64,000 bases of DNA from Gemmatimonadota bacterium (GTDB lineage: Bacteria > Gemmatimonadota > Gemmatimonadetes > Gemmatimonadales > GWC2-71-9), in contig QHUS01000046.1 of assembly GCA_003222035.1 (NCBI GenBank), positions 4,299 through 68,298 on the forward strand, given 5' to 3'. The position numbers were made by a program, and so were the translations under genes. This document shows, in pieces, positions 1 through 64,000 of the stretch. How positions within the stretch are numbered: position 1 is the first letter of the stretch; every line of letters starts with the position of its first letter. The notes below the pieces were generated by a model, which did not search any database, was not told the origin of the DNA, and was given only the letters and a program-made list of their open reading frames with translations.

Positions 1-200
1 CCGCCGAGCGGAATCCACGAGATCCAGTACTCCGTTTCGCCGCGCCGCCATGCGAGCAGCGGGCGGCCGAAGCCGAGCGAGAAACGCAACACCTGGATCC
101 CGACGGCCTTGGCCGCGATGAAGTGCCCCCCCTCATGGACGAAGATCAGCGGTCCTAGGGTGACGAGAAGCGCGAGCAGGCCGAGGAGTGCATTGCTCAT
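1..200 (-). CDS. rseP: RIP (site-2) zinc metalloprotease RseP, N-terminal fragment; the gene runs off the window start
   Basis: Not in the ORF track. Manual minus-strand translation from ATG 198-200 gives MSNALLGLLALLVTLGPLIFVHEGGHFIAAKAVGIQVLRFSLGFGRPLL..., with an HExxH motif (HEGGH). Its ATG overlaps the dxr stop (ATGA). Confidence 0.75.
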   Translation of the reverse strand, partial: MSNALLGLLALLVTLGPLIFVHEGGHFIAAKAVGIQVLRFSLGFGRPLLAWRRGETEYWISWIPLG

Positions 201-1318
201 GCTGCGTCCCGCGCCAGGCGCCGCGCCTCGGCATCCGCGGCGAGCACTGCCGCGAGCGACCCGGCGTCGCTGGCGTCGTGCCTCGCGAGCGCGCGCTCGA
301 TGGTCGCAGCAATTCGACCGAACGGGATTTTTCCGTCCAAGAAGAGCTGGACCGCCACCTCGTTGGCGGCGTTGAACACGGTCGGGGCCGTCCCTCCGGC
401 CGCCGCGGCGACGCGCCCGAGCCCGTACGCCGGATACCGTTCCTTGACGAGGGGCTCGAACGTGAGCGCGCCCGCGGCGACGGGATCGAAGCGGCGCGGG
501 CCCGTATCGGGAACCCGCTCGGGGTGCGTGAGCGCGTACAGGATGGGCAGCTCCATCGTAGGGAAGCCCACCTGCGCCAGGACGGAACCGTCCACGAACT
601 CGACGAACGCGTGCACCACGGATTGCGGGTGCACGACGACGTCCACCGCGTCATAGGGCACGTCGAATAGGAAATGTGCCTCGATGACCTCGAGGGCCTT
701 GTTGACGAGCGTCGCCGAGTCCACCGTGATCTTCTTCCCCATCTTCCATGTCGGGTGCCGCAGCGCCTCCTCGACCGTGGCAGCGGCGACCCGCTCGGCG
801 CTCCACGTGCGGAACGGCCCGCCCGAGGCGGTGAGGATGAGACGCGCGAGCTCCCCGGATCGCCGCCCCGTGATGCACTGCAGCACGGCACTGTGTTCCG
901 AGTCCACGGGCACGATCTCGCCGCCCCCCTCGCGCGCGGTGCGGGTGACGAGCTCACCGGCCATGACGAGCGTTTCCTTGTTCGCGAGAGCCACCCGCTT
1001 CCCTGCCGCCAGCGCCGCGAGCGTCGCCTCGAGCCCCGCGGCGCCCACGATCCCGTTCACCACGATCTGCACATCGGGCCGCGTCACTGCTTCTATCAGG
1101 CACTCAGGCCCTTTCCCATTTCCCGCTTCCCGTTTCCCCGAGTTCACCAGGCCCACGTAGCCCGGCTTCCACTCCGCAGCCTGGCGCTGCAATAGCTCCC
1201 CGTTCGAGTGAGCGGTCAGCGCGGCGACCCGAAACCGGTCTCGCTGACGGCCCAACACCTGGAGAGTCGCGCAGCCGATCGACCCCGTGGATCCGAGGAT
1301 TGCCACGCCGACGGTCAT
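197..1318 (-). CDS. dxr: 1-deoxy-D-xylulose 5-phosphate reductoisomerase
   Basis: ORF 197..1993 trimmed to the internal ATG at 1316-1318: MTVGVAILGSTGSIGCATLQVL...LANKETLV...SEHSA, typical of Dxr. The upstream part of the ORF is Arg-rich read-through across cdsA. ATGA overlap with the cdsA stop. Confidence 0.9.
   Translation of the reverse strand: MTVGVAILGSTGSIGCATLQVLGRQRDRFRVAALTAHSNGELLQRQAAEWKPGYVGLVNSGKREAGNGKGPECLIEAVTRPDVQIVVNGIVGAAGLEATLAALAAGKRVALANKETLVMAGELVTRTAREGGGEIVPVDSEHSAVLQCITGRRSGELARLILTASGGPFRTWSAERVAAATVEEALRHPTWKMGKKITVDSATLVNKALEVIEAHFLFDVPYDAVDVVVHPQSVVHAFVEFVDGSVLAQVGFPTMELPILYALTHPERVPDTGPRRFDPVAAGALTFEPLVKERYPAYGLGRVAAAAGGTAPTVFNAANEVAVQLFLDGKIPFGRIAATIERALARHDASDAGSLAAVLAADAEARRLARDAA
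1113..1140. repeat. 4x7-nt array TTCCCNN inside dxr (in frame)
   Basis: TTCC recurs at 1113, 1120, 1127 and 1134: TTCCCAT TTCCCGC TTCCCGT TTCCCCG. It encodes GKREAGNGKG in a region of Dxr that I recall as variable. Confidence 0.7.
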
Positions 1319-2166
1319 GCCAGGTCCAGGATCCGGAGCAACGCTGCGGTGACGGGCAGAACGAAGTACAGCGAGTCCAGGCGGTCCAACACGCCCCCGT
1401 GTCCGGGGATGAGCATCGAAGAGTCTTTGACGCCGACTTCGCGTTTGAAGAGCGACTCGGCCACGTCGCCGACCTGAGCAGCAAAGGCGGTGATCAGCCC
1501 GATCCCGGCGAGCTGCCACATCGGAAGACCGAGGGCCACGCGCTTCAGCACCAGGGGGCCGTACGCGATCGCCGCGAGGGCGCCGCCCCCCATGCCGGCC
1601 ACGGCGCCGGCCCACGTCTTCTTGGGCGACAGCACCGGGGCCAGCTTGGGACCGCCGATCAAAGCACCGCCGGCCATCGCGCACGTGTCGCACACCCACG
1701 TGATGACGAGCGGCAGCGCCGCCAGGGCGACCGACCCTCGCGGGTGCGCGTCGACGTGGGGGCCGTGCCGGATTGCGACGATGAACGAGAGCAGTGCCGA
1801 GGCGTAGAGGGGACCGAAGACGGTCACGGCGAGCGTGGTGAGGGGACGGTGCTCCGGACCACGGGCGGTAGCCACGACATGCGTGATGATCAGCCAGATG
1901 GCCGCGACGTACAGCACCGGCTCCCAGTCGGCGTAGCCCTTCACCCAGTAGATCGCGAGCGGACAGATCGCTGCCGCGACGAAGCCGATCCACTCGAGCG
2001 GCTCGATGCCCTGCTTGCGGGCCAGATCGTACACCTCGCGCGTGCCCAGCACCCCCAGGATGGCCAGGAAGCCCGCCAGCACCCAGCCGCCGAGCGAGAG
2101 GATCAGCAGCGTGCCGGCGATGGCGGGGACGGCGAACGCGATTCGCACGAGCAGGTTGCGGCTCAT
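1315..2166 (-). CDS. cdsA: phosphatidate cytidylyltransferase
   Basis: ORF 1315..2490 trimmed to ATG 2164-2166 (MSRNLLVRIAFAVPAIAG...). Multi-pass membrane protein with the C-terminal motif SLFKREVGVKDSSMLIPGHGGVLDRLDS. ATGA overlap with the uppS stop. Confidence 0.85.
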   Translation of the reverse strand: MSRNLLVRIAFAVPAIAGTLLILSLGGWVLAGFLAILGVLGTREVYDLARKQGIEPLEWIGFVAAAICPLAIYWVKGYADWEPVLYVAAIWLIITHVVATARGPEHRPLTTLAVTVFGPLYASALLSFIVAIRHGPHVDAHPRGSVALAALPLVITWVCDTCAMAGGALIGGPKLAPVLSPKKTWAGAVAGMGGGALAAIAYGPLVLKRVALGLPMWQLAGIGLITAFAAQVGDVAESLFKREVGVKDSSMLIPGHGGVLDRLDSLYFVLPVTAALLRILDLA

Positions 2167-2906
2167 GGTGCGGTGACTCTCCCGAATCGCCGCTCGCGGC
2201 CCTGATAGTCGAGGATTGCCTGGAACAGGTCGCGGCGCGTCACGTCGGGCCACAGGACCGGCGTGACGTAGAGCTCGGTATAGGCGAGCTGCCACAACAG
2301 GAAATTGGAGAGCCGCCACTCGCCCGACGTGCGGATCAGCAGGTCGGGGTCGCTCCATGGCGCGGTGTACAGCTTTTCGCGTACTGCACCCTCGTCGATG
2401 TCCTCGAGTCGCTTCACGCCCTTGAGGACGTCTTCGGCGAGGAGCCGCGCCGCACGTGCCAGCTCCCCGCGCGAGGAGTACGAGATGCACAGGTTGAGCG
2501 CGAGCCGGGTCTGGTCGCGGGTTTCGCGCTCGATGCGCTCGACCGCGGCGCGGGCCCCGGGCGAGAGCCGGGTCCGGTCGCCCAGGACGTGGACGGCGAC
2601 CCCCTGGCTCCGCAGCTCCATAATTTCCCGGGCGATGTACTCCTCGAGCAACTGCATGAGCGCCGAGATCTCGGATACCGGGCGCTGCCAGTTTTCCTCC
2701 GAGAAGGCGAACAGCGTGAGCACCTCCACGCCGGCCTCGATGGCCCCCTCGACGACTTCGCGCACGGCTTGCATACCGGTGCGGTGCCCCAGCGACCGCG
2801 GCAGCAGGCGCTCACGGGCCCATCGGCCGTTACCGTCCATAATCACGGCGATGTGACGCGGAACGGCCCCGTTGAGGCGGATCTGCGCCAGCAGGTCGTC
2901 CGCCAT
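2163..2906 (-). CDS. uppS: undecaprenyl diphosphate synthase (cis-isoprenyl transferase)
   Basis: PRHIAVIMDGNGRWA and RTSGEWRLSNFLLWQLAYTELY motifs. Confidence 0.9.
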   Translation of the reverse strand: MADDLLAQIRLNGAVPRHIAVIMDGNGRWARERLLPRSLGHRTGMQAVREVVEGAIEAGVEVLTLFAFSEENWQRPVSEISALMQLLEEYIAREIMELRSQGVAVHVLGDRTRLSPGARAAVERIERETRDQTRLALNLCISYSSRGELARAARLLAEDVLKGVKRLEDIDEGAVREKLYTAPWSDPDLLIRTSGEWRLSNFLLWQLAYTELYVTPVLWPDVTRRDLFQAILDYQGRERRFGRVTAP

Positions 2907-2907
2907 T

Positions 2908-3462
2908 TCAGATTTCCATGATCTCCGCTTCCTTGCCCTTCACCGCGTCGTCCACCTGCCGCAGGTGATCGTCGTGGAGCTTCTGCACGTCCTTCTCGGT
3001 GTGCTTCTTTTCGTCCTCGGAGACGTGCTCGGTCTTCTTGATCCGGCTGATCGCCTCGGTGCGCGCGTGCCGCACCGCGACGCGGCCTTCCTCCGCGAAC
3101 TTGTGCACGACCTTCACGAGCTCGCGGCGCCGCTCCTCCGTGAGCGGTGGCAGCGGAATGCGGATGATGTTGCCGTCGTTCGAGGGCGTGAGCCCCAGAT
3201 CCGATGCCAGGATCGCTTTTTCGACGGCCTTGAGCAGCCCCTTGTCCCAGGGCTGGATGGTCAGGAGCTTGGGCTCCGGGGCGGCCACGCTCGCCACCTG
3301 GGTGAGCGGCATCTCGCTGCCGTAGGCCTCCACACGCACCAGATCGAGCAGCGACGTGGTCGCCTTGCCGGTGCGGACGGTGGTGAACTCACGCTTCACC
3401 GCCTCGACAGCCTTGTCCATCGCGTGCTTCGCCTGCTTGACGTGTTCCGCCAGGGTGCTCAT
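2908..3462 (-). CDS. frr: ribosome recycling factor
   Basis: ORF 2908..3561 trimmed to ATG 3460-3462 ([34 protein letters not shown]...), about 184 aa. Overlaps the pyrH stop. Confidence 0.9.
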
Positions 3463-4199
3463 TGCACGATGGTGCCGACGCGCTCGCCCGCCAGGACCCT
3501 GGCCGTGGCGCCCGGCTGGTTGATGTTGAACACCACGATGGGCAGCTGGTTCTCCTTGCACAATCCGAAGGCGTTCGCGTCCATGACCGCGTACCCGTTC
3601 ACCAGGGCGTCGCGGAACGACAGCTCCGCCAGGAACGTCGCCTTCGGGTCCCGCTTGGGATCGGCGGTGTAGACGCCGTCCACGTTCGTCGCCTTGAGCA
3701 GCACCTTCGCCTCGATCTCCAGGGCGCGCAGCACCGCCGCCGTATCGGTCGAAAAATACGGGTTTCCGGTCCCGCCGGCGAAAATGACCATCCGCCCTTT
3801 CTCGAGGTGGCGCAAGGCGCGTCGCCGGATGTAGGGCTCCGCCAGCTCCTCCATGCGGATCGCGGACATCACCCGCGTGTCGACGCCCTTCTTTTCCAGG
3901 ATGTCCTGCAGGGCGAGCGCGTTGATCACGGTCGCGAGCATGCCCATGTAGTCGGCGGAGACACGATCCATGCCCTGCTCGCTTGCGGCCGTGCCGCGCA
4001 GGATGTTCCCGCCGCCCACCACGAGCCCGAGCTGCACCCCGATCGCGGCCACGCGCTTGAGCTCGTCGCCGAGCTGATCGATGAAGGAGAAATCGATGCC
4101 CCCACCCGCCCCGCGCGGCCCCGCGAACGCCTCACCCGAGATCTTGAGCAAGGCGCGCGGGTAGGCGAGCCGCGGACCGGGACGCGGGGCGGTCGCCAC
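3459..4199 (-). CDS. pyrH: UMP kinase
   Basis: [10 protein letters not shown]...[10 protein letters not shown]...[18 protein letters not shown] motifs. Confidence 0.9.
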
Positions 4200-4808
4200 T
4201 CAGCTCTCGCCGACCTTCAGTCGGGAGAACCGGCGCACGTCGATCTTCTCGCCGGTCTTGGCCGACAGCTCCTTGACCAGCTCTCCCACGGTGCGCTTGT
4301 CGTCCTTGACGAACTTCTGCTCGAGCAGGACGCGCTCCTCGTAGAACTTCTTGAGCATGCCATCCACGATCTTCGCCCGGATGTTCTCGGGCTTCTTCTG
4401 CTCGGCCACCTGCGCCTCGTACACCCGACGCTCTCGAGCAACCGTCTCCGGCGGCAGGTCCTCGACCCGGACGGCGAGCGGGTTCGTCGCGGCGATGTGC
4501 ATCGCCAGCTCCCGGGCGAGCGTCTTGAAGTCCTCGGTCCGCGCGACGAAGTCGGTCTCGCAGTTGAGCTCGACCAGCACCGCGACTTTGCCGTCGTGGT
4601 GCACGTAGTGGCCGATCAGCCCCTCCGCGGCCACGCGCTCCGCCCGTTTCTCGGCCTTGGCCGCCCCCTTCTTGCGCAGCACGTCGACGGCCTGCTCCAG
4701 ATCGCCGCCCGTCTCCTCGAGCGCCTTCTTGCAGTCCATCATGCCGGCGCCCGTGCGGGCGCGCAGCTCCGCCACGAGCTTTGCCGGAATCTCTTTCACA
4801 ATCGTCAC
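4200..4808 (-). CDS. tsf: translation elongation factor Ts (short form)
   Basis: [40 protein letters not shown]-terminus. GTG start preceded by GAGGAGGAGG. Confidence 0.9.
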
Positions 4809-4895
4809 TGCCTCCTCCTCATGAAGACGCCGCCCTCGCGCCGGTGAGCTCGAAGGCGGCGGTCGGTTTCCACCGGATCGCGCACGTCCGGTGTC

Positions 4896-5777
4896 CTAGC
4901 CCTCGCCTCCGCTGCTCGACTCCGCCGGCGTGGGCGTCTCTTCGGTCTTGAGCCGCGCGGCGATCGCCTCGGGTTTGGGCCGCCGCTTCCGCCGGGCCGG
5001 TTTCTTCTTCTTGTCGCCGCCGGCCTCCACCTCGACGCCGGTCTCCGTCGAGTAGGTCACCCCTTCGCCCTCTTCGGCCGCCTCACGCAGCGGCATCTGG
5101 CGCCGCGCTTCTCCGATCACGTCCGAGATCGCCGCCGCGATCAGCGAAACGGCGCGGATCGCGTCGTCGTTACCCGGAATGGGCACGGTGATCAGGTCCG
5201 GGTCCGCGTTCGTATCCACGATCGCGACCACGGGAATGCCCAGCTTGTTCGCTTCGGCAACCGCGATGCGCTCTTTTTTCGAATCCACCACGAACAGCGC
5301 TCCCGGAAGGCGCCCCATGTTCTTGATGCCGGAGAGGTATTTCTCGAGCTTCACCCGCTCGCGGTCGAACAACAGCTGCTCCTTCTTGGTGTAGTTCTCG
5401 AACTCGCCTTCCGCGGTCCCCTGCTCCAGTTCCTTCAGCCGCTTGATCTGCTTCTTGATCGTCTGGAAGTTCGTCAGCGTACCGCCGAGCCACCGCTCCG
5501 TCACGTAATACGCGCCCGAGCGCTGCGCTTCCGCCTGGAGGATGAGCTTGAGCTGCTTCTTGGTGCAGACGAACAGCACGCCTTCACCCTTCAAGACGAC
5601 GCTCCGCACCAGGTCCTGGGCCTCCAGGATCTGCCGCAGTGTCTTCTGTAGATCGATGATGTAGATCCCCGACCGCTCGGCAAAGATGAACCGGCGCATC
5701 TTGGGATTCCAGCGGCGCGTCTGGTGGCCAAAATGGACGCCCGCTTCCAGCAGATCCTGCAACTCAGGCTGCGCCAT
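4896..5777 (-). CDS. rpsB: 30S ribosomal protein S2 with a basic C-terminal extension
   Basis: LLEAGVHFGHQTRRWNPKM...VVDTNADPD motifs. Confidence 0.95.
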   Translation of the reverse strand: MAQPELQDLLEAGVHFGHQTRRWNPKMRRFIFAERSGIYIIDLQKTLRQILEAQDLVRSVVLKGEGVLFVCTKKQLKLILQAEAQRSGAYYVTERWLGGTLTNFQTIKKQIKRLKELEQGTAEGEFENYTKKEQLLFDRERVKLEKYLSGIKNMGRLPGALFVVDSKKERIAVAEANKLGIPVVAIVDTNADPDLITVPIPGNDDAIRAVSLIAAAISDVIGEARRQMPLREAAEEGEGVTYSTETGVEVEAGGDKKKKPARRKRRPKPEAIAARLKTEETPTPAESSSGGEG

Positions 5778-5877
5778 GCACTCCCTCGCGTGGGTTTTGA
5801 TCCGCCGCTGCTCTCACTTTCGGTGTCACCCCGCCAAGCGGGGACCCAACACCGAATCAAGCAGCGTGAGTGATTAC

Positions 5878-6285
5878 CTACCGTTTACTGAACTGGAACC
5901 GCTTGCGCGCGCCCGCGCGGCCCGGCTTCTTCCGCTCGACGACGCGCGGGTCCCGCGTCAACAGTCCCTGCTCTCGCAACTTTTTACGGTGCCGCTCGTC
6001 CGCCAGGCACAGCGCCCGCGCGATCGCGAGTCGCATCGCCCCCGCCTGCCCCGTCACCCCGCCGCCCCGGCACAGCGCCCGCACGTCGAAGGCACCGAGC
6101 GTGTCCGTCGCCGTGAACGGCTGCTGGATATGCGACACGAGCGACGGCCGGGGGAAGTAGTCCCCCAGCGTGCGCCCGTTGACGTTCCACTTCCCCGAGC
6201 CCGGCGTGAGATACACGCGCGCCACCCCGACCTTGCGGCGCCCGACGGCGTGCCAGCGCAGCTCCGGCGTGACCGCTGTGCTCAC
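5878..6285 (-). CDS. rpsI: 30S ribosomal protein S9
   Basis: ORF 5878..6408 trimmed to GTG 6283-6285 (GTGA overlap with the rplM stop). GRRKVGVARVYL...GGGVTGQAGAMRLAIARAL...RKKPGRAGARKRFQFSKR. Confidence 0.9.
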   Translation of the reverse strand: MSTAVTPELRWHAVGRRKVGVARVYLTPGSGKWNVNGRTLGDYFPRPSLVSHIQQPFTATDTLGAFDVRALCRGGGVTGQAGAMRLAIARALCLADERHRKKLREQGLLTRDPRVVERKKPGRAGARKRFQFSKR

Positions 6286-6722
6286 CTGGCCTCCGCCGCA
6301 AGGGGCTCTGGTCGCTGCGCGGCGTGCGGATGCTCGGGACCGGCGTACACCTTCAGCATCTGCTTCACTTTCTGGCGCGAGAGCGTCGTCTTCGGCAGCA
6401 TGCCCCATACCGCGCGCTCGATCACCCGCTCGGGACGCGTCTCCATCACCTTCTTCAACGGCGTGAACCGCTCGTGGCCCATGTAGCCGGTGTGCCGAAA
6501 GTAGCGCTTCTGCTCGAGCTTGCGTCCCGTGAACTTCACCTTGGCGGCGTTCACGACCACCACGCAGTCCCCCCCGTTCAGGTGCGGTGTGAACGTCGGC
6601 TTGTGCTTCCCACGCAGCACCTGCGCGACCCGGCTCGCGAGTCGCCCGAGCGGCTCGCCGGCCGCGTCGACGACGAACCAGCGATGGGTTACGTCTTCCT
6701 TGCGGAGACTGAAGGTCTTCAT
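6282..6722 (-). CDS. rplM: 50S ribosomal protein L13
   Basis: WFVVDAAGEPLGRLASRVAQVLRGKHKPTFTPH... typical of L13. Confidence 0.95.
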   Translation of the reverse strand: MKTFSLRKEDVTHRWFVVDAAGEPLGRLASRVAQVLRGKHKPTFTPHLNGGDCVVVVNAAKVKFTGRKLEQKRYFRHTGYMGHERFTPLKKVMETRPERVIERAVWGMLPKTTLSRQKVKQMLKVYAGPEHPHAAQRPEPLAAEAR

Positions 6723-6766
6723 TCCCGACCCTTCAAAATGGAAAGTCGCATCGGTCGCAGCCGCGA

Positions 6767-6795
6767 ACTATACCCGGGGCGTAAAGGCCTGTCAA
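6767..6795 (-). promoter_or_regulatory. sigma70-type promoter for rplM-rpsI: TTGACA-N17-TATAGT
   Basis: Minus-strand reading: TTGACA (6790-6795), a 17-nt spacer, then TATAGT (6767-6772). It sits about 45 nt upstream of the rplM ATG, in the 75-nt gap after the upstream stop. Confidence 0.55.
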
Positions 6796-6797
6796 CC

Positions 6798-7328
6798 CTA
6801 GGGTTCCGGGCTCGCGAGCGTCACTAGCGGTGCCCCCTTTTCGACCGCCTGCCCCACGGCCACGTGAACCTTCTGCACCACCGCCGCCCGTCCCGCCCGC
6901 AGTTCATTTTCCATTTTCATCGCTTCGACCACCACGAGACCCGCGCCTGCGTCGACCCTTTGTCCCTCTGCCACCTCGACCCGCAGCACGAGCCCGGGCA
7001 TCGGAGCGCGCACCGTCCCGCCCCCGGCCACCGCGCCGCCCGTTCGGCCCTGCGGCGGCTTCGCTCGATCGCGTTCGTCTTCCACGGTGACTTCGATGCG
7101 CTCGCCGGCCATTCCCAGCGCCCAGCGGCCCGGCCCCTCGAGCGGCTGAGCCGTCACCGTCCACGACGCTCCGCCGAGCAGGAGGTGGTACAGCGGTGTC
7201 GCCCCCCCTCCCCCTCCCCCTCCCACGGCGGCGAGGTCGGCATCGAGGGCGACGCCGTCTACCAGCACGCGGGTGCCGTCTACCTCGACCTCGTGGATCG
7301 TGTCGCCGATTCGTACGGAGTACTTCAC
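6798..7328 (-). CDS. biotin carboxyl carrier / biotinyl-domain protein (stand-alone C-terminal part of an acyl-CoA carboxylase alpha subunit)
   Basis: ORF 6798..8063 trimmed to GTG 7326-7328 (GTGA overlap with the upstream stop). C-terminal biotinylation motif VVVEAMKMENEL. The longer ORF is read-through across the methyltransferase gene. Confidence 0.75.
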   Translation of the reverse strand: MKYSVRIGDTIHEVEVDGTRVLVDGVALDADLAAVGGGGGGGATPLYHLLLGGASWTVTAQPLEGPGRWALGMAGERIEVTVEDERDRAKPPQGRTGGAVAGGGTVRAPMPGLVLRVEVAEGQRVDAGAGLVVVEAMKMENELRAGRAAVVQKVHVAVGQAVEKGAPLVTLASPEP

Positions 7329-8572
7329 GCGGCCTCCAGCGCTGCCACCGTCTCCACGTGAGCGGTCTGAGGGAACAAATCGAACGCCCGCACTGCGGTT
7401 ACGCGGTAGGTGGCGCTCAGCCGGTGCAAGTCGCGAGCCAGGGTCGCGGGATCGCACGAGATGTAGACCAACCGGCCGACCGGATCCCCGGTGAGCCGGA
7501 GTGTGACGTTCCAGTGCAAACCACCGCGTGGCGGATTGACCACGACGGCGCTCGGCTCGGGGAGCGTGGAGATGACGTCTTCGGCTCGGCCTGCGATGAA
7601 CCGCACGGGACGGGGCACGTTTCGTCCGCGGGCCCAATCGATCGCCTGCTCGTCCGCGTCGACACTCACCACCTGCGCCCCGCGCTCCGCCAACTCGACG
7701 GCCGTGTCGCCGATCCCCCCATACAGGTCCCAGACCACGGCGCCCCGCAAGTCCCCCAGCTGCTCGACCGCCCAGCGGCGCGCGATCACGCCCATCTCGG
7801 GGTTGATCGGCTCGAACGCCGTCGCGGGGAATCCCGTGGCGGGACCGGCCATCACGCGCGCGGCACCATCCACCGGCTGCCACCAGCAGATGACCGCGTC
7901 GCGATCGGGGAGGTTGAGCGCGTCGCGCAAAGTCGCGGCGTTCTGCCACGGCTCGCCGGCCGATTCGGCGATGACGTGGCGCCGGCCCTCGCGGTCGAGA
8001 CGGAGCGTAAGATGGGTGAGCTTTGCGGGCAGCAGCGCGAGCTGCGGCCGCAGCTCGCGCCACAACGCCGTCAACCGGAAGTCCGCGACGTGGCAGTCGA
8101 GCAATGCGAATACCGCTGCGGGTCGGTCATATGGATGGAATCCGACTGTCCGACTGTCGGACCGTCCGACCGCTTTGACGCTCATCGAGAGCTTCGCGCG
8201 GTAGCGCCACTCCTCCACCGCTTCGACGATCTCGGGATCGGCCAGGTCCAGCTTGGCGATCCGCCGTAGAGCGTCCCCCACGATCGCGCGCTTGGCTGCC
8301 AGCTGTGCCTCGTACGTCATGTGCTGCAGCTGGCAGCCCCCGCAGCGATCCCCTGTGTAATGGGGACAAGCCGCCGTGACGCGGTCGGCCCCGGGGGCGA
8401 CCACCTCGGCGAGCTGCCCGCGCGCGAAGGTCTTGTGCAGCCGCACGCCGTCACGGAGCCGCACTCGCTCTCCGGGCGCGGTGCGGGCGACGAACACGGC
8501 GCGTCCGTCCGCCAGCCGTCCGACCCCGTCGCCCCCCGCCGCGATCGCCGTAATCGCGACCACGTTGCTCAT
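7325..8572 (-). CDS. RNA (uracil-5-)-methyltransferase, RlmD/TrmA family, with an N-terminal TRAM domain
   Basis: TRAM-like N-terminus, a Cys cluster (CPHYTGDRCGGCQLQH), the SAM-binding motif VWDLYGGIGD, and a C-terminal ISCDPATLARD motif. Confidence 0.85.
   Translation of the reverse strand: MSNVVAITAIAAGGDGVGRLADGRAVFVARTAPGERVRLRDGVRLHKTFARGQLAEVVAPGADRVTAACPHYTGDRCGGCQLQHMTYEAQLAAKRAIVGDALRRIAKLDLADPEIVEAVEEWRYRAKLSMSVKAVGRSDSRTVGFHPYDRPAAVFALLDCHVADFRLTALWRELRPQLALLPAKLTHLTLRLDREGRRHVIAESAGEPWQNAATLRDALNLPDRDAVICWWQPVDGAARVMAGPATGFPATAFEPINPEMGVIARRWAVEQLGDLRGAVVWDLYGGIGDTAVELAERGAQVVSVDADEQAIDWARGRNVPRPVRFIAGRAEDVISTLPEPSAVVVNPPRGGLHWNVTLRLTGDPVGRLVYISCDPATLARDLHRLSATYRVTAVRAFDLFPQTAHVETVAALEAA
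8141..8172. repeat. 4x8-nt array (TCCGACTG-type) inside the RlmD-like gene (in frame)
   Basis: TCCGACTG TCCGACTG TCGGACCG TCCGACCG. It encodes GRSDSRTVG. Confidence 0.8.
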
Positions 8573-10086
8573 TGACCGATCGCTTCCCGCCGCGCGGTGG
8601 CAAGCCAGACGGACGGTCGGACAGTCGGACCCGCAGGCTGGGGTGGCGTGGGGGCCGACGCTGCGGCTTGCTCGGCCAGCAGGGCCGCCACCGCTGCGAG
8701 GGGTCGCAGCAGCTCGGGGGATGGCTCGCCGACGAGCAGGCGCGCCCCGGCGCGCTCGAGGTAGGTGATGTCGATGTCGCCGCGCTGGAATTCCGGATCG
8801 TCCATCACGCGCAGGTGGAAGGCCTGCGACGACGGGATGCCGACGATCGCGAGCTCCCGCAGGGCACGCCGCATCCGCTCGAGGGCCACGCCCCGCGTCT
8901 CACCCCAGACGATCAGCTTCGCGATCAGCGAGTCGTAGTACGTCGTGATCTCGTTGCCCTCCTCGACGCCCCCATCCCAGCGCACGCCCGGGCCGCCCGG
9001 GATGCGCAGGTATTGCACGACGCCCGTCGCAGGCATGAAATCGTTCGCCGGATCCTCCGCCGTGATGCGACATTCGATCGCATGCCCGCGTGGCTGTAAG
9101 GTGCCGGCGTGCACGCGCAGCGGCTGACCCATTGCGACGCGGAGTTGCTCGCGCACGATGTCCACACCGTAGACGAGTTCGGTCACCGGGTGCTCGACCT
9201 GGAGACGCGTGTTCATCTCCAGGAAGTAGAACTCGCCGCTGGGCGCCAGCAGGAACTCGATCGTACCGGCACCGAGGTATCCGACCGCGCCGGCAGCCGA
9301 GGCCGCCGACTCGCTCATGCGGCGGCGCAAGGGCGGTGTGACCGCCACTGACGGCGCCTCTTCGATGAGCTTCTGATGCCGGCGCTGGATGCTGCACTCC
9401 CGCTCGCCCAACGCGACCACGCGTCCGAACGAGTCCGCCAGGATCTGGATCTCGATGTGTCGTGGCCGCTCGAGGTACTTCTCGAGGTACACCTCTCCGG
9501 CGCCGAACGCCTTGAGGGCTTCGCCCGTGGCCGCTTCGAACGCGCTGTCCAGCTCCGCCTCCTCGCGCACGAGTCGCATGCCCTTCCCTCCCCCGCCGGC
9601 CACGGCCTTCAGCAACACCGGATAGCCCAGTCGCGCCGCCTCCGCGCGGGCCTGCACGTGATCCGCGACCGCGCGCGTGCTGCCCGGAACGACTGGCACG
9701 CCCGCCTGCTGCATGCGGCGCCGCGCTTCAATCTTATCGCCCATCGCTCGAATCGCGGCCGCTGACGGTCCGATGAACACGAGGCCCGCCTCGACCACCG
9801 CCTCCGCGAAGGGCGCGCGCTCGGACAGGAAGCCGTACCCGGGATGTACCGCGTCGCACTGGGTGTCGCGGGCTGCGGCGACGAGTTTCGCGATGTCGAG
9901 ATACGACTCGGCCGCGGGTGCCGGGCCGATGGGCACCGCCATATCGGCGGCGCGCACGTGCGGCGACAGTCGGTCGGCCTCGGAGTACACCGCCACGGCT
10001 GTGAGGCCCTCCTCGTGGCACGCGCGGATCACCCGGAGCGCGATCTCTCCGCGATTCGCTACAAGGACTCGTTTAATAGTGGGCAT
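8569..10086 (-). CDS. accC: biotin carboxylase subunit of an acetyl/propionyl-CoA carboxylase (no fused BCCP)
   Basis: [19 protein letters not shown]...HPGYGFLSE...GGGGKGMR...[14 protein letters not shown] motifs. ATGA overlap with the downstream gene. Confidence 0.88.
8607..8630. repeat. 3x8-nt array (NGTCGGAC-type) at the 3' end of accC (in frame)
   Basis: AGACGGAC GGTCGGAC AGTCGGAC. It encodes PTVRPSV. It is complementary in sense to the array at 8141-8172, 435 nt away. Confidence 0.75.
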
Positions 10087-10140
10087 CGGGTATCGTTCTC
10101 TAAACCCACGACGGATGACGAATAACGGATCACGCTCGAG

Positions 10141-11115
10141 TCAGCGACGGCACGCCGGCACGTCCGACGTCAGGTTGAAGGTTCGCAGCGGCTCGCACAA
10201 CGCGGGCGTGGTGCGCGCCGCTCGCGCGTAGGCGGCGAGCGCCGGCTGGGCCCAGGGGTCCTTGCCGTCGAGTGCGACACGCAGCGCGCCGAACACGAAG
10301 TCACGTGGCGGAACGGGCGTGCCCTTTGCCTGCTGTCCGGCCACCCACACGAGCGGGCGCGTCTCCCAACGGAGCCGGGGCCGGGTTTCGGGCGGGTGCT
10401 CGAACGCCATGCTCATGCACACCGGGCGCCGCTGGGCCAGCTCGCCGAGCAACGCGTCGGCGCTCCCGCTGCGATGTCCAAGCTTCAAGTCGGCCGCTAC
10501 GCGGCCGCGCAGCACCGCGTCGGACCGCCACACCGAGAAGGGTACGACCAGGAGATCGGGCCGGAGGCTGCGCGCGAACCGCATGTACCACGCCGCGTAG
10601 AAATCGGCGTCTCCCGCGGTGAACAACACACCGGACACCGGACATGCCCGGAGCAGATTCTCACCCAGCTCCTCCAGGACCGAGGGGATACGCAGGTCCA
10701 GCGGGAGCGGGCCCCATGTCTGTATCCCGCCGTCGTCATCGCCTCCCGTCCCGCCGCCCTCCCACGCGAGCCACGAACGGATGGTCCACGCGCCGACTCG
10801 CAGTACCCGAGCGCTGTCGCCCACGGCGGTCGTCCCCAGAGGCCCGGCCAGCGCCGCGGCGCGGGTGAGCGCCGTTTCGGCGGTATCGACCACGGCGCGA
10901 ACCCAGGTGCTGTCCTCGCTCGACCGGTGTGTGGCGCCGTGCGCATCGGCGCCCAGCTCCAGGTAGGCGCGGCCCATCAACAGCCAGAGCCGCGCATCCG
11001 TCGAATCGCGCTCCGCGCGGCTGCGCAGCTCCGCGATGGAGTCGTTGAGTGGAGGGGGCGTCGGCGCCTGCACCAGCGTCGCCAGCGCCACCGCGCTACA
11101 GAGGAATGTTACCAT
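10141..11115 (-). CDS. hypothetical secreted protein
   Basis: ORF with a signal-peptide-like N-terminus ([17 protein letters not shown]). I recognise no family. Overlaps the pccB stop by 20 nt. Confidence 0.5.
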
Positions 11116-12619
11116 GCTTCTTCGGCGGATTCCGGTCTCGCTTCGTGGCGAGGGTCGCGAGGGCCTCGATCAAACGGGGGCGCGTATCCCGCGGATCGAT
11201 GATGTCGTCCAGGTAGCCGCGTGCCGCCGCGAGATATGGATGCGCGAACTTCTCGCGGTATTCCGTTTCCCGCTCCTCCGTCGCGTCGTCCTTGTACAGG
11301 ATCTCCACCGCGCCTTTCGGCCCCATGACGGCGATCTCCGCCGTCGGCCAAGCCACGTTGTAGTCCCCCCGCACGTGCTTCGAGTTCATGACGTCGTAGG
11401 CGCCGCCGTACGCCTTGCGCGTGATCACCGTGAGCTTGGGCACGGTGGCTTCGCAATAGGCGAACAGCAGCTTGGCCCCGTGCTTGATGATGCCGCCGTG
11501 CTCCTGGGCCACGCCCGGAAGGAACCCGGGCACGTCCTCGAAGGTCACGAGGGGAATGTTGAAAGCGTCGCAGAACCGGATGAACCGGGCACCCTTCAGG
11601 GACGCGCTGATGTCGAGCACCCCGGCGAGCACCGCAGGCTGATTCGCGACCACACCCACGGGCCGTCCCCCGAGCCGCGCGAAGCCGACCAGCAGGTTCC
11701 CGGCGAAGTCCCGATGCACTTCGAGAAACGCGCCGTCGTCCACCACACGGCGGATCACGTCGTGCATGTCGTACGGTTTCGTGGGGCTGTCCGGCACGAC
11801 CTCCAGCAGCTCTTCGTCCCGGCGGTCCGACGGATCGGCGCAGGGGTGGACCGGTGGGTCGTCGAGGTTGTTCGAGGGCAGGAAGCCGATGAGCGCCCGA
11901 ATGCCGGCGAGACTTTCCTTTTCCTCGTCGTGCACAAAATGGGCGACGCCGGACGTGCCGCCGTGCACGTCGGCCCCGCCCAGGCCCTCGAAGTCCACGT
12001 CCTCGTGTGTCACGGTTTTCACCACGCTCGGCCCGGTGACGAACATGTAGGAGACCTTGCGGACCATGAACACGAAATCGGTGATCGCCGGACTGTACAC
12101 GGCGCCCCCCGCGCAGGGGCCCAGGATAGCGCTTATCTGCGGCACGACGCCGGACGCGAGAGTGTTGCGGAGGAAGATCTCGGCGTAGCCGCCGAGCGAC
12201 ACGACGCCTTCCTGAATGCGGGCCCCACCCGAGTCGTTGAGGCCGATGATCGGCGCCCCGTTCTTGAGCGCCAGGTCCATCACCTTGCAGATCTTCTCGG
12301 CGTGCGCCTCGGAGAGCGAGCCGCCGAACACCGTAAAGTCCTGCGCGAACACGTACACCAGCCGGCCGTCGATCTTGCCCCATCCCGTCACGACGCCGTC
12401 GCCAAGATACCGCTCGTCGGCGAGCCCGAAGTCGGTCGACCGGTGTGTGACGAACCGACCGAGCTCCACGAACGTCCCGGGGTCGAGCAGCGCATCGAGT
12501 CGCTGGCGCGCCGTCAGCTTGCCTTTGTCGTGCTGGGCCGCGATGCGCTCGGGGCCGCCGCCCAGCTCGGCCTCCGCGCGCTTCCGCTGTAATAGGTCGA
12601 GCTTCTCTTGCATGGTCAT
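11096..12619 (-). CDS. pccB: propionyl-CoA carboxylase beta chain / acyl-CoA carboxyltransferase
   Basis: [22 protein letters not shown]...[27 protein letters not shown]...[11 protein letters not shown] motifs. Confidence 0.9.
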
Positions 12620-12690
12620 GGCAAAAATCTAGGTAGCTGGGAACAGGACAGCTACAACCAGGCGCACACACGCACAGCGGTAAATAGCAA

Positions 12691-12717
12691 GAGGGGGCAG
12701 GAAAATCCTACCCCCTC
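12691..12717 (-). terminator. hairpin after rpsA (GAGGGGG-N13-CCCCCTC) followed by a T-rich stretch on the minus strand
   Basis: Seen directly, 24 nt downstream of the rpsA stop. The minus strand continues TTGCTATTTA. Confidence 0.45.
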
Positions 12718-12740
12718 GAGCCCGGTTCACCGCTGCGCGG

Positions 12741-14456
12741 CTACGCGTCTAGCGTTTGCGTCTCCTGACCGGCTGCTTGCTGTCCACCGTCTTCCTTAGG
12801 CCATCCCGTCGCCGCCAGCACGATCCGATGATGAATGGGATCCACCTCCAACACTTTCAGCTCGACCGCCTGCCCCTCCTTCACCGCGTCCCCCGGATTC
12901 TGGATATCCGGAATGCCGAGCTGCGACATGGGGACGAAGCCCTCGATGTCGTGCCCCAGATCGACGACCACGCCCTTGTCCATGAGCCGCAGTACCCGTC
13001 CGCGGAGCTCCGTCCCGACGGGATAGGTCTCGCCGATCCGGAGCCAGGGATCTTCCTGCGCCTGTTTCAGGCCGAGCGAGATCCGCTTGTTCTCCGCGTC
13101 GACGTTCAAGATCAACACCTCCACCTCGTCGCCCTTCTTGACGACTTCGGAGGGATGTTGAACGCGCTTGGTCCACGACATGTCGGAGATGTGGATCAGG
13201 CCGTCGATGCCCGGCTCAATCTCCACGAAGGCGCCGAAGGAGGTGAGATTGCGCACCTTTCCTTTGATCCGCATGCCGACCGGATACTTCTGCGGCAGCG
13301 CCATCCAGGGATCTTCCTCCGTCTGCTTCATGCCGAGCGAGACTTTCTCTTCCGTCTCGTCGACCTTGAGCACGACGGCTTCGATCGTCTCGCCGATCGA
13401 CACGAGCTTCGAGGGATGGCGGACGTTGCGCGTCCAGCTCATCTCGGAGATGTGCACCAGCCCCTCGATCCCCGGTTCGAGCTCGACGAAGGCGCCGTAG
13501 TTGGTGATCGAGACGACCTTGCCCTGTACGCGGGTCCCGACCGGATACTTCGCCGCTACGTTCTTCCATGGGTAGGGTTGCAGCTGCTTCAGCCCGAGGC
13601 TGATCCGTTCGCGCTCCCAATCGATGTCGAGGACCTTCACCTCGACTTCCTGCCCGATGTGGACCATCTCGGAGGGATGCGAGACGCGGCCATAGCTCAT
13701 GTCGGTGATGTGCAGCAAGCCGTCCACACCGCCCAGGTCGATGAAGGCGCCGAAATCGGTGATGTTCTTGACGATGCCCTTCCGCACCTGGCCGACCTGC
13801 AGCTCCTTCATGAGCACGTCGCGCTTCGTCTTGCGCTCGGCCTCGAGGAGCACGCGACGGCTGACGACGATGTTGCGGCGTCGCTTGTTGAGCTTGATGA
13901 TCTTGAACTCGAAGCTCTGGCCCAATAGCTCGTCGATGTTCGGCACGCGCCGCAGGGCGATCTGGCTGCCAGGCAGGAACGCGTCCACGCCCATGAGATC
14001 GACCACCACGCCGCCCTTGATCTTCTTCACAAGCGCCCCGGTCACCGGCTCGTCTTTCTCGTAGGCCTCGCGGATCCGCTCCCACACCCGCATGAAGTCG
14101 GCCTTTTTCTTCGAGAGAACGACGGCGCCCTCCTGGTCTTCCAAATGCTCGAGGAAAACCTCGACCTCGTCTCCTTCTTTGAGCGAATGGGCGTCCTTGA
14201 ACTCGTCGATCGCCACTGCGCCCTCCGACTTGAAGCCGACGTCGAGAATGACGGCGGTGTCGGTCACGCGCAGCACCTTCGACTTGACGATCTCCCCCTC
14301 TTCGATGTTGGAGAGGGTGCCTTCGTACAGCGCCGTCATCTTCTCGATCTCGTCCGGCGAATACTCCTCATGCAGATCGGGGCGGACGCGGAGATGAGAG
14401 TGGGGAGGGGGCGTTTCTGGCTTCGACTCGGGAAGGTCTTCCGTATCTACCAGCAT
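12741..14456 (-). CDS. rpsA: 30S ribosomal protein S1
   Basis: Six S1-domain repeats (repeated GxVxxxxxFGAFVxL.. and GLxHISxxS motifs). Confidence 0.95.
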   Translation of the reverse strand: MLVDTEDLPESKPETPPPHSHLRVRPDLHEEYSPDEIEKMTALYEGTLSNIEEGEIVKSKVLRVTDTAVILDVGFKSEGAVAIDEFKDAHSLKEGDEVEVFLEHLEDQEGAVVLSKKKADFMRVWERIREAYEKDEPVTGALVKKIKGGVVVDLMGVDAFLPGSQIALRRVPNIDELLGQSFEFKIIKLNKRRRNIVVSRRVLLEAERKTKRDVLMKELQVGQVRKGIVKNITDFGAFIDLGGVDGLLHITDMSYGRVSHPSEMVHIGQEVEVKVLDIDWERERISLGLKQLQPYPWKNVAAKYPVGTRVQGKVVSITNYGAFVELEPGIEGLVHISEMSWTRNVRHPSKLVSIGETIEAVVLKVDETEEKVSLGMKQTEEDPWMALPQKYPVGMRIKGKVRNLTSFGAFVEIEPGIDGLIHISDMSWTKRVQHPSEVVKKGDEVEVLILNVDAENKRISLGLKQAQEDPWLRIGETYPVGTELRGRVLRLMDKGVVVDLGHDIEGFVPMSQLGIPDIQNPGDAVKEGQAVELKVLEVDPIHHRIVLAATGWPKEDGGQQAAGQETQTLDA

Positions 14457-14523
14457 TCAGTACCGGTTCGGTTGTGGGTTTGGGGTTGCACTCTCCCGGG
14501 CCATGGCCCGAGGCCGGCGAAAC

Positions 14524-15231
14524 CTAGCCGGGCAGGCGCTCCCGCGCCAGCGCCACGACCTGTCCCACCTGCTCCTCGAGCCCGAGCCGGGTGGTGTCGA
14601 GAACCACCGCGTCTGCGGCAGCCTTGAGGGGAGCCACGCGCCGCGTGGAATCGGCTCGATCGCGCGCCGCCAGCACGTCCGCTTCACGCCCGACCTCGAT
14701 CGGGTCCGGCGTGCGACTTCCGCCCCGTTCGGCCAGGCGGCGCCGCGCCCGCTCCTCGGGGCTGGCGGTCAGAAACACCTTGAGGGGAGCATCGGGAAAG
14801 ACCACCGTCCCGATGTCCCGTCCGTCTACCACCACACCCCGGGGATGGCTCAGCACGGCCTCCCGTTGCTGCACATTCACCCAGTGTCGCACCTCGGGAA
14901 TGGCGGCCACCGCGGAAACGCGCTGCGTGACTCGCTCGGAGCGTATCGCCTGCGCCACATCGACTCCCGCCACCTCGGGGCGGTAGATGTCGTCCACCAG
15001 GACCAGCCGCACGGGGAGATCCTCCGCCAGGGCGACAATCTGCTGGGGGGGCCATGACGTACCGCTCCCCGCTCCCTGCTCCCTCAGATTATCCAACACG
15101 GCCAGGGTCACGGCCCGGTATAGCGCCCCAGAGTCGAGGTGGGCCCAGCCCAGCCGGCGGGCCACCAGGCCCGCCGTAGAACTCTTGCCGGAGGCGGCAG
15201 GGCCGTCGATCGCGATCACGCGGAGTGTCAC
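14524..15231 (-). CDS. cmk: cytidylate kinase
   Basis: ORF 14524..15408 trimmed to GTG 15229-15231 (GTGA overlap with the aroA stop). VIAIDGPAASGKSSTAGLVARRLGWAHLDSGALYRA. Confidence 0.85.
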   Translation of the reverse strand: MTLRVIAIDGPAASGKSSTAGLVARRLGWAHLDSGALYRAVTLAVLDNLREQGAGSGTSWPPQQIVALAEDLPVRLVLVDDIYRPEVAGVDVAQAIRSERVTQRVSAVAAIPEVRHWVNVQQREAVLSHPRGVVVDGRDIGTVVFPDAPLKVFLTASPEERARRRLAERGGSRTPDPIEVGREADVLAARDRADSTRRVAPLKAAADAVVLDTTRLGLEEQVGQVVALARERLPG

Positions 15232-16505
15232 GTTGCCCGCATGCGTCGCAGGTCGGCGAAGAACCGGGGATAGCTGATCGCAACGGATGCTCGCTCGGAG
15301 AGCCGCACGTCCGCTCCCGGAACGGTGCCAAGGACGGCAAACGCCATCGCCAGTCGGTGATCCCGCGCCGTCTCGACCCGGCCGCGCGGCGGCGTGCCCG
15401 TGCCGCAAACGAACAGGTCGTTGCCACGCGCCTCCGCCTCCCCGCCCACCGCGCGCAAGTTCGCGGCGATGAGCTCGAGCCGATTGCTCTCCTTCACCCG
15501 CAGCTCGCCCACTTCGCGGAACACCGTTTCCACTCCACGCGCCGCGCGGCTCGCCAGGACCCCGAGGATGGGGACTTCGTCGACCAGGGTCGGGATCTCG
15601 GCGGCACCCACTTCCGTGCCCCGGAGCCGAGCGGGTCGCACGACCAGGTCCGCGACCGGCTCACCGCCTTCGTTCCGCAGGTTCACTCGCTCGACGTGCG
15701 CCCCCATGCGTTCGAGCACCACGAGGAATCCCGTGCGGGTGGGGTTCACGCCGACGTTTTCGATGAGCAGCTCGCCGGCTTCGGCCAACACGGCCGCGGC
15801 GACGAGAAATGCCGCCGACGATGCGTCTCCGGGAACGGCAAGACGGAACGACGGCACGCTGCCACGACGCTCGGGGGGGCGGGGCTCGAACACGATCGCG
15901 CCGTCGCGCTCGTGCAGGCCCAGCCCCAGGTGCACCAGGAGCCGCTCGGTGTGGTCGCGGGAACGATACGGTTCGCGGATCGTGACGCTCACGTTGCCCG
16001 TGAGTCCCGCGAGCAGGAGCGCGCTCTTGATCTGGGCGCTGGCGACCGGGGTGGTGTAGGTCAGCGGGCGCAGGCGACCGCCGCGAATCCTGAGCGGAAG
16101 AGCGTCGCCGCCTTTCTCGGTGATCTCGGCACCCATCGTACGAAGCGGCTCGGTGACCCGCCGCATCGGGCGACGGCGCAGGGACGCGTCACCCGTCAAC
16201 GTCGCCGCGAATCGTTGCCCGGCGAGGATCCCGAGCATGAGACGCGCCGTCGTGCCGGAGTTGCCGCAATTCAAGCGGGAAGCGGGATGCGTGATGCGGG
16301 ATGCGTGCACGCTTACCGGGCCAGCCGCCCGGATGGGTGATATGTCCGCGCCGAGCTGACGCAGCACTCTTGCGGTCGACTTGACGTCCTCACCGGTGAG
16401 CAGACCGCTCAGTTCGCTCGTCCCACGGGCGAGAGCGGCGAGCATCAAGACGCGATGCGAGATGCTCTTGTCCCCCGGCGGTCGGACGACGCCCTGCACT
16501 TTCAC
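15228..16505 (-). CDS. aroA: 3-phosphoshikimate 1-carboxyvinyltransferase (EPSP synthase)
   Basis: PGDKSISHRVLMLAALA...GNSGTTARLM motifs. I prefer the GTG start at 16503-16505 (GTGA overlap with the tyrA stop). The alternative is the ATG at 16547. Confidence 0.85.
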   Translation of the reverse strand: MKVQGVVRPPGDKSISHRVLMLAALARGTSELSGLLTGEDVKSTARVLRQLGADISPIRAAGPVSVHASRITHPASRLNCGNSGTTARLMLGILAGQRFAATLTGDASLRRRPMRRVTEPLRTMGAEITEKGGDALPLRIRGGRLRPLTYTTPVASAQIKSALLLAGLTGNVSVTIREPYRSRDHTERLLVHLGLGLHERDGAIVFEPRPPERRGSVPSFRLAVPGDASSAAFLVAAAVLAEAGELLIENVGVNPTRTGFLVVLERMGAHVERVNLRNEGGEPVADLVVRPARLRGTEVGAAEIPTLVDEVPILGVLASRAARGVETVFREVGELRVKESNRLELIAANLRAVGGEAEARGNDLFVCGTGTPPRGRVETARDHRLAMAFAVLGTVPGADVRLSERASVAISYPRFFADLRRMRAT

Positions 16506-17344
16506 GCGTCCGCCCGGCGGCGCCACTCGGCCGCGCGCGCGAGCCACGCGGTGACGCCTGTGGCATTCCCCGTCTCGAGCGCGCGTTCGAGCTCGCCCAG
16601 CGGCTCCTCCAGGCCCCGCAGCGCCGGTAACACTTCGTCCCGGTTGAGCAGCAGGATCTCGGACCAGAGCCCGGGCTCGCTGGCGGCGAGGCGCGTGGTA
16701 TCGCGTGCCCCGGGTCCGAGCGTCGCGCCGATGGGCCCCGCCCGGGCGAAATAATTGGCCAGGAGCGAGGCTACCACCTGCGGCAGATGACTCGTGACCG
16801 CGAGCTGGTGATCATGACGGCCCGCATCGATCATGACGGGGTGAGCGGCACATGTTTCGGACCAGAAATGCGCCACTTCGCGCGCGGCTCCGTCGCCGTC
16901 CGCGGTGGGCGTGATGTACACGATGGCGTTCTGTAGCAGGTCCACGCGCGCGGCGGCGAACCCGTGCGCGTGGGTGCCGGCGAGCGGATGGCCGCCGGCG
17001 AATCGGGAGCCCAGGCCGAGCGCCTCGGCCCGGGCGACGATCGCTCGCTTGACGGAGCCCACGTCGGTGATCACGGCCCTAGCACCGATATGCGGTTTGA
17101 GCGTCTCGAGCAGCGTGAGGTTCGCCGCCGGGGGGGCGGCGAGGACCAGTAGCTCCACGGCGCGCGCGACGTCAGCCGCCAGCGGGGGCGCGTCGTCGAT
17201 CGCGCCCTGCTGCGCCGCGGCTGCGCGCTCGCCCCGCTCGGGCGACCACCCAAGCACGGTCGCGATGCCCGCCCGCTTGGCCTGCAGAGCCAGCGAGCCG
17301 CCGATCGCGCCGAGACCGATGATGCCGAGCCTGGAGGGGCGCAC
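16502..17344 (-). CDS. tyrA: prephenate/arogenate dehydrogenase
   Basis: Rossmann N-terminus IGIIGLGAIGGSLA and a GGHPLAG motif. Confidence 0.8.
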   Translation of the reverse strand: MRPSRLGIIGLGAIGGSLALQAKRAGIATVLGWSPERGERAAAAQQGAIDDAPPLAADVARAVELLVLAAPPAANLTLLETLKPHIGARAVITDVGSVKRAIVARAEALGLGSRFAGGHPLAGTHAHGFAAARVDLLQNAIVYITPTADGDGAAREVAHFWSETCAAHPVMIDAGRHDHQLAVTSHLPQVVASLLANYFARAGPIGATLGPGARDTTRLAASEPGLWSEILLLNRDEVLPALRGLEEPLGELERALETGNATGVTAWLARAAEWRRRADA

Positions 17345-17396
17345 GCGAGGAAGCTAGCCGCTCCCTGCGGAGCCTGTAAGCGCGCGCGAAACGCAC

Positions 17397-17424
17397 GAGG
17401 GCGGCCACTGACACGGCCGCCCTC
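17397..17424 (-). terminator. perfect 10-bp GC hairpin (GAGGGCGGCC-N8-GGCCGCCCTC) after the lipoprotein gene
   Basis: Seen directly, 20 nt downstream of the TAA at 17444. The minus strand continues GTGCGTTTCG. Confidence 0.55.
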
Positions 17425-17443
17425 GACGGTGTATCGGTGAGGC

Positions 17444-19048
17444 TTAGTCGCTGGTGCTCGGCGGATCGATGAACGTCACCGAGAGGTTGTCGAACGCCGC
17501 GGATCCGTCCCCGGTGCCCGCGAACCGGACGAACGAGATCTCCACGCCGCGCGCTGCCTGGAAGCAGATCGTCTGGGGTGCATCGGACGTGGACGTGGTC
17601 CTCCCGAGGGACACGATTCCCTCGCCCTCCGCAAACGCTTCAATGAAGCCCGTTGCTTCGGGTCCGACGGCATCCACGTCGATGCACACGGTCGACACAG
17701 GAGCACCGAAATCGGCCTCGATGACACCATCATTGTTCTCACTGAAGGCAGCCGACCCGCTGGAGCATACGCTCACCGCGTTTCCCGTGAACGTGTTACC
17801 GTTCGAGTTGGCGAACACCGATGACCCCTGAGCGCAACTCTCCCCTTCACCGGAAAGCCGCGTGAACGTCACTCCCTGGGGGTTGTACTGATTGTTGATG
17901 AGCGTTCCCGAGGGTACGCCGTCGAAATCGATGTCCGTCGGCAGCACCCAGCCGATGCGGCTGAAGGAGCCCGACAGCCCTCCGGCCCCGACGTGAGCCG
18001 CGTACGCGGAGGCGGGAGCGAGCCACGACCCGACATGATGCAGCAGCCCGCGCGCGAACGACGCGAACGGACTCCCGACCCGGGAGCTGGCGAAGCCCTC
18101 GCACGTGACGAACGGCGCCGCCGCGTTTGGCAACGGCGTGACGGTCCCTGCTCCCTCACCTTCCTCGACGCTGAACAGCTGCGCCGCCGCGTGCTCCGGG
18201 CTCGACTCAGGAACTTCCACGCAGATCCCCACGGTCACGTCCGTGTTGAACAGGCCGACATCGGGCGAGGTCCTGAAGCGATAACAGCCCTCCGCCTGCG
18301 GCAGATCGCGCGGCACGCAAGGGCCATCCAGGTCTGCAACGTTCACGCGTTCGATCGTCACCACGACGTTATCAGTCCCGAGTAGCTTCACCACGTCGGG
18401 GCGGATCCAGCCGTTGGGGAACAGGGCACCCGCGAAGCCGGTGTTAGTGATCACGGTGCCGCCCGCGTTCGACACGCTCGCCTCGGCGCAGTCGCGCTCG
18501 CAGTTCGTGCCGAACGCCCCGCGCTCGATCCGGAACTGGATCGGTAGCTTGCGGCCGTCGACCAGTCCGATGTACTCACCCGTATTCACGTTTTTCAGGC
18601 CGCTTCCATTGTTCACCGGGTCCACATCCGCCCAGCCGAGGAGCAGCCCGTTGCGCGAACCGAAAACTTGGATGCGGTAGAACTTGTTGGGGTCGATCAA
18701 TGGCTGGCCCGTGTTCCAGTTCACCATGTACTGCTTACCTGTGAGATCCGCGTCGGCTGCGAGAACGACGACCGGGGGGGCGCTCGAGCACCCCAGCGGC
18801 TTGTTGTTGTTGTTGACGTCTACGTCGAGCTGGCAGATAACTACGACCGGCTTGAGAGTAGGATTGAACGTCCCTGTGAAGCTCGGCTGCTTCACGAGCG
18901 GCGGGAGGAAGAAGAAGTGGAGATTCGGGCCGCCGTTCGCTCCATCCCGAAGCTCCGCCGACGGCGAATGCACGCCCGTGGGCGAGCGTCGGTCGACTTG
19001 ACAGGCGACAAACAGAACACAAGCGAGCACTAGGGCGATGCGCTTCAT
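17444..19048 (-). CDS. hypothetical lipoprotein
   Basis: ORF 17444..19159 trimmed to ATG 19046-19048, which has GGAGG upstream. MKRIALVLACVLFVAC lipobox. I recognise no family. Confidence 0.6.
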   Translation of the reverse strand: MKRIALVLACVLFVACQVDRRSPTGVHSPSAELRDGANGGPNLHFFFLPPLVKQPSFTGTFNPTLKPVVVICQLDVDVNNNNKPLGCSSAPPVVVLAADADLTGKQYMVNWNTGQPLIDPNKFYRIQVFGSRNGLLLGWADVDPVNNGSGLKNVNTGEYIGLVDGRKLPIQFRIERGAFGTNCERDCAEASVSNAGGTVITNTGFAGALFPNGWIRPDVVKLLGTDNVVVTIERVNVADLDGPCVPRDLPQAEGCYRFRTSPDVGLFNTDVTVGICVEVPESSPEHAAAQLFSVEEGEGAGTVTPLPNAAAPFVTCEGFASSRVGSPFASFARGLLHHVGSWLAPASAYAAHVGAGGLSGSFSRIGWVLPTDIDFDGVPSGTLINNQYNPQGVTFTRLSGEGESCAQGSSVFANSNGNTFTGNAVSVCSSGSAAFSENNDGVIEADFGAPVSTVCIDVDAVGPEATGFIEAFAEGEGIVSLGRTTSTSDAPQTICFQAARGVEISFVRFAGTGDGSAAFDNLSVTFIDPPSTSD

Positions 19049-19253
19049 GGCTCGGCTCCTCCAATGCTTCGGGGACGGCAACACGGCTTCCGGCAGCCCG
19101 GGTACCCGCTGCCTGATCCGGCGGGTCGGCAAATTCTGCGCCGCACGCCGATACGCCAACCTGCTGCGCCAAAATCACTTGTCAGTCGTGGATCGAGCGG
19201 TAATGAGGCGGCTGTGGCATACATGCTACAACCTGCATGTTGTCCGACCTAGT

Positions 19254-21761
<2,508 letters not shown>

Positions 21762-21815
21762 GGGCGTGGGAGTCTAGCTTACAACGCGACGCCGCCCGCC
21801 GCCAGCGTGCTACCG

Positions 21816-22730
21816 TTAGATCGCTTTCTTCATCCGAATGGAGCCGTTCACCGTTTCGAGGTGCACGGTGCGTCCGCCCTGACCCAGCGTCCCCTTGAGC
21901 TTCCGCCCAGCGAACTGTCCGCTCACGCTGAGCGGATAATCCGTCGTGATGGAGCCGTTCACGGTCGACCCGTCGACGTCCGCGTCGAGCTGCGCGGGCA
22001 GCTCGGCCGTGATGGAGCCGTTGATCGTCTGAATCTTCACGGCTCCCGTGTCTCCGAACGCCTCGATGCGGACGCGCACATCGCCGTTCATTGATGCGGC
22101 GTGCACCGGCCCCTTGGCGGTCACCGCGTCGAGATCGCCGCTGACCGTGTGGAGCACGAGCGGGCCCCGAGCGCCGGCAACGTGCAGGTCCCCGACCACG
22201 GTCGACGCACCCAGACCAACGCCACGGGGAAGCCGAACGGTAAAGTCGACCGCGACGTCGTTATGGTGACGTCCCCCGCGCATCTCGAAGTCAGGCCGCC
22301 CGGGCCCGCACCCCGGGTCGCTCGACCAGAGTGCGCACACGGCGACGCCGCCCGCATATGGCACGGCCACGAGCTTCACGCTCGCCGTATCCGACGAGCG
22401 GTACGACTTCACCGCTGAGATTTGCAACGAGTCCCCCACACCGGGCTCCACGGTCACGGAGCCGCGCGTGTTCCGGATCCAGACCCACTGCTTTGGTGCG
22501 AGCTTCGATCGGTACGCCCACGTCGCGCCCGCAGTGCGAGGACCTGATCCACCGTCGTCACGCGCGAATTCGCTCTTGAGGTCGCGGAGGGCCATCGGCA
22601 GGTTGGTCACGACGCTCTGGCGCACGTGGCGGGTGAAGGAAATCACGATCAGACCGATCACGAGCACGGTGCAAAACAGCACCGCCCCGCGAATGATTTC
22701 CTTGTGCCACGTGTTCCAGAACGCGCTCAT
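21816..22730 (-). CDS. membrane-anchored DUF4097-like (putative adhesin / beta-helix) protein
   Basis: ORF 21816..23210 trimmed to ATG 22728-22730, which has GGGAGGAGGG upstream. N-terminal transmembrane segment, and repeated ...NGSI/NGDV... beta-strand motifs ending in VHLETVNGSIRMKK. Confidence 0.6.
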   Translation of the reverse strand: MSAFWNTWHKEIIRGAVLFCTVLVIGLIVISFTRHVRQSVVTNLPMALRDLKSEFARDDGGSGPRTAGATWAYRSKLAPKQWVWIRNTRGSVTVEPGVGDSLQISAVKSYRSSDTASVKLVAVPYAGGVAVCALWSSDPGCGPGRPDFEMRGGRHHNDVAVDFTVRLPRGVGLGASTVVGDLHVAGARGPLVLHTVSGDLDAVTAKGPVHAASMNGDVRVRIEAFGDTGAVKIQTINGSITAELPAQLDADVDGSTVNGSITTDYPLSVSGQFAGRKLKGTLGQGGRTVHLETVNGSIRMKKAI

Positions 22731-22855
22731 GACCGCGCCCTCCTCCCGGTACGCTCCATACTGGCGCGTCTTACGGGAGTTGGCGAGTCGGAGTTTCGGA
22801 AAAACCTTGGGGGGAGGGGAGCAGGGAGGGGGCAGGAGCCCCCCCCTGTGTGTCG

Positions 22856-23146
22856 TCAAGAGACAGCGCGAAATCGGGTCGAATGATTCTCCACACAGCG
22901 GACGGTCGGGCGGGTCAGCACCCGATCCCCGATGGCAGCGGCGCGCGTGCTCCTCGACGATTCCACTGTGACCGGGTCGAGCACGCCGCCGTACCAGACT
23001 CCGTCGAGGGACGGGCCGGGTGGGTTCGTGGCCGCGGGCGCCGTGACGATGTTGCGGGCCGCACCGAGAGACGACACGGCCATCTGCGCCGCATAACCAT
23101 AGCCGGCGGTGAGGGCGATGCCGAGCAGCAGAGCATAGACGCGCAT
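22856..23146 (-). CDS. small hypothetical secreted protein
   Basis: 96-aa ORF with GGAGG 6 nt upstream of the ATG and a signal-peptide-like MRVYALLLGIALTAGYGYAAQMA. No family recognised. Confidence 0.4.
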   Translation of the reverse strand: MRVYALLLGIALTAGYGYAAQMAVSSLGAARNIVTAPAATNPPGPSLDGVWYGGVLDPVTVESSRSTRAAAIGDRVLTRPTVRCVENHSTRFRAVS

Positions 23147-23239
23147 TGGTTGCCTCCGGACAGCTGGTCTTACCGCACGATTTGCTTTGTAAGACGTCGA
23201 GAGGCCCCAAATGGTTGCAGTTGGGGTGTCAGAGCCCCG

Positions 23240-23692
23240 TCAGGCTTCGGACCACGCGACTTCGTAATCGCCGTGGCACCGGTTGCAGGCCATCCGGCGG
23301 GGATGCCCTCCAAGGGGTTGACGCTCGCGGCAACTCGGGCAGACCGCGTAGCGATCACCCCAATTCGCCGGGAGGTGGATGGCGTCCTCAGGCCTGGGCA
23401 CAACGGTCCATTTACGAGGCGGTCGCTCGACCACCTGCAAGAACGCGGAGGGGATCTGGTGTAGCCGGCCCGCGACCTCGAGGACGGTTTGGAGCGGCCC
23501 AGGCTGCGTTATGCGATACCAGGCTCCGCGGCGGAGCTTCACATTCAGGTCAGCCTGCAACCTCGCCCACATCCCACGCATGCCACATTGTTTCGCTCGC
23601 AGAAGCCGCGCCGTCAAGATGTCGCGCGCCCGCAGCACGCTGACATCCCCCTGACACCCGTCCTGCAACCTTCTGGAGGCGATTCGCGTCAT
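23240..23692 (-). CDS. hypothetical protein with a C-terminal CxxC...CxxC zinc ribbon
   Basis: ORF 23240..24067 trimmed to the internal ATG at 23690-23692 (MTRIASRRL...). Contains CPSCRER...CNRCHGDYEV. There is no clear RBS and the start is uncertain. Confidence 0.35.
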   Translation of the reverse strand: MTRIASRRLQDGCQGDVSVLRARDILTARLLRAKQCGMRGMWARLQADLNVKLRRGAWYRITQPGPLQTVLEVAGRLHQIPSAFLQVVERPPRKWTVVPRPEDAIHLPANWGDRYAVCPSCRERQPLGGHPRRMACNRCHGDYEVAWSEA

Positions 23693-23758
23693 AGGGGAGA
23701 CACCCGGGGGAGCGCCGTCCCGCCCGATCGTTGGCAGGCAACTTACCGGAGGTGGGTG

Positions 23759-24442
23759 GTGCTCATTCTCACGCTGCTCGAGTCCAGACGGAAGCTCAGC
23801 GGGAAGCGAACCTTCGGGATCGGAGCCGCGTCGCTCGCGACTCACACGGCCCTGATCGCTGGCGCGGTTTACGCGACACTCCACGCCGCCCCGAGCGACA
23901 CTCACGTATTGATGGACACCACGGTCGTGCTGCTCGCTCCCCAGGAACAGCAGAAGCCTGCAGCGTCGCAGCCGGTCCAGATGGTCGATGCGTTGAAGGG
24001 GTTTCAGACCGTCACGGTGCCGGCGCAAATCCCCACCGACCTGCCGCCGGTGGATCTCGAGCAGCACTTCAACCCGAAGGACTATTCGGGGGTCGGCGTT
24101 GAGGGTGGGCGCGCGAACGGTATTGCGCCCAGCGCTAGTGAAGCGTACGCCGAAGCGCTCGTCGACGAAAAGCCGACCCTGCTTTCGGCGCCGCCTCCCC
24201 TTTATCCGCCGCTCTTGAAGCTGGCCGGTATCCAGGGCCGGGTGATTCTCCGGGCCATCGTCGACACGACCGGCCGGGTGGAGCCTGCGTCGGTGCAGAT
24301 CGTGCAGAGCCCCAATCCGGCGTTTGATCTGCCGACCAAGCAGTGGGTGATCAAGGCGCTGTTCCGCCCGGCCCGGCTGCGGGGCCAGGTGGTGCGCGTG
24401 TTCATCAACCTGCCGGTGGACTACGCGCTGACGAAAGGCTAG
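23759..24442 (+). CDS. energy transducer TonB family protein
   Basis: ORF 23489..24442 trimmed to GTG 23759, which has GGAGG upstream. LILTLLESRRK... N-terminus with a transmembrane segment. TonB C-terminal domain (PPLYPPLLKLAGIQGRVILRAIVDTTGRVEPASVQIV). Confidence 0.75.
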   Translation: MLILTLLESRRKLSGKRTFGIGAASLATHTALIAGAVYATLHAAPSDTHVLMDTTVVLLAPQEQQKPAASQPVQMVDALKGFQTVTVPAQIPTDLPPVDLEQHFNPKDYSGVGVEGGRANGIAPSASEAYAEALVDEKPTLLSAPPPLYPPLLKLAGIQGRVILRAIVDTTGRVEPASVQIVQSPNPAFDLPTKQWVIKALFRPARLRGQVVRVFINLPVDYALTKG

Positions 24443-24915
24443 GCGGCTCCCCGATAGGCCTTTTGAAGGTCGTCGATCACGATCTTCTTCATCTTCAGCA
24501 TGGCCTGCATGACCCGGTTCGCTTTCGCGCGATCGGCATCACTCAGCAGCTCGGTCAAAACGGTGGGGACGACTTGCCAGGAGAGGCCGTACTTGTCTTT
24601 GAGCCATCCACACGGGCCTTCTTCACCCCCAGCTGAGAGTTTGGTCCAGCACTCGTCGACTTCTTGCTGCGACGTACAGTCCACGACGAACGACACGGCT
24701 TCTGTAAACTTGTAGTGCGGCCCACCGTTCAACGCGATGAAGGGCTGTCCATCGAGCTCGAAGACCACCGTCATTACGCCGCCCTTGGGCCCCGGCCCTG
24801 CCTCGCCATAGCGAGCGATCTTCCCGATCTTCGAATTCTTGAAGATCGACACGTAGAATTTCGCCGCCTGTTCGGCTTGTGTATCGAACCAGAGAAACGG
24901 AGTGATCTTGGGCAT
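24439..24915 (-). CDS. VOC-family / PhnB-like (3-demethylubiquinone-9 3-methyltransferase domain) protein
   Basis: ORF trimmed to ATG 24913-24915: MPKITPFLWFDTQAEQAAKFYVSIFKNSKI...CGWLKDKYGLSWQVVP, typical of this family. Confidence 0.8.
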   Translation of the reverse strand: MPKITPFLWFDTQAEQAAKFYVSIFKNSKIGKIARYGEAGPGPKGGVMTVVFELDGQPFIALNGGPHYKFTEAVSFVVDCTSQQEVDECWTKLSAGGEEGPCGWLKDKYGLSWQVVPTVLTELLSDADRAKANRVMQAMLKMKKIVIDDLQKAYRGAA

Positions 24916-24958
24916 GAGTTGTGTCCTTGCGTGAGGTTCGACGGCTGCAACCAACAGG

Positions 24959-25044
24959 TGCCGAGGGCAGGACTCGAACCTGCACGGGGATCGCTCCCCA
25001 AGGGATTTTAAGTCCCTTGCGTCTACCGATTTCGCCACCCCGGC
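24959..25044 (-). tRNA. tRNA-Leu (anticodon UAA), long variable arm, CCA not encoded
   Basis: Minus strand: GCCGGGGTGGCGAAATCGGTAGACGCAAGGGACTTAAAATCCCTTGGGGAGCGATCCCCGTGCAGGTTCGAGTCCTGCCCTCGGCA. It has a 7-bp acceptor stem, an anticodon loop CTTAAAA, a T-loop TTCGAGT and discriminator A, and is followed by CCT. Confidence 0.9.
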
Positions 25045-25086
25045 TGGATGAAAATAAACAGGCGTGACGCATTGTGACGCATGGGT

Positions 25087-25116
25087 TTGACAAGACTGGG
25101 GGGCCAATGCTACTGT
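25087..25116 (+). promoter_or_regulatory. candidate promoter TTGACA-N18-TACTGT upstream of the FadL-like cluster
   Basis: TTGACA at 25087-25092 and TACTGT at 25111-25116. It is preceded by a direct repeat GTGACGCAT (25064-25072 and 25074-25082). Confidence 0.3.
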
Positions 25117-25166
25117 GTGCCCCGACCCATTCCCCATCTGGCCAAAAGCCACCCGGAGACGAACGT

Positions 25167-26588
25167 ATGCAGCGGTCCGTGCAGTACGCGCTGATGCTTT
25201 GCGCGGCGTTTCCAGCTCTGGTCGGAGCCCAAGGGTTCGCGATTTACGAGCAAGGCGCCTGCGCGATGGGACGCGCCGGTACCGGCGTGGCGGCCCCGTG
25301 CGACGACGGCTCCGCGATGTACTTCAACCCGGCCGGCCTCGCCGGCATCAAAGGGGGACGCGCCACGATCGGCGTGACGTTGCTCGACGTGAAGGGGAGC
25401 TTCACCGACGACATCTACCAGCAGAAAACGGACCTCGACGACCCGCTCCTCGCCGTTCCGCAAGCGTACGTGGCGTTCGGGCTTACGCCGAAACTCGGCG
25501 TCGGAATCGGGCTCTTCGCCCCGTACGGCCTCGAAACCCAGTGGCCCCTGTCGTTCGACGGCCGATTCGCGGGTTACGACAACATTCTCCGATCGGTGTA
25601 CCTCCAGCCCACGGTGGCCTATCAGGTGACGCCGTGGCTGAGCCTCGGGGCCGGGGTCGACATCGCGTTCGGGTCGGTGGAGCTCAACCAGCGCCTCGAT
25701 CTCGCCGCGGCACCGGTCCCCCTTCCTGGGGTGCCGCCGGGCACGATCTTCGGACAGTTCGGCATCGCCCCGGGCACGGACTTCGCGAACGCACACCTCG
25801 AAGCGACACATACCAGCGTCGCGGCGCACTTCGGCACGTTGGTCAAGGTCAACGATCGGGTCTCGTTCGGCGCCCGATTCCTCACGCAGGCGAAGTTCGA
25901 TTACTCCGGGACGGCCGACTTCCAGCAGGTGCCGACCGGCCTGGTCGTGCCAGCGGACATCCCCGTCACCGCCACCGATACGATTCACGCAGGCACTCCG
26001 ATCGACGGACTGCTCGGGGCACCCGGTCTCGACCTGTTCAATCCGACGACCGGTGTGTTCCGCTCGCAACCGGTGACGACGACGGTCAAGAACCCGTCGC
26101 AGCTTGCCCTGGGCGTGGCCTTCAAGGTCGCGAGCGGGTGGACGCTGCTGGGCGACTACCAGCTGACCTGGTGGGATTCGTTTGACGTGCTCGAAATCAA
26201 GTTCCCTCAGGATCCGTCCGGGGCCCTCGGCCGGACGCTGTTCGAGAACTACCAGAACACCAGCGGCTTCCGTTTCGGCGCGGAGTGGCAAAAGGATGCG
26301 AAATGGACGTTCCGCGGCGGCTACCTGTATCACCAGGGTGCGGCACCGGATGAAACCGTGACTCCGCTCCTACCTGAAGGGGACCGGAACGAGATCACCG
26401 CAGGCGCCGCGCTAAAACTGTCGAAGGGTCTCTCCGCCGACGTCGCCTATCAATACATCCGGCAGAACGACCGCCGCGGCCGCACGCGGGAGCCTCTGTT
26501 CAACCAGCCGCCGACGACCGGTTTGAACAACGGCCTGTACACATTCCATGCGCACCTCTTCGGGGTGTCGCTCGGCTACAAGTTCTAG
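25167..26588 (+). CDS. outer-membrane hydrophobic-compound channel, FadL/TodX (OMPP1) family
   Basis: ORF trimmed to ATG 25167. Signal peptide MQRSVQYALMLCAAFPALVGAQG. N-terminal FAIYEQGA..GRAG...MYFNPAGLA motif. Ends in ...GYKF. Confidence 0.8.
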   Translation: MQRSVQYALMLCAAFPALVGAQGFAIYEQGACAMGRAGTGVAAPCDDGSAMYFNPAGLAGIKGGRATIGVTLLDVKGSFTDDIYQQKTDLDDPLLAVPQAYVAFGLTPKLGVGIGLFAPYGLETQWPLSFDGRFAGYDNILRSVYLQPTVAYQVTPWLSLGAGVDIAFGSVELNQRLDLAAAPVPLPGVPPGTIFGQFGIAPGTDFANAHLEATHTSVAAHFGTLVKVNDRVSFGARFLTQAKFDYSGTADFQQVPTGLVVPADIPVTATDTIHAGTPIDGLLGAPGLDLFNPTTGVFRSQPVTTTVKNPSQLALGVAFKVASGWTLLGDYQLTWWDSFDVLEIKFPQDPSGALGRTLFENYQNTSGFRFGAEWQKDAKWTFRGGYLYHQGAAPDETVTPLLPEGDRNEITAGAALKLSKGLSADVAYQYIRQNDRRGRTREPLFNQPPTTGLNNGLYTFHAHLFGVSLGYKF

Positions 26589-26601
26589 GGGAGCCCTGAC
26601 G

Positions 26602-27840
26602 ATGACGCACGGTCGCTTCTTCGTCGCCGGCGGTCTGAGCCTCGCGCTCCTCGCCGGCGCCTGCCACGAGGACGAACTCTTCAGCCCGCTCCCGCCGCAA
26701 TACGCGGGGGGAGCAATGTTCCAGCGCTACGTCGCGATGGGGAACAGCATCACCGCCGGTTTCCAGTCGGGGGGCTTCAACGACTCGACCCAGAAGCAGT
26801 CATATGCCCTGCTGCTCGCGACCGCGATGGGCTCGCAGTACTACTACCCGAGCTTCACGATGCCCGGGTGCCCGCCGCCTATCGACACCCTGTTCACGGC
26901 GTCCGGCGTTCCGCACACCCTCGGCGCGCCGCTCGCGCCGCCGTGCGCGCTCCGGAGTCCCACCATCCCGCCGTACCTGACCAACGTCGCCGTGCCCGGC
27001 GCGACGACATTTGACCCGGTCAGCACACTTCCGACCGTGTCGTCCAATGCGCTGACGTTATTCATTCTCGGGGGCCGGTCGCAGGTCGAGGCGGCAGCCG
27101 ACGCACACCCGACCTTCCTCAGTGTGTGGATCGGGAACAACGACGTGCTGGGGGCGGCCACCGACCAGACGAACGCCGGCGACCCCACCAAGGTGACGCC
27201 CGTCGCCTTGTTTACCGCGAACTATGACGCGATGCTCGCCGACTTGGACACCATCTCCACGCTCCAGGGCGCGATCCTCGTGGGTGTCGCCGACGTGGCC
27301 GCGATCCCGTACCTCTCGTACGGTCACATCTACTTCGGTGCCTTTCTCGGCGGCGCGTTTCCACCGACGATGACGGTGTCGTCGAACTGCGCGCCTCAGT
27401 CTTCGGGCGGAATCGGTGATACAGTACTCGTGCCGTTCCAATACGGCTTCGGGTTGATCGCGCAGGCGCGGGGCGGTGCGACGGTCACGCTGGACTGCAC
27501 CGACGACCACAACATCGAGCCTACCGAGCTCGCGAACCTCCATTCCACGGTGGCGGCGTACAACGCCGCGATCGCGGCTCGCGCGACCGCGCGGGACTGG
27601 GCGTTCCTCAACCCGAACGTCGCACTCGCCGCCTTGCGGGCGGACCCAGCACAGGTCGCACCGTTCCCCAACACGGCAGCGACGAGCTGTTGGGGCGCCA
27701 ACGCCGCGGGCAAACCGTTCGGGCTGGCGTTCTCGTGCGACGGGGTGCACCCGAGCGCTGCGACCCACCGGCTCATCGCCCAGATCCTGCGAGACTCGAT
27801 CAACGTGCATTACGGTTCCAAAATCCCGGCAGTGCCCTGA
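26602..27840 (+). CDS. SGNH/GDSL-family hydrolase lipoprotein
   Basis: ORF trimmed to ATG 26602. Lipobox LALLAGAC. Block I GNSITAG, GNND, and block V DGVHPS. Confidence 0.75.
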   Translation: MTHGRFFVAGGLSLALLAGACHEDELFSPLPPQYAGGAMFQRYVAMGNSITAGFQSGGFNDSTQKQSYALLLATAMGSQYYYPSFTMPGCPPPIDTLFTASGVPHTLGAPLAPPCALRSPTIPPYLTNVAVPGATTFDPVSTLPTVSSNALTLFILGGRSQVEAAADAHPTFLSVWIGNNDVLGAATDQTNAGDPTKVTPVALFTANYDAMLADLDTISTLQGAILVGVADVAAIPYLSYGHIYFGAFLGGAFPPTMTVSSNCAPQSSGGIGDTVLVPFQYGFGLIAQARGGATVTLDCTDDHNIEPTELANLHSTVAAYNAAIAARATARDWAFLNPNVALAALRADPAQVAPFPNTAATSCWGANAAGKPFGLAFSCDGVHPSAATHRLIAQILRDSINVHYGSKIPAVP

Positions 27841-27909
27841 TCGCGAACTCGCCAGACGTTGCGGGGTAGCGAACACGGCATCCGCCACCCGGCGGGTGCC
27901 GTTTTGCTA

Positions 27910-29463
27910 ATGCGAACGCTCCGCGTCGTCTTTCTGCTCGCGAGCCCCGCCCTGATGGGCGGGGCTCGCGTCGCCGCGCAGGCCGTCGATCGGGCAGACG
28001 TCCCCGGCCGCGGCATGCTGCGCATCAGCTTCGATCCGCAGGTGATGACTTGGAACGATGTGTTCCTGAGCTCGGGCCGCATGAAGCTCGGCGCTCCGCT
28101 CACCGGGGACACCGTGGGTGGCCGCTCCATCCCGCTGGTCGCACAGATGGAGCAAAACGTTCGACTCGTCACCGGGATGGCGGGATTCGTCGCGAGCCTC
28201 TGGCAGGGCGTGCTCACCGTACGGCAGGAGCGCCGGACCTATCCGATCACGGCGGAGGTCGGCGTCACGGACCGCCTCTCGGTAAGCCTGATGGTGCCGA
28301 TCGTGCGCGTGGCGACGCGCGCCGCCCTGCAGATCTCGAGCAAGGGCACCAACCTCGGGGTGAATCCCCTGGTGCTCAACGTGGCCGGCGCCCGGGGAAC
28401 AGACTCGCTCTTCTTCGCGCAGTTCGACACGGCTCTCGCCCGATTCGACCAGCAGATCACGGCGGGGAGCTACGGCTGCGGCGCGAATCCGTCGTGCGCT
28501 GCCAGGGACAGCTCGGTGTACTGGCACAACGTGCGCCAAGCGCTGCACGGATCCGTGTACGGTGTGGGACAGACCGGCTCGCCGTTCCTCCCGCTCGACA
28601 CCTCGGCCGCCGGCAGGGCGATCGATGACGCGGTCGGGCGGATCCAGCAGGGTCTCAACGTGACCTTCGGGATCGGGGGGTTCGATACGACGGTCGCCCT
28701 ACCCGCGGACACGCTGACGCTCGCGACGTTCGAGCAGGTGCTGGTCCAGCCGGATCCCACAGGATTCGGATACGCGAGCCTGCCGTTCCAGCGCAACTTC
28801 AACTACCGCCTAGGCGACGTGGAGCTGGCAGCGAAGTACCGCCTGCTGACCGGCGCCCATTACGCCACGGCCGTCCAGGCGATCGTCCGCCTCCCCACCG
28901 GTGCCGTAGACTCGGCGAGCGACTTCCTGCGTCAATGGGTCGGCGACCATCAGCTGGACCTCGAGGGACGGGTACAGCAGGAGCTGTCGGTGGGGCCGCT
29001 GTGGCTCAACGCCGCTCTGCGCGCGGGCACGCAGCGTCCGGGCACGCGGGTACGGCGCGTCGCACCGTTCGAGGCCTTCCTCGTGCCCGCGGCTGCCACG
29101 GTGGACATGCGCTGGGATCCGGGGGACTACGCCGGCGTCGACGTCGCGCCGATGATCCAGTTTGCGCCGACGTTCGCCGCGGGAGTCACGGTGGGCTACT
29201 TCACCCAGGCGAGTGATCATTACGCGTATCAATCGGCGCAGGACTCGGTCGCGCTGGCGGCACGGATGGGCGCTCCGACGGCGGCCAGCGCGCTCGACCA
29301 GGGGACGTCGCAGCGACGCGTGCGCCTGGGTTTCGCCGCCACCTACCACACGCCGACGGTCGAGGGCGGGTTCTCGATCGAGCAGACCGTCAGCGGCGCG
29401 GGACTCGTCCTCGGGGCAACGCTGTACCGGATCGTGCTTCGGGTGTCGCGGAAGCTCTTCTGA
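27910..29463 (+). CDS. putative outer-membrane beta-barrel protein (possibly of the MetA-pathway/phenol-degradation-like transporter family; weak recollection)
   Basis: ORF trimmed to ATG 27910. Signal peptide MRTLRVVFLLASPALMGGARVAAQA. Alternating beta-strand pattern. RLGDVELAAKYRL motif. C-terminal ...RKLF. Confidence 0.55.
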   Translation: MRTLRVVFLLASPALMGGARVAAQAVDRADVPGRGMLRISFDPQVMTWNDVFLSSGRMKLGAPLTGDTVGGRSIPLVAQMEQNVRLVTGMAGFVASLWQGVLTVRQERRTYPITAEVGVTDRLSVSLMVPIVRVATRAALQISSKGTNLGVNPLVLNVAGARGTDSLFFAQFDTALARFDQQITAGSYGCGANPSCAARDSSVYWHNVRQALHGSVYGVGQTGSPFLPLDTSAAGRAIDDAVGRIQQGLNVTFGIGGFDTTVALPADTLTLATFEQVLVQPDPTGFGYASLPFQRNFNYRLGDVELAAKYRLLTGAHYATAVQAIVRLPTGAVDSASDFLRQWVGDHQLDLEGRVQQELSVGPLWLNAALRAGTQRPGTRVRRVAPFEAFLVPAAATVDMRWDPGDYAGVDVAPMIQFAPTFAAGVTVGYFTQASDHYAYQSAQDSVALAARMGAPTAASALDQGTSQRRVRLGFAATYHTPTVEGGFSIEQTVSGAGLVLGATLYRIVLRVSRKLF

Positions 29464-31111
29464 GCAGCTCCGCCGCGTGGCTCAAGGCGGTCCGCATGTC
29501 GGGGTCGCCGAGCATACGCGCGAGCTCCCGGGTGCGGGCGTCGCCCGTGACGACCTGCACGTCGCTCGTCGCAATTCCACCGCGCGCCCCTTTGGCCACG
29601 ACCAGGTGGTGGTCGGCATAGACACCGATCTGCGGAAGATGGGTGATCACGAGCGCCTGCCGGCCGCCGCCGGTTCGCGCGACGGTCGCGAGCGCCGCGC
29701 CCACCTGCCCGCCCACCTCGCCGCCGATGCCCTGGTCGACCTCGTCGAACACGAGCGTAGGCACCGCGTCGTGCTGCGCCAGGACGACCTTCAGCGCCAG
29801 CATGAGCCGTGAGAGCTCGCCACCTGAGGCGACCTTCGAAAGCGGGCGGGCTTCCAGGCCGACGTTGAGCTGCACCTCGAACGTCACGTCCTCGGCACCA
29901 TGTGCGTGCTGCGTGGTGCGTGGTTGCAACCGCGCCGCGAAGCGGCCACCCTGCATGCCGAGCGCTGGGAGCAGCTCGTTTACGGCGTTCGCCAGGCGAG
30001 CGGCGCCCTTCGTCCGCGTGGCAGTGAGGGCGGCGCAGGCCCCCGCGAACTCCGCCGCGGCGGTCGCACGCTGCTCGGCGATGGTGCGCAGGTCCAGGTC
30101 CGCCGTGTCGAGCAGCTCGAGCTCGCGCGCGGCGCGATCGCGGGTCGCGAGGACGTCGGGCACCGAGGGACCGTATTTCTGAGTGAGCCGGAACAACACG
30201 TCCCGGCGCTGCTCTACCGTGGCGAGCCGCTGCGGGTCGCTCTCGATCCCGGCGGCGTACTCGCGCGCCGCCTGGGCCAGCTCCGCGAGATTGGCGAACG
30301 CGCCGTCCAGGAGCTCCTGCCACTTGGCCACCGCTGGCGAGGGATCGAGGCGCGTGAGGCCGGCGAACAGCTTGGCCGCGCGCGAGAGCCCGCCCGTGTC
30401 GATCGCCTGCTCGAGCTCGCGCGACAGGCGCCCCAGCTCATCGGCATGGGCAAGGCGCTTCGACTCGACGTCCAGCGCCTCCACCTCCCCCGCCCGGGGT
30501 GCGGCCTTCTCGATTTCGTCGACGACATGGCGCAGGTAGTCCGCTTTGCGGCGCACCTCCTCGCGGGCGGCCGTGAGCTCCTGCTCGCGCCGCTCGAGCT
30601 CATGCAAGCGGTCGTGGGCATTCCGCACCGCGGTGCGTTCGACGACCGCGTCCGCGTAGCTGTCGAGGATATCGCGCTGGGCATCTCCGCGGAGCAGGGA
30701 TTGCGTCTCGTGCTGACCGTGGAGGTCCACCAGCAGAGCGCCGAGCTGCGCCAGGACACTCACGGTCGTGGGACTGCCGTTGACCCAGGCGCGGGAGCGC
30801 CCCTCTGCCGTGATCTCGCGCTTGAGAATCAGCCGCCCGTCCTCCAGCTCCACCCCCAGGCTGGTGAAGGATGGTGGAGGACGGTGGAAGATGGTGGAGG
30901 TGAAGTCAAAGGCTCCCTCGATCACGGCTCGTTCCGCGCCGGGGCGGACGACGTCTGCCGAAGCGCGCTCGCCAAGCAGGAGGGCGAGGGCGTCCACCAA
31001 CATGGATTTGCCCGCCCCCGTCTCGCCGGTAAGGACGTTGAGACCACGAGCGAGGGGGAGCGTGACGTCGGCAATGACCGCGAGATCGCGGACGCGCAGC
31101 TCCGCCAGCAC
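29390..31111 (-). CDS. recN: DNA repair protein RecN
   Basis: LRVRDLAVIADVTLPLARGLNVLTGETGAGKSML...ASGGELSRLMLAL...LVFDEVDQGIGG motifs. GTG start. Confidence 0.9.
   Translation of the reverse strand: MLAELRVRDLAVIADVTLPLARGLNVLTGETGAGKSMLVDALALLLGERASADVVRPGAERAVIEGAFDFTSTIFHRPPPSFTSLGVELEDGRLILKREITAEGRSRAWVNGSPTTVSVLAQLGALLVDLHGQHETQSLLRGDAQRDILDSYADAVVERTAVRNAHDRLHELERREQELTAAREEVRRKADYLRHVVDEIEKAAPRAGEVEALDVESKRLAHADELGRLSRELEQAIDTGGLSRAAKLFAGLTRLDPSPAVAKWQELLDGAFANLAELAQAAREYAAGIESDPQRLATVEQRRDVLFRLTQKYGPSVPDVLATRDRAARELELLDTADLDLRTIAEQRATAAAEFAGACAALTATRTKGAARLANAVNELLPALGMQGGRFAARLQPRTTQHAHGAEDVTFEVQLNVGLEARPLSKVASGGELSRLMLALKVVLAQHDAVPTLVFDEVDQGIGGEVGGQVGAALATVARTGGGRQALVITHLPQIGVYADHHLVVAKGARGGIATSDVQVVTGDARTRELARMLGDPDMRTALSHAAELLRRASATPEARSGTALPRGRVPRR
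30863..30902. repeat. 4x10-nt array GGTGGAGGNN inside recN (in frame)
   Basis: GGTGAAGGAT GGTGGAGGAC GGTGGAAGAT GGTGGAGGTG. It encodes TSTIFHRPPPSFT. Confidence 0.85.
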
Positions 31112-31984
31112 TTACTTGCGCTCGCGGTCGGAGAGGTCGCCCCACTGCAGCTTCTTCCGCATCCGTGCGAAGAAGCCTTCGGGGCCCAGACGGACGAGCA
31201 GGACCGGGTGCGCGGCGCGCTTCACGACCAGGCGCTCGCCCGGGGTCATGGTCGTGCCCACCTGGCCGTCGAACGAAACCAGCACGTCCTCGCTCCAGGG
31301 GGGGATCTGCTCGATCGTCACGGCGGCGGTCGACGGCACGACCAGAGGGCGGACGGCGAGGGTGTGCGGACAGATCGCGGCGACGACGATGGCATCCACG
31401 CTCGGGACGACGATCGGCCCGCCGGCGGAGAGTGCGTAGGCGGTCGAGCCGGTGGGCGTGGCCACCACAATCCCGTCAGCCGAGTACTGGCCCACTTCGT
31501 CGCCGTCCACCGAAACGCGCAGCCGAATGACGCGGGCTACCCCCCCCTTATGCACGACCGTGTCGTTCAACACGATCGGCTCGGCGCGGCTCTTGCCCTG
31601 CTTGTCCTCGATGAACGGGGCGAGGGCGAGACGCGACTCGGTGCCGTACGCCCGGCGCACCAGGGTGTCGAGGGCCCAATCGAGCGTCTGTGACGTTGCG
31701 GTAGTGAGAAACCCGACCCGTCCGAGGTTGACGCCGAGGATCGGGGTGCGGGCGCCGTTGAGCGATCGGGCGCCGCGCAACAGCGTCCCGTCGCCACCGA
31801 GTGTGAGCAGACAATCGAGCTGCGACGCGCCATGCAGCGGAGGAGGCGCCGGGTCCGGCCACAGCGGCCCGATCGAGTCCTCGGTGTAGAGCGTGATCCC
31901 GAGCCGGGGCGTGACCTGTGCGAGATGCGCGAGGATGGTCTTGAGATCGCGGTAGCTCGGGTTGCCGACGACCCCGACGTTCAT
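31112..31984 (-). CDS. nadK: NAD kinase
   Basis: ORF 31112..33436 trimmed to ATG 31982-31984 (ATGA overlap with the dxs stop). LTLGGDGTLLRGAR...NLGRVGFL motifs. Confidence 0.9.
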   Translation of the reverse strand: MNVGVVGNPSYRDLKTILAHLAQVTPRLGITLYTEDSIGPLWPDPAPPPLHGASQLDCLLTLGGDGTLLRGARSLNGARTPILGVNLGRVGFLTTATSQTLDWALDTLVRRAYGTESRLALAPFIEDKQGKSRAEPIVLNDTVVHKGGVARVIRLRVSVDGDEVGQYSADGIVVATPTGSTAYALSAGGPIVVPSVDAIVVAAICPHTLAVRPLVVPSTAAVTIEQIPPWSEDVLVSFDGQVGTTMTPGERLVVKRAAHPVLLVRLGPEGFFARMRKKLQWGDLSDRERK

Positions 31985-33882
31985 GAGGGGGTGAGGGATC
32001 CCTCCGCGGCGAGCGCGCGCACCCGCGCCGCGAGCCCGGCGCCGGTGAGCCCCACTTCGGCGAGCTGCTGCGCCCGCGGTGCATGCTCGTAGGTGCGGTC
32101 GGGCACGCCGAGCGGCACGACGCGAACGCCCGGGGCGACGGTTTCCACCAGCCCGGCGAGCGAGGCGCCGAACCCGTTGGTCACGACGCCGTCTTCCACC
32201 GTGACCAACAGACGATGGTCGTGGAGCAACGCGTCGAGCAGCTCCCGGTCCACCGGCTTCAGGAAGCGGCAGTTCACGACCGTGACGTCGAGCCCCTCTT
32301 TGGCGAGTTCTTCCGCGGCGGCCAGGGCCGGCTGACACATCACACCGACGGCGAGCACGGCGCACTCCCGCCCTTTCCGGAGCACCTCCCAGGTGCCATA
32401 GCGGATGGGGGTGACCTCCGCCGCGTGCGGAGTTTCGCCCGGCGCCCGGTCGCGGGGATAGCGGAGAGCAAACGGGCCGCCCTGGCGCTCGAGGGCACAA
32501 CGCAGCAATCCGATCAGCTCTTTGCCGTCCCGTGGCGCGGTCACCGTCATGTTCGGGACGGCGAGCAGATAGGCGATGTCGTAGAGGCCCATGTGCGTCT
32601 GGCCGTCTTCGCCCACCATGCCGGCGCGGTCCAGGCAGAAGATCACCGGGAGATCCTGAATCGCGACGTCGTGGATAATGCTGTCGTAGGCGCGCTGCAG
32701 GAACGTCGAGTAGATCGCAACGACGGGTCGGATGCCCTGTGTCGCGAGTCCGGCGGCGAACGTGGTCGCATGCGCCTCCGCGATCCCGACGTCGAAGAAT
32801 CGATCGGGCCATTTCTTCTGGAAGATGCCCGTCCCCGTTCCCGACGGCATCGCCGCCGTGATCGCCACCACCTTCGGGTACTCGCCGGCGAGCTGGGTGA
32901 GCGCCTCGCCGAACACCGCGGTCCACTGCGGCGGCCCCGCCCCGACCGGGCGCAGCTCTCCGGTGACGGGGTCGTACGGCGCGCGCGCGTGGTACTTCTC
33001 CGAATCCGGCTCCGGGAGCGGGAAGCCCCTGCCCTTCTCGGTGATGACATGCACGACTCGTGGTCCCTTGAGCGTCTTCACGAGCTCGAAGGTCTGCACC
33101 ATCTGGGCGACGTTGTGCCCGTCGATCGGGCCGAAATAGCGAAAGCCGAGCTCCTCGAACAGCATCCCCGGGGACCAGAGGTTTTTGATGCTCTCCTCGA
33201 GGGTCTTGGCGAAGTCCACCAGCTTCTGTCCCCCGACGAGGTGGGAGGCCGTTTCGATCAATCCCTTCACCCGCTCGCGGATGCGCACGGTAATGGGGCT
33301 GGCGATGATCGAGCCGAGGTACCGGTTGATGGCGCCGACGTTGGGGGCAATCGACATGCCGTTGTCGTTCAGGACCATGATGATGTCGCGCCCCGAGTGC
33401 CCCGCGTTGTTCATCGCTTCGTAGGGTAGCCCGCACGTGAGGGCCCCGTCCCCGACGACGGCCACCACCTTGAACTGCTCGCCCACGAGATCACGCGCCG
33501 CGGCGATCCCGTACGCCGCCGAGAGACCGGTGCCGGCGTGACCCGCCCCGAACTGGTCGTGGGGACTCTCGCTGCGGCGCAGAAACCCCGACAGGCCGCC
33601 GGCCTGGCGCAGCGTAGGCAGACGATCGTTGCGGCCGGTGAGAATCTTCCAGGGATAGCCCTGGTGGCCCACGTCCCACACGATCTTGTCGCGTGGCGAG
33701 TCGAAGCAGTAGGCGAGCGCCACGGTCAGCTCGACCACGCCGAGGCCGGCACCGATGTGACCGCCCGTCTGGGATACGACGTCGATCAGCCGGCGTCGGA
33801 CTTCGTCGGCGAGGGGCTGGAGCTGGTCCTTCGAAAGTCGCTTGACGTCTGCGGGACCTGTGATCGTCTCAAGTAGGGGCAC
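31981..33882 (-). CDS. dxs: 1-deoxy-D-xylulose-5-phosphate synthase
   Basis: GGHIGAGLGVVELTVAL...DVGHQGYPWKILTGR...GDGALTCG motifs. Confidence 0.95.
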   Translation of the reverse strand: MPLLETITGPADVKRLSKDQLQPLADEVRRRLIDVVSQTGGHIGAGLGVVELTVALAYCFDSPRDKIVWDVGHQGYPWKILTGRNDRLPTLRQAGGLSGFLRRSESPHDQFGAGHAGTGLSAAYGIAAARDLVGEQFKVVAVVGDGALTCGLPYEAMNNAGHSGRDIIMVLNDNGMSIAPNVGAINRYLGSIIASPITVRIRERVKGLIETASHLVGGQKLVDFAKTLEESIKNLWSPGMLFEELGFRYFGPIDGHNVAQMVQTFELVKTLKGPRVVHVITEKGRGFPLPEPDSEKYHARAPYDPVTGELRPVGAGPPQWTAVFGEALTQLAGEYPKVVAITAAMPSGTGTGIFQKKWPDRFFDVGIAEAHATTFAAGLATQGIRPVVAIYSTFLQRAYDSIIHDVAIQDLPVIFCLDRAGMVGEDGQTHMGLYDIAYLLAVPNMTVTAPRDGKELIGLLRCALERQGGPFALRYPRDRAPGETPHAAEVTPIRYGTWEVLRKGRECAVLAVGVMCQPALAAAEELAKEGLDVTVVNCRFLKPVDRELLDALLHDHRLLVTVEDGVVTNGFGASLAGLVETVAPGVRVVPLGVPDRTYEHAPRAQQLAEVGLTGAGLAARVRALAAEGSLTPS

Positions 33883-33912
33883 GGTTCCCTCGTCGAGAGA
33901 TTGCGGATTGAT

Positions 33913-34881
33913 TCAATTGGGCCTCGTCACAATGTAGTGCGCCAGCTCCGCCAGCGTAGGAGAAACTAACGCCGCCTGCCGCAGGCGGTCCACCGCCCGC
34001 GCCGCCAAGCGCTCCGCCTCGGCGCGGGCCCCGCCCACGCCGAGTAGCGTGACGAAGGTGGTCTTGCCTCGCTCGGACGGCGCCGTCGCGTCGAGCACGT
34101 CGTCGTAGATCTGAAAGGCGAGCCCGACGTCGGCGCCATAGGCGCGCAGCGCTTCGCATGTCGCAGCGGGCGCCCCGGCCGCCAGCCCACCGATCACACA
34201 GGCGGCCGCGATCAGCGCGCCGGTCTTGCGCCGGTGCACGCCCTCGAGCTCCGCCGGTGGCACACGCCGTCCTTCCGCCCGGAGATCGAGGGCCTGCCCC
34301 CCGATCATGCCGCCCCCGCCCGCGGCCCGGAATAGTTCGAGAGCGATCGCCCGGCGGCACGACATGTCGAGTGCGAGTGCCGCCATCCCGGCATCGAGCA
34401 CCCGCGCGCCGAGCGCGACCATGTGATAGCCCGCTACCGTGGCCGTGCGGACGTCGAAGGCCCGATGGGTGGTCGGCCGGCCGCGGCGTAGATCGTCATT
34501 GTCCATGCAGGGCAGGTCGTCGTGGACCAGCGAGTAGGCGTGCACGACCTCGACGGCAGCCGCGACCTCGGCCAATCCAGGACGCTTTCCGCCATCCCCA
34601 CCGCTCGCGGCCACGGCTTCCGCCGACGCGAAGACGAGGGTCGCACGAAGGCGCTTGCCCGCCGACAGCAGACTGTAGCGGATCGCCTCGGGGAGCGGGT
34701 CGCGCCACCAGGTGCCGGCACGCGCGCCCCACTGCTCGAGCGCGGCATCCACGCGAGCCCGTGCGTCCCGGAGGTAGGCTTCGAGGGCGTGATTAGCCGT
34801 CGAAGTCCTCGACCTTGAGATTGCCCGCCCGATCGGCGAGCACCTGTTTGACCTGCGCCTCGGCGGCGGTGAGCCGGTCAC
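33913..34881 (-). CDS. ispA: polyprenyl (farnesyl/geranylgeranyl) diphosphate synthase
   Basis: LVHDDLPCMDNDDLRRG (first DDxxD) and FQIYDDVLD (second) motifs. The only canonical start is GTG 34879-34881, which gives an 89-nt overlap with xseB and an odd Arg-rich N-terminus. The start is therefore uncertain. Confidence 0.8.
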   Translation of the reverse strand: MTGSPPPRRRSNRCSPIGRAISRSRTSTANHALEAYLRDARARVDAALEQWGARAGTWWRDPLPEAIRYSLLSAGKRLRATLVFASAEAVAASGGDGGKRPGLAEVAAAVEVVHAYSLVHDDLPCMDNDDLRRGRPTTHRAFDVRTATVAGYHMVALGARVLDAGMAALALDMSCRRAIALELFRAAGGGGMIGGQALDLRAEGRRVPPAELEGVHRRKTGALIAAACVIGGLAAGAPAATCEALRAYGADVGLAFQIYDDVLDATAPSERGKTTFVTLLGVGGARAEAERLAARAVDRLRQAALVSPTLAELAHYIVTRPN

Positions 34882-35047
34882 GCGCCTCGCGGAGCCGCTC
34901 GATTCCCTCTTCGAACAACTTCAGCGCTTCGTCGAGGTCGAGCTCCTGGGCCTCGAGCCGTCGCACGATTTCTTCCAGGCGATCGAGCTGCTGCGTGAAC
35001 GTGAGCACCTCCCCGCCCTCTCCCTCCCCTCCCCTGGCGCGGGCCAT
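34793..35047 (-). CDS. xseB: exodeoxyribonuclease VII small subunit
   Basis: FTQQLDRLEEIVRRLEAQELDLDEALKLFEEGIERLR. The ATG overlaps the xseA TGA by 1 nt. Confidence 0.8.
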   Translation of the reverse strand: MARARGGEGEGGEVLTFTQQLDRLEEIVRRLEAQELDLDEALKLFEEGIERLREARDRLTAAEAQVKQVLADRAGNLKVEDFDG

Positions 35048-36204
35048 CAGGACTCTCCTGCACGCGCCGCGACGTCGCCGTCCGTCACCCGCAACCGAAA
35101 GCGCAGGCCCGGGGGAAACTGCGCGACGCGCTTGAGCACGCGTCCGTCACCATCGCGCGCGAGCGCGTACCCCCGTTCCAGGATCCTCAGGGGGGACAGG
35201 GCGTCGAGGCGGCCGGCGAGCGCCGCGAGCTCGTGGCGGTGGCGTTCCAGGCGGCGCTCGACGGTGGCGGTGAGGCGGTCGCGCACGCGGTCCAGGCGCT
35301 CGGCGGCGCGTCCAGTCCGCGCCGAGAGCGCGCGCGCCAACCGGACGCCGAGATGTCCGAGGTCGGCCAGGACGTCGGCCCGATCGGGCGTGGCCGCCTC
35401 GGCGGCGGCTGACGGCGTCGGTGCCCGCATGTCCGCGACCAGATCGCACAGGGTCACGTCGGTTTCGTGACCGACGGCGGAGATCACGGGCACGGGGAGG
35501 GCCGCCACGGCGCGCGCCACCCGTTCGTGATTGAACGTCCAGAGGTCTTCGCGCGAGCCACCGCCGCGCCCGATGATGGCAACGTCGAGTTGCTCGAGAC
35601 GACAGAGCAAGGCGAGCGCGCGGCAGATTTCGGCTTCCGCACCCTCTCCCTGCACGCGCGTCGGGATCACGAGCAGCTCCGCGATCGGCCAGCGACGCCG
35701 CGTGACGGCGATGATGTCCCGCAACGCGGCGCCGTCGGGGCTCGTGACGACAGCGATGCGACGCGGGTACGGCGGCAGCCGACGTTTGCGTGCCGGATCG
35801 AGCAGTCCGTCCTTGGCGAGGGCGGCCTTCGCCTTCTCAAAGGCCTGCTGCCACAGCCCGCCTGCCTCGGTCGAAAGCAGATCGACGACGGTGAGGCGCA
35901 ACTCACCCTTCGTCTCCCACACCGTGGGCCGGGCGAAAATGAACACCTGCATACCGTCCTGCGGCTCCATCGGAAGCCGCCGATTGTCCTTCTGGAACAT
36001 GACGCAGCGAAGTTGAGCGCTGCGGTCGCGCAACGCGAAATACCAGTGACCGCTCTGCCACGCCTTGAAGCCCGAGACCTCGCCGCGTACCCACAGGGGC
36101 TCGAGCCCGGCCTCCACAACAGCGCGGACGCGGTGCGCCACCTGGCTGACCGTCCAAGCGCCGTCAGGCGAGACCGAGGCGAACAGGTCTAGGCTTTGAC
36201 CCAC
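35047..36204 (-). CDS. xseA: exodeoxyribonuclease VII large subunit
   Basis: WVRGEVSGFKAWQSGHWYFALRD...VVTSPDGAALRDI...GRGGGSREDLW motifs. Confidence 0.85.
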   Translation of the reverse strand: MGQSLDLFASVSPDGAWTVSQVAHRVRAVVEAGLEPLWVRGEVSGFKAWQSGHWYFALRDRSAQLRCVMFQKDNRRLPMEPQDGMQVFIFARPTVWETKGELRLTVVDLLSTEAGGLWQQAFEKAKAALAKDGLLDPARKRRLPPYPRRIAVVTSPDGAALRDIIAVTRRRWPIAELLVIPTRVQGEGAEAEICRALALLCRLEQLDVAIIGRGGGSREDLWTFNHERVARAVAALPVPVISAVGHETDVTLCDLVADMRAPTPSAAAEAATPDRADVLADLGHLGVRLARALSARTGRAAERLDRVRDRLTATVERRLERHRHELAALAGRLDALSPLRILERGYALARDGDGRVLKRVAQFPPGLRFRLRVTDGDVAARAGES

Positions 36205-37076
36205 TGACGCGCCGCCTGGACGGTGTTGTAGAGCAACATGGTGATCGTCATAGGGCCGACGCCACCCGGCACCGGCGTGATGGCGCCGGCCACCTCTTTC
36301 GCCTCGGCGAACTTCACATCGCCGACCAGGCGGTAGCCCTTCTTGGTGGATGGGTCTTCGACGCGATTCACGCCCACGTCGACGACGACGGCGCCGGGCT
36401 TAATCATGTCACCAGTGATGAACTCGGGTTTCCCGATCGCGACGATCAGGATGTCGGCGAGCCGGGTCACGGACTTCATGTCGCGCGTGCGGGAATGGCT
36501 CACGGTGACCGTGGCATTGCCCCCTGGCCCGTCCTGGAGCAACAAAGCCGCCATGGGCCGGCCCACGATGTTGGAGCGACCCACGATCACGGCGTGGCTA
36601 CCCTTGGTCTCGATCTGACTCCGAACGAGCAGTTGTTGCACGCCGTACGGCGTCGCGGGGCGAAAGCCGGTCGCGTCGCCGATGGAAACCTTGCCCACGT
36701 TCTCCGGGTGGAACCCGTCGACATCCTTCGCCGGCGAGACGCGGTGCAGCACGTGCCCGGTGTCGATGTGCTTGGGCAGCGGGAGTTGCACGAGGATGCC
36801 GTGGATCTTGTGATCCGCGTTCAGCCGCTCGACCAGGCCGAGCAGCTCACCCTCGGTCGTGTCGCGGGACAGGCGGATCGTCTCGTGATACAATCCCGCC
36901 TCATCGCACGCCTTGCCCTTCATCCGGACATACGTCGCCGAGGCCGGGTTGTCGCCCACGAGGACGGCGGCGAGACCCGGGGTGACGCCCTCCGCGCCCA
37001 GCCGGCGGATTTCCGCCGCCAGGTCGGCGCGCATAGCGTCGGCCACGGCACCGCCATCGATGAGCCTAGCGGGCAA
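36189..37076 (-). CDS. folD: bifunctional methylenetetrahydrofolate dehydrogenase/cyclohydrolase
   Basis: PGLAAVLVGDNPASATYVRMK...GILVQLPLP...VVGRSNIVGRPMA motifs. TTG start. Confidence 0.9.
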   Translation of the reverse strand: MPARLIDGGAVADAMRADLAAEIRRLGAEGVTPGLAAVLVGDNPASATYVRMKGKACDEAGLYHETIRLSRDTTEGELLGLVERLNADHKIHGILVQLPLPKHIDTGHVLHRVSPAKDVDGFHPENVGKVSIGDATGFRPATPYGVQQLLVRSQIETKGSHAVIVGRSNIVGRPMAALLLQDGPGGNATVTVSHSRTRDMKSVTRLADILIVAIGKPEFITGDMIKPGAVVVDVGVNRVEDPSTKKGYRLVGDVKFAEAKEVAGAITPVPGGVGPMTITMLLYNTVQAARQWVKA

Positions 37077-38580
37077 AGTCCACCGCGCGGGTCTCGCGGA
37101 TCACCACGACCTTGATCTGGCCGGGGTACTGGAGCTCGCGCTCGACCTTGCGGGCGATCTGCTCGGAGAGCTCGCTCGCCTTGACGTCGTCGATGACGTT
37201 CGGAGTGACCACCACGCGCACTTCCCGTCCCGCCTGGATCGCGAACACCTTTTCGACCCCCGCGAACTCGGCAGCGATCTGCTCGAGCTGGGTGAGCCGC
37301 TTCACGTAGGTCTCGAACGCTTCACGCCGCGCGCCGGGCCGCGAACCCGACACGGCATCGGCCGCCTGCACGATGACGCTGATCGGCGACTCGTGGGCGA
37401 CGTCGTCGTGATGTGCGGCGATGCAGTTCACGACGATGGGATGCTCCCCGTACTTGGTCGCCACCTCGACGCCCAGCTGAACGTGAGTGCCGTCGTGCTC
37501 GTGCGTGAGCACCTTGCCGATGTCGTGCAGCAGCGCGCCCCGCTTCGCGAGCTGGACATCGAGTTTCAGCTCGGCGGCAATGATGCCGGCCAACCATGCG
37601 ACTTCCTTCGAATGCTCGAGAATATTCTGGCCATACGACGTCCGGTAGCGCATCCGGCCTACCAGTTTGACGAGCTCGGGGCTCATCCCCTTGATGCCGG
37701 TCTCGTAGATGGCCTGCTCGCCGGCCTCGAGCACCGAGGCCTCCACCTCGACTCGGGCCTTGTCGACGACCTCTTCGATCCGTCCGGGGTGGATGCGGCC
37801 GTCGGTGATCAACCGTTCGAGCGCCAGCCGGGCGATCTCGCGCCGGACGGGCTCGAAGCAGGAGACAACGACCGTGTCCGGGGTGTCGTCGATGATCACG
37901 TCCACGCCGGTCGCCGCCTCGAACGCCCGGATGTTCCGGCCCTCACGCCCGATGATGCGACCCTTCATCTCGTCGGAGGGGAGCGCCACGGCGGAGACGG
38001 TCGTTTCGGCGGTGGATTCAGGCGCGAGCCGCTGGATGGCGAGCGCGAGAATTTTCTTGGCCTCTTTGTCGGCGTTGCGGCGCGCCTGCTCCTTCAGGTC
38101 CCGGGCGAGGGCCGCCGCCTCGTTGCGGGCTTCATCTTCGAGCCGGCGCAGGAGCTCCTGCTTCGCCTCTTGCGCCGTCAGGCCCGCGATCTGCTCGAGT
38201 CGGGTCCGGGCTTCCAGCTCTTTCGTGCCGAGCGTCCGATCGCGCTCCTCCAGGGCCCGGCCCCGCAGCTCGAGGCCGCGAGCGCGTTCTTCCAGACCTC
38301 CCAGACGCTGCTCGGCCAGCTCTTCCCGCCGCTCGATGTCGCGGCGCCGGCGCGCCGATTCCTCTTCGAAGGTCTCGCGCGCCTGCATCAACTCTTCCTT
38401 GGCGGCGAGCACGACGCGTTGCCGCGCCTCCTCCATCAGCCGCTCCGTCTCCGCCGCCGCCGCCCGGGCCGCGGCCACGGCCGCGCGGCGCTCCACCCGA
38501 CGCCCTACCATGAAGGACAGCACGCCCGCCGCGGCACCGCCGCCGAGCAGGGCTGCACCGACCGCCAGCCAGTCCACCAT
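37066..38580 (-). CDS. rny: ribonuclease Y
   Basis: N-terminal transmembrane segment, a coiled coil, a KH domain (IIGREGRNIRAFE) and an HD domain (LLHDIGK...AAHH). Confidence 0.9.
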   Translation of the reverse strand: MVDWLAVGAALLGGGAAAGVLSFMVGRRVERRAAVAAARAAAAETERLMEEARQRVVLAAKEELMQARETFEEESARRRRDIERREELAEQRLGGLEERARGLELRGRALEERDRTLGTKELEARTRLEQIAGLTAQEAKQELLRRLEDEARNEAAALARDLKEQARRNADKEAKKILALAIQRLAPESTAETTVSAVALPSDEMKGRIIGREGRNIRAFEAATGVDVIIDDTPDTVVVSCFEPVRREIARLALERLITDGRIHPGRIEEVVDKARVEVEASVLEAGEQAIYETGIKGMSPELVKLVGRMRYRTSYGQNILEHSKEVAWLAGIIAAELKLDVQLAKRGALLHDIGKVLTHEHDGTHVQLGVEVATKYGEHPIVVNCIAAHHDDVAHESPISVIVQAADAVSGSRPGARREAFETYVKRLTQLEQIAAEFAGVEKVFAIQAGREVRVVVTPNVIDDVKASELSEQIARKVERELQYPGQIKVVVIRETRAVDFAR

Positions 38581-38641
38581 AGGATCTATCTCCAGCAGCG
38601 CCCCCCCCCCCGCACGCGAGGGCGCGTATAGTTCTGCGTCA

Positions 38642-38700
38642 GCCGTCGTCGGTCATTCTTCGCCCGTCGAGGTGCCTCAACTCACGACGGACGACGGATG
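38642..38700. repeat. bipartite hairpin built from CCGTCG(T) / (A)CGACGG units, straddling the zapA stop codon
   Basis: CCGTCGT (38643-38649) pairs with ACGACGG (38691-38697), and CCGTCG (38663-38668) pairs with CGACGG (38685-38690). The zapA TGA lies in the loop. ACGACGG is tandemly repeated. Confidence 0.65.
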
Positions 38701-39003
38701 ACTCATCACTGCCTTTCGCTTCCCGGGTGGAAGCAACCGTGTCAAATCATCCGCGAGCGCCGCGAGGCGCGCTGCGACCTCGCGCTCGCCCTTCTTCGCT
38801 TGGAACAGCTCGTTCGTGATGTCCAGCGCCGCCAGAATCGCGGCCTTGTGCGTTTCCACGATCGGCCCCAGCGCCAACACCTTCTTCAGCGCCTGGTCCA
38901 CGTACGCGGCCACTTCACGCGTATACTCGGGCGGCAAGTCCGACCGGACGGTGTATTCCTCCCCGCCGATCATCACCCGAACCGCATGCTTCTTGGTGCT
39001 CAT
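38677..39003 (-). CDS. zapA: cell division protein ZapA
   Basis: VRVMIGGEEYTVRSDLPPEYTREVAAYVDQALKKV...AAILAALDITNELF is typical of ZapA. ATGA overlap with the upstream stop. Confidence 0.8.
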   Translation of the reverse strand: MSTKKHAVRVMIGGEEYTVRSDLPPEYTREVAAYVDQALKKVLALGPIVETHKAAILAALDITNELFQAKKGEREVAARLAALADDLTRLLPPGKRKAVMSHPSSVVS

Positions 39004-39410
39004 GCCGATGTCCCCCCCCCGGCCACCCCGCCAAGGCCCGTGACGCCGTCCGCTGCGGCGGCGGTGCCGCCGCCCGTCCGCCCGCTCCCGCTCGTGCGGC
39101 CATTGCCGACGGTCTCGCGCGCCTGCTCTTCGAGGAACGTCAACCGCGAGAGCAGATCGTGCACGCGGACCCGCGCCGCCTCGACGCGCTGCCGCAGCGC
39201 TTTGTTGTCCTGCTCCAAATCCGTCACCCGGACCCGCGACTCCACGTCCGGCTTGGCGGATCCACTCCGGCCGCCCGCAGCCTCCTTCAGCTCTCCTTCG
39301 GCCTTGACGGCACGCGCACGCCAGATGGCCAGCTCATCCGCCACGTGGCGGAGAATCGTCTCGAGCTGGTCGAGGACCTGCGCATCAGCTCTCTCTCCGT
39401 CGTACGCCAA
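39000..39410 (-). CDS. hypothetical coiled-coil protein with a Gly-rich tail
   Basis: ORF 39000..39467. A likely TTG start at 39408-39410, 6 nt after GGAGG, overlapping the pheT 3' end by 26 nt (pheT TGA at 39385-39387). Heptad-like LDQLETILRHVADELAIWRARAVKAEGELKE. Confidence 0.45.
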   Translation of the reverse strand: MAYDGERADAQVLDQLETILRHVADELAIWRARAVKAEGELKEAAGGRSGSAKPDVESRVRVTDLEQDNKALRQRVEAARVRVHDLLSRLTFLEEQARETVGNGRTSGSGRTGGGTAAAADGVTGLGGVAGGGTSA

Positions 39411-41763
39411 GCTCACCCTCCAGGGCCTTGAGACCCTGCTCCAGCACGGTATCCACCTCGCGCTCACGCAGGGTGCGCGCCGGATCGCGGAACGTGCAGT
39501 GCCAGGCTACGCTGCGGTACCCCTCCGGGATCCCGGACCCGCGATACTCGTCGAACACCTCGAGCCGCTCGAGCAGGCTCCCCGCGGCCCGCCGCAGGAC
39601 GTCGGACACCTGGGCCGCGCTGACGCCTGGCGGGAGCAAAAGCGCGAGGTCGCGCTCAACGGGCGGTTGCGGCGGCAGCGGCCGGTAGGTGATGATCCCG
39701 CGCTCGGCCAGCGTCAACCGCACCTCGAAGCCGAACAGCGGCGCCGCCCACACGGGGGCGTCGGCCTCGAGGGGTCCCGCCCAGCCCAACACGGCCCCGT
39801 TCCCCCGTTCCACCGCCTCCCACCCTACCGCACCGCCTGCCAGCGGCTGCAGGTCGCAGGACGGCGCGGCGGCGGCCACCGCTAACTCAAAGTGGTACTT
39901 CAGGTCCCATATGTCCATATCAGGTACTTTAGCACCATCGGACCAGTGGGGCGGCCTGCGGGCCCCGGTCAGAACCCCCGCTACCGAAGTCCACTCGTCG
40001 ATCGCACTCGCCCTCCGCCGAAACACTGTTCCCACCTCGAAGAGTCGCACGTCGCGGTTGCGATTCGCCCAATTGTGCTCAACGCGCCCGATCAAGCCGG
40101 GAATGAGGCGCCGCCGCAGGTGGGCTTCCTCCACCGACATGGGGTTGAGGATCGCCACCGCGTCGGGCCCGTCCGCGGATCCGATGGGCAAGGTGCGAGC
40201 CTCGAGCAGGCCGGCGGAGGCGAGTGCGTCTCGGACCCGCGCGCGAGCCCGCTCTTCGGGGGCATCGGGCACGGTGCCGGGCCGGTAGGCGCGCAACTCG
40301 TCGGGGAACGCGTCGTACCCCTTGAGGCGGGCGACTTCCTCGATCAGGTCGACCTCGCGCGTTACGTCGGGGCGCCACCCCGGCACCTGGACGGCCAGGC
40401 GAGCGTCCTTCGGCGCCACGAAGAAGCCGACGCTGGTGAGCAGCCGCTCTACCTCGGAGCGCTCGATCGACACGCCGAGCAGCGTGTCCACGCGGTCGGG
40501 GCGAAGGAAGATCGTGCGCTCCTGCTGCGGCTCCGGCCACAAGTCCAGCGCGGGCGCTCGGATCTCGCCTCCTGCCACAGCCGCGATCAGCTCGACCGCC
40601 CGCCGCAACGCGTCGGGCATGCCGAGCATGTCGATGCCGCGCTCGAACCGGTAGCTCGACTCGCTCGACAGCCCGAGCGCCCGGCGGGTGCGTCTGATGC
40701 GGGTCGGTTGGAAGTAGGCGCACTCGAGCACCAGATCGGTGGTGTCGCTGCTCACCTCCGATTCCGCGCTCCCCATCACGCCCGCAACGATGGTGGGCCG
40801 CTCGGCATCGCAGATCGCGGTCATTTCGGTCGTGAGTGTGCGGGTCGCGCCGTCGAGCGTGACGATTTTCTCGCCGGGCCGCGCGCGCCGCACGACGACG
40901 GCCGGTCCGCGCAGCTTGGCGAGGTCGAACGCGTGCAGCGGCTGGTTCAGCTCGAAGAGGATGTAGTTGGTTGCGTCGACCACGTTGTTGATCGGCCGCT
41001 GTCCCACCGCGGTGAGCCGCTCGGCAAGCCAGGCGGGACTGCTCCCCACCCGGACGCCCCGGATCACCGCGATCATGTAGCGCGGGGCGCCCTCGGGATC
41101 TTCCAGGCGAACCTCCACGCCGTCCACGACGCCCCGGTCGGACTGTCGGACGCTCGGACGGTCGGTCAGTGCCTTCGCTCCCGGGATGACGGGAAGCTTT
41201 ACGGGGGCACCAAGCGACGCGCCGAGCTCTCGGGCGACGCCCTTGTGACACAGGAGATCCGGCCGGTTCGCGGCCACGTCGATCACGATCTGGTGGTCGG
41301 CGAGGCCGACGGCGTCAACGAACCGGGTCCCCGGCGGGGCGGCGGTATCGAGCTCGAGAATGCCCGACTGATCGGCGCCGAGCCCGAGCTCCTTGGCCGA
41401 GCAGAGCATGCCATTCGATTCCACGCCACGGATCTTTTTGCGCTCGAGCTTGAGCCCTCCCGGCAGCACGGCACCGACAGGAGCGTAGGGATAGGTCTTG
41501 CCGGCCTGTACGTTCGGCGCGCCGCACACGACTTCGACCGGCCCGTTCGCGCCTCCGGCGTCGACGAGACAGAGAGACAGGCGATCGGCGTCGGGATGCT
41601 TTTTCACCTCGAGCACGCGCGCGATGCGGACGTCGCCCAGCTCCTGGTGGAGCGGGATCACGGCATCTACCGCGGCGACGTGCAGTGTCAGCCGCTCGGC
41701 GGCGTCGCGCGCGTCGAGGGGCCGGTTGAGGAGCGCCTCGAGCCAGCGGCGCGAAACGATCAT
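39385..41763 (-). CDS. pheT: phenylalanine-tRNA ligase beta subunit
   Basis: N-terminal tRNA-binding domain (HPDADRLSLC), then B3/4, B5 and FDX-ACB regions. ATGA overlap with pheS. Confidence 0.95.
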   Translation of the reverse strand: MIVSRRWLEALLNRPLDARDAAERLTLHVAAVDAVIPLHQELGDVRIARVLEVKKHPDADRLSLCLVDAGGANGPVEVVCGAPNVQAGKTYPYAPVGAVLPGGLKLERKKIRGVESNGMLCSAKELGLGADQSGILELDTAAPPGTRFVDAVGLADHQIVIDVAANRPDLLCHKGVARELGASLGAPVKLPVIPGAKALTDRPSVRQSDRGVVDGVEVRLEDPEGAPRYMIAVIRGVRVGSSPAWLAERLTAVGQRPINNVVDATNYILFELNQPLHAFDLAKLRGPAVVVRRARPGEKIVTLDGATRTLTTEMTAICDAERPTIVAGVMGSAESEVSSDTTDLVLECAYFQPTRIRRTRRALGLSSESSYRFERGIDMLGMPDALRRAVELIAAVAGGEIRAPALDLWPEPQQERTIFLRPDRVDTLLGVSIERSEVERLLTSVGFFVAPKDARLAVQVPGWRPDVTREVDLIEEVARLKGYDAFPDELRAYRPGTVPDAPEERARARVRDALASAGLLEARTLPIGSADGPDAVAILNPMSVEEAHLRRRLIPGLIGRVEHNWANRNRDVRLFEVGTVFRRRASAIDEWTSVAGVLTGARRPPHWSDGAKVPDMDIWDLKYHFELAVAAAAPSCDLQPLAGGAVGWEAVERGNGAVLGWAGPLEADAPVWAAPLFGFEVRLTLAERGIITYRPLPPQPPVERDLALLLPPGVSAAQVSDVLRRAAGSLLERLEVFDEYRGSGIPEGYRSVAWHCTFRDPARTLREREVDTVLEQGLKALEGELGVRRRES
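41137..41168. repeat. 4x8-nt array GTCGGACN inside pheT (in frame)
   Basis: GTCGGACT GTCGGACG CTCGGACG GTCGGTCA. It encodes TDRPSVRQSDR. Confidence 0.8.
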
Positions 41764-42788
41764 CGCGCTCCTCCTGCGAACTGCGACAGGAAGCGCACGT
41801 CGTTCTCGAACAACAGCCGGATGTCAGGGATACCGTGGCGGCTCATCGCGATGCGCTCCGGGCCCATGCCCCACGCGAAGCCGGTAAACCGCTCGCTGTC
41901 CACGCCGCAGTTGTCGAGCACCGCCGGGTGCACCATGCCGGACCCGAGGATCTCCATCCACCCGGTCTGCTTGCACGTGGGGCAGCCGACGCCCCCGCAG
42001 ATCTGGCACTGCACGTCCATTTCGGCGGAGGGCTCGGTGAACGGAAAGAACGACGGCCGGAACCGGACACGCGTGTCGGCGGTGAAGAAGCGGCGGGCGA
42101 ACGTCGCGAGGGTCGCCTTGAAGTCGACGAAGGTGATCCCCTCGTCCACGGCGAGGCCTTCGATCTGTTGGAACACCGGCGAGTGGGACGCGTCGAACGG
42201 GTCGCGGCGATACACCTGTCCCGGGATCACGACGCGGATGGGGGGCGGATAGCGCTCGAGCGTCCGGATCTGCACCGGTGACGTGTGGGTGCGCAGCAGC
42301 AGATCCGGCCCCACGTAGAACGAATCCTGGGCATCGAGGGCGGGGTGATCCCGGGGGAAGTTCAGCGCGAAGAAATTGTAGCGCTCGTTCTCGACTTCCG
42401 GACCGACGGCGCGCGTGAACCCGAGCTCGCGGAAGATGTCGCAGATCTCATCGACGACCTGCGTGACGAGGTGAAGCCCGGCCCGCCAGGCGGCGCGCCC
42501 CGGCATGGTGAGATCCAGCCCCGTCACGACTCCCGCGGCGTGCTTGAGGGCGCGCTCGCGCGCGGCAAAGGCGGTCTCGAACTCGCGCTTGAGCGCGTTC
42601 GCGGACGCCCCGACCTCCTTCTTGGAGGCCGGGTCGAGCCGGGGTAAGGCCCCGAGTATCTGGGTGAGAGTGCCGGCCTTGCGGCCGAGGATCTCGGTCT
42701 TGAGATCCTGGAGCCGGCGTTCGTCCGCCTGCGGGATCTCCTTCAGACGCTCCCGCAGCTCGCCGAGGGCTGCCAGGAGGTCGCGCAT
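41760..42788 (-). CDS. pheS: phenylalanine-tRNA ligase alpha subunit
   Basis: HPALDAQDSFY...LLRTHTSPVQIR...FRPSFFPFTEPSAE...GWGMG motifs. Confidence 0.95.
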   Translation of the reverse strand: MRDLLAALGELRERLKEIPQADERRLQDLKTEILGRKAGTLTQILGALPRLDPASKKEVGASANALKREFETAFAARERALKHAAGVVTGLDLTMPGRAAWRAGLHLVTQVVDEICDIFRELGFTRAVGPEVENERYNFFALNFPRDHPALDAQDSFYVGPDLLLRTHTSPVQIRTLERYPPPIRVVIPGQVYRRDPFDASHSPVFQQIEGLAVDEGITFVDFKATLATFARRFFTADTRVRFRPSFFPFTEPSAEMDVQCQICGGVGCPTCKQTGWMEILGSGMVHPAVLDNCGVDSERFTGFAWGMGPERIAMSRHGIPDIRLLFENDVRFLSQFAGGAR

Positions 42789-42790
42789 GG

Positions 42791-43144
42791 TCAGAGCGCC
42801 TGCTTGGCGACCTCCGTGATCTGCTCAAACGCGACGGGATCGCGCACCGCGAGATCCGCGAGGACCTTCCGGTTGATCTCGACGCCCGCCCGCCGCAGGC
42901 CATTCATCAGGCGACTGTACGAGAGCTCGTGCAGCCGGGCCGCGGCGTTGATGCGCGTGATCCAGAGGCGCCGGAAGTCGGCCTTCTTGCGGCGGCGGTC
43001 GCGGTACGCGTATTTCTGAGCGCGCTCGACCGATTCCTTCGCCGCTTTCCATAACTTGGACCGCCCGCCGAAGTAGCCTTTGGCGAGCTTCATGATCTTG
43101 TTCTTGCGTTTCAGGCGCGCGACGTTGCTCTTGACCCGCGGCAT
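42791..43144 (-). CDS. rplT: 50S ribosomal protein L20
   Basis: [31 protein letters not shown]... typical of L20. Confidence 0.95.
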
Positions 43145-43154
43145 GGATCGCTCC

Positions 43155-43349
43155 TTACACCATCAGCAGCCGCTTGAGGCGGCGTTCATCGGCCTTGGAC
43201 ACCAGCGTGGGCTTGCGCAGGTGCCGCTTCCGCTTCGGGTGCTTCTTGGTCAGGATGTGGCTCTTGTAGGCGTGGTACCGGCGCAGCCGGCCGGTGCCCG
43301 TGAGTCGCACGCGCTTGCGGAGGGCGCGCTTGCTCTTCTGCTTCGGCAT
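43155..43349 (-). CDS. rpmI: 50S ribosomal protein L35
   Basis: [44 protein letters not shown]. Confidence 0.95.
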
Positions 43350-43362
43350 CTGAATCCTCGTA

Positions 43363-43426
43363 GGTGTCAGGTGCCGGGTGTCAGCTGTCAGGGCCCACCG
43401 GCACCCGACACCTGACCCCTGACACC
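43363..43426. repeat. hairpin with 4x7-nt arms (GGTGTCA / TGACACC) filling the infC-rpmI junction
   Basis: GGTGTCA GGTGCCG GGTGTCA GCTGTCA, an 8-nt loop, then CGGCACC CGACACC TGACCCC TGACACC. About 21/28 complementary. It ends 1 nt from the infC TGA and starts 13 nt from the rpmI ATG. Confidence 0.85.
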
Positions 43427-43427
43427 T

Positions 43428-43958
43428 TCATTTCGGCGCCAGCACCATCGACATATTGCGGCCCTCGAGTTTCGGGTCCTGCTCGATCTTGGCCACATCC
43501 TTGAGCTCCTCGGCGACCCGGTCGAGCACCGCGCGCCCCAGGTCGATGTGGGCCATCTGCCGACCCCGGTACATCATGGTCACCTTGACCTTGTTGCCAT
43601 CCTGCAGGAACTCGCGCGCGTGCCGGGTCTTGAACGCGAAGTCGTGGTCGTCGATCCCGGGCCGGTACTTCACTTCCTTCAAATGGATGACGTGCTGTTT
43701 CTTCTTCGCCGCCCGCGCCGCCTTCGCCTCCTCGAACTTGAACTTCCCGTAGTCCATGATCTTCGCGACCGGGGGTCGCGCGAGCGGCGCCACCTCGACC
43801 AGATCGAGGCCCCGCTCCTGTGCCGCGGCCAGCGCTTCTTCGACGGTCAAGACGCCGAGTTGCGCTCCGTCGGGGGCGATCACACGGATCGGACTGATCC
43901 GGATCTGCCGGTTGACTCGGACGCGCGGTGCTTTGTTGTTCGGGCTTTCGATCGCCAG
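43428..43958 (-). CDS. infC: translation initiation factor IF-3, non-AUG/GUG/UUG start
   Basis: The track ORF starts at GTG 43883. That start would remove the conserved N-terminal motif, which continues upstream in frame (...ESPNNKAPRVRVNRQIRISPIRVIAPDG). An in-frame TAG lies 7 codons further upstream of CTG 43956-43958. The only start candidates after the AGAGGAGAG RBS are CTG 43956-43958 and ATC 43950-43952. Confidence 0.85.
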   Translation of the reverse strand: MAIESPNNKAPRVRVNRQIRISPIRVIAPDGAQLGVLTVEEALAAAQERGLDLVEVAPLARPPVAKIMDYGKFKFEEAKAARAAKKKQHVIHLKEVKYRPGIDDHDFAFKTRHAREFLQDGNKVKVTMMYRGRQMAHIDLGRAVLDRVAEELKDVAKIEQDPKLEGRNMSMVLAPK

Positions 43959-43975
43959 GTGCCGTGCTCTCCTCT

Positions 43976-44003
43976 AAAGAAAGAAAAAGCGGACTCCGCT
44001 CTC
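43976..44003 (-). terminator. intrinsic-terminator-like hairpin with a U-tract in the infC leader (candidate attenuator)
   Basis: Minus strand: GAGAGCGGAGTCCGCTTTTTCTTTCTTT, immediately 5' of the infC RBS. This is the most T-rich run I saw in the window. Confidence 0.5.
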
Positions 44004-44022
44004 ACCGGGAATCCGCGTGGCG

Positions 44023-44083
44023 TCGTCCGTCAACCCGTGTTCCGTCGTCCGTGAGTTGCGGATGGCGGATTACGGAAGACGGA
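44023..44083. repeat. imperfect hairpin of heptamer arrays (TCCGNNN / NNNCGGA) in the infC leader
   Basis: The right arm has CGGA at an exact 7-nt period (44059, 44066, 44073, 44080): TTGCGGA TGGCGGA TTACGGA AGACGGA. The left arm is ..GTCCGTCAACCCGTGTTCCGTCGTCCGT. The loop is about 6 nt. Confidence 0.7.
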
Positions 44084-44175
44084 CCATGCTCTCAGAACCC
44101 TAGAGCACTCCCGACAGCGGGAGGCAGCAGGTGAGGCGCACGCGGCGCCCGCTTGCCGTGTTGTCGGGGCTAATC

Positions 44176-45078
44176 TTAGCCCGCCTTGAGCGGGTCCACA
44201 AGCCCGAACGCCTTGCCGTCGCGCCCCAGACGACCGGCGACGATATCGGGATCGTGCTCGAACAGCAGCAACCATCCTTCCGCTTCGGCCCGCGCGTACA
44301 GGCGGCGCTTCGACTCGAGCGTCACGAGCGGCTCCAGGTCGTAGCCCATGATCCAGGGGAGCGGGAGATGGGCACTGGTAGGCACAAGGTCCGCCAGGAA
44401 GCACGCCCGTTCGCCCGCGCTCTCGACCAGCACTGACTGATGATACGGCACGTGCCCCGGCGTCGGCATGCACCGGATCCCGGGCACGACCTCCGCGTCA
44501 CCATCGATGGGCGTGAACGGCACCGGCTCGAAATTATGTGGCAGATAGCTCGCCGCCGTGCGCTCGTTGGTGTGGCGCGCGAATTCGAGCTCGCGTTTTT
44601 GGACCACGTACGTCGCCTTCGGGAAGCTCAACTTCGTCGGACGGTCGGACGGTGGGACGGTCGGACCGTCCGGCGCTTGGTCGGCCGGCTCGCGATAGGT
44701 ATTGCCGCCGGCGTGATCGAAATGGAGATGGGTATTGATCACCCAGCGAACGTCATCGGGCCGGTATCGGAGCTCCGCGAGCGCGTCTTCGATCTGGGTC
44801 GGCCCGTGCTTCCCCTGATTCACGACGCCGTAGATGTCCCTAAACTTGTCGTCCTCTTTGTTCCCCAGGCCCGTGTCGACCAGGACGAGCCCGTCGCCGT
44901 GCTCGATCAGGAGGCAGCGCAGCGCGAGGGGGATGCGATTGCGATCGTCGGCGGGGATGCGGCGTTGCCACAGCGGCTTCGGTACCACGCCGAACATCGC
45001 GCCGCCGTCGAGGTGCTGCCTGCCGCCCTCCAGGGCATGACACTTCAGTCGACCGACCGTGAGAGACGTGTGGGGCAT
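44176..45078 (-). CDS. MBL-fold metallo-hydrolase
   Basis: LVDTGLG...THLHFDHAGGN (HxHxDH) motifs. The ATG at 45076-45078 shares one base with the upstream TGA. Confidence 0.8.
   Translation of the reverse strand: MPHTSLTVGRLKCHALEGGRQHLDGGAMFGVVPKPLWQRRIPADDRNRIPLALRCLLIEHGDGLVLVDTGLGNKEDDKFRDIYGVVNQGKHGPTQIEDALAELRYRPDDVRWVINTHLHFDHAGGNTYREPADQAPDGPTVPPSDRPTKLSFPKATYVVQKRELEFARHTNERTAASYLPHNFEPVPFTPIDGDAEVVPGIRCMPTPGHVPYHQSVLVESAGERACFLADLVPTSAHLPLPWIMGYDLEPLVTLESKRRLYARAEAEGWLLLFEHDPDIVAGRLGRDGKAFGLVDPLKAG
44636..44675. repeat. 5x8-nt array GTCGGACN inside the MBL-fold hydrolase gene (in frame)
   Basis: GTCGGACG GTCGGACG GTGGGACG GTCGGACC GTCCGGCG. It encodes PDGPTVPPSDRPT. Confidence 0.8.
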
Positions 45079-45713
45079 CAAGACGGAATTGAAATCGGCA
45101 ATCTGTGACGCGGCCTGTCGTGCAGCTCTCGGAGCTCCTCCAGCGTCTCCACCCCCCGCTCCCGTGCCCGCCAGAGCAACGACCGCAGGATGTACGCGGT
45201 CGCGAGCGCATCGCCGAACGCGCGATGGCGCGCCGCGTTATCGACGCCGAAGAACGACGCCAGGTCGTCGAGGCTGCGATGGCGGAGCTCCGGTACGAGG
45301 CGGCGCGTGAGACGAACGGTGCACACCGGTTTGCCGCCGGGTCCCGGAACCCCGACCGCGGCGCATTCGGCCGCGAGAAAGCCCCAGTCGAACCGGGCGT
45401 TGTGCGCCACGAACACAGCGCCTTCGAGCGTCCGTCCGAGATCGAAAACCACGTCGGCAAAGCGCTGCCGGCCGGCGACCAGGGCGTCGGTGATCCCCGT
45501 GAGCCGCGTGACCCACGGGGTGATCGAAATGCCGGGATCGAGCAGCGCGTGGAACGCGAGATGGACCGTGCCACCCTCGAGGATCGCGACTGCCACCTCG
45601 AGGATGCGGCCGCCGCCGGCGGGGGGCGCTTTGGTCCCCGTCGTTTCGACGTCGACGACGGCGAACCGGCAGTGCTCGAGAGGGAGCGGGGGGATCGCCG
45701 CGTTAGAGGTCAT
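45078..45713 (-). CDS. DnaQ-like 3'-5' exonuclease (DNA polymerase III epsilon family)
   Basis: FAVVDVETTG (Exo I), FVAHNARFDWGFL (Exo II) and HRAFGDALATA (Exo III) motifs. Confidence 0.8.
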   Translation of the reverse strand: MTSNAAIPPLPLEHCRFAVVDVETTGTKAPPAGGGRILEVAVAILEGGTVHLAFHALLDPGISITPWVTRLTGITDALVAGRQRFADVVFDLGRTLEGAVFVAHNARFDWGFLAAECAAVGVPGPGGKPVCTVRLTRRLVPELRHRSLDDLASFFGVDNAARHRAFGDALATAYILRSLLWRARERGVETLEELRELHDRPRHRLPISIPS

Positions 45714-46941
45714 CGCGCCGGAGCGGCAACGTCATGCACCGGGGGCCGCCGCCCCCCCGCACCAGCTCGCTTCCCTCCATGGTGATCACGGCGCGTGCAC
45801 CCCCACCGTCGTCGAAGGTCTCCTCGCCCGCCTGGAGGTCTACCGCCGCCACGGTCTTGAACCCGGCGTGCTCGAGCTCGCGGAGCGTGGCTTCGTTGCG
45901 CGCGTAGGTCAACGCGACACCGGGCCGGACGGTGAAGAAGTTGCACGCCGACGACCACTGCTCCCGCTCTTGCAGCGCGCGGTCCGAGCCCCCGCAGAAG
46001 ATCGGCTCGAGAGGATGATCCACCGCCTGCATCGCCGCGAAGAAATTGGGCATCTCCTTCACACCCTTCGATTTCTTGCGGCGGTGCAGCACGGCGAGGC
46101 GCTCCGGTCCCACGAAGTGCGGCGGATAGATGCAGCACAGGTCGCGGTCCAGTTGCGTGAAGATCATGTCCAGGTGAATGGCGGTGCGCTCGTTCGGCAG
46201 CACGACGACGATCACGTCCTTCACGCCGCAATGCTCGAATACCAGGTCGCACAGATGATCGAGGGCCGCTGGGCTGGAGCGCTCACTGAAGCCGAGCAGC
46301 AGGAGATCGGGGCGTACCGGGTGCACATCCCCCCCCTCCAGCGTGTAGTTGTTCCGCTTCTCCTCCGACCCGTCGTACAGGATGCCGGCGTTCTCCAGAC
46401 AGGGATGGTAGCGGAACAGCGCCTTGATGAGCAGCTCCTCGGTCCAGCGCACCCCGTACCGCATCGAGCCAATGATCGAGTGCTCGCCGATCACGATCCC
46501 CACGTCGCGCGTGAAGAACAGATTAGGGAGGGGGGGGAGCGCGTACCCCGTCTCGTTGAGCGCGCGGGCGATCGGCCCGGCGTCTTCCAGGGCGCCCTCG
46601 ACCATGACGCCGACGAGCGCTTCCGGGGAGAGCGCCGCGAGCTGCTTCGCCAGCGCGTCGGACGACACCACCTCGAGCGCGCGCGTTACGAGGAACTCGC
46701 GCACGTCCGGGCGCGCGACCAGCTCCGTCAGGAGGGTCCGGACCTCGTAGACCTGCGCGAACCGCTCGAGCACCGCCACGAAGCGGTGATGCTCGCGCTG
46801 CGCGAGCTCCAGGTCTATGATGTCGTCGTAGAGATAGTCTTCGCGGCTACCGGGCGTGACCGCCACCAGCTCGCGGCCGGGCGTGTGGACCAGGACGGCC
46901 CGCAGCGAGCCGATCTCCGACGTGACGTGGACGCGCGCCAT
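45703..46941 (-). CDS. arcA: arginine deiminase family protein
   Basis: MARVHVTSEIGSLRAVLVHTPGRE N-terminus and the C-terminal GGGGPRCMTLPL catalytic-Cys motif. Confidence 0.8.
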   Translation of the reverse strand: MARVHVTSEIGSLRAVLVHTPGRELVAVTPGSREDYLYDDIIDLELAQREHHRFVAVLERFAQVYEVRTLLTELVARPDVREFLVTRALEVVSSDALAKQLAALSPEALVGVMVEGALEDAGPIARALNETGYALPPLPNLFFTRDVGIVIGEHSIIGSMRYGVRWTEELLIKALFRYHPCLENAGILYDGSEEKRNNYTLEGGDVHPVRPDLLLLGFSERSSPAALDHLCDLVFEHCGVKDVIVVVLPNERTAIHLDMIFTQLDRDLCCIYPPHFVGPERLAVLHRRKKSKGVKEMPNFFAAMQAVDHPLEPIFCGGSDRALQEREQWSSACNFFTVRPGVALTYARNEATLRELEHAGFKTVAAVDLQAGEETFDDGGGARAVITMEGSELVRGGGGPRCMTLPLRRDDL

Positions 46942-46943
46942 GG

Positions 46944-47095
46944 GGCGGAATCTAACGCGGAACGCGGAAGGCGGAGCCGAAGTCGGAACGCGGAAGGCGG
47001 AACGCGGAACAGCAAGGAAAGGTCGCTCGGCTTGCCGCCCTCGGAGCGAAGTTCGCTTGACTGTTCCGCATTCCGCGTTCCGAGTTCCGAGTTCT
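46944..47095. repeat. heptamer-armed inverted-repeat element, copy A (GCGGAAN units / loop / NTTCCGC units)
   Basis: CGGAA recurs at 46958, 46965, (46972, 46978), 46984, 46991, 46998 and 47005. TTCCG recurs at 47064, 47071, 47078 and 47085. The inner 26 nt of the arms are 23/26 complementary, with a 52-nt loop. The element fills the rex-stop to arcA-ATG gap. Confidence 0.9.
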
Positions 47096-47714
47096 AGCGG
47101 TTCGCCAGCGCGAAGCTCAGCGTCTCGAGCTCCAACGCCATGTTCACCGACTTGACGACCACGTCGGCGGGGACCGCGAGCTGGACGGGCGCGAAGTTGA
47201 GAATCGCCTTCACCCCGGCGTGCACCAGGCGGTCGACCACCTCCTGGGCGGACTCCGCCGGGGTCACCACGATCGCGATGTCGCTCGGCTCCTTGCCGAG
47301 GTCGCCGTCGAGGTGCCGGATGTCACGCACCACGAGCCCATTCCAGCGCGAGCCGATTTTCTTGGGGTCCTTGTCGTAGATGGCCGCGACGTGGAAGCCG
47401 CGTTGCCGAAACCCCGGGTACTGGACCAGCGCGCTGCCGATCCGCCCCGCGCCGACGAGGACGACGCGGTAGGTGCGGCGCAGCCCCAGGATATCGCGGA
47501 TCCGGGCCGTGAGCTCCGAGACGGAGTAGCCGAGGCCGCGTTTGCCGAACGAGCCGAAGAACGAGAGGTCTTTGCGAACCTGAGCGGACGTGGTGCCGCC
47601 GCGCCGGGCCAACTCGGCCGAGGAGATGGTCGTCTGGCCCTGCGCAGCGAAGTGTTCGAGGAACCGGAGATAAAGGGAGAGCCGTCGCACCGTGCTCTCG
47701 GAGATCTTCCGCAT
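47094..47714 (-). CDS. rex: redox-sensing transcriptional repressor Rex
   Basis: RRLSLYLRFLEHF...SSAELARRGGTTSAQVRKDLSFFGSFGKRGLGY winged helix, plus the Rossmann motif VVLVGAGRIGSAL. Confidence 0.9.
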   Translation of the reverse strand: MRKISESTVRRLSLYLRFLEHFAAQGQTTISSAELARRGGTTSAQVRKDLSFFGSFGKRGLGYSVSELTARIRDILGLRRTYRVVLVGAGRIGSALVQYPGFRQRGFHVAAIYDKDPKKIGSRWNGLVVRDIRHLDGDLGKEPSDIAIVVTPAESAQEVVDRLVHAGVKAILNFAPVQLAVPADVVVKSVNMALELETLSFALANR

Positions 47715-47731
47715 TGTGAATTATTTCACAA
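47714..47731. promoter_or_regulatory. Rex operator (ROP), a perfect palindrome TTGTGAA-TTAT-TTCACAA
   Basis: Exact match to the TTGTGAAnnnnTTCACAA Rex consensus. It spans from the rex ATG (47712-47714) to beyond the ksgA TGA (47726-47728). Confidence 0.8.
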
Positions 47732-48550
47732 TCGTGCGCTCCAACGCAAGAGTCGGGCGAAGATTTCCGGCGCCAACGTCTCGGGACGCGCCGCGGGATC
47801 GAGCCCGAGCGCCCCGAGTCCTTCCTCGACCTGTGCGGCCGGGCGCCCTGTCGCACCCAGCAGCACGTTGCGCAGCTGTTTGCGGCGGCGCGCGAAGCAG
47901 GCGGTGACGAACCGGCGAAACGCCGCGAGCTCGGCGACCGCGACGAGCGGATGGGCGAGCGGCGTGAGACGGAGCAGCGCGCTCGCGACGTTGGGGCGTG
48001 GCGTGAACGCGCCGGCGCGAACCGGGAACAGTTTCTCCACGCGACACACGGCTTGCACACCGACCGAGGGTGCGCCGTACGTCTTCGAGCCCGGCCGCGC
48101 CGCGATGCGATCGGCCACTTCGGCCTGGACGAGAAACACGATGCACGCCGGGAGCGGCGGCGTGAGGGCTTTGTCGATCAGCGGGGAGGTGATGGCGTAG
48201 GGGATGTTGCCGATCACCTTCAATTGCGGATTGGCGATTGCGGATTGCGGATTGGCAAGGCAAGCTACGGCCAGCGCATGCCAGTCCTGCTTGAGGGCGT
48301 CCCCCGCCACGACGTCCACATTGCCCAATCCCCCATCCGCAATCCGCAATCCGCAATCATGAGCCAGCCGGCGGTCCCGTTCGATGGCGATTACGTAACG
48401 TACGCGAGGGGCGAGGACGGCCGTCAGGCTCCCCTCCCCCGCCCCGATCTCGACCACGACGTCCCCGGGCGTCGGATCGAGGGCGTCGACGATGCGCTGC
48501 AGGATGTTCCGGTCGGTGAGGAAGTGCTGGCCGAGGGGGGGACGGGTCAC
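47726..48550 (-). CDS. rsmA: 16S rRNA (adenine1518/1519-N6)-dimethyltransferase
   Basis: LGQHFL, VVEIGAGEGSLT and IGNIPYAITSP motifs. GTGA overlap with the upstream stop. Contains two in-frame heptamer arrays (see the repeat feature). Confidence 0.9.
   Translation of the reverse strand: MTRPPLGQHFLTDRNILQRIVDALDPTPGDVVVEIGAGEGSLTAVLAPRVRYVIAIERDRRLAHDCGLRIADGGLGNVDVVAGDALKQDWHALAVACLANPQSAIANPQLKVIGNIPYAITSPLIDKALTPPLPACIVFLVQAEVADRIAARPGSKTYGAPSVGVQAVCRVEKLFPVRAGAFTPRPNVASALLRLTPLAHPLVAVAELAAFRRFVTACFARRRKQLRNVLLGATGRPAAQVEEGLGALGLDPAARPETLAPEIFARLLRWSARL
48224..48356. repeat. pair of inverted 5x7-nt arrays (TTGCGGA / TCCGCAA) inside the ksgA coding sequence
   Basis: 48224-48258 is TTGCGGA TTGGCGA TTGCGGA TTGCGGA TTGGCAA. 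48322-48356 is TGCCCAA TCCCCCA TCCGCAA TCCGCAA TCCGCAA. They are 29/35 complementary with a 63-nt spacer. Both are in frame (peptides LANPQSAIANPQ and DCGLRIADGGL). Confidence 0.9.
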
Positions 48551-50082
48551 ACCTTGAGAATGACGACGGTGCGGTCGTCCGCGGGCGGCGCGCCACCAGT
48601 AAAGCCGGCCAGGTCGGCGTGCACCGCTTCGAGGATCTCCCGCGCCGGCCGGTCTTTCATCCGAGCCACGTGGCCCAGGACGCGGTCTTCGCCGAACCGC
48701 TCCTCGTGGACGCCGAGCGCCTCGGCGACGCCGTCGGTGAAGAGACAGATGATCGCCTCCCGCTGCGCCCAGGTGAGGACGGCATCTTGCCCCGGCGCGG
48801 TGGCGAGCCCGAGCGGCGGGCGCGTGGCCTCGAGGCGGACGGCCCGCCCGGTGCGGGTCGAAACGAGGAACGCATGGGGATGGCCCGCGTTGGCGAATAC
48901 GATGCGCCCGACCTTCGGGTCCACCACGGCATAGAACACGGTGAGAAACATCTCGGTGCTGGCGAGCTCATCGGCGAGCGATTCTTCGAGCCGGCGCAAT
49001 ACCTCCGTGGGCGCGTCCGCGGATTCGGCGTGGATACCGGACGCGGCCATCACGAGCGCCATGATCAAGGCGGCGCCGAAGCCGTGACTCGTCACGTCGC
49101 CGATCATCACGCCGACGCGGTCGGCGCTGAGGTTGAGCAGGTTATAGAAGTCTCCCCCCACCGACTCGGCCTGGCGGCAGCGCGCGGCCACGTCGACGCG
49201 CGCCGCCACCACGAGAGGCGAGGGGAGCAGCTTGAGCTGGAGATCGCGCGCCAGCTCGAGCTCGCGTAGCACGCGTTGCTGCCCGAGGTCGCGCGCCACG
49301 AGCCGCGCGTTCTCGATCGCCGCGCCGATCTGATTGGCGATGGCCGCCACGAGCTTCCGGTCGCCGGCGGTGAACGCATCCTGCCCCAGCCGGTCGGTCA
49401 GGTTGATCACACCGATCGGCTTGCCGCGCGCGCCCGGCGCGGCATAGAGCACCGGAACGGAGAGGAACGCCTGGCCACGGTAGTTCCGGCCTTCCGAACA
49501 ACCGGGGCTCGCCGCCTGGGAGTCGGTCGGGTCGTAGCTGATGATGCGCATCTCGCGGAACACTCGCGCGGCGACCGAGCAGGGGTCGTCCACCTCGACC
49601 GGCTCGACGTCCTGCAGGTCCACGCCCAGGGCGGCCACGATACGCAGGATCCGGTGCTCGGCATCGTGCACCAGGAGCGTGGCGCGCCGGGCGCCCACCA
49701 CCGTCGACACCTCGCGCAGGATTCGCCCGGCCGCCTCGTCCAGGCGAATCGTGTGGCCGAGGATCTCGCTGATGGTATAGATCAGGTCGATCTCCTCGTA
49801 GCGCTCGGACAGCTCGGCAGCGACCTGCGCGGCATCGCGCTCGGCGGAGAGCACGGACCCGACGATCTGGGCGAGCTCCTGAACCACTCCCGGACCTGCC
49901 CCCGGGGTCGGCGGCTTGCTGATTGTCCCGTTCGCGATCTCCAGCGACCACCCGTCCACCTCGGGGATCGGCACCAGCCGTGCCGCCGGGTCGGGGGCGT
50001 CGGTTGCCCCGGCCTCGCGGAGGCGCAGCCGCGCCCCGGCGAGCCGCTCGAGCAGCGGGAGCAGCCGCTCGATGCGGGTCAT
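48547..50082 (-). CDS. GAF-domain PP2C (SpoIIE/RsbU-type) serine phosphatase
   Basis: ORF trimmed to ATG 50080-50082 (ATGA overlap). C-terminal half has GGDFY...GDVTSHG...FTDGV...DDRTVVILKV. The middle region is GAF-like. Confidence 0.85.
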   Translation of the reverse strand: MTRIERLLPLLERLAGARLRLREAGATDAPDPAARLVPIPEVDGWSLEIANGTISKPPTPGAGPGVVQELAQIVGSVLSAERDAAQVAAELSERYEEIDLIYTISEILGHTIRLDEAAGRILREVSTVVGARRATLLVHDAEHRILRIVAALGVDLQDVEPVEVDDPCSVAARVFREMRIISYDPTDSQAASPGCSEGRNYRGQAFLSVPVLYAAPGARGKPIGVINLTDRLGQDAFTAGDRKLVAAIANQIGAAIENARLVARDLGQQRVLRELELARDLQLKLLPSPLVVAARVDVAARCRQAESVGGDFYNLLNLSADRVGVMIGDVTSHGFGAALIMALVMAASGIHAESADAPTEVLRRLEESLADELASTEMFLTVFYAVVDPKVGRIVFANAGHPHAFLVSTRTGRAVRLEATRPPLGLATAPGQDAVLTWAQREAIICLFTDGVAEALGVHEERFGEDRVLGHVARMKDRPAREILEAVHADLAGFTGGAPPADDRTVVILKV

Positions 50083-50528
50083 CCCGCCCGAAGCGTCAGG
50101 CACACCGAGTTGCCCTTTTCGTTGAACGCGACCTGGTCCACGAGATGCCGCAGCACAAACAGCCCACGACCGTCCTCGCACTCGAGGCGGTCCGGGCGCG
50201 TCGGGTCGGGGACGTCCGCGGGATTGAAACCGTTCCCCTCGTCGGTCACGTGCAGTCGAACGGCGTCGCGTCCGACTTCGACGCGGATCTGGACAAGGCG
50301 GTCGGGGTCGTGGCGGTTACCGTACGCGATCGCGTTGGCGAGGGCCTCCGCGAGCGCCGTGCGGAAGTTGAATTGGATGCGCCGGGCCGACAGGGGACCG
50401 CCCGGCAGCTCGACTGCGATCAGCTCCACCGCCGGGCCGACATATTCGAGTGCGCTCGGCACCGCGAGCGACAACTCCGTCTCCCCTCCCGCCGGCCGGC
50501 GGACCTGGAGGCGCAGCGCGGTGGTCAC
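50079..50528 (-). CDS. anti-sigma regulatory factor (RsbW/SpoIIAB-like serine kinase)
   Basis: ORF 50079..51125 trimmed to GTG 50526-50528, 2 nt after the STAS stop. HATPase_c motifs NAIAYGN, DEGNGF and DGRGLF. Confidence 0.75.
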   Translation of the reverse strand: MTTALRLQVRRPAGGETELSLAVPSALEYVGPAVELIAVELPGGPLSARRIQFNFRTALAEALANAIAYGNRHDPDRLVQIRVEVGRDAVRLHVTDEGNGFNPADVPDPTRPDRLECEDGRGLFVLRHLVDQVAFNEKGNSVCLTLRAG

Positions 50529-50530
50529 GG

Positions 50531-50866
50531 CTAGAAAGCGGTGAGCGCCTCCTCGGGCGTTCGCGTGATCGCGAAGAGCGTGTCCAGCTTGGTCAGCTCG
50601 AACAGCGTTTGCAGGTCTTCGTTCAAGCCACAGAGCCGCAAGTCGCCGCCCTGCTCGCGGATCTTCTTCGAAAGGGACACCAGCACGCCGAGACCGGACG
50701 AGTCGATATACCCGGTCTTCGTGAAGTCGATCACGAACTTCTTGCCGCCGCCGTCGACGGCGTCGAGCACTTTCTGCTTGAGCTCCTGACGGTTGCCCAC
50801 GATCAGCTGCCCGTCCACGCCGACCACCACCACGCCGTGTTTGTCCTTCTTGACACTGAAGCTCAT
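50531..50866 (-). CDS. STAS-domain anti-sigma-factor antagonist (RsbV/SpoIIAA-like)
   Basis: 111 aa. GYIDSSGLGVL carries the phosphorylatable Ser. ATGA overlap with the pta stop. Confidence 0.85.
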   Translation of the reverse strand: MSFSVKKDKHGVVVVGVDGQLIVGNRQELKQKVLDAVDGGGKKFVIDFTKTGYIDSSGLGVLVSLSKKIREQGGDLRLCGLNEDLQTLFELTKLDTLFAITRTPEEALTAF

Positions 50867-51780
50867 GACCGCTCCCCCGCTTGAAGGACGGCAACCGCCG
50901 CCGTGTCCACAATATCATCGGGCGTCGCGCCCCGCGACAAGTCGGCAATCGGTCGCGCCAGTCCCTGGAGGATCGGACCGATCGCCTCCCACCCACCAAG
51001 GCGTTGCACCAGTTTGTATCCGATGTTGCCACTGTCAAGATCGGGAAACACGAGCACGTTGGCGCGTCCCGCGACGCGCGACGCCGGCGCCTTCCGCGTT
51101 GCCACCGCCGGCGCGAGGGCTGCATCGGTCTGCAGCTCGCCGTCGAACGCGAAATCGGGCCGCCGCGCGGCCAGCCGCTCCAGGCCCAGTCGCACGCGCT
51201 CCACCCGGGGACCGCTCGCGCTCCCCTTCGTGCTGTAGGAAAGGAGCGCGACGACCGGCTCGTCCCTCACGATCAGCCGCCGATCGCGCGCCGCCGCGAT
51301 GGCCGCATCGGCGAGCTGGTCGGGGCTTGGCTCCGGCACGACCGCGCAGTCGGTGAACGTGAGCACCGCGCCGTCCCGTACCATGTAGAACGCGCCGCTC
51401 ACGGTCGTCACCCCGGGCGCGGTGCCCACGGTCCACAGCGCCGCGCGGATGGTGTCGCCGCTCGGGAACGTGGCTCCACCCACCATGACGTCGGCGCGCC
51501 CGAGCGCAACCAGCGCCGCTCCGAACGTGAGGGGATGCGACAGGGCTTCCGAGGCCGCCGCCTCGGTCGCGAATCGGGCCGGGTGGCGCGTACGGACCAG
51601 GCGAATCATTTCGGGGAGCAGGGAACGAGGGGCGGTACCTTCCAACAGCTGCACCTTCCCGAGCCCCAGGCTCTCGATCCGGTTCGCGGCTTCGCACACG
51701 CGCGCGTCGGTGCCTTCGGGGAGCACGATCCGGCGGCCGGCGCGGCGGGCCCGTTCGTACACCGCGTCGCGGAACGTCAC
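50863..51780 (-). CDS. pta: phosphate acetyl/butyryl-transferase (short form)
   Basis: RIVLPEGTDARV...N-terminus and ...NVLVFPDLDSGNIGYKLVQRLGG... motif. GTGA overlap with coaD. Confidence 0.8.
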   Translation of the reverse strand: MTFRDAVYERARRAGRRIVLPEGTDARVCEAANRIESLGLGKVQLLEGTAPRSLLPEMIRLVRTRHPARFATEAAASEALSHPLTFGAALVALGRADVMVGGATFPSGDTIRAALWTVGTAPGVTTVSGAFYMVRDGAVLTFTDCAVVPEPSPDQLADAAIAAARDRRLIVRDEPVVALLSYSTKGSASGPRVERVRLGLERLAARRPDFAFDGELQTDAALAPAVATRKAPASRVAGRANVLVFPDLDSGNIGYKLVQRLGGWEAIGPILQGLARPIADLSRGATPDDIVDTAAVAVLQAGERS

Positions 51781-52256
51781 TTGCCGAATTTCGTTTGAAG
51801 CGCCTTCCGGACCGCGGGATGCACGAGCCGCGACACGTCGCCGCCGAAGCGCGCGACTTCACGCACCAGGCTCGAGCTCAGGTAGGTGAGGTCGAACGCC
51901 GGCACGAGAAACACCGTCTCGACGCCAGGAGCGAGGTTCCGGTTCATGAGCGCCATTTGAAACTCGTACTCGAAGTCGCTCACCGCCCGCAGGCCCCGGA
52001 CGATGAGCGTCGCGCCCGCCGCGCGGGCGAAGTCGGCGAGCAGGCCGTCGAACGAGCGGATCTCGATACCCGGGTCCTCCACCGCCTGCCGGATGAGGGC
52101 CACCCGCTCGTCGAGCGTGAACAGGGGCTGTTTGCCGACGTTCACGGCCACCGCCACGATCACGCGGTCGCTGAAGGCGCGCGCCCGGCGGATGAGATCC
52201 TCGTGGCCGCGCGTGATCGGATCGAAAGAGCCGGGATAGATCGCGACGCGGGTCAC
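51777..52256 (-). CDS. coaD: phosphopantetheine adenylyltransferase
   Basis: IYPGSFDPITRGHEDL...RGLRAVSDFEYE motifs. Confidence 0.9.
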   Translation of the reverse strand: MTRVAIYPGSFDPITRGHEDLIRRARAFSDRVIVAVAVNVGKQPLFTLDERVALIRQAVEDPGIEIRSFDGLLADFARAAGATLIVRGLRAVSDFEYEFQMALMNRNLAPGVETVFLVPAFDLTYLSSSLVREVARFGGDVSRLVHPAVRKALQTKFGK

Positions 52257-52777
52257 GGCGCGTAGATGAAGGTCACGGCGGTATCCCCGTAGCGCCGTGT
52301 GTCGTCACCCGGAATCGGCTGGTCGGCCGGGTGCTCGATCGAGACGATGCGCGCAAACGGGTTCACCCGGAACATCGCGACGAGGCGCGCGGCATGCCCG
52401 CTCGCGTACGGCGGGTCGGCGAAGGCGACGTCGTACTGGCCGGGGTGCAGCTGTTCCGCGAACCGGACGGCGTCCACGCGATGCACGGCGGTGCGGTCCT
52501 CGACCTTGAGCGTGGTGATGTTGGCCTTGAGGGTGGCCAGCGCGGATCGGTGGGTCTCCACGAAGTCGGCGGACAGGGCCCCGCGGGACAGCGCCTCGAG
52601 CCCGAGCGCTCCCGAGCCCGCGAACAGGTCCAGGACGCGGGCGCCGCGCACCGGGCGTTGCAGGATCGAAAACCACGCTTCGCGCACGCGGTCGCCGGTG
52701 GGGCGAACCGCATCCCCGGCGGGCGTCTTCAGGCGGCGACCCTTGAACTCGCCGGCGATTATCCGAACGAAACCCAA
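52253..52777 (-). CDS. rsmD: 16S rRNA (guanine966-N2)-methyltransferase
   Basis: ORF 52253..53452 trimmed to TTG 52775-52777 (..FVRIIAGEFKGRRL...DLFAGSGALGLEALSRGA...DPPY). The upstream part of the ORF reads through the repeat element and recJ. Confidence 0.8.
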   Translation of the reverse strand: MGFVRIIAGEFKGRRLKTPAGDAVRPTGDRVREAWFSILQRPVRGARVLDLFAGSGALGLEALSRGALSADFVETHRSALATLKANITTLKVEDRTAVHRVDAVRFAEQLHPGQYDVAFADPPYASGHAARLVAMFRVNPFARIVSIEHPADQPIPGDDTRRYGDTAVTFIYAP

Positions 52778-52795
52778 CCCCGCCCCCTTCCCAGC

Positions 52796-52895
52796 GCGGA
52801 AGTCGGAACGCGGAACGCGGAACAGAAATGGGAGGTCGCTCGGCGCGCGACGCCGGTTTCGATGTTCCGCGTTTCGCCTTCCGCGTTCCGCGTTC
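52796..52895. repeat. heptamer-armed inverted-repeat element, copy B (same family as 46944..47095)
   Basis: GCGGAAG TCGGAAC GCGGAAC GCGGAAC, a 40-nt loop, then GTTCCGC GTTTCGC CTTCCGC GTTCCGC GTTC. The arms are 24/28 complementary. The loop shares AGGTCGCTCGGC with copy A. The element ends inside the recJ TGA. Confidence 0.9.
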
Positions 52896-54600
52896 ACACA
52901 CTCGGCGCCATCGCCGCCACCCGTGCCTGCAGCGTCTCGCGTCCCTGCCATTCGTCGCGCTCTAGACGGAACGCCACATCCAGCCGATCGGCGAGCCAGT
53001 GGTCGGGCACGGCATCGGCCACCTGGAACGCGATCGCGGGGAGCGCGCCCGACTCGTCGTCGAGGGTGAAGCGCAGGTGATTGGTTCCCACGCGGCGGGC
53101 GCCCACCGCGCGCGCGTGCCGCACGCCGAACACCGGCGCCGGGTTCCCCGGACCGCACGGCTCCAGGTAGCGGATCAGCTTCTCCAGCTCCTCGCTGACG
53201 AGCCCCAGGGGCAGCTCCAAGTCCACCCGTTGAGCGGGGACCAGGTCGTCGGGGTCCAGAAGGTCGCGTGCCACCGCGAGAAACGCAACACGGAAGGCGT
53301 CGTAATGCTCTCGCCGGATGGTGAGGCCCGCCGCCATCGTATGCCCACCGTATTTCTCCAGGTGATGCCCAACGCGCTGCAGGGCGGCGTGCAGGTCGAA
53401 CCCCGCCACGCTCCGGCCGGAGCCACGTCCCACATCGCTCCCCTCGTCCCACCCGATCAAGAAGGTCGGCCGCCCGTACCGCTCGACGAGCCGGGATGCC
53501 ACGATCCCGATGACGCCCGGGTGCCAGGCGTCGGCGGCGAGGACCAACGCATGGTCCTCGGGTCGCAGGACTCGTTCGGCCAGCTCGACGGCCTCGTCGA
53601 GGATGCGCTGATCGAGCTCCTGACGGCGCGCATTCAGGGTCTCGAGCTCGCGTGCGATGGCGGCCGCCACGTCGGGATCGTCCGAAAGCAGCAGCCGCAG
53701 CCCGTCCATCGCGTCGCCGATCCGTCCCGCCGCGTTGAGGCGAGGCGCCAAGATGAAGCCGACGTGTCCCGCCTTGATCGGTTTGCCCCCGAGTCCCGCG
53801 GTGTCCACCAGCGCCCGCACGCCCGTCCAGTGCGAGGCCGCCAGCAGCTTGAGGCCGTGCCGTACCAGGATGCGGTTTTCACCGGTGAGGGGCACCACGT
53901 CGGCGACCGTGGCCAGCGCCACCAGGTCGAGGAAATGGAGCGGGAGGTGGGGTGACACGCCGAGCGCCGGCACCAGCGCTTGCGCCAGCTTGAAGGCAAC
54001 GCCGGTGCCGCAGAGATCCTTGTCCACGGACGGGCAGTCGGCGCGCCGCGGGTCGAGCACGGCCGACGCCGGGGGCAGCGCGTCGCCGGGAAGATGGTGG
54101 TCGGTGACGATGACCTCGATGCCGGCCGCGCGAGCGGCGCGGACCGCGTCGATCGCGGTGATACCGCAGTCGCAGGTGATGATCAGGCCGGCGCCCACCC
54201 GCTGGGCCTCCTTCAGTCCCGCGGGCCCGAAGTCGTACCCGTCCCGCAGGCGGTGCGGAACGAACGCGTGGGCGCGCCCGCCCACACTCGAGAGCACCCG
54301 GGTGAGCAGCGCGGACGCGCACTGGCCATCGACGTCGTAATCGCCGTGCACCAGGATCGGCACGCTCCCCCGGACGGCCGCGGCGATCAGGTCGACGGCC
54401 CGCGGCATGTCGGCCCACGCGCCGGGGTCGGACAGGCGCTCCAGGTCGGGCCGGAGGAACGCCTTGGCGTGCTCGGGCGCGCCCAGGCCGCGCTGGACGA
54501 GGATGGCGGCGAGCGGTTCGGGGATGTGGAGGTCTGAGGCCAGGGCCGCGGTGAGCCCGGGATCGGCAGGCGGGGCGACCGACCAGCGGGCGCTAATCAT
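52894..54600 (-). CDS. recJ: single-stranded-DNA-specific exonuclease RecJ
   Basis: ORF trimmed to ATG 54598-54600 (ATGA overlap). VHGDYDVDGQ, ITCDCG, VTDHH and YGGHTMAAG motifs. Confidence 0.9.
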   Translation of the reverse strand: MISARWSVAPPADPGLTAALASDLHIPEPLAAILVQRGLGAPEHAKAFLRPDLERLSDPGAWADMPRAVDLIAAAVRGSVPILVHGDYDVDGQCASALLTRVLSSVGGRAHAFVPHRLRDGYDFGPAGLKEAQRVGAGLIITCDCGITAIDAVRAARAAGIEVIVTDHHLPGDALPPASAVLDPRRADCPSVDKDLCGTGVAFKLAQALVPALGVSPHLPLHFLDLVALATVADVVPLTGENRILVRHGLKLLAASHWTGVRALVDTAGLGGKPIKAGHVGFILAPRLNAAGRIGDAMDGLRLLLSDDPDVAAAIARELETLNARRQELDQRILDEAVELAERVLRPEDHALVLAADAWHPGVIGIVASRLVERYGRPTFLIGWDEGSDVGRGSGRSVAGFDLHAALQRVGHHLEKYGGHTMAAGLTIRREHYDAFRVAFLAVARDLLDPDDLVPAQRVDLELPLGLVSEELEKLIRYLEPCGPGNPAPVFGVRHARAVGARRVGTNHLRFTLDDESGALPAIAFQVADAVPDHWLADRLDVAFRLERDEWQGRETLQARVAAMAPSV

Positions 54601-55301
54601 TCGCCGGCGTACAGCAAGACGCCGCAGGCCTCGCAGCCTTCGATCGAGGCGCCCCGCTGAATCAGGGCCCGCCGCTGGGTGGGGACGGCCGTGAAGCAGT
54701 GACCGCAGGCGTCGCCATGCAGGGGGTACAGGGCCAGCGGCGCTTTGCCACGGCGGATGCGCTCGTAGCGTGCCAACAGCGAGGCGCCCACGTTCGCCGT
54801 CGCGCGCTCGCGCTCCGCGAACGCCTGCTCTCGCTGGGCCACAATCGTCTCCCGCTTCCCGGCCAATGCCTCGCGCTGCGGCGCCTGCCGCGCCCGCACC
54901 TCGGCGAGGCCCTTCTCGGCCTCGGCGGCCTTCCGCTCCGCTTCCGCCACGGCATCGCCCGAGCGCATGAACTCCGCCTCCTCTTTGGCGAGCACCGAGC
55001 GCGCCAGGTCCAGCTCGGCCATGAGCGTCGACGCCTCCTTGGCACCGCGCACCCACTCGAGACGCTGGCGGCGCTGCTCCTGCATCGTGCGATAGTTAGC
55101 GATCTTGCCCTCCAGCGCGTCCCGACGGTCGATGGCCGCCTGGATCGCCGCCTGCGCCGTGGCGAGCGCGCTCTCCGCCGTCGCCTGTGCCGCGTCCAGC
55201 GTCGCGAGCTCGGGGGCGAGCGCCGCGAGCGCTTCGTCCGTCGCGGTCACCGCCTGATCTTTCTCCTGCAGGATCAACAACGCCTCAAGGTCCGGGTGCA
55301 C
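54597..55301 (-). CDS. coiled-coil zinc-ribbon protein (COG1579/DUF164-like)
   Basis: ORF trimmed to GTG 55299-55301, directly after GGAGGAGAG. Long coiled coil, then CGHCFTAV...CEACGVLLY. Confidence 0.7.
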   Translation of the reverse strand: MHPDLEALLILQEKDQAVTATDEALAALAPELATLDAAQATAESALATAQAAIQAAIDRRDALEGKIANYRTMQEQRRQRLEWVRGAKEASTLMAELDLARSVLAKEEAEFMRSGDAVAEAERKAAEAEKGLAEVRARQAPQREALAGKRETIVAQREQAFAERERATANVGASLLARYERIRRGKAPLALYPLHGDACGHCFTAVPTQRRALIQRGASIEGCEACGVLLYAGE

Positions 55302-57027
55302 CTCTCCTCCTCTTCGCGATCTTGTAGCGCGGGTAACGCTTGCGGAGCTCGTCGAACACGCGGCGCTTCTCCGCAATCAGGGATACCTGTCGCTCGGGGC
55401 TTTCGAACGGCAGCTGGTCGTCGAGCTGCTCCAGGTGCCGCTCGAGCCGCCGGGCTTCCATCCAGCTCACGGCCAGCTCGTACATTTCGTTCGGATCACG
55501 CCCGCCGAGCCCCTCCGCCTTGAGCAGCTCGTAGGCCCGCGCGGAGGTGTCGTCGAGCGCCAGGACCGCGTCGTCGGCGACGCTCTCGAACACGGCGCGG
55601 TACGGCGCGAACTCGACTTCCTCGGGGTCGACGGCGTCGGTCACGCGACTCTTCCAGGGTTCGCCCTCGAGCATCAGGAGCAGGAGGGCTTTCTCGGCGC
55701 TGGCGGGCAGGACGGGGGAGGACGGGGGAGGAGGGTGGAGGACGGTGGAGGGGCCACGCGCCCCGACTTCGCGCTCGAGAACGTCCTTCCGCACCCCGGC
55801 CGCCTCCGCTGCCCGGGAGATGTAGAGCTCCCGGGTAATGGGATCTTTCGCCGCCCGAATCGTCGGCAGGAGGCGATCGAGGGCTCGGCGCCGACCCGGT
55901 AGGGTACCGAAGAATCCTTTGCGGTCGAGGATCTGGATCTTCCGCTCCAGCACGTCGACCGCGTCCTCGAGGATCTGCTCGAGCGCCGCAGCTCCCCCCT
56001 TCTGCACGAGCGTGTCGGGGTCCTCGCCGCCGGGGAGCGTGGCCACGCTGACGCGCAACCCTTCGCGCAGCAGCTCGTCGCCCGCCCGGAAGGTGGCGCG
56101 CAGGCCGGCCTCGTCGGAGTCGTACAAGAGGATCACCTGCGGCGCGTGGCGTTTCACCAGCTGGGCCTGGTCCGGCGTGAGCCCGGTCCCGAGCGGCGCC
56201 CCCACCTCCTCGATACCGGCGAGCGACAGACGAAGCACGTCGAAATACCCCTCGACCAGGATGGCGCGCTCCGCCTTGCGCATCGCGTGCTTCGCGACGT
56301 GCAGGTTGTAGAGCAGTTGCCCTTTGTGGAAGATCGGGGTGTCCGGGGAGTTGAGATACTTGGGCTCTCCTTCGCCGAGAATGCGACCGCCGAACCCGAC
56401 CACGCGGCCCCGCAGGTCGTGAATTGGGAAGAGCAAACGACCGCGGGACCGGGGCGCGAGCGTGCCGTCCTCGCGTTTAGCCAACAGACCCGCCTCGAGG
56501 AGCACTTCGTCACGCACGCCCAAGACTTTCATCGCCTCGAGGAACGCCTTCCCCTTCGGGGCGTACCCGAGGCCCAGCGGCAGCACGGTGTCGAGATCGA
56601 GGCGGCGGGTCTTCAGGTAATCGCGAGCGATTTGGGCTTCGGGACTGTCGCGCAACTGGTGGGCGAACCAATCCGCCGCCGCGGCGACGGCGCTATAGAG
56701 CGGCTCGCGCGGATCGGGACCGGTGGGGCCGCGCTCGGGGATCGCGATTCCCACGCGACGCGCCACCTCGCGGACCGCGCTGGGATAGTCCATGCCGAGC
56801 TTCTTCATCAAGAACGTGAAGACGTCACCGCCGGCGTGACACACGAAGCAGTAGAACATCCCCTTCCGGGGGATGACCGCGAAGTTGCGATGCGCCCCGC
56901 CGTGAAACGGACACGCCGCCCGGTAATCGGATCCGGTGCGTTTCAACTCGACGTGCTCGCCGATGATCCCGACCAGGTCGGCCGCTTCGCGGACCTGCTC
57001 GATCACGTCGTCGGGAATCAGGCTCAC
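55285..57027 (-). CDS. dnaG: DNA primase
   Basis: Zinc finger CPFHGGAHRNFAV...CFVCHAGGD and TOPRIM (VEGYFD...DSDEAG). GTGA overlap with mutS2. Confidence 0.9.
   Translation of the reverse strand: MSLIPDDVIEQVREAADLVGIIGEHVELKRTGSDYRAACPFHGGAHRNFAVIPRKGMFYCFVCHAGGDVFTFLMKKLGMDYPSAVREVARRVGIAIPERGPTGPDPREPLYSAVAAAADWFAHQLRDSPEAQIARDYLKTRRLDLDTVLPLGLGYAPKGKAFLEAMKVLGVRDEVLLEAGLLAKREDGTLAPRSRGRLLFPIHDLRGRVVGFGGRILGEGEPKYLNSPDTPIFHKGQLLYNLHVAKHAMRKAERAILVEGYFDVLRLSLAGIEEVGAPLGTGLTPDQAQLVKRHAPQVILLYDSDEAGLRATFRAGDELLREGLRVSVATLPGGEDPDTLVQKGGAAALEQILEDAVDVLERKIQILDRKGFFGTLPGRRRALDRLLPTIRAAKDPITRELYISRAAEAAGVRKDVLEREVGARGPSTVLHPPPPSSPVLPASAEKALLLLMLEGEPWKSRVTDAVDPEEVEFAPYRAVFESVADDAVLALDDTSARAYELLKAEGLGGRDPNEMYELAVSWMEARRLERHLEQLDDQLPFESPERQVSLIAEKRRVFDELRKRYPRYKIAKRRRGAPGP
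55711..55750. repeat. 4x10-nt array GA(C/G)GG(G/T)GGAG inside dnaG (in frame)
   Basis: GACGGGGGAG GACGGGGGAG GAGGGTGGAG GACGGTGGAG. It encodes STVLHPPPPSSPVL in the linker before the C-terminal domain. Confidence 0.85.
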
Positions 57028-59300
57028 GCGCGGAACTCCACGATGGTGACGCCATGGCCGCCCTGATTCGGCGGCGCAAAGCCGAAGCGCGTGACCCGTG
57101 AGTCGGCGGCGAGCCGCTCGTGCACGAACTGACGCAGGGCCCCGGTGCCCTTACCGTGAATTACGCGGAGATACGGCAAATCGGCCGACACGGCATCGTC
57201 GAGGGCCTTGACGAGCAGCGGCTCGGCTTCGGCAACGCGGAGGCCGATGAGGGAGATCTCCGCAGCCGCGTCGACGGACGGTGTGCGAGCGGTGGAGGGC
57301 GGTCGAGGATGGTGGAGGGCGGTGGAGGGAGAGGCCTTACGTGCGCCCTTCAGCTCGTCCAGCGACATCCACCCTTCCCTGGCCGGATCCCCGGCCGTTT
57401 CCCCGGCCGTTTGTTCGATTGCTTTTTCTACGAGCCGCCGCGCTTCTTTCGCCGTCGCCTCGTCTACCGCGGCGCGCGCCCGGCCGAGCGCTTCTTCGAC
57501 CTTGCGGCGGGCTTCCAGGAGGTAGGCCCGCGCCTGCTCGCGCGCCTGGCGTTCGAGCCCCGACGCGCGCGCCTTCACCTCCTGTTCGCGTGCGGCTACC
57601 TCGGTGGCCCGAGTCTCGACCCGCTCGGCGTCGGCACGGAGCGCAGAGTCGCGGGCGGCGAGCTCTTGCTCACGGGCCTCGAGCTCCCGGGCGCGCGCCT
57701 CGACGGAGGCCAGGAGCGCGTCGAGCGTGCGCTCGGCGCGGGGCACGGCGCGCTCCGCGATCTCCAGGACCGGAGCGGCGACCCCGAGGCGGCGCGCGAT
57801 AGCCAGCCCGTAGGAGCGACCCGGTACGCCCTTGAGCAGGCGATAGGTGGGGGTCAACGTCTCGGCGTCGAACTGAAGCGACGCGTTCACGATCCCCACG
57901 GTGTCGGCGGCGAGCTGCTTCAAGGCACCCAGGTGAGTTGTCGCCAGCGTCACCGCGCGACGACGGGTGAGCGTCTGCAATACCGCCGTCGCCAGCGCGC
58001 CACCCTCGGCCGGGTCGGTGCCGCTGCCGATCTCGTCGAGCAGAATCAGCGATCCGGCACCCGCCCGCTCGAGAATGTCTCGCAGGACAGCCACGTGAGC
58101 GGAAAACGTCGACAGGCTCGCCGCGATCGACTGCCGATCGCCGATGTCCGCGAACACGTCGGTGAATACCGGAAGCACGGATTGCGGACCGATGGGCGGG
58201 ATGATGCCGCTCTGCGCCATGAGGACGAGCAGGCCCACGGCTTTGATCAGCACCGTCTTGCCACCAGTGTTTGGCCCGGAGACCAGCACGGTGAATTCGT
58301 CAGGTGCCAGGACGAGATCGAAGGGAACGGCATCGGGGACGAGCAGCGGGTGCCTGCCGCCGCGGATCTCCAGCGCACCCGGGCCGATCGACGGCGCGAA
58401 GCCGTTCACCTCCACCGCGTACCGCGCCCGAGCGCACAGGTCGTCAAACGCGATGCACATCTCCCACGCGGCGGCAATCGCCTCGCTCTCGGGGCGCAAC
58501 AGCTCGGTGAGGTCCCGCAGCACCTGCAGGACTTCGCGCTGCTGCGCAACCTCCGCCGCGCGCAGGGCGTTGCCGAGCTCGATCACTTCCGGCGGCTCGA
58601 CGAACACCGTGGCCCGCGTCGCCGACTCGTCGTGCACGATCCCGCCGATCCGGGCCCGCGCCGTGCTGCGCACGGGGATCACGTAGCGGCCTTCGCGCAC
58701 CGTGACGGCGGCATCGGGCGCACGCTCGGCGGGATCGAGGGCGGCGAGCATGGCTTCGAGCTTCTGGACCAGCCGAGCGCGTGCGTCACGAACGGAGCGG
58801 CGGGCGTGCGCAAGCCCGCGCGACGCACCATCCAGCACCTGACCGTCGCCGTCGAGCGAAGCGGCAAGCCGCTGCTCCAGTGCCTTCGGGGGAAGCTTCA
58901 CGCGGAGCGCCGCGGTCCGCGGCGCGTCGGTCTCGAGGCGCGCGAGCTCGGCAGCCACGACGCGCGCGGCCACCAGCGTGCGGCCTACGCCTGCCAGCGC
59001 CGCTCCCTCGAGTGCGCTCCCCGGCACGCCCAGCAGCTCGACCACAGCCGCGATGTCGGGGACGGGCTCGGCGCGGATGCCGTCGTCGGTGAGCAGCAGG
59101 GCGGCGAGCTCCGCCACCTGCGCGAGGGCGTCGCGGACGGTGCCGGGATCGGTGGAGGGGACGCGGTGGGTCACGCGCGCGGCGCCAAGCGGTCCCACGG
59201 CATGCGCCGCCACTCGCTCCAGCGCGGCCGGGAACTCGAGCGTCTCCAGGACTCCAGGGGTCCGTGGGCTGGCGCCCGGCGTCGGTGCCCCACCGGTCAT
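57024..59300 (-). CDS. mutS2: endonuclease MutS2 (with an Smr domain)
   Basis: Walker A SGPNTGGKT, DEIGSGTDP, and the C-terminal Smr motif LRVIHGKGTGALR. Confidence 0.9.
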   Translation of the reverse strand: MTGGAPTPGASPRTPGVLETLEFPAALERVAAHAVGPLGAARVTHRVPSTDPGTVRDALAQVAELAALLLTDDGIRAEPVPDIAAVVELLGVPGSALEGAALAGVGRTLVAARVVAAELARLETDAPRTAALRVKLPPKALEQRLAASLDGDGQVLDGASRGLAHARRSVRDARARLVQKLEAMLAALDPAERAPDAAVTVREGRYVIPVRSTARARIGGIVHDESATRATVFVEPPEVIELGNALRAAEVAQQREVLQVLRDLTELLRPESEAIAAAWEMCIAFDDLCARARYAVEVNGFAPSIGPGALEIRGGRHPLLVPDAVPFDLVLAPDEFTVLVSGPNTGGKTVLIKAVGLLVLMAQSGIIPPIGPQSVLPVFTDVFADIGDRQSIAASLSTFSAHVAVLRDILERAGAGSLILLDEIGSGTDPAEGGALATAVLQTLTRRRAVTLATTHLGALKQLAADTVGIVNASLQFDAETLTPTYRLLKGVPGRSYGLAIARRLGVAAPVLEIAERAVPRAERTLDALLASVEARARELEAREQELAARDSALRADAERVETRATEVAAREQEVKARASGLERQAREQARAYLLEARRKVEEALGRARAAVDEATAKEARRLVEKAIEQTAGETAGDPAREGWMSLDELKGARKASPSTALHHPRPPSTARTPSVDAAAEISLIGLRVAEAEPLLVKALDDAVSADLPYLRVIHGKGTGALRQFVHERLAADSRVTRFGFAPPNQGGHGVTIVEFRA
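57291..57330. repeat. 4x10-nt array GGTGGAGGNN inside mutS2 (in frame)
   Basis: GGTGGAGGGC GGTCGAGGAT GGTGGAGGGC GGTGGAGGGA. It encodes PSTALHHPRPPST in the linker before the Smr domain. A perfect 12-nt tandem duplication (TCCCCGGCCGTT x2) lies at 57388-57411. Confidence 0.85.
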
Positions 59301-59740
59301 ACGGTCGTCGCCAGCTCCTCGCGAGCGATCTGGTTCACAACCTTTCCGTCGGCGCGACCCTTGAATTGCGGCATCACCTGCCCCATGACCTTGCCCACGT
59401 CCTTGGCTCCCCCGGCGATGGCGGCGCGCACGGCGCGACGGATCTCTTCCGGGTCGATCGCCGCGGGGAGAAACTCTTCCAGTGCCTTCACCTCGGCCAG
59501 TTCCACGGCGGCCCGATCGGCACGGCCCCCGGCGTTGAACTGTTCGGCCGCCTCCCGGCGCCGCCTCATCCCCCGGCGCAGGACCTCGGCCGCCTCCTCG
59601 TCGGAGGGGGAGTGCTGGAGCTCGAATTCGCGGTTCTTGAGGTCTGCGAGGATGGTGGAGAGGAGTAGCGTGCGCGCCTGATCGCGGTCTTTGCGAGCTT
59701 GGTTCATCGCGGCGCGGAGCCGCTCGGTCAAGCTCGCCAT
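59297..59740 (-). CDS. GatB/YqeY domain protein
   Basis: ORF trimmed to ATG 59738-59740: MASLTERLRAAMNQARKDRDQARTLLLSTILADLKN...GKVMGQVMPQFKGRADGKVVNQI. Confidence 0.8.
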   Translation of the reverse strand: MASLTERLRAAMNQARKDRDQARTLLLSTILADLKNREFELQHSPSDEEAAEVLRRGMRRRREAAEQFNAGGRADRAAVELAEVKALEEFLPAAIDPEEIRRAVRAAIAGGAKDVGKVMGQVMPQFKGRADGKVVNQIAREELATTV

Positions 59741-59873
59741 GTCAAACCGCGCGCATGCGCTGGCTCTTGCCGCGCGCTGCACGCCTGTTGTGCTTTTTGG
59801 GCATACCCTCTCAGGTAACTATGATGGACAGAAAAACTTAGTCGCACGGATTCCGACAGGCAACCGGCGCGCG

Positions 59874-60215
59874 TCATCCGGGCGGCCACGTCATCGGCCG
59901 GCCGCCGAGCACGTGCAGGTGCAAGTGGAACACGGTTTGGCCGCCGTCGGGATTCGTGTTCACGACGACCCGAAACCCCTTTTGGGCGAGTCCCAGTTCC
60001 CGCGCCAAGTCGCGCGCGAAGCCAAGCAGCTTGCCGAGGAGGGCGGCGTCCTTCGCGTCGTTGAGGGTCGCGACGTGGTGGGTTGGGATCACCAGCACGT
60101 GCGTCGGCGCCTGCGGGTTCGCGTCCTGGAACGCCAGCATGCCGTCGCCACGCTTGACGACCGTCGCCGCGATGTCGCCCGCGGCGATTTTGCAAAAGAC
60201 GCACCCTCCCGGCAT
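59874..60215 (-). CDS. HIT-family (histidine triad) protein
   Basis: CVFCKI N-terminus and the HLHLHVLGG triad. Confidence 0.85.
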   Translation of the reverse strand: MPGGCVFCKIAAGDIAATVVKRGDGMLAFQDANPQAPTHVLVIPTHHVATLNDAKDAALLGKLLGFARDLARELGLAQKGFRVVVNTNPDGGQTVFHLHLHVLGGRPMTWPPG

Positions 60216-60263
60216 GGTCCCCTCCCGTGGCGCCCCGCGCTGATGGACGGGGCTCGGGGTCAG

Positions 60264-61415
60264 CTAGCGTCCGAATGCTTGGCGCAGCTGCTCCCAGAAT
60301 TTCTTGCCCGCGTGTCCTTCCGAAGGCGGTGCGCTCTCGATCTTGGCGAGTTGCTCGAGCACGGCGCGTTGCTCCGGTGTCAGCTTGAGCGGGGTCCACA
60401 CGTGGACGCGAACGTGCAGGTCGCCGCGCCCCGCCTCACCCACCCGCGGCAGGCCCTTCCCGCGCAGCCGGTAGACGGTGCCGGTTTGCGTACCCGGTTG
60501 GATCTCGAGCGCGGAGTCACCGTACGGGGTCGGGACCTCGACCTCGGCGCCGAGGGCCGCCTGCGTGAACGAGATCGGCAGGTCGTACACCAGGTCGTCG
60601 CCCTGACGCTCGAAGCGGGGATCTTCGGCGATGTCGAGCACGGCGATCAGGTCGCCCGCCGGACCGTTGCGCGCGCCCGGGGCCCCATGCCCGCGCATCG
60701 TGAGGTAATGATGGTCGGCGACGCCGGCGGGGACGTTGATCTCCAGCTCCTTTTCGACGCGGACGCGGCCATCGCCTTGACACTTCGGGCACGGCTCGGG
60801 GATCACGGTACCTTCGCCGTCGCACCTCGGGCACGGCGAGACCGACACGAACTGTCCGAACATCGAGCGCGCCGCCCGGCGCACTTCGCCCGTGCCAGCG
60901 CACGTGGCGCATCGGGTGGCGGCACTCCCCGGGGCCGCCCCGTTGCCGCCGCACGCCGCGCAACGTTCCAGGGTCCGGACTTTGAGTTTCTTGGTCGTGC
61001 CAGTGGCGACTTCGGCGAGACTGAGCTTCAGCGTGACCTTCAGGTCCTGCCCGCGGCGACGCTCGCCGCGCGCCCGCTCGCCGCCGCCGAAGAACGCGTC
61101 GAACCCGCCGAGTCCGCCCAAGTCCCGCATGAAGATGTTGAGCGCTTCCGACAGGTCGAAGTGGGCGAACCCGCCGCTCGCACCACGACGCAGTCCCGCC
61201 GCGCCGTAGCGATCGTACGTGGCGCGCTGCTCGGGATCGCGCAACACTTCGTACGCTTCGGTGATCTCTTTGAACTTCTCCTCCGCGGCCACCTTGTCGC
61301 CGGCGGCGACGCGATCGGGATGGCACTGCATCGCGAGCCGACGGTAGGCCTTCTTGATCTCGGCCTCGTCCGCATCGCGTTGCACCCCGAGGATGGAGTA
61401 GTAGTCGCGCGTCAC
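60264..61415 (-). CDS. dnaJ: molecular chaperone DnaJ
   Basis: J domain (DYYSILGV...HPDR), G/F region, and four CxxCxGxG zinc motifs. Confidence 0.95.
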   Translation of the reverse strand: MTRDYYSILGVQRDADEAEIKKAYRRLAMQCHPDRVAAGDKVAAEEKFKEITEAYEVLRDPEQRATYDRYGAAGLRRGASGGFAHFDLSEALNIFMRDLGGLGGFDAFFGGGERARGERRRGQDLKVTLKLSLAEVATGTTKKLKVRTLERCAACGGNGAAPGSAATRCATCAGTGEVRRAARSMFGQFVSVSPCPRCDGEGTVIPEPCPKCQGDGRVRVEKELEINVPAGVADHHYLTMRGHGAPGARNGPAGDLIAVLDIAEDPRFERQGDDLVYDLPISFTQAALGAEVEVPTPYGDSALEIQPGTQTGTVYRLRGKGLPRVGEAGRGDLHVRVHVWTPLKLTPEQRAVLEQLAKIESAPPSEGHAGKKFWEQLRQAFGR

Positions 61416-62497
61416 TCGAGCAGCTCACCCACGAGACGACTGGTGTGGTCGACGAGCGCGACGATCTTGTCGTACGGCATTCTAGTGGGACCCATGACCC
61501 CGATCACACCCGCGAGCGGCCCGAGACGGTACGACGCGGTCACCAGCGTGAAAGGCGCGAGCGTCGCAGCTTCGTGCTCGCTGCCGATCGTGATGGTGAG
61601 CCCCTGGCCAAGGCGCCTCGCCAACGCCTCGCGCAGTATCTCGCGGCGCTCCGTGACCTCCATGAGCCCCTGCAGCCGCTCCTTGGTAGCGAATTCCGGC
61701 TGCCCGGCGAGGAGCTGCGCGCTGCCCAGCAGGACCCCGCCGGGGGCGACGCCCGTCGCGGGAACGTCGAACAGGTCGTCCGCTTCCTGAATGAAGATGT
61801 TCAGGAGCTCGCTCGAATCCGGGTCGGGGGCGGCATCGCGAAGCCGCTCGGAGAGCGTGGCCCGGATCTCCCGCAGGCGCAGGCCAGCCAGCCGCTCGTT
61901 CAGGACGAGGGCGACCTGCCCCAGGACCTCGGGCGCCATTACGGCGGGGACCTCGACGAAAATCGTGCGCACGGCGCCGCTCTTGAGGGTCAGCACCAGC
62001 AGCAGCCGATCGGAGCCCGCCTGCAACAGGTCGAGGCCCTCGAGCACCGCTTCGTCGAGCGTGGGGACCACTGCGACGCCCAGCTCCTTCGTGAGCACAC
62101 CGAGCACTTGCGCGGCCCGCTGGAGGATCTGATCCACCGCGCTCCGGTCGGAGAGCTCTTCACGGATCTGATGCGAGTCGGATGCCGACACCTGCGCCAG
62201 GCGCATGAGCGAGTTCACATATACGCGGTAGGCGAGATCCGTGGGGATGCGACCTGCGGAGGTGTGAGGGTGATACAGGTACCCTTTCTCCTCGAGAGCG
62301 CTCATCGTGTTGCGGATTGTGGCGGGGGACAGTGCCAGGCCGAACCGTCTGGCAATAGTTCGGCTGCCCGCCGGTTCGGCGGTTTCGACGTAGGTCTCGA
62401 TCACCGCTTCGAGGACCTGACGCTCGCGCTCGTTTAGGGAGGCCACTATCACGCTCAAGCTCTTACCTGCAAACAATTTAGCTCGCTCTCCCGGCAC
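61412..62497 (-). CDS. hrcA: heat-inducible transcription repressor HrcA
   Basis: LNERERQVLEAVIETYVETAEPAGSRTIAR winged helix. The start could be GTG 62495-62497 or a downstream TTG/GTG. Overlaps the hemW stop. Confidence 0.85.
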   Translation of the reverse strand: MPGERAKLFAGKSLSVIVASLNERERQVLEAVIETYVETAEPAGSRTIARRFGLALSPATIRNTMSALEEKGYLYHPHTSAGRIPTDLAYRVYVNSLMRLAQVSASDSHQIREELSDRSAVDQILQRAAQVLGVLTKELGVAVVPTLDEAVLEGLDLLQAGSDRLLLVLTLKSGAVRTIFVEVPAVMAPEVLGQVALVLNERLAGLRLREIRATLSERLRDAAPDPDSSELLNIFIQEADDLFDVPATGVAPGGVLLGSAQLLAGQPEFATKERLQGLMEVTERREILREALARRLGQGLTITIGSEHEAATLAPFTLVTASYRLGPLAGVIGVMGPTRMPYDKIVALVDHTSRLVGELLE

Positions 62498-63641
62498 CGG
62501 TCAAGTCGCGGACCAGGGCGTCGAGGCGGAGCCAGCCTTCGGGCCTGCATACCAAGCGCTCATCCCTAATCTCCACCCAGCCCCGTTCCACCCACTGGTC
62601 GATAAAGGTCGGTAGAGGACGGTAGAGGTCCGTAAGGGGCAACCCCGCATCAGTGCGCAACGAGAGATAGAGGCGTTCCAGTTCCCGCTGCTCGTCGGTG
62701 AGCACTTCCTCGGCCGCGACGGCCGATCGGCCCGCAACGATGGTGCGTCGATACGCCTCCCACTCCCGCACGTTCCAGCGACGTGCGCGGCCGTCGAACG
62801 AATGCGCAGCGGGGCCGAGGCCCAGATAGGGCCGCCCGGACCAGTAGGCGGAGTTGTGTCGCGAGCGGCGGCCGTCGCGCGCGGCGTTCGAGACCTCATA
62901 GAACTGATAGCCGCTGGCCGTGAGCCGCTCGTGCGCCAGAAGATACTCGTCGGCGTATCGCTCGTCGTCGGGCATGGAGGCCGCCCCGCGCGAGATCCAA
63001 CGGGCGAGGGGGGTGCGTTCCTCGACCGCGAGGCCATACAGCGAGAGGTGATCGGGGTGCAGCGCGCACGCGAGATCGAGATCCCGCGCCCACTCCCGCC
63101 CCAGCTCGGCGGGCAACGCGAAGATCAAGTCCAGCGACACATTGCTGATTCCCGCGACGCGGAGCGACCGCACGGCCGTGCTGATCCGCGCCGCATCGTG
63201 CGAGCGATGCATCCATTTCAACACTCCATCGTCGAAGGACTGCGCTCCCAGTGACACGCGATTGATGCCGGCGCGCCGCCAAAGTTCCGCGGACTCGGGC
63301 GTTACGTCTTCGGGATTGGCTTCGAGCGTAACTTCAACGGCGTCACGCGGGGACGGAGGACTAGAAGACGTCGCGCGAAAGGCGTCGCGCAGAGACGTGA
63401 GCAAGGCCGAGATCGCGTCGGGCGGGAGGAGCGAAGGCGTGCCTCCGCCGAAGTAGATTGTCTCCAACCCTTGGCCGAAAACCCCGGGCTTGCGTCCGGG
63501 GTCAGCGGCCGCGACCAGCCGCAACTCCTCCAGCACGGCCTGCACATACTCGCGGGCCGGGATCCGCTTGCGGACCGCGATGGAGAAGTCGCAGTAGGAG
63601 CAGCGCCGGTGGCAGAAGGGGATGTGGAGATAAATATGCAT
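62478..63641 (-). CDS. hemW: radical SAM heme chaperone HemW (HemN-like, oxygen-independent coproporphyrinogen oxidase family)
   Basis: YLHIPFCHRRCSYCDF (CxxxCxxC) and YFGGGTPS motifs. Confidence 0.85.
   Translation of the reverse strand: MHIYLHIPFCHRRCSYCDFSIAVRKRIPAREYVQAVLEELRLVAAADPGRKPGVFGQGLETIYFGGGTPSLLPPDAISALLTSLRDAFRATSSSPPSPRDAVEVTLEANPEDVTPESAELWRRAGINRVSLGAQSFDDGVLKWMHRSHDAARISTAVRSLRVAGISNVSLDLIFALPAELGREWARDLDLACALHPDHLSLYGLAVEERTPLARWISRGAASMPDDERYADEYLLAHERLTASGYQFYEVSNAARDGRRSRHNSAYWSGRPYLGLGPAAHSFDGRARRWNVREWEAYRRTIVAGRSAVAAEEVLTDEQRELERLYLSLRTDAGLPLTDLYRPLPTFIDQWVERGWVEIRDERLVCRPEGWLRLDALVRDLTGAGRAS
62601..62640. repeat. 4x10-nt array GGTAGAGGNN-like inside hemW (in frame)
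   Basis: GATAAAGGTC GGTAGAGGAC GGTAGAGGTC CGTAAGGGGC. It encodes LTDLYRPLPTFI. Confidence 0.7.
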
Positions 63642-63661
63642 CGGGTGAAGCTAATGAACGA

Positions 63662-63696
63662 TTTCCGCAATCCCCAATTCGCACTCCGCACTTCAG
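63662..63696. repeat. single 5x7-nt array (NNTCCGC-like) abutting the dprA stop codon
   Basis: TTTCCGC AATCCCC AATTCGC ACTCCGC ACTTCAG. The last unit contains the dprA TGA (63693-63695). I found no inverted partner. Confidence 0.7.
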
Positions 63697-64000
63697 GCGA
63701 GCCCAAACACCATCCCCGGCCGCTGCTGCACCACTCCCCGCATTTCCAGTTCTGTCAGCGCCGCCAGCACGGCACTCGCGTCCTGCGCGGCGGCGGCTAC
63801 GAGCACGTCGACGTGCTTCGGCTCCGCCAGTAGCGTGTCCCACAGGCGTCGCTGCAGCTCGCTCAGGTCGGGAGGCCGAGCGCGCGGCGGAGTCCCCAGA
63901 CGACCCGCAGGCTCGGCGTCAACGGTACGCGGTAACCCCAGCTCCTCGAGAATGTCACCCGGCCCGAGCACCGGTTTCGCGCCCTGCTGGATGAGCTTGT
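63693..64000 (-). CDS. dprA: DNA-processing protein DprA, C-terminal fragment; the gene runs off the window end
   Basis: The frame stays open to the window edge: ..KLIQQGAKPVLGPGDILEEL... plus a C-terminal winged-helix-like segment LAALTELEMRGVVQQ. Confidence 0.7.
   Translation of the reverse strand, partial: KLIQQGAKPVLGPGDILEELGLPRTVDAEPAGRLGTPPRARPPDLSELQRRLWDTLLAEPKHVDVLVAAAAQDASAVLAALTELEMRGVVQQRPGMVFGLA

Follow-up and report, generated by a model that had tools for sequence, protein, structure and literature searches.

Hairpins with tandem heptamer arms at junctions and in frame within genes of a Gemmatimonadales chromosome segment: candidate selfish palindromes

Introduction

The window analyzed here is a 64,000-nucleotide segment of the chromosome of a soil bacterium of the Gemmatimonadales, with housekeeping operons throughout. 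Short oligomers are repeated head to tail at its gene junctions and inside its genes, in part as inverted pairs, which raises the question of what kind of process writes such arrays and whether they act in RNA or DNA. In Xanthomonas, heptamer repeat pairs adjoin stop codons and most of the repeats are transcribed (Rehm, 2015). An earlier note made from the window's sequence had listed 16 arrays and attributed them to a lineage-specific repeat-generating or mobile process, combined with selection for RNA hairpins.

Results

Arrays of period 7, 8 and 10

All 16 listed arrays could be confirmed at their coordinates, and nearly all were recovered by Tandem Repeats Finder with 2.3–4.7 copies each; 8.4 copies were found at 46954–47010. 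The weakest are 62601–62640 (2.3 copies), 63662–63696 (75% matches) and 38642–38700. The shuffled controls proposed in the note place the arrays far above chance. Counting arrays of at least three copies with a period of 7, 8 or 10, 23 were observed in the window versus 1.3 ± 1.2 (maximum 5) in 100 dinucleotide shuffles, and 17 were found within called genes versus 1.0 ± 1.1 expected from codon shuffles. Periods of 6, 9 and 12 show no enrichment of this order, and periods that are not multiples of three predominate, in-gene arrays included. The inverted heptamer pairs are the longest inverted repeats of the window, with predicted folds of -47 to -78 kcal/mol and z-scores of -2.7 to -5.9.

TABLE 1. 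Coordinates of hairpins and tandem arrays in the window
Position	Strand	Feature	Location	Remarks
1113..1140	-	In-frame heptamer array (CGGGAAA)x4	Dxr	Encodes SGKREAGNGK
8141..8172	-	In-frame octamer array (GTCSGACN)x4	tRNA/rRNA uracil-methyltransferase-like gene	Encodes AVGRSDSRTVG
8607..8630	-	Octamer array (GTCCGACN)x3	Biotin carboxylase, C-terminal tail	Past last Pfam domain
16275..16305	-	In-frame heptamer array	EPSP synthase	(GCGGGAT)x4.4 on + strand; encodes HASRITHPASR; not listed in the earlier note
30863..30902	-	In-frame decamer array (CCTCCACCNN)x4	RecN	Encodes FTSTIFHRPPPSFT
38640..38705	-	Weak hairpin	ZapA/RNase Y junction	C-rich first
41137..41168	-	In-frame octamer array	PheT linker between B1 and B3_4 domains	Encodes LTDRPSVRQSD
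43350..43427	-	Spacer-filling hairpin	IF3 (stop 43428-43430) to L35	
44018..44090	-	Variable hairpin	infC leader	(TCCGNNN)x4 then (ACGGNNN)x4; C-rich first
44636..44675	-	In-frame octamer array (GTCCGACC)x4.4	Metallo-beta-lactamase-fold protein	
46942..47093	-	Hairpin element E1	Rex to arginine deiminase (ADI)	Whole spacer
48223..48358	-	In-frame hairpin	KsgA (gene 47726-48550)	
52778..52893	-	Hairpin element E2	RecJ (stop 52894-52896) to RsmD	Spacer filled
55711..55750	-	In-frame decamer array	DnaG linker	Encodes PSTVLHPPPPSSPV
57291..57330	-	In-frame decamer array	MutS2 linker, MutS_V to Smr domains	Encodes SPSTALHHPRPPST
62601..62640	-	Weak decamer array (2.3 copies)	Radical-SAM protein, C-terminal part	Tandem Repeats Finder
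63662..63696	-	Single degenerate GCGGA-type heptamer array	Spacer upstream of radical-SAM gene	

Hairpin elements at gene junctions

The main feature of the window is a hairpin element consisting of a G-rich heptamer array (about four to five units), a loop and the complementary C-rich array. Four copies are present, which either take up the entire spacer of a co-directional junction or lie in frame in KsgA. E1, flanked by the Rex stop codon (47094–47096) and the ADI start (46941), reads on the gene strand (TCGGAAC/GCGGAAY)x4, a 48-nt loop and about nine GTTCCGC units, and folds with -78 kcal/mol (z -5.9). E2 is composed of (ACGCGGA)x4, a core of 38–40 nt and (GTTCCGC)x4 (-62.9 kcal/mol). Both loops hold this core in reverse orientation, and the exact 12-mer GCCGAGCGACCT is common to the two and has no further copies in the window. 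A gapless 40-nt alignment could be built from 19 loops of two junctions, covering many lineages and both orientations. Matches of an HMM of the core are confined to Gemmatimonadales-type loci, and the loops of the heptamer hairpins are lineage-specific. No clear target-site duplication was seen at the hairpin elements.

The hairpin between IF3 and L35 contains (GGTGTCA-like)x4, a 14-nt loop and (TGACACC-like)x4, followed by the L35 ribosome-binding site AGGA (-47.2 kcal/mol, z -5.1). In relatives this spacer measures 8–38 nt and holds unrelated small hairpins or none; in L205 and L188 the junction carries other heptamer hairpins. The ZapA/RNase Y hairpin is a marginal member of the family: its (TCCGTCG)x2 arm covers the final codons of ZapA, the partner reads CGACGAC/GG, and folds as stable as its -26.2 kcal/mol (z -1.8) were reached by 11 of 200 shuffles.

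Two of the listed heptamer arrays stand apart. The one at 44023–44083 turned out to be a variable hairpin (-33.5 kcal/mol, z -4.3) in the infC leader (43884–44175), which is conserved and structured in an alignment of 21 loci and includes a terminator-like site at 44003–43985. The same-species divergence of this hairpin is 0.14%, and it probably lies outside the junction family. The array at 63662–63696 has no inverted partner and no stable fold (z +1.3).

Turnover between strains and lineages

Among same-species contigs that are 98.6–99.9% identical overall, the elements diverge by 4–36%, versus 0.64% for CDS and 0.11% for other intergenic DNA. E1 accounts for 4.2% and E2 for 36%; in contigs L002, L003 and L131, E2 is replaced by a GCGGATT-type element between flanks that are 99.7% identical. 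The presence/absence comparison suggested in the earlier note revealed that elements come, go and change unit type at orthologous junctions. There, units of the types AAC, AAT, ATT and AGT occur besides empty alleles such as TGAAGCGCGTTAGATTCCGCCCATG, with ancestral spacers of 10–11 nt. Unit types switch between lineages and the complementarity of the arms is retained.

The note had further placed the arrays 0–5 nt from the upstream stop codon. This holds for 46942–47093, 52778–52893 and 43350–43427, and in other genomes 63 of 103 stop-to-hairpin distances lie between -4 and +5 nt. Such closeness is largely explained by the ancestral spacers, which are only 0–20 nt long, so that an element placed there inevitably borders on the stop codon as well as on the following start.

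The in-frame hairpin in KsgA

The array at 48224–48356 is not a junction array but lies within the KsgA ORF. Its 5′ arm (TTGCGGA)x4 encodes DCGLRIADGGLG and its 3′ arm (CAATCCG)x4 encodes ANPQSAIANPQ; between them are 69 nt of native coding sequence (NVDVVAGDALKQDWH...), so that insertion of a single simple element cannot account for the arms. Both arms are retained, at two constant sites, in KsgA orthologues of at least 64% identity, although the heptamer unit itself differs (about 13 kinds, GGGAAAC, GGTGTCA and GGGATGC among them); several of the most distant orthologues (57–64% identity) have no hairpin. In contig L010 the arms are of the GCGGAAC type instead of the TTGCGGA type, and in L203 and L198 a single arm or arms of unequal length were found. 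The arms covary strongly: 72.7% of cells are paired in register versus 32–53% at shifts of one to three columns, and both sides changed in 23 of 33 pairs.

Arrays in protein linkers

The DnaG linker is likewise a hypervariable site, occupied by a decamer array in the window and by a heptamer hairpin in most relatives (-77 kcal/mol in one of them). GCGGGAT, the unit of the EPSP synthase array, recurs in relatives, where it builds the arms of hairpins in KsgA and DnaG. At the position of the MutS2 array, a relative of about 88% identity carries a different decamer (CCAACCTCCC). The array at 44636–44675 is a 13-residue insertion found in this species only and absent from all 22 orthologues of 82% identity or less.

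As the earlier note had stated, in-gene arrays preserve the frame and sit in linkers: Pfam domains resume on either side, and compared with orthologues the arrays are recent in-frame insertions or hypervariable, not conserved amino-acid sequence. The octamer and decamer arrays, none of which has an inverted partner nearby in the window, are single, recent, in-frame insertions or expansions in hypervariable protein linkers and give Pro/Ser/Thr-rich spacers. Of the common grammar that had been proposed for all unit lengths, the shared use of hypervariable linker sites stands, but hairpin pairs are found in heptamers alone.

Distribution and polarity

Heptamer hairpins of the GCGGA type are present in seven or more phyla, including Gemmatimonadota, Acidobacteriota, Planctomycetota, Verrucomicrobiota, Chloroflexota and Bacteroidota, which contradicts a lineage-specific process. 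GCGGA is conserved at five of the seven unit positions across these phyla, and many further unit types are present in the same genomes. The units follow a strict period of 7 and vary little in number (median 4.6). The G-rich arm is the 5′ arm in 126 of 128 pairs, with two ties and no reversed pair; an unbiased scan of viral contigs yielded 22 G-rich-first and 2 C-rich-first cases.

Discussion

The hairpin elements are best explained as non-autonomous, fast-evolving selfish palindromes akin to MITEs or REPINs, a reading to which a probability of roughly 0.55 is given. The nucleotide-level process of repeat generation or spreading postulated in the earlier note is supported by the hypervariability in near-identical strains, the turnover at junctions, the dispersed 40-nt core and the recent in-frame insertions within genes. 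The element that dominates the repeat population is a palindrome in DNA with tandem heptamer arrays as its arms. These may lengthen and homogenize through replication slippage and unit conversion, and arm complementarity may persist because one arm corrects the other within an element or because the palindrome itself is under selection. Copies would spread or overwrite each other via ectopic conversion or a putative transposase; no transposase or RAYT gene was found within the window. Mobility is shown for the Gemmatimonadales core family only, since many hairpins (KsgA, DnaG, other phyla) have no common core, and the spread of that family could equally be ascribed to ectopic gene conversion. 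The selfish-palindrome model does not account for why the G-rich arm so strictly comes first or why the period is 7.

It is possible, though rather unlikely, that the arrays arose locally by slippage and that inverted pairs were kept since an mRNA hairpin stabilizes, terminates or processes the transcript. Mrazek (2007) is reported to have noted an excess of heptanucleotides and to have proposed that slippage favors heptamers, and a local origin would agree with differing units at one site, changes by whole units, covarying arms, hairpins directly after stop codons and the transcription of most Xanthomonas repeats. However, the core is common to unrelated junctions in both orientations, and an entire element was exchanged between strains of 99.7% identity. 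The terminator role suggested in the earlier note does not hold: the hairpins are not intrinsic terminators, since every window copy is devoid of a U-tract (a T-rich tail is present in 4 of 128 hairpins), and copies lie inside operons and within ORFs, in which termination or processing would do harm. Moreover, sense-strand wobble mismatches number 105 versus 92 antisense in KsgA and 47 versus 38 at the junctions. G:U-type mismatches are thus about as frequent as A:C-type mismatches on the sense strand, and nothing favors the sense transcript over DNA. Closeness to stop codons, as noted, largely follows from the short ancestral spacers. Despite the strong arm covariation, selection on an RNA hairpin is unproven. 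A G-quadruplex reading was rejected, four G-tracts being present in 1 of the 128 hairpins.

Improbable is a reading of the heptads as iterated sites for a DNA- or RNA-binding protein (e.g., a ribbon-helix-helix heptad binder, a nucleoid protein or a transposase binding at element ends), with GCGGA being read and the two variable bases serving as spacer. The constant GCGGA beside lineage-specific loops, the strict period, the narrow unit number and the fixed polarity would suit such a protein. Against it stand the roughly 13 unrelated units at one KsgA site, the many other unit types accompanying GCGGA, arrays in essential ORFs, flanking genes without apparent regulatory logic and the lack of a candidate protein.

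Still less credence is given to enzymatic repeat writing, in which a dedicated telomerase-like enzyme, for instance a reverse transcriptase or a polymerase that switches templates, would extend two facing 3′ ends by G-rich heptamers in the 5′ to 3′ direction, so that both arms and their polarity result from one event. This would account for the general G-rich 5′ to 3′ direction toward the center on both strands, the native sequence between the KsgA arms, the joint switching of unit type in both arms and the telomere-like units (7 nt, G-rich). On the other hand, single-arm or unequal-arm orthologues and C-first exceptions (the infC leader, the viral scan) occur, the dispersed cores indicate copying of whole elements, and no such enzyme is encoded in the window. 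Repeat-writing enzymes of this kind are not known in these bacteria.

The shuffle controls and the alignments with orthologues refute chance, or ordinary low-complexity coding sequence of a 68% GC genome, as an explanation of the whole population, and it can be dismissed almost entirely: Pro/Gly-rich linkers and high GC do produce some periodicity and a few listed arrays are weak, but arrays are in large excess, periods not divisible by three prevail even in genes, and in-gene arrays are insertions or hypervariable.

Once transcribed as part of operon mRNAs, the elements would form stems of roughly 30 bp that lack U-tracts. Rather than terminating transcription, such stems would probably, as a side effect, hold up 3′ exonucleases or insulate translation to some extent. 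Heptamer inverted pairs of this general kind are already published for Xanthomonas, and the hairpins described here are their counterpart in soil phyla. They belong to a poorly understood class of repeats, some copies of which lie in frame in essential proteins (KsgA in this genome, DnaG in its relatives), at loops and linkers that are permissive to them.

Census of short repeat arrays

The 64 kb of the window have a G + C content of 68.3%, with nearly all genes on the minus strand. As judged by Pfam and by the genes predicted on near-identical contigs from metagenomes, these are housekeeping genes only (Dxr, CdsA, UppS, Frr, PyrH, Tsf, S2, S9, L13, BCCP, AccC, S1, Cmk, AroA, RecN, NAD kinase, Dxs, XseA, FolD, RNase Y, ZapA, PheST, L20, L35, IF3, Rex, KsgA, RecJ, DnaG, MutS2, DnaJ, and HrcA). 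No transposase, RAYT or Y1 transposase was found among the Pfam-annotated genes of the window.

All 16 arrays with 7-, 8- or 10-nt units that had been reported in an earlier note were found in place, with 2.3–4.7 copies each and 8.4 copies at 46954–47010 (Tandem Repeats Finder). Arrays of at least three copies with a period of 7, 8 or 10 were counted and compared with 100 dinucleotide-preserving shuffles, resulting in 23 observed and 1.3 ± 1.2 expected arrays (maximum 5). Within genes, 17 arrays were observed and 1.0 ± 1.1 were expected from a codon-shuffle control. The periods 6, 9, and 12, which are usual for coding repeats, showed no comparable enrichment. Three further in-frame arrays could be added to the original list: (CCCCCT)3.5 at 7204–7224, encoding poly-Gly in the linker of BCCP; a 12-mer in 3.2 copies at 57375–57412, encoding TAGETAGDPARE in MutS2; and an 8/16-mer at 6040–6079 in ribosomal protein S9.

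The whole window was searched with Rfam at gathering thresholds and the sole match was a tRNA-Leu (anticodon TAA, 24957–25044, minus strand). No other RNA gene was detected in the window, and the tRNA gene is located where the minus-strand gene block switches to a plus-strand block. A permissive scan of 43300–47200 revealed only chance hairpin-like matches far below the threshold. Concerning the gene calls, the 3′ ends of the convergent gene 27859–29463 (plus strand, no Pfam match) and RecN (29390–31111, minus strand) overlap by 74 nt (29390–29463). This is unusually long, and one stop codon or frame may be wrong.

Hairpins with heptamer-array arms

Heptamer arrays, arranged in pairs, make up the four longest inverted repeats of the window. 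In each pair, a G-rich array forms the 5′ arm and a complementary C-rich array the 3′ arm of a hairpin. These elements have a length of 78–152 nt and fold as RNA with −47 to −78 kcal/mol (z-scores of −2.7 to −5.9). The arms of the KsgA hairpin are translated as DCGLRIADGGLG and ANPQSAIANPQ and bracket 69 nt of native KsgA sequence. Among the remaining heptamer arrays, 38640–38705 forms a weak hairpin (z −1.8), 63662–63696 is a lone degenerate array and 44023–44083 is a variable hairpin within the infC leader.

Heptamer-arm hairpins of the window and their divergence among near-identical contigs
Feature	Position	Location	Differences per 100 aligned bases
E1	46942–47093	whole spacer, Rex stop to arginine deiminase (ADI) start	4.2
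E2	52778–52893	whole spacer, RecJ stop to RsmD start	36
IF3/L35 hairpin	43350–43427	whole spacer, IF3 stop to L35 ribosome-binding site	2.4
KsgA hairpin	48223–48358	inside KsgA ORF	4.5
Coding sequence			0.64
Other intergenic DNA			0.11

Arrays of the GCGGA type contain no stop codon in any frame and can therefore mislead gene prediction. RsmD was called with 232 aa on one near-identical contig (L001, 2433–3131) and with 172 aa on another (L002, 4205–4723); in one of them, the gene caller had extended the gene backward into RecJ, across the heptamer hairpin and its lack of stop codons.

The spacer upstream of infC (43884–44175, minus strand, 292 nt) represents a conserved structured leader, as seen in 21 related loci. 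The conserved blocks ACGGCAAGCGGGCGCC...GCGCCTCACC and GAGTGCTCTAGGGTT are followed by the variable hairpin, by the terminator-like stem GCGGATTCC..GGAGTCCGC with a T-run at its end (44003–43985), and by the Shine-Dalgarno sequence GGAGGAG. The leader is without a match in Rfam; it looks like an attenuator-type leader of the infC-rpmI-rplT operon.

Directly 5′ of the ADI start codon ATG (46942–46960), TTAGATTCCGCCCC is kept in almost all relatives (L131–L210), and the longer Rex/ADI alleles also retain CTTAGCCGGCG approximately 17 nt upstream. The ADI start at this junction has no Shine-Dalgarno sequence. TTAGCC and TTAGAT, separated by 17 nt, could be a candidate promoter of a leaderless mRNA. 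The motif before the ATG is similar to the C-rich heptamer unit (ATTCCGC).

Variation among near-identical contigs and orthologues

For the divergence values in the table, ten soil-metagenome contigs (L001–L010) with 98.6–99.9% identity to the window were used. At the RecJ/RsmD junction of the contigs L002, L003, and L131, another element is present, with the arms (TTGCGGA)4 ... (TCCGCAA)4, a different length and the loop core in the opposite orientation compared to that of the window. The replacement spans from a few bases before the RecJ stop codon to the first RsmD codons. In KsgA of L010, arms of the GCGGAAC type are found at the position of the GCGGATT-type arms of the window, the total length being equal.

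The comparison was extended to 80 loci with KsgA relatives from a metagenome scan (58–99% protein identity). KsgA orthologues with at least 64% identity contain two arrays at the same two positions, and the array peptides are plain translations of differing heptamers: CGLRIAD/ANPQSAI results from GCGGATT, ECGMRNA/IPHSAFR from GCGGAAT, ERGTRNA/VPRSAFR from GCGGAAC, and GMRDAGC/HPASRI from GCGGGAT. Further units are GGGAAAC, GGGAGAC, GGTGTCA, GGGGAAT, and GCGGTGC. In all of the KsgA hairpins, the 5′ arm is the G-rich one. The hairpin is missing in several of the most distant orthologues (57–64% identity), of which four are without arms, one has the 5′ array only and one has rudimentary arms.

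The two arms co-vary. When 75 distinct sequences were aligned with codon guidance, 72.7% of the cells were paired in register, compared to 32–53% when the partner was shifted by 1–3 columns; the 65–70% obtained for shifts of 7 is expected from the 7-nt period. Two-sided changes were found in 23 of the 33 pairs, e.g., T-A, A-T, G-C, and C-G at variable unit positions.

The Rex/ADI and RecJ/RsmD junctions comprise filled alleles with AAC, AAT, ATT or AGT units as well as empty alleles. Outgroup spacers measure 10–11 nt at Rex/ADI, 0–19 nt at RecJ/RsmD and 8–10 nt at IF3/L35. The Rex/ADI junction of one locus (L134) has a length of 350 nt and contains two copies of the 5′ half of the element, flanking a duplicated stretch that apparently includes the 5′ end of ADI and the 3′ end of Rex. 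Either an element-mediated rearrangement or an assembly artifact at the repeat accounts for this duplication.

A dispersed family with a common core

In total, 19 loops from two junctions and many lineages could be aligned without gaps over a 40-nt core (approximately AGCAATGGGAGGTCGCTCGCCGAGCGACGCTCGCCTTGAC). Relative to the genes, this core is found in both orientations, and any of four GCGGA-NN arm types can accompany it. E1 and E2 both carry it in reverse orientation and share the exact 12-mer GCCGAGCGACCT, which is present in only these two copies in the window. Such a common, dispersed core indicates that one locus received sequence from another, through transposition or through ectopic conversion with the arms serving as homology. 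No consistent flanking target-site duplication was found at the compared junctions, where the CGCG or TAGA repeats seen at some element ends could be arm sequence, and no parent insertion sequence was identified.

A search with an HMM of the core resulted in 44 matches, all but two of which are located in the window, in conspecific contigs or in loci with KsgA relatives. The two outlying matches belong to a contig of a Gemmatimonadales MAG and to a contig binned as Thermoplasmatota. The latter (L026, DASYRW010000035.1, labeled Thermoplasmatota archaeon) has a G + C content of 71% and carries a hairpin with the Gemmatimonadales-specific core; it is probably mis-binned. A core common to several phyla was rejected, since the HMM matches Gemmatimonadales-type loci only.

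Octamer and decamer arrays within genes

The octamer (GTCSGACN) and decamer (CCTCCACCNN, gene strand) arrays are all located within genes, where they occur singly in linkers or tails and encode peptides rich in Pro, Ser, Thr, and Arg (e.g., PTVRPSDR and PSTxLHxPxP). The arrays at 8607–8630 and 8141–8172 are reverse complements of each other, separated by 435 nt, but they are arranged C-first and across a gene boundary, and were not accepted as a hairpin. The possibility that the in-gene arrays are amino acid sequences conserved without nucleotide periodicity, named in the earlier note as a refuting condition, was checked and did not apply. In the metallo-beta-lactamase-fold protein, an alignment of orthologues identified the octamer array as a 13-residue insertion that is restricted to the species of the window. 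Two orthologues (L160 and L161) have other, Gly-rich 7-residue insertions (GGGDGGG and VVEGGGG) a few residues upstream, and these different insertions mark the loop as a recurrent insertion hotspot. The DnaG linker is hypervariable: most relatives have GMRDAGSGMR...THPASRISHP, which in one of them (L211) is an in-frame (GGGATGC)4 / (GCATCCC)4 hairpin of −77 kcal/mol, and the window has its decamer array there. The decamer in the MutS2 linker of L211 also differs from that of the window.

Distribution, polarity, and arm size

The pattern GCGGANNGCGGA, a gap of 40–70 nt and TCCGCNNTCCGC was searched in 185,579 genomes, one per species. At least 120 loci were found, nearly all of which proved on reading to be genuine heptamer-arm hairpins. 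Among the matches listed, these originate from Gemmatimonadota, Acidobacteriota, Planctomycetota, Verrucomicrobiota, Chloroflexota (Thermomicrobiales), Bacteroidota (Saprospiraceae and Rubricoccaceae), Binatia, and others. With GCGGA-type hairpins in at least seven phyla among these matches, the lineage specificity proposed in the earlier note had to be given up. In 889 kb of the matches listed, 397 of about 550 tandem arrays have a period of 7, with many other unit types.

The G-rich array forms the 5′ arm in 126 of the 128 inverted heptamer pairs among the matches listed, with two ties and no reversed pair. For the 27 of these pairs that lie outside the selection by the search pattern, the ratio of G-first to reversed is 25:0. 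The bias is real, because reverse-complementing a hairpin leaves its polarity unchanged. An unbiased test on IMG/VR contigs revealed 22 loci with the G-first pattern and two with its mirror image. Hairpins of the GCGGA type were seen on 22 contigs classed as viral (L212–L233), which represent either acquisition by phages or prophages of these hosts or misclassified host DNA.

The median arm length of the 128 pairs is 4.6 units among the matches listed, a value partly set by the element-size limit of the pattern. The proximity to stop codons described earlier was confirmed, as 63 of 103 hairpins among the matches listed start −4 to +5 nt from the stop codon by a crude ORF heuristic. The regularity of 0–5 nt results in part from the small spacers, in which an element must touch the stop codon. 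The idea that the stop codon is a first unit degenerated from GGA to TGA was rejected as a rule, since 15 of 62 cases are in phase and about nine are expected, a weak effect.

Possible selection on RNA or on DNA

The earlier note had suggested RNA hairpins acting as terminators, stabilizers or processing sites. If the sense transcript were selected, G:U-type mismatches should exceed A:C-type mismatches on the gene strand. The counts are 105 and 92 in the KsgA hairpins and 47 and 38 in the junction hairpins. This lack of asymmetry gives no sign of sense-RNA-specific selection, and selection at the RNA level cannot be regarded as demonstrated. The balance favors constraint or correction acting on the DNA palindrome, or equally on both strands, although the numbers are small and not decisive.

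A function as intrinsic terminators does not hold, since the four main hairpins are without U-tracts and none was flagged by a terminator scan; a T-rich tail follows four of the 128 hairpins among the matches listed. G-quadruplexes were likewise rejected: the GCGGA-NN and GGTGTCA units contain no GGG, and four or more GGG tracts are present in one of the 128 G-rich arms among the matches listed. CRISPR, attC, and iteron readings were weighed on the basis of the sequence and dropped: the elements have neither spacer architecture nor replicon context, and the units match the GTTRRRY/RYYYAAC consensus at AAC/GTT only.

Comparison with known repeat families

The closest precedent is the GGGAATC repeat of Xanthomonas, which forms heptameric arrays and convergent inverted pairs, with GGGGA(C/T)T arrays described in Nostoc (Rehm et al., 2015, PMC4692102). 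In Xanthomonas, about four units are strongly preferred and 70–75 convergent inverted pairs occur per genome. The repeats show enrichment where neighboring ORFs have the same direction; on the coding strand, the G-rich array is found at the stop codon or overlaps it, and the C-rich array precedes the next start (PMC4692102). Copy number differs among relatives, which agree in having either a single array or a pair; G-quadruplex formation was proposed as rationale (PMC4692102). The elements described here share the tandem 7-nt units, about four per array, and the convergent arrangement with the G-rich array by the stop codon, i.e., the G-first polarity, which is now quantified. In contrast to Xanthomonas, they have no G3–4 tracts and cannot form G-quadruplexes, copies also lie in frame within essential genes, a dispersed family is recognizable by its conserved core of 40 nt, the arms co-vary during turnover of the unit type, and elements are found in at least seven other phyla. 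A literature search for the exact GCGGA heptamer strings found no paper containing them.

According to the summaries of Mrazek, Guo and Shah (2007) in PMC4679880 and PMC4692102, heptanucleotides are the most abundant of 5–11-nt repeats and occur mainly in non-pathogens with large genomes of high GC content, and polymerase slippage tied to a 7-nt polymerase contact was suggested. That survey dealt with direct repeats, and its summaries do not report hairpin pairing, polarity, in-frame copies or common cores. Coding-region repeats are summarized there as having mostly periods that are multiples of 3, unlike most of the in-gene periods of the window. The cyanobacterial STRR and Beggiatoaceae TAACTGA repeats are also tandem heptamers of 2–6 copies, mostly intergenic, near start or stop codons and patchy across phyla (MacGregor, 2015, PMC4679880). 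However, they are almost always direct (169 direct sets and one inverted set in the Maribeggiatoa genome), have AT-rich units and are located mainly just upstream of starts (PMC4679880).

Rickettsia palindromic elements (RPE) are inserted in frame at structurally permissive sites of unrelated housekeeping genes, comparable to the hairpins described here in KsgA and DnaG. RPE have about 150 bp with conserved sequence and peptide, whereas heptamer arms and peptide vary between lineages here and the center of the KsgA hairpin is native KsgA coding sequence. MITE-like features are the arms, which act as terminal inverted repeats, the length of 78–152 nt, within the 50–500 bp of MITEs, and the presence of empty and filled alleles at one junction.

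The REP, BIME, and REPIN elements of Enterobacteria and Pseudomonas are likewise short palindromes located in the spacers of co-directional or convergent gene pairs; they occur in many copies, evolve as within-genome populations and are part of operon transcripts. REPs near stop codons can reportedly affect translation and mRNA stability, as Liang, Rudd and Deutscher are said to have described in 2015. For the palindromes found here, a family with a common core is shown by two copies in the window and by 44 matches to related loci. Unlike the arms described here, those of REPs do not consist of tandem repeats, and REPs have a conserved 5′ GTAG and depend on RAYT; neither was seen here (RAYT among the window genes, GTAG at the element ends in the sequences read at window junctions and in the matches listed). 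In addition, REPs are extragenic by definition, whereas the copies in KsgA and in DnaG of a relative are translated in frame. The elements therefore differ from REPs and REPINs in two defining properties, as they have no GTAG motif and are not strictly extragenic.

Origin and significance of the elements

The analysis supports the process at the nucleotide level that the earlier note had assumed to generate and spread the repeats. We give a probability of about 0.55 to the reading that the elements are selfish palindromes with arms of heptamer arrays, forming a population with rapid turnover. The linker arrays of octamers and decamers are best read as distinct from these palindromes but related to them, as by-products of the same tendency to form repeats. 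It is also conceivable, but in our estimation improbable, that dedicated machinery common to many bacterial phyla makes and maintains the heptamer-arm hairpins. Such machinery, for instance a polymerase or reverse transcriptase that writes repeats, or a recombinase that reads heptads, would lay G-rich 7-mers in 5′→3′ direction toward the center and match the arms to each other, even around native coding sequence. If so, it would constitute a new class of repeat and palindrome generation that is neither ordinary slippage nor a classical MITE.

Since 2007, heptamers have been known as the long simple repeats with the strongest over-representation in bacteria, and to our knowledge no mechanism or function is accepted for them. 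Any explanation is now constrained by four observations. The G-first polarity is near-universal and strand-independent among the matches listed; arms of 4–5 units also hold for units incapable of forming G-quadruplexes, which undercuts the sole published rationale; the arms co-vary as the unit sequence turns over, even in essential genes; and the dispersed cores show copying between loci. In practice, the elements add peptides of variable sequence to KsgA, DnaG, MutS2, RecN, and further proteins, mislead gene callers as in the RsmD predictions of 232 and 172 aa, and represent hypervariable markers for the strain typing of uncultured soil bacteria.

Follow-up and report, generated by a model that had tools for sequence, protein, structure and literature searches.

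Inverted heptamer arrays between rex and arcA as a probable copy of a lineage-wide, REPIN-like repeat family in soil Gemmatimonadales

Introduction

To our knowledge, the over-representation of heptamers in bacterial genomes has been on record since 2007, without a mechanism. Several described repeat systems share features with such heptamers. Repetitive extragenic palindromes (REPs) are imperfect palindromes of 20–40 nt, usually with a GTAG or CGTC tag (PMC3733652). In Geobacter metallireducens, paired sites consist of 3–5 tandem units of 7–9 nt, with the members of a pair on opposite strands at a variable distance; dozens of copies are present, they are unique to this one species of the genus, and a further family of four-heptamer elements lies within and between genes (Aklujkar et al. 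2009, PMC2700814). The authors guessed that these were binding sites of IHF/HU or of a global regulator (PMC2700814). The heptameric simple sequence repeats (SSRs) of Xanthomonas (GGGAATC) and Nostoc (GGGGAYT) are strongly over-represented and mostly intergenic, and at a given locus their length and sequence differ widely from one close relative to the next (Rehm et al. 2015, PMC4692102), and some form inverted pairs that could fold into stem-loops (PMC4692102). Rickettsia palindromic elements (RPE) and other intragenic MITEs are inserted in frame in unrelated housekeeping genes, where they encode peptide segments at positions that protein function allows (PMC10969869). The DNA uptake sequences (DUS/USS) occur as lineage-specific dialects at high density, with inverted pairs at gene ends and copies at permissive positions within genes (Frye et al. 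2013, PMC3630211).

Here, we describe inverted heptamer arrays in soil Gemmatimonadales, starting from the junction of rex and arcA in a 64-kb stretch of a Gemmatimonadota contig (hereafter, the window). A first-pass annotation of this DNA had described a structured element between the two genes. The window was compared with 80 species-level loci of related soil Gemmatimonadales, 1.2 Mb in total.

Results

The genes rex (47094–47714; Pfam Put_DNA-bind_N and CoA_binding) and arcA (45703–46941; Pfam ADI) were both encoded on the minus strand. According to the ORF coordinates, the spacer between them was 152 nt long, and it was filled by a hairpin of two inverted heptamer arrays. Tandem repeat detection (TRF) yielded period-7 arrays at 46954–47010 (8.4 copies) and 47063–47094 (4.6 copies), as well as a 26-nt duplication at 46944–47003 (2.3 copies). 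This tandem duplication of arm sequence explains the unequal arms (approximately 9 versus 4.5 units) and gave rise to an additional, unpaired array segment (46944–46978), an extension also found in relative L066 and missing in L021. An inverted-repeat search paired the arcA-side arm (46979–47012), made of GCGGAAN heptamers on the plus strand, with the rex-side arm (47061–47094), made of approximately 4.6 NTTCCGN heptamers on the plus strand and reading 5' GAACTCGGAAC... on the minus (gene) strand. The arms were 34 nt long, 88% complementary (92% over the inner 25 nt) and 48 nt apart. The 48-nt loop (47013–47060) contained the family core AAGGAAAGGTCGCTCGGC (47014–47031) and, in the predicted minimum-free-energy fold, an inner stem of TCGCTC (47023–47028) and GAGCGA (47044–47049). 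The rex-side arm ended in GTTC (47091–47094) and directly adjoined the rex stop codon TAG (47094–47096, minus strand), with which it shared base 47094. The complete filling of the gap, the unequal GCGGAAN and NTTCCGC arrays, the highly complementary inner arms, the small loop stem and the GTTC end overlapping the stop codon had all been described in the first-pass annotation and were borne out here. The same element was present on nine further independent metagenome contigs, and an assembly artefact was thereby ruled out. These contigs were near-identical (one two-position unit swap, one SNP and one 1-nt indel), a variation too small to inform on structure.

Folding confirmed the proposed stable hairpin, and equally so for both strands. 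The 122-nt core had a folding energy of −74.1 kcal/mol on the minus strand (z = −9.2) and −74.8 kcal/mol on the plus strand (z = −7.2). For a 171-nt segment, the values against shuffled sequences were −89.6 kcal/mol (z = −5.7) and −93.2 kcal/mol (z = −5.2), respectively. At both lengths and on either strand, no shuffled sequence was as stable. Across elements, 37 stem mismatches were G·U-compatible in the sense orientation versus 63 in the antisense orientation, i.e. without a sense-strand preference, and the mean folding energies were −58.9 versus −59.2 kcal/mol.

Signals of a functional RNA were sought at the element. A terminator scan found no U-tract after the hairpin, whose 3' flank read GACUUCGGCUCCGCC..., and thus not the G+C-rich hairpin with subsequent U-tract that characterizes an intrinsic terminator. 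In Rfam, the sole match at the gathering threshold was a tRNA elsewhere, with none at the element; a permissive scan gave a generic resemblance to miRNA hairpins (28 bits, against a gathering threshold of 168). Structured RNA families are recognized by orthologous conservation and strand-specific covariation; here, the junction was variable or empty, the loop was inverted between relatives and a G·U bias was lacking. No sigma-70 consensus was found at the element. The Rex operator TTGTGAAnnnnTTCACAA was found neither at arcA nor in the element, and its sole good match in the window overlapped the rex start (47714–47731). Control of arcA by Rex through the element was rejected on these grounds. 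Two further candidates were dismissed: a CsrA-type GGA sponge, since GGA is absent from many units and base-paired where it occurs, and a G-quadruplex as in Xanthomonas, since the GCGGAAN units contain no G-runs.

The 15 nt directly upstream of the arcA ATG (46939–46941), GTTAGATTCCGCCCC (46942–46956, minus strand), represent the ancestral, non-array junction and were kept in relatives without an array. The earlier description of the arcA 5' flank as array sequence was therefore wrong. This segment contained TAGATT (46949–46954), a −10-like TAnnnT element located 7 nt upstream of the ATG. The TAGATT-N7-ATG arrangement was conserved and lay outside the hairpin. TAnnnT was found 5–10 nt (mode 7) before the arcA ATG in 76 of 77 species, with or without a junction filler and also where the preceding gene was divergent. 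The arcA start region, likewise outside the hairpin, showed no significant structure (z = +0.77). A Shine–Dalgarno sequence was indeed missing, as had been stated, but the array is not the cause, since none was found before arcA in any species compared, with or without the element. For the candidate promoter, a −35 consensus was not found. As the −10-like motif suggests, transcription of arcA most likely starts from its own TAGATT element, downstream of the hairpin, and yields a leaderless or nearly leaderless mRNA.

Among 68 species with an orthologous rex–arcA junction, the spacer was at most 11 nt long in 12 and carried array hairpins in 18, with at least six different units; decayed array remnants were found in several others. 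The element was missing from the orthologous junction in many relatives, and in others this site carried hairpins of another sequence or decayed remnants. The ancestral junction already held one ATTCCGC unit. The flanks of the filled junction were CGN plus the stop codon on the left and a native CGTTAG on the right, a pattern compatible with either a 6-bp duplication or a mirror copy. At the junction downstream of arcA, the exonuclease gene had an N-terminal extension or was missing in many species, which confounds the comparison of filled and empty sites there.

The window and the 80 loci contained 360 period-7 arrays, compared to 20 in a Markov-2 control, and 269 of them (75%) had an inverted partner within 250 nt. 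They resembled heptameric SSRs in that over-represented 7-nt units filled gene junctions and differed between species. Related copies, on which the first-pass reading depended, were present both in the window and as a family in relatives. The second copy in the window (52795–52895; TRF, sequence and folds) was located 5.8 kb from the rex–arcA element in the recJ–rsmD spacer, where it abutted the recJ stop codon, and the orthologous site was recognized in relatives. It had the same GCGGAAC arms and the same loop core (GAAATGGGAGGTCGCTCGGCG), with folding energies of −58.6 and −68.4 kcal/mol. The core ATGGRAGGTCGYTCG was common to the rex–arcA element, this second copy and approximately 24 elements in relatives, at no fewer than five different sites. 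It occurred in either orientation relative to transcription and was inverted between relatives. A scan of metagenomes recovered at least 120 loci. Among the matches listed, the loops fell into classes of 17, 25–26, 39–42 and 58 nt, each with its own core and all bracketed by GGAACAG...CTGTTCC; such discrete classes with own cores point to copying from master sequences. These observations establish family membership, symmetry at the DNA level and the lack of locus specificity.

The arm units followed the genome rather than the site. Units agreed in 20 of 35 comparisons between different sites of the same genome (0.57), versus 113 of 771 comparisons of the same site between different genomes (0.15), a difference reached in none of 5000 permutations. 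The purine-rich arm came first in 62 of 63 CGGA-type elements, and for other units the arm orders were distributed 35:6. Several unrelated unit families coexisted in one genome, as seen in the window and in relative L209. At orthologous sites, elements persisted while their unit changed; this persistence equally fits selection by a trans-acting reader of the arrays. Arrays were also present on putative viral contigs.

More than a quarter of the paired elements (29 of 104) were located within intact ORFs. In the window, inverted GCGGATT arrays at 48223–48254 and 48326–48358 (span 48223–48358) flanked the GDAL motif of rsmA and were translated in frame, as determined by TRF, translation, alignment with Bacillus subtilis KsgA and species comparison. 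Their predicted folding energy was −72.6 kcal/mol. Hairpins of the same class lay in frame in intact dnaG, pheT and rsmA genes (−37 to −84 kcal/mol) and are thus tolerated inside essential genes, which implies that RNA polymerase and ribosomes must traverse them. The arms in rsmA flank host coding sequence, and the phase of the heptamers relative to the reading frame was constant across species with different units (E-x-G-x-R-x-A). The pattern suggests that units were converted in place rather than re-inserted, and the rsmA pair does not fit a single insertion. An arm-to-arm deletion was found in relative L020. Gene callers extended or truncated ORFs across arrays even in near-identical strains, giving rsmD products of 232 or 172 amino acids and rsmA products of 274–280 amino acids.

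Signs of classical transposition were not found. The arms ran to the ends of the elements as AAC[GCGGAAC]n ... [GTTCCGC]nGTT, i.e. as terminal inverted repeats like those of MITEs. In the flanks of 55 elements, no clean or consistent direct repeat indicative of a target-site duplication was found; instead, the palindrome simply ran on into the flanks, and elements were frequently fused to stop codons. Pfam scans of the ORFs in the window revealed no transposase or RAYT-like gene, and neither the window nor the examined loci showed an insertion sequence that shares these termini and could be a parent. In the fetched loci, which are genome fragments with noisy longest-ORF calls at 68% G+C, no gene was recognized as recurrently bracketed by two elements.

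Discussion

The element between rex and arcA is probably one copy of a lineage-wide, REPIN-like family of palindromic repeats at the DNA level in soil Gemmatimonadales, rather than a dedicated regulator of either gene. It belongs to a very abundant family, some members of which lie in frame in essential genes, and this is why we do not regard it as a dedicated control element. The basic module would be a tandem of approximately 4–5 heptamers, here GCGGAAC-like, joined to the short core ATGGRAGGTCGYTCG, and the hairpin form would be an inverted doublet of such modules, corresponding to the REPIN organisation of two inverted REP sequences around a spacer. Copies fill gene junctions, as a rule reaching from the stop codon to a few bases before the next start, as well as tolerant linker regions within genes, and they persist at one site for long periods. 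Their arms seem to be homogenized at three levels: within an arm by slippage, between the two arms, and among the copies of one genome. Only some of the species descend from the ancestor in which the rex–arcA copy presumably arose or was inserted, with the rex stop codon on one side and the conserved arcA-proximal segment on the other. The mode of propagation is one that we infer.

Any effect at the RNA level would be at most generic. If transcribed, the element would give the rex message a very stable 3' hairpin, which may act as a barrier to exonucleases, and since the hairpin starts at the stop codon it may interfere with the termination of Rex synthesis. Stop-proximal REP hairpins in Escherichia coli reportedly affect the expression of the upstream gene (Liang, Rudd and Deutscher 2015). 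This effect, together with the position of a very stable hairpin exactly between rex and arcA and its beginning at the rex stop codon, would speak for the function suggested in the first-pass annotation, in which the hairpin on the minus-strand transcript would terminate or attenuate transcription, be a site of processing, or gate translation so as to couple rex to arcA. We nevertheless consider such a locus-specific riboregulator very improbable. The element is not conserved at this junction, its loop orientation is not fixed, both strands fold equally without a sense-strand G·U bias, and neither a U-tract nor an Rfam match was found at the element. The same class of hairpin is tolerated in essential ORFs. 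The arcA start is unstructured and outside the hairpin, arcA keeps its own upstream motif even apart from rex, and the single Rex operator of the window sits at the start of rex rather than at arcA. For a device dedicated to the two genes, be it a terminator, an attenuator or a translational gate, we thus found no support, and the hairpin should be annotated as a repeat copy and not as an attenuator of these genes.

Alternatively, the arrays could be bound by an oligomeric protein specific to the genome, for instance a nucleoid-associated protein or a global regulator; such DNA sites would be created where the sequence is tolerant, then maintained by selection, and would co-evolve with the specificity of the protein. 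A dimeric reader would need just such a fixed, convergent arm order (62:1), and the genome-specific units, the strand symmetry without a sense-RNA signature and the persistence at orthologous sites, including rsmA, dnaG and pheT, where the unit changes while the frame phase is kept, agree with it; the guess made for G. metallireducens is an interpretive precedent (PMC2700814). However, no candidate protein can be named, a period of 7 bp is short for a typical recognition site, and one reader would not suffice for the coexisting unit families (the window and L209). With their conserved cores, the discrete loop subfamilies resemble copied sequence rather than independently selected sites, and the decayed remnants and the presence or absence of arrays at rex–arcA argue against strong selection there. 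We consider binding sites an unlikely explanation. The notion of a pure mutational by-product, in which polymerase slippage generates heptameric microsatellites and template switching at quasi-palindromes makes them palindromic, with neither dispersal nor a reader, draws on the variable and over-represented heptameric SSRs of several bacteria (PMC4692102), on the unequal arms and the 26-nt duplication, on the ancestral ATTCCGC unit as a possible seed and on the arm-to-arm deletion in L020. Slippage with palindrome correction predicts both arm orders equally, in contrast to the order observed, and it predicts neither that different sites of a genome share a unit nor that loop cores recur at several sites or that loop lengths are discrete. 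Slippage as the sole cause is already contradicted by the genome-specific units, the arm order and the loop classes, and we give this explanation little credence. Even less plausible is a molecular drive like that of uptake sequences, in which a machinery for DNA uptake or recombination prefers the arrays, and they spread as orthologous segments are replaced in a biased way. The genome-specific dialects, high density, inverted gene-end pairs forming stem-loops and permissive intragenic copies do mirror DUS (PMC3630211), and the in-place, phase-preserving replacement of units in rsmA would fit recombination; on the other hand, DUS/USS are not tandem arrays, one genome here holds several unit families, and arrays are also found on putative viral contigs.

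Beyond the preferred reading of a REPIN-like family, we tentatively raise a broader possibility, which we consider doubtful. The arrays may belong to an undescribed genome-wide system of soil Gemmatimonadales, in which inverted heptamer arrays of fixed order and genome-specific dialect are written or maintained at hundreds of sites, including in frame in dnaG, pheT and rsmA, by a trans-acting reader or writer. Candidates for the latter would be a dedicated recombinase or transposase, an enzyme that adds repeats from a template, and a co-evolving DNA-binding protein. If so, the arrays would constitute a replicator within genomes, or a means of marking chromosomes, of a new class, and the rex–arcA hairpin would be one copy. 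The class of heptamer arrays is of more interest than the rex–arcA locus. The very high density of arrays and the many sequenced relatives mean that comparative and population genomics can test the question directly. The miscalled ORFs across arrays are relevant to the annotation of Gemmatimonadales metagenome-assembled genomes.

The arrays share features with each of the described systems and differ from all of them. Like intrinsic terminators, they form G+C-rich stem-loops directly downstream of a stop codon, whereas they lack a U-tract, have stems of approximately 30 bp and loops of 17–58 nt, and occur as the same structures inside essential ORFs. DUS/USS are single 10–12-mers recognized by a competence pilin, and their function has been shown by transformation assays. 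RPE are likewise palindromic repeats in frame within housekeeping genes, but they are approximately 150 bp long with a fixed consensus, encode a conserved peptide and contain no tandem arrays, and no genome-specific turnover of units has been described for them. The SSRs of Xanthomonas and Nostoc were studied as G-quadruplex formers and are mostly solitary, in contrast to the arrays described here, of which 75% are in inverted pairs and which are not prone to form G-quadruplexes, have copies in genes and keep a fixed arm order. The Geobacter sites belong to another phylum, have other units and are far fewer (8–49 copies per family); arm order, concerted evolution and in-frame translation were not analysed there. 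The combination of a near-invariant arm order, a dialect shared within a genome and variable at a site, and in-frame tolerance in essential genes is unexplained by any described bacterial repeat family. Compared to REPs, the arms are direct tandem GCGGAAN heptamers without self-complementarity and without a GTAG or CGTC tag, and the copies are not confined to extragenic positions (29 of 104 in frame within genes). Compared to REPINs, no RAYT was found in the window or the fetched loci, and at orthologous sites one arm unit is replaced by another in place. With REPs and REPINs, the arrays share an architecture of two inverted copies of a short repeat that enclose a spacer and are predicted to fold into a hairpin as single-stranded DNA or mRNA, as well as hundreds of copies per genome, discrete classes of spacer length, singlets, genome-specific families and copies at gene junctions.

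Structure of the element in the rex–arcA spacer

The 152-nt spacer between rex (47094–47714, minus strand; Rex-type N-terminal DNA-binding domain and CoA-binding Rossmann domain) and arcA (45703–46941, minus strand; arginine deiminase) contained two period-7 arrays detected with Tandem Repeats Finder, one of 8.4 copies (46954–47010) and a complementary one of 4.6 copies (47063–47094). A 26-nt duplication (46944–47003; Tandem Repeats Finder) accounts for the surplus units left unpaired next to arcA. Of the inverted pairs, the best (46979–47012 and 47061–47094) was 34 nt long, with 88% complementarity and an arm separation of 48 nt. Folding of the 122-nt core gave −74.1 kcal/mol (z = −9.2) for the gene strand and −74.8 kcal/mol (z = −7.2) for its complement; for the 171-nt region the values were −89.6 and −93.2 kcal/mol, respectively. 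Nine further independent soil-metagenome contigs encoding identical ArcA held the same element, varying only by a two-position unit swap, one SNP and one single-base indel; an assembly artefact was therefore ruled out and the element is real. Domain content confirmed the gene identities given in the first-pass annotation, and its structured element in this spacer was borne out by repeat finding, inverted pairing, folding and the independent contigs.

Abundance of heptamer arrays in the lineage

Scanning species-representative genomes with ArcA yielded 80 loci (ArcA identity 79–94%), each belonging to an uncultured soil MAG of Gemmatimonadales or Gemmatimonadota. In the window and these loci together (1.216 Mb), arrays with three or more tandem copies numbered 360 at period 7 and 51 at period 8, versus 20 and 7 in a second-order Markov control. 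The period-7 arrays comprised 93 distinct units, most commonly GCGGATT, GCGGAAC, GCGGAAT and GCGGAGT, and 269 of the 360 had an inverted partner no more than 250 nt away, matching over 12 nt or more. Within the window, the recJ–rsmD spacer (52795–52895) contained another copy that shares the arms and has a very similar loop (GAAATGGGAGGTCGCTCGGCG), and an inverted GCGGATT pair (48223–48254 and 48326–48358) lay inside rsmA (47726–48550, minus strand). The first-pass annotation had named a lack of related copies elsewhere as evidence against its reading; such copies proved abundant.

Arrays of other kinds were also seen. Octamer arrays of the GTCGGACN type lay in coding sequence at 8141–8170, 8606–8630, 41135–41165 and 44636–44670, their hosts being a RumA-like methyltransferase (…AVGRSDSRTVG…), the C-terminal tail of a biotin carboxylase, pheT and an MBL-fold gene (…PDGPTVPPSDRPT…). 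Decamer arrays (GGTGGAGGAC/GGGGAGGACG type) were found within ORFs at 30858–30900, 55705–55751 and 57289–57329 (hosts: a RecN/SMC-like gene, the dnaG linker and an unannotated 859-aa ORF); relatives carried G-rich heptamer hairpins at the same place in the dnaG linker. The infC–rpmI spacer held a CACCTGA/CTGACAC heptamer array (3.7 copies, 43402–43427) just 5' of the rpmI Shine–Dalgarno (SD) sequence. Two metagenome contigs (L209, 12.8 kb, and L111) combined GCGGAAC and GGGAGCA array families, with a density of roughly one array per kb and arrays at numerous gene boundaries. Arrays of the same kinds were also present on putative viral contigs of 63–66% G+C: L213 (IMG/VR, 12.5 kb fetched) had six GGGGAAT/GCGGAAT arrays in both orientations, several followed by ATGGAAGACGC, and L212 an inverted GTTGAGA pair. 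Gene callers differed where arrays adjoined genes: rsmD (52253–52900; L001 vs. L002) was called either as 232 aa, with the frame running through the element, or as 172 aa, and rsmA calls in near-identical strains varied between 274 and 280 aa.

Intragenic copies

At least 29 of 104 paired elements were embedded in open reading frames. Alignment to B. subtilis KsgA placed the translated rsmA GCGGATT arrays of the window (…AHDCGLRIADGGLGN-VDVVAGDALKQDW-HALAVACLANPQSAIANPQL…) in surface segments that are variable or gapped. Array-free relatives had a compact RsmA segment (…LAAALDEERLKLLPGDALRLDWPRVAKIVGNIPY), and array-bearing species two in-frame insertions of approximately 10 aa around the SAM-binding GDAL motif of this 16S rRNA dimethyltransferase. 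The inserted peptides tracked the unit of the genome (ECGMRNAECG / IPHSAFRIPHF with GCGGAAT, DCGLRIADCG / NPQSAIRNPQF with GCGGATT, ELGTRNAERG / VPRSAFRVPRF with GCGGAAC). Since the heptamers kept the same phase to the reading frame in all three, the unit changed in place. Were the rsmA arms to recombine with each other, the outcome would be inversion or loss of an essential portion of the gene. In locus L020, with rsmA approximately 1.3 kb upstream of arcA, RsmA had lost everything between the arrays, GDAL..DW included, an apparent arm-to-arm deletion that probably inactivates RsmA in that species.

In-frame hairpins of −37 to −84 kcal/mol were present in intact pheT (L070, L033, L090) and intact dnaG (L015, L030, L043, L016, L053), each crossed by one unbroken tblastn alignment. 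Because these genes stay intact, hairpins of this class are transcribed and translated through, and therefore cannot be obligate terminators or translation blocks.

The orthologous junction in relatives

Synteny of rex and arcA was kept in 68 species-level loci, with spacers of −4 to 186 nt apart from five loci exceeding 1 kb and one with a different 50-nt tandem repeat. The 368-nt junction of L070 consisted of tandem units of approximately 50 nt (…CCGGGGTTAACCAACCCATTCCAAGTTCCGGACTCTTG…), broken by a run of N. In 12 of the 68 species the spacer was at most 11 nt, of the form cgTTAG-ATTCCGCCCC-atg. Array hairpins occupied the junction in 18 of the 68, built from GCGGAAC, GCGGAAT/GCGGAGT, GCGGATT, GCAGAAT, GGGTTAT or GGTCATC units; five species had one-sided arrays, and several had short fillers (e.g. 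CACTCCGCACTC in L024, GTGGAATGCGGAG in L015) that look like decayed remnants. What was conserved was the arcA-proximal (G)TTAGATT-N7-ATG, whose TTAG is the original rex stop region. In filled junctions, a new stop codon marked the left edge of the filler, and the Rex C-terminus (…NR) was unaltered. Judged from these sequences, the hairpin is not conserved at this junction. A module TTAGCCGGCG-N(10–12)-CCGGTTAGATT recurred just 5' of arcA (L014, L016, L028, L031, L038, L042, L050, L062), and could be either a TTAG duplicated to both sides of a short GC hairpin or a −35-like TTAGCC located 18 nt from TAGATT.

Cores and loops

Core-bearing elements, which share a short conserved loop sequence, were laid out as (GCGGAAY)n – ..ATGGRAGGTCGYTCG.. 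– 0 to about 25 variable nt – (RTTCCGC)n. About 24 were found at five or more different sites in relatives (recJ–rsmD, rex–arcA, the arcA-downstream junction, rnt–MBL and others), with mixed core orientation relative to transcription (8 vs. 16). In the recJ–rsmD spacers of the close relatives L013 (4202–4277) and L015 (4157–4243), the 18–20-nt loops were exact reverse complements between identical GCGGATT arms, which points to in-place inversion via recombination between the arms.

The arm–loop junction GCGGAACGCGGAACAG, scanned against metagenomes, matched at least 120 loci. Among the matches listed, loop lengths fell into discrete classes (17, 25–26, 39–42 and 58 nt), each with its own conserved core and all bracketed by GGAACAG…CTGTTCC. 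The 40-nt loops were palindromic, in effect two cores, the 20-nt loops had one, and solitary modules of an array plus ATGGAAGACGC occurred on a putative viral contig; the organisation is thus one of singlets and inverted doublets, as in REP/REPIN. At the flanks the palindrome ran on as a partial unit (AAC[…]GTT), and the upstream stop codon was often fused to the element terminus (TGA-AC, TAA-C, TAG-AAC).

Consequences for rex and arcA

A terminator at the hairpin, one of the roles that the first-pass annotation had suggested, is not supported, given the absence of a U-tract 3' of the hairpin and read-through of the class in genes; simple scans found neither a terminator nor a sigma-70 consensus promoter at the element. 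The suggested translational gate for arcA fared no better, as the 56 nt spanning the arcA start had no significant structure (z = +0.77) and the class is translated through elsewhere. Nor can the array be blamed for the missing arcA SD sequence, which was lacking in every species, with or without filler. SD sequences were present for the neighbours rpmI, rplT and pheT; rex had none, and an AT-rich −10-like stretch directly 5'.

In 76 of 77 species, TAnnnT ended 5–10 nt (mode 7) 5' of the arcA ATG. It was kept in L027, L048 and L087, whose preceding gene is encoded on the other strand, which means that arcA needs its own promoter there. Leaderless promoters of high-G+C bacteria often have a TANNNT −10 box alone. 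On these grounds we infer that TAGATT (46949–46954, 7 nt 5' of the ATG) is a candidate −10 element and that the arcA mRNA is leaderless or nearly so. The hairpin would then be part of the rex transcript 3' end, 5' of the arcA transcription start. There, by analogy with REP elements, it could plausibly protect rex mRNA from 3' exonucleases or, since the stem begins at the stop codon, interfere with termination of Rex translation; an influence of stop-proximal REP hairpins on upstream gene expression in E. coli was reportedly described by Liang, Rudd and Deutscher in 2015.

A perfect Rex operator (TTGTGAATTATTTCACAA, 47714–47731, plus strand), the only good match within the window, overlapped the rex start codon. 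Its position indicates putative autoregulation of rex, not Rex control of arcA, and the missing SD and AT-rich stretch suggest that rex may also be leaderless.

Nature of the elements

Different sites of the same genome shared their unit in 20 of 35 comparisons (0.57), the same orthologous site in different genomes in 113 of 771 (0.15). The observed unit concordance was never attained in 5000 within-site permutations. The arm order was 5'-(…CGGA…)n … (…TCCG…)n-3' in 62 of 63 CGGA-type elements, and the purine-rich arm came first in 35 of 41 elements of other units. This order reads identically from either strand and cannot be changed by inversion. The sense strand is known, since every gene of the block runs in the same direction. 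G·U-compatible stem mismatches numbered 37 in the sense and 63 in the antisense orientation, and mean folding energies were −58.9 and −59.2 kcal/mol, the sense strand being more stable in 50 of 101 elements. Without a sense-strand G·U excess and with equal folding of the strands, arm complementarity (about 92%) is a DNA-level property that carries no sense-RNA signature.

We favour the reading that the elements are a REPIN-like, DNA-level dispersed palindromic repeat, which would be copied and homogenised inside each genome, because of the shared cores, discrete loop classes, singlet and doublet forms, fixed arm order and genome-specific units. Against it, a consistent target-site duplication was sought in the element flanks and none was seen, no enzyme gene turned up among the window ORFs or bracketed by elements in the fetched loci, the rsmA pair has coding sequence of the host between its arms, and the changes of unit in place, with the phase preserved, resemble conversion or selection by a reader more than re-insertion. 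As the main rival, the arrays would be sites of a co-evolving DNA-binding factor, a guess also made, without test, for the paired hepta-/octanucleotide sites of Geobacter metallireducens. An uptake-sequence-like drive is less likely, as is pure slippage, which with palindrome correction would give both arm orders equally and not one order in nearly all CGGA-type elements. Least supported is a locus-specific rex–arcA riboregulator, given the missing U-tract, the lack of an Rfam match for the element, the variable junction and the read-through of the class in genes. As a regulator of rex or arcA the finding is ordinary or wrong; as an entry to this repeat class it is moderately interesting.

Comparison with known systems

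To our knowledge, the combination of tandem-heptamer arms, near-invariant arm order, genome-specific dialects that change in concert while their sites stay fixed, and in-frame copies within essential genes has not been described. A targeted full-text literature search retrieved no description of such repeats in Gemmatimonadetes. Over-represented heptameric repeats have been reported, with no mechanism given, in Xanthomonas, Nostoc (PMC4692102), Geobacter (PMC2700814) and Beggiatoaceae, and the present arrays resemble the paired sites of G. metallireducens. REPINs are a partial analogue, a singlet module and an inverted doublet being found in both, and the in-frame Rickettsia palindromic elements are a partial analogue of the in-frame copies.

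Follow-up and report, generated by a model that had tools for sequence, protein, structure and literature searches.

Inside the gene for the 16S rRNA dimethyltransferase KsgA (RsmA), in a 64-kb stretch of Gemmatimonadales DNA analysed as a whole (hereafter, the window), two inverted arrays of a seven-nucleotide unit flank, in frame, a piece of the native coding sequence. We consider it probable that these arrays belong to a family of DNA-level hairpin repeats and that this member is tolerated in two, probably surface, segments of KsgA. The arrays would then be the arms of an intragenic member of a family that is spread through the genomes of one soil Gemmatimonadales clade, each member consisting of a short G-rich heptamer array, a loop, and the reverse-complement array. 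The earlier note on this DNA treated the ksgA arrays as an isolated peculiarity; this view was given up, as hairpins of inverted heptamer arrays occur throughout the genome and the ksgA pair is one of them. The new feature is that the arms enclose native coding sequence. We found no description of such heptamer-array hairpins in Gemmatimonadota in the literature.

The ksgA hairpin and its host gene

The host gene, ksgA/rsmA, lies on the minus strand at 47726..48550 and encodes the 16S rRNA A1518/A1519 dimethyltransferase, a protein of 274 residues. The window ORF and all of its homologues matched PF00398 (RrnaAD/KsgA), residues 5-267 aligned with solved KsgA structures (E = 4e-38), and motifs I-IV are intact (VEIGAG, IERD, GDAL, and GNIPY are all present). 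An AF2 model of the protein has a Rossmann fold with a mean pLDDT of 84.8. The ORF is a full-length member of the KsgA/RsmA family.

Read on the plus strand, positions 48224-48258 hold five degenerate TTGCGGA units (TTGCGGA, TTGGCGA, TTGCGGA, TTGCGGA, and TTGGCAA), and positions 48322-48356 hold five TCCGCAA units (TGCCCAA, TCCCCCA, TCCGCAA, TCCGCAA, and TCCGCAA). Both arrays were called by TRF. In register, the arms are complementary at 29 of 35 positions, compared with at most 23 at a shift of 7 and at most 15 at other shifts, and the stem has a perfect core of 19 nt (48236-48254 against 48340-48358). When arm 2 was shuffled 2000 times, the best shuffle gave 16/21 matches, against 19/21 observed. 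On the coding (minus) strand, 48322..48356 is the G-rich 5' arm, (GATTGCG)n, which encodes DCGLRIADGGLGN (residues 65-77), and 48224..48258 is the C-rich 3' arm, (AATCCGC)n, which encodes LANPQSAIANPQ (residues 98-109). The 63 nt between them (48259..48321, minus strand) are the native ksgA core, which forms the loop of the hairpin. The core encodes GNVDVVAGDALKQDWHAL, that is, the motif III strand VDVVAGDAL and the next helix, and it aligns with motif III of solved KsgAs, including that of B. subtilis, as well as with arm-less Gemmatimonadales orthologues. The corresponding mRNA segment is predicted to fold into a long stable stem (-77 kcal/mol, z = -3.2). The units, their complementarity, and the spacer are as the earlier note had described them; its placing of the arms in frame inside ksgA around a conserved KsgA motif agrees with the Pfam match, the structures, and the motif III alignment, and its proposal that the arms together form a hairpin agrees with the predicted fold.

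In the AF2 model, the 5' arm covers the end of a helix (61-69) and a loop (70-77), with a block pLDDT of 64-70. The core comprises a strand (78-82) and a helix (90-98), and the 3' arm is a loop (99-109) in which pLDDT falls below 50 at residues 101-104. The model is otherwise confident, and solved KsgAs differ in length at both arm positions. The arms are probably two surface-located segments of low model confidence that flank the motif III strand, one where the helix that follows motif II ends and the other in the loop that precedes motif IV.

The extent to which these segments are extra depends on the reference. The excess at the two sites is only 2 and 6 residues over B. subtilis KsgA, about 3 and 11 over outgroup Gemmatimonadota, and about 6-7 and 14-16 over the arm-less sister lineages. 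Compared with E. coli KsgA, in what we take to be its sequence, arm 1 is only about 2 residues longer. The excess of 6-9 residues over E. coli that had been suggested was not borne out for arm 1, but the idea of an insertion was: in the alignments it is clear only against the arm-less sister lineages and outgroup Gemmatimonadota.

Matched arms and allelic blocks in related genomes

All comparison sequences come from metagenome assemblies. Inverted heptamer arrays occupy the same two ksgA sites in at least 17 related Gemmatimonadales genes (the window, L001-L010, L012, L013, L016, L018, L025, L026, and L031), and they are absent from the sister lineages L017 and L019-L023 and from all outgroup Gemmatimonadota examined. 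The best inverted repeat within ksgA is 20-33 nt in most arm-bearing genes and mostly 6-11 nt in arm-less and outgroup genes, a few of which have imperfect repeats of 16-18 nt. As the earlier note had proposed, the alignment of orthologues shows the arms to be specific to one Gemmatimonadales clade, outside of which the peptides are not conserved; far from being shared across distant phyla, they vary even within it.

At least nine unit types occur among the lineages, and the unit always changes on both ksgA arms together. Arm 1 matches arm 2 of its own gene at a mean of 19.0 of 21 positions, compared with 14.7 of 21 for arm 2 of other lineages. In alignment A2, 85% of the cells pair and 17 of the 33 stem pairs have double-sided changes; none of 500 shuffles reached this, and slid controls gave 29-49%. 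The arm types were scored as matching in 105 of 121 homologues; the remainder are mostly classification artefacts, and P0107 is the one true half-cassette. L025 has alterations in units that would give an in-frame TGA, and its other arm mirrors the changes, leaving 32/32 positions complementary. Matched arms persist across KsgA divergence down to about 55% identity.

The peptides differ with the unit type, and those found at the arm position include RIADCGL, RNAECGV, MRDAGCE, GTRNAERGT, QVSGV, and WCVVRG. Across the aligned relatives, the 7-nt periodicity and the arm-to-arm complementarity are shown to persist while unit sequence and peptides change, and we saw no relatives that keep the peptides and lose the periodicity. 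The sole length change seen, in L090, adds 21 nt (three units) in frame in the 3' arm only; in this comparison, array length is shown to change in steps of three units. The core is in coding orientation in all 121 homologues and all loci, which lends no support to an invertible segment between the arms.

The arms and core, together with 8-9 nt on each side, make up a tract of 150 nt (48215..48364, minus strand) that differs as a unit between near-identical strains. The window and L081 differ at 62 of 150 nt inside the tract (about 41%) and at 19 of 3022 nt outside it (about 99.4% identical). The L081 tract has its best match in the L085/L087 lineage, and the L081-type mosaic allele was recovered in three independent assemblies with small background differences. 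A second case of block exchange is seen in L088/L089, and the arm types differ between proteins that share 96-99% identity over the rest of their length. Every arm type comes with a core haplotype of its own, and mixtures of arm types are very rare among the homologues. These alignments show distinct alleles of the 150-nt block in backgrounds that are nearly identical, and the block appears to be exchanged as a unit. Long-range linkage is insecure because the comparison data are metagenome assemblies, of which at least one contig is mosaic or chimeric: L005 is 100% identical to the window lineage and then about 80% identical from about 48740.

A family of heptamer-array hairpins

The clade loci contain 9 pairs and 13 single arrays per 100 kb (22 arrays per 100 kb), compared with 1.4 and 4.9 in outgroup loci. 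The G-rich arm is 5' in 31 of the 31 pairs found, and the median loop is 43 nt. The same few unit types are found again and again at many loci, both within one genome and in different genomes, and the ksgA unit is often shared with other hairpins of its genome. Most units contain GG only (GCGGATT, GCGGAAC, GCGGAGT, and GGTGTCA), with GGG present only in GCGGGAT and GGGAAAC. (GCGGATT)3 also occurs, mostly as single arrays, in 54 IMG/VR viral stretches with a GC content of 39-70%; as far as these matches go, the unit is not clade-specific, and its viral occurrence is no explanation of the ksgA pair.

Most of the family hairpins found appear to lie directly after stop codons. In the window, the rex, recJ, and infC hairpins adjoin stop codons, and the ksgA pair does not. 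The intergenic (CGCGGAA)n/(TTCCGCG)n hairpin at 46944..47094 adjoins the rex stop codon at 47094; its 34-nt arms are 88% complementary, its predicted fold reaches -83 kcal/mol (z = -7.2), and its loop has the family apical motif. Another intergenic inverted (CGCGGAA)n hairpin (52795..52895; predicted fold z = -4.6) adjoins the recJ stop codon at 52894. Strains that are 99.6% identical in the flanks of the recJ site carry a different, TTGCGGA-type element there; their alignment shows that this intergenic hairpin is replaced wholesale in near-identical strains. We withdrew a transfer of the recJ hairpin between divergent genomes, which had been suggested by L005 sharing the L082 hairpin, as L005 is 100% identical to the window lineage in that region.

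Between the infC stop codon and rpmI lies an (AGGTGTC)n/(GACACCT)n hairpin (43362..43427) with 26-nt arms, 81% complementary, and a 14-nt loop, a type also found in L004, L008, and L016. Upstream of infC, degenerate (NNCCGTN)4 and then (NNNCGGA)4 arrays (44024..44085) have a partner match of 14/18; the TTGCGGA unit that the earlier note had pointed out in the infC leader (44056-44062) is present and is part of the second of these arrays. Single arrays are also found in coding genes of the window, namely pheT (essential), an MBL-fold gene, and recN. No convincing partner arm was found for the single arrays at 1112, 16275, 29902, 41135, 44636, and 63664.

The intergenic elements share an apical loop motif, ATGGAAGGTCG...CGACC, and their asymmetric loop occurs in either orientation relative to transcription. 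A matrix of this motif built from other loci ranks the two intergenic elements of the window 1st and 2nd of 128,000 positions and the start of the window ksgA core 6th of 127,962. We considered the ksgA core as a family loop, with the whole hairpin as one inserted element, and rejected this because the other arm-bearing cores do not score (mean 1.8 bits, compared with -1.4 for arm-less cores); the match of the window core is treated as a coincidence of its codons (N-V-D-V-V). Because ksgA is without the intergenic apical loop motif, it is not explained by a single insertion of a family element.

The Pfam-annotated ORFs of the window are ordinary chromosomal genes (among them uppS, pyrH, tsf, rpsB, rplM, acc, rpsA, dxs, folD, rny, pheST, infC, recN, recJ, dnaG, dnaJ, and hrcA), and several ORFs had no Pfam match. 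The scanned ORFs of the 64-kb window include no transposase, recombinase, or reverse transcriptase, and no target-site duplication around the hairpins was seen on reading the element sequences. The sole Rfam match in the window at the gathering score is one tRNA; near ksgA there are only sub-threshold miRNA-precursor scores on the rex hairpin.

Tandem 7-nt simple sequence repeats, typically of about 4 copies and dispersed over the chromosome, have been described in Xanthomonas (GGGAATC) and Nostoc (GGGGAYT/STRR) (Rehm et al. 2015, PMC4692102). Xanthomonas has 70-75 convergent inverted array pairs, capable of forming stem-loops, among about 185 arrays per genome. The repeats are mostly intergenic, at a mean of 28 nt from the upstream stop codon, with 7-11% intragenic; species share the type of repeat but differ in its length, and the one dominant unit has G3-4 tracts, interpreted as G-quadruplex-forming (PMC4692102). 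The Gemmatimonadales arrays are similar in being tandem heptamers of about 4-5 copies, dispersed at the density given above, and in forming close convergent inverted pairs. However, the phylum differs, and each genome has many unit types, most of which contain GG instead of G3-4. Neither a conserved in-frame pair around native coding sequence, nor covariation of arms across lineages, nor block exchange is reported for Xanthomonas and Nostoc (PMC4692102).

Rickettsia palindromic elements (RPEs) are dispersed palindromes that lie in frame in unrelated housekeeping genes and are compatible with fold and function (Ogata et al. 2000, 2002, summarised in PMC10969869); they are contiguous, about 150 bp long, inserted as a unit, and encode a conserved peptide. 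The likeness is that a dispersed repeat lies in frame in a housekeeping gene, with the unit types of the ksgA arms found elsewhere in those genomes too, whereas the ksgA arms are tandem heptamers, encode peptides that are not conserved, and enclose 63 nt of native homologous coding sequence rather than being one contiguous insert.

REPINs (REP doublets) and BIMEs consist of two inverted short repeats with a spacer of tens of nucleotides that form a long hairpin. Several families occur per genome, mostly just downstream of genes, and they persist for long at orthologous sites. REPs are themselves imperfect palindromes, extragenic by definition, and dependent on RAYT, a Y1 transposase. The Gemmatimonadales hairpins are alike in their inverted repeats and spacer in the presence of several families per genome, and in lasting for long at orthologous sites; in contrast, the ksgA member lies in frame within coding sequence and is built of tandem heptamers. 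Unlike a MITE, the ksgA pair has no flanking duplication that we could see, and its interior is native ksgA.

Origin and maintenance of the matched arms

In the explanation that we favour, KsgA is intact and would put up with whatever peptides the arrays encode, and the repeats would have no dedicated function for the enzyme. Replication slippage may lengthen and shorten the arrays, and correction at the DNA level within the hairpin may keep the arms matched, with template switching or arm-to-arm conversion as candidates, possibly together with loss of unmatched recombinants. Short-patch homologous recombination, anchored in the codons of motifs II and IV, which are highly conserved and lie immediately beyond the arms, could move ksgA alleles between strains. 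The whole of this mechanism is inferred. In palindromes and quasi-palindromes, arm-to-arm gene conversion and template-switch correction change arms in concert without selection on the product; applied to these hairpins, such a mechanism would leave both the 7-nt periodicity and the fixed polarity unexplained. The earlier note's remark that paired inverted arrays are hard to explain by simple slippage still stands.

Several observations weigh against this explanation. It does not account for the arms coming to flank native coding sequence. The persistence of matched arms down to about 55% KsgA identity could reflect selection for function, and the strict polarity of all pairs could reflect selection and not neutral homogenisation. 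The covariation is compatible with selection and with arm-to-arm conversion alike, and the absence of enzyme and mobile-element genes from the window argues neither way.

A polar DNA-level system that installs, homogenises, and replaces matched arrays around short DNA stretches, including inside essential genes, is unlikely, if still credible. The version in which a dedicated system writes, copies, and replaces the arrays, with the ksgA cassette actively mobilised or converted by a hairpin-recognising REP/RAYT-like transposase or recombinase, or by templated repeat synthesis, we regard as unlikely. The uniform polarity, the recurrence of few unit types at many loci, the apical motif of the intergenic members with its top matrix ranks in the window, the wholesale replacement at orthologous sites in near-identical strains, and the high array density in this clade alone all speak for such a system. 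However, neither a candidate enzyme among the scanned window ORFs nor an evident target-site duplication was found, the ksgA arms enclose native sequence and so were not inserted as one element, and the L081 core resembles an imported ksgA allele, which ordinary homologous recombination explains. If such a system existed, ksgA-type cassettes would be actively rewritten units and recombination hot spots rather than passive repeats, and the enzyme could be a transposase, a recombinase specific for hairpins, or an activity that adds repeats from a template.

Equally unlikely, in our judgement, is that the hairpin functions as RNA, in the mRNA of ksgA or in the transcript of the spoIIE-ksgA-rex operon, for example as a site of processing by RNase III or otherwise, as a barrier to exonucleases, or as a place where translation pauses, with selection for pairing keeping the arms complementary. 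The predicted long stem, the strong covariation, and the retention of the hairpin at the same ksgA site over deep divergence are in line with it, and the intergenic relatives lie just 3' of stop codons, like REP-type mRNA stabilisers. However, a wobble test of the ksgA stem gave no sign of a sense-strand RNA bias, as the non-Watson-Crick cells comprise 13 G:T and 19 A:C, with no excess of G:U over A:C. The asymmetric loop of the intergenic members takes either orientation to transcription, the sister lineages named above do without the hairpin, Rfam gave no match, and pairing offers no reason for a tandem 7-nt periodicity.

Loss of KsgA confers kasugamycin resistance, and a heptamer is not a multiple of three. 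Gain or loss of units could shift the frame and switch ksgA off, giving reversible resistance in soil; three perfect units are present and array length does vary. We nevertheless rejected such a contingency (phase-variation) locus as very improbable, since no frameshifted alleles were found: all 120 homologues listed and all loci are full length and in frame, and the sole length change keeps the frame. Intergenic DNA and essential genes, pheT among them, contain the same arrays, and the paired inverted arrangement would be left unexplained.

We give just as little credence to diversifying selection on the KsgA surface loops encoded by the arms, for instance for escape from an inhibitor, with the nucleotide features as by-products. 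Distinct cassette alleles in near-identical backgrounds and the linkage of each arm type to its own core haplotype would fit, but the intergenic hairpin shows the same allele replacement, selection on peptides would not keep heptamer periodicity or reverse complementarity, and in the model the arms are loop segments of low confidence.

It is scarcely credible that the cassette exchange, or the arrays themselves, are assembly artefacts from repeats common to loci or strains: the comparison data are all metagenome contigs and L005 is possibly a chimeric scaffold, but more than 100 independent assemblies, drawn from several sources, have matched arrays that keep the reading frame, the mosaic allele turned up three times, and arm types are hardly ever mixed. 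The arms are also present in two long contigs, L012 (428 kb) and L031 (844 kb), whose names are in the style of Flye and point to long-read assembly. Judging from these assemblies, the ksgA arrays are not a short-read artefact.

If the ksgA arrays are tolerated DNA-level repeats, as we favour, they would offer a clear example from nature of a protein sequence that is dictated in part by a process at the DNA level, and not the other way round. A universally conserved ribosome-biogenesis enzyme carries a DNA repeat whose 7-nt periodicity, complementarity, and polarity hold throughout the clade, while the encoded protein is free to vary. The hairpins are sites of allele replacement and possible assembly error, which is relevant to strain-resolved metagenomics of soil Gemmatimonadota. 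They also provide an alignable, dated series of alleles, which covers at least nine unit types, forms that have decayed or been lost, and exchanges among strains that are nearly identical. This series would allow us to ask how heptamer-array hairpins, which have been noted without explanation in Xanthomonas and cyanobacteria, arise, stay matched, and spread.

Paired heptamer arrays within ksgA

The 274-aa KsgA/RsmA ORF of the window (ksgA/rsmA, 47726-48550, minus strand) matches solved KsgA structures over residues 5-267 (E = 4e-38), and profile annotation finds PF00398 in every KsgA homologue. The gene contains two in-frame arrays, read on the plus strand as TTGCGGA TTGGCGA TTGCGGA TTGCGGA TTGGCAA (48224-48258, arm 2) and TGCCCAA TCCCCCA TCCGCAA TCCGCAA TCCGCAA (48322-48356, arm 1, which is 5' on the coding strand). 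As the earlier note had reported, the arms stand 63 nt apart and in register are complementary at 29/35 positions; their perfect core measures 19 nt. Arm 1 is translated as DCGLRIADGGLGN (aa 65-77), arm 2 as LANPQSAIANPQ (aa 98-109), and the spacer as GNVDVVAGDALKQDWHAL, which aligns to motif III in solved KsgAs.

The proposal that the arms form a hairpin was borne out by prediction, as the ksgA mRNA segment folds into a single long stem (-77 kcal/mol, z = -3.2). Arm complementarity was 19/21, compared with at most 16/21 after shuffling one arm, and the best inverted repeat in arm-less and outgroup orthologues is mostly 6-11 nt, with a few imperfect ones of 16-18 nt; taken together with the fold, these results place the pairing beyond chance. 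In an AlphaFold2 model (mean pLDDT 84.8, pTM 0.83), arm 1 would form the end of helix 61-69 and loop 70-77 (block pLDDT 64-70) and arm 2 loop 99-109 (pLDDT <50 at residues 101-104), with strand 78-82 (motif III) and helix 90-98 between them. At the ksgA start, a separate C-rich tract (48530-48545) encodes an N-terminal proline run whose length varies among near-identical strains, being 6 nt longer, always in frame, in L081 and L082-L084 than in the window.

The nearest proteins and loci to the window come from soil Gemmatimonadales MAGs. Inverted heptamer arrays occupy the same two ksgA positions in the window and in the related loci L001-L010, L012, L013, L016, L018, L025, L026, and L031, with an arm-to-arm spacing of 50-85 nt, and are absent from the sister lineages L017 and L019-L023 and from all outgroup Gemmatimonadota and Longimicrobiales. 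The segment compared (window aa 55-122) begins shortly ahead of motif II and ends shortly past motif IV; it spans 204 nt in the window, 135-144 nt in arm-less sisters, and 165-168 nt in outgroups; in L011, L014, L015, and L024 it is extended and non-periodic, and looks like decayed arrays. The pair is thus lineage-specific, as had been suggested. Array-bearing and arm-less genes are intermixed in a neighbour-joining tree of the remainder of the protein, and there were therefore either several losses or several gains. The earlier reading of the arms as insertions fared less uniformly: by alignment, it is clear solely against arm-less sisters, with an excess of about 6-7 and 14-16 aa, and against outgroups, with about 3 and 11 aa, whereas the excess over B. 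subtilis KsgA is only 2 and 6 aa. Length at both arm positions varies among solved KsgAs.

Unit turnover with matched arms

The unit is TTGCGGA in the window, L001, L002, and L009; RRTGCGG in L003, L004, L006, L007, and L018; GGAACGC in L005, L010, L081, L085, and L087; GCGGGAT in L013; GGTGTCC in L008; GGTATCG in L016; GCGTGGT in L012; GAGTGAA in L025; and GGGAAAC in L031. In all of these lineages, arm 2 is the reverse complement of arm 1, and periodicity and complementarity survive the turnover of units. Arms paired within their own unit group match at a mean of 19.0/21 positions, as compared with 14.7/21 for cross pairs. An alignment of 15 sequences shows pairing in 85% of cells (slid controls, 29-49%) and both-sided changes in 17/33 stem pairs (51 cells), a value reached by 0/500 shuffles.

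The encoded peptides vary with the unit (RIADCGL/NPQSAIRNPQ, RNAECGV/TPHSALRTPH, MRDAGCEMRD/HPASRISHPA, GTRNAERGT/VPRSDFRVPR), so that what is conserved is the nucleotide architecture, that is, periodicity and complementarity, and not the peptide. GAGTGAA would give an in-frame TGA in L025; the units in that frame are changed, and the opposite arm mirrors the changes (complementarity 32/32). In L090, one arm alone carries three additional units (+21 nt, in frame), and the array length change seen is this three-unit step.

A dispersed hairpin family

Heptamer arrays are numerous in the window and related loci, with some octamer arrays as well, and the ksgA pair (48224-48356) is one member of a dispersed hairpin family. 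Further inverted pairs abut the stop codons of rex (46979-47094, fold z = -7.2) and recJ (52795-52895, fold z = -4.6) or lie in the infC-rpmI interval (43362-43427). Clade loci carry 9 pairs and 13 single arrays per 100 kb, compared with 1.4 and 4.9 in outgroup loci. The G-rich array is 5' in 31/31 pairs, which include orthologous sets and are not independent. The ksgA unit is often the same as that of other hairpins in the genome, and L004 shows an alternating AGTGCGG/AATGCGG pattern at four loci.

Intergenic loops with differing arm units have in common an apical motif, approximately ATGGAAGGTCG(N)CGC...CGACC, with a small inner stem (window 47011-47030 and 52824-52843; L002:6845-6960; L010:6270-6400; L004:595-715; and others). 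Scored with a matrix built from the elements of other loci, the two window elements rank 1 and 2 of 128,000 positions, and the ksgA core in other genomes does not carry the motif. In-frame insertion of a whole family element into ksgA was therefore rejected, as the sequence between the arms is native.

Coding sequences also hold single arrays of octamers or heptamers (GTCGGACN, GTGCGTG, and TCCGACTG) at 41135-41165, 44636-44670, 29902-29924, 8141-8177, and 8601-8630; the genes concerned are pheT, one for an MBL-fold hydrolase, recN, one for a RumA-like methyltransferase, and accC, in its C-terminal tail. None was found to have a convincing partner arm. A second tandem-repeat class, of period 10, comprises G-rich arrays of 4-5 copies of GGGGAGGACG, GCGGTGGAGG, and AGGATGGTGG (55705-55751, 57289-57329, and 30858-30900) in or adjoining dnaG and recN. 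The exact 21-mer (GCGGATT)3 occurs, far above chance, in 54 IMG/VR stretches (L091-L144; GC 39-70%), mostly as single arrays, with many arrays in L097, L108, L122, and L130.

Probable block exchange, proposed mechanism, and known systems

Allelic differences are block-wise within near-identical backgrounds. The JGI soil contig L081 differs from the window at 19/3022 nt outside a 150-nt tract, the cassette (48215-48364; arms, core, and 8-9 nt on each side), and at 62 positions within it, where its arms are of GGAACGC type. Its core also differs, at synonymous and non-synonymous sites, and is nearest to the L085/L087 lineage; in the flanks, that lineage and L081 share only about 75-80% identity. 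Three assemblies whose backgrounds differ slightly contain this mosaic allele, and in a second pair, L088/L089, the differences cluster in the cassette. Across 121 proteins, different arm types are borne by pairs that share 96-99% identity outside the cassette, and mixed types are almost absent (one half-cassette, P0107). At recJ, arms and loop are both replaced between flanks 99.6-100% identical: GGAACGC-type arms with a 40-nt loop in the window, TTGCGGA-type arms with a 21-nt loop in L082:757-855, L083, and L005:640-740.

L005 (QHUK01000047.1) matches the window at 100% identity between 53529 and about 48740, the recJ hairpin excepted, and at only about 80% (75-88%) onward from inside the SpoIIE-type phosphatase gene (to 47098). 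This switch reflects either recombination on a large scale or scaffold chimerism, and long-range linkage in these metagenome contigs is therefore provisional. About 79 nt of the window (50157-50234), where the RsbW-like kinase gene meets the GAF-SpoIIE phosphatase gene, is absent from L082 and L083, in which the gene calls are split and fused, respectively.

Selection on sense RNA would predict an excess of G:T over A:C, and the non-Watson-Crick stem cells show none (13 G:T/T:G versus 19 A:C/C:A). The asymmetric apical motif of intergenic members lies in either orientation relative to transcription, and the hairpins match no Rfam family; these few, non-independent data favour a strand-symmetric process at the DNA level. 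The sole Rfam match at gathering score in the window is an 86-nt tRNA gene (24959-25044, minus strand). Slippage would create and resize the arrays, the arms may be kept matched by template switching or arm-to-arm conversion acting as correction inside the hairpin, and short-patch homologous recombination, presumably anchored by the conserved codons of motifs II and IV that closely flank the arms, would move alleles; the arm-encoded peptides may merely be tolerated by KsgA.

The ksgA finding represents a variant on dispersed hairpin repeats of already known kinds, and literature searches turned up no account of this family in Gemmatimonadota. REPINs share the doublet hairpin layout of the ksgA pair, although they are extragenic, non-tandem, and RAYT-dependent. 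Rickettsia palindromic elements likewise place a palindromic repeat in frame within genes, but as contiguous insertions with a conserved peptide (PMC10969869). The closest described phenomenon is the pairs of convergent heptamer arrays in Xanthomonas and Nostoc (PMC4692102), which agree in unit length, copy number, and paired convergent layout and, as regards the rex, recJ, and infC hairpins, in position after stop codons. Unlike the present family, those pairs have one G-quadruplex-type unit, and that report gives no in-frame conserved case, covariation, or exchange (PMC4692102). The interpretation in the earlier note is supported and extended. It is worth noting that in these bacteria the arms enclose native coding sequence of an essential gene, that they co-vary across lineages, and that the whole block acts as an exchangeable allele.
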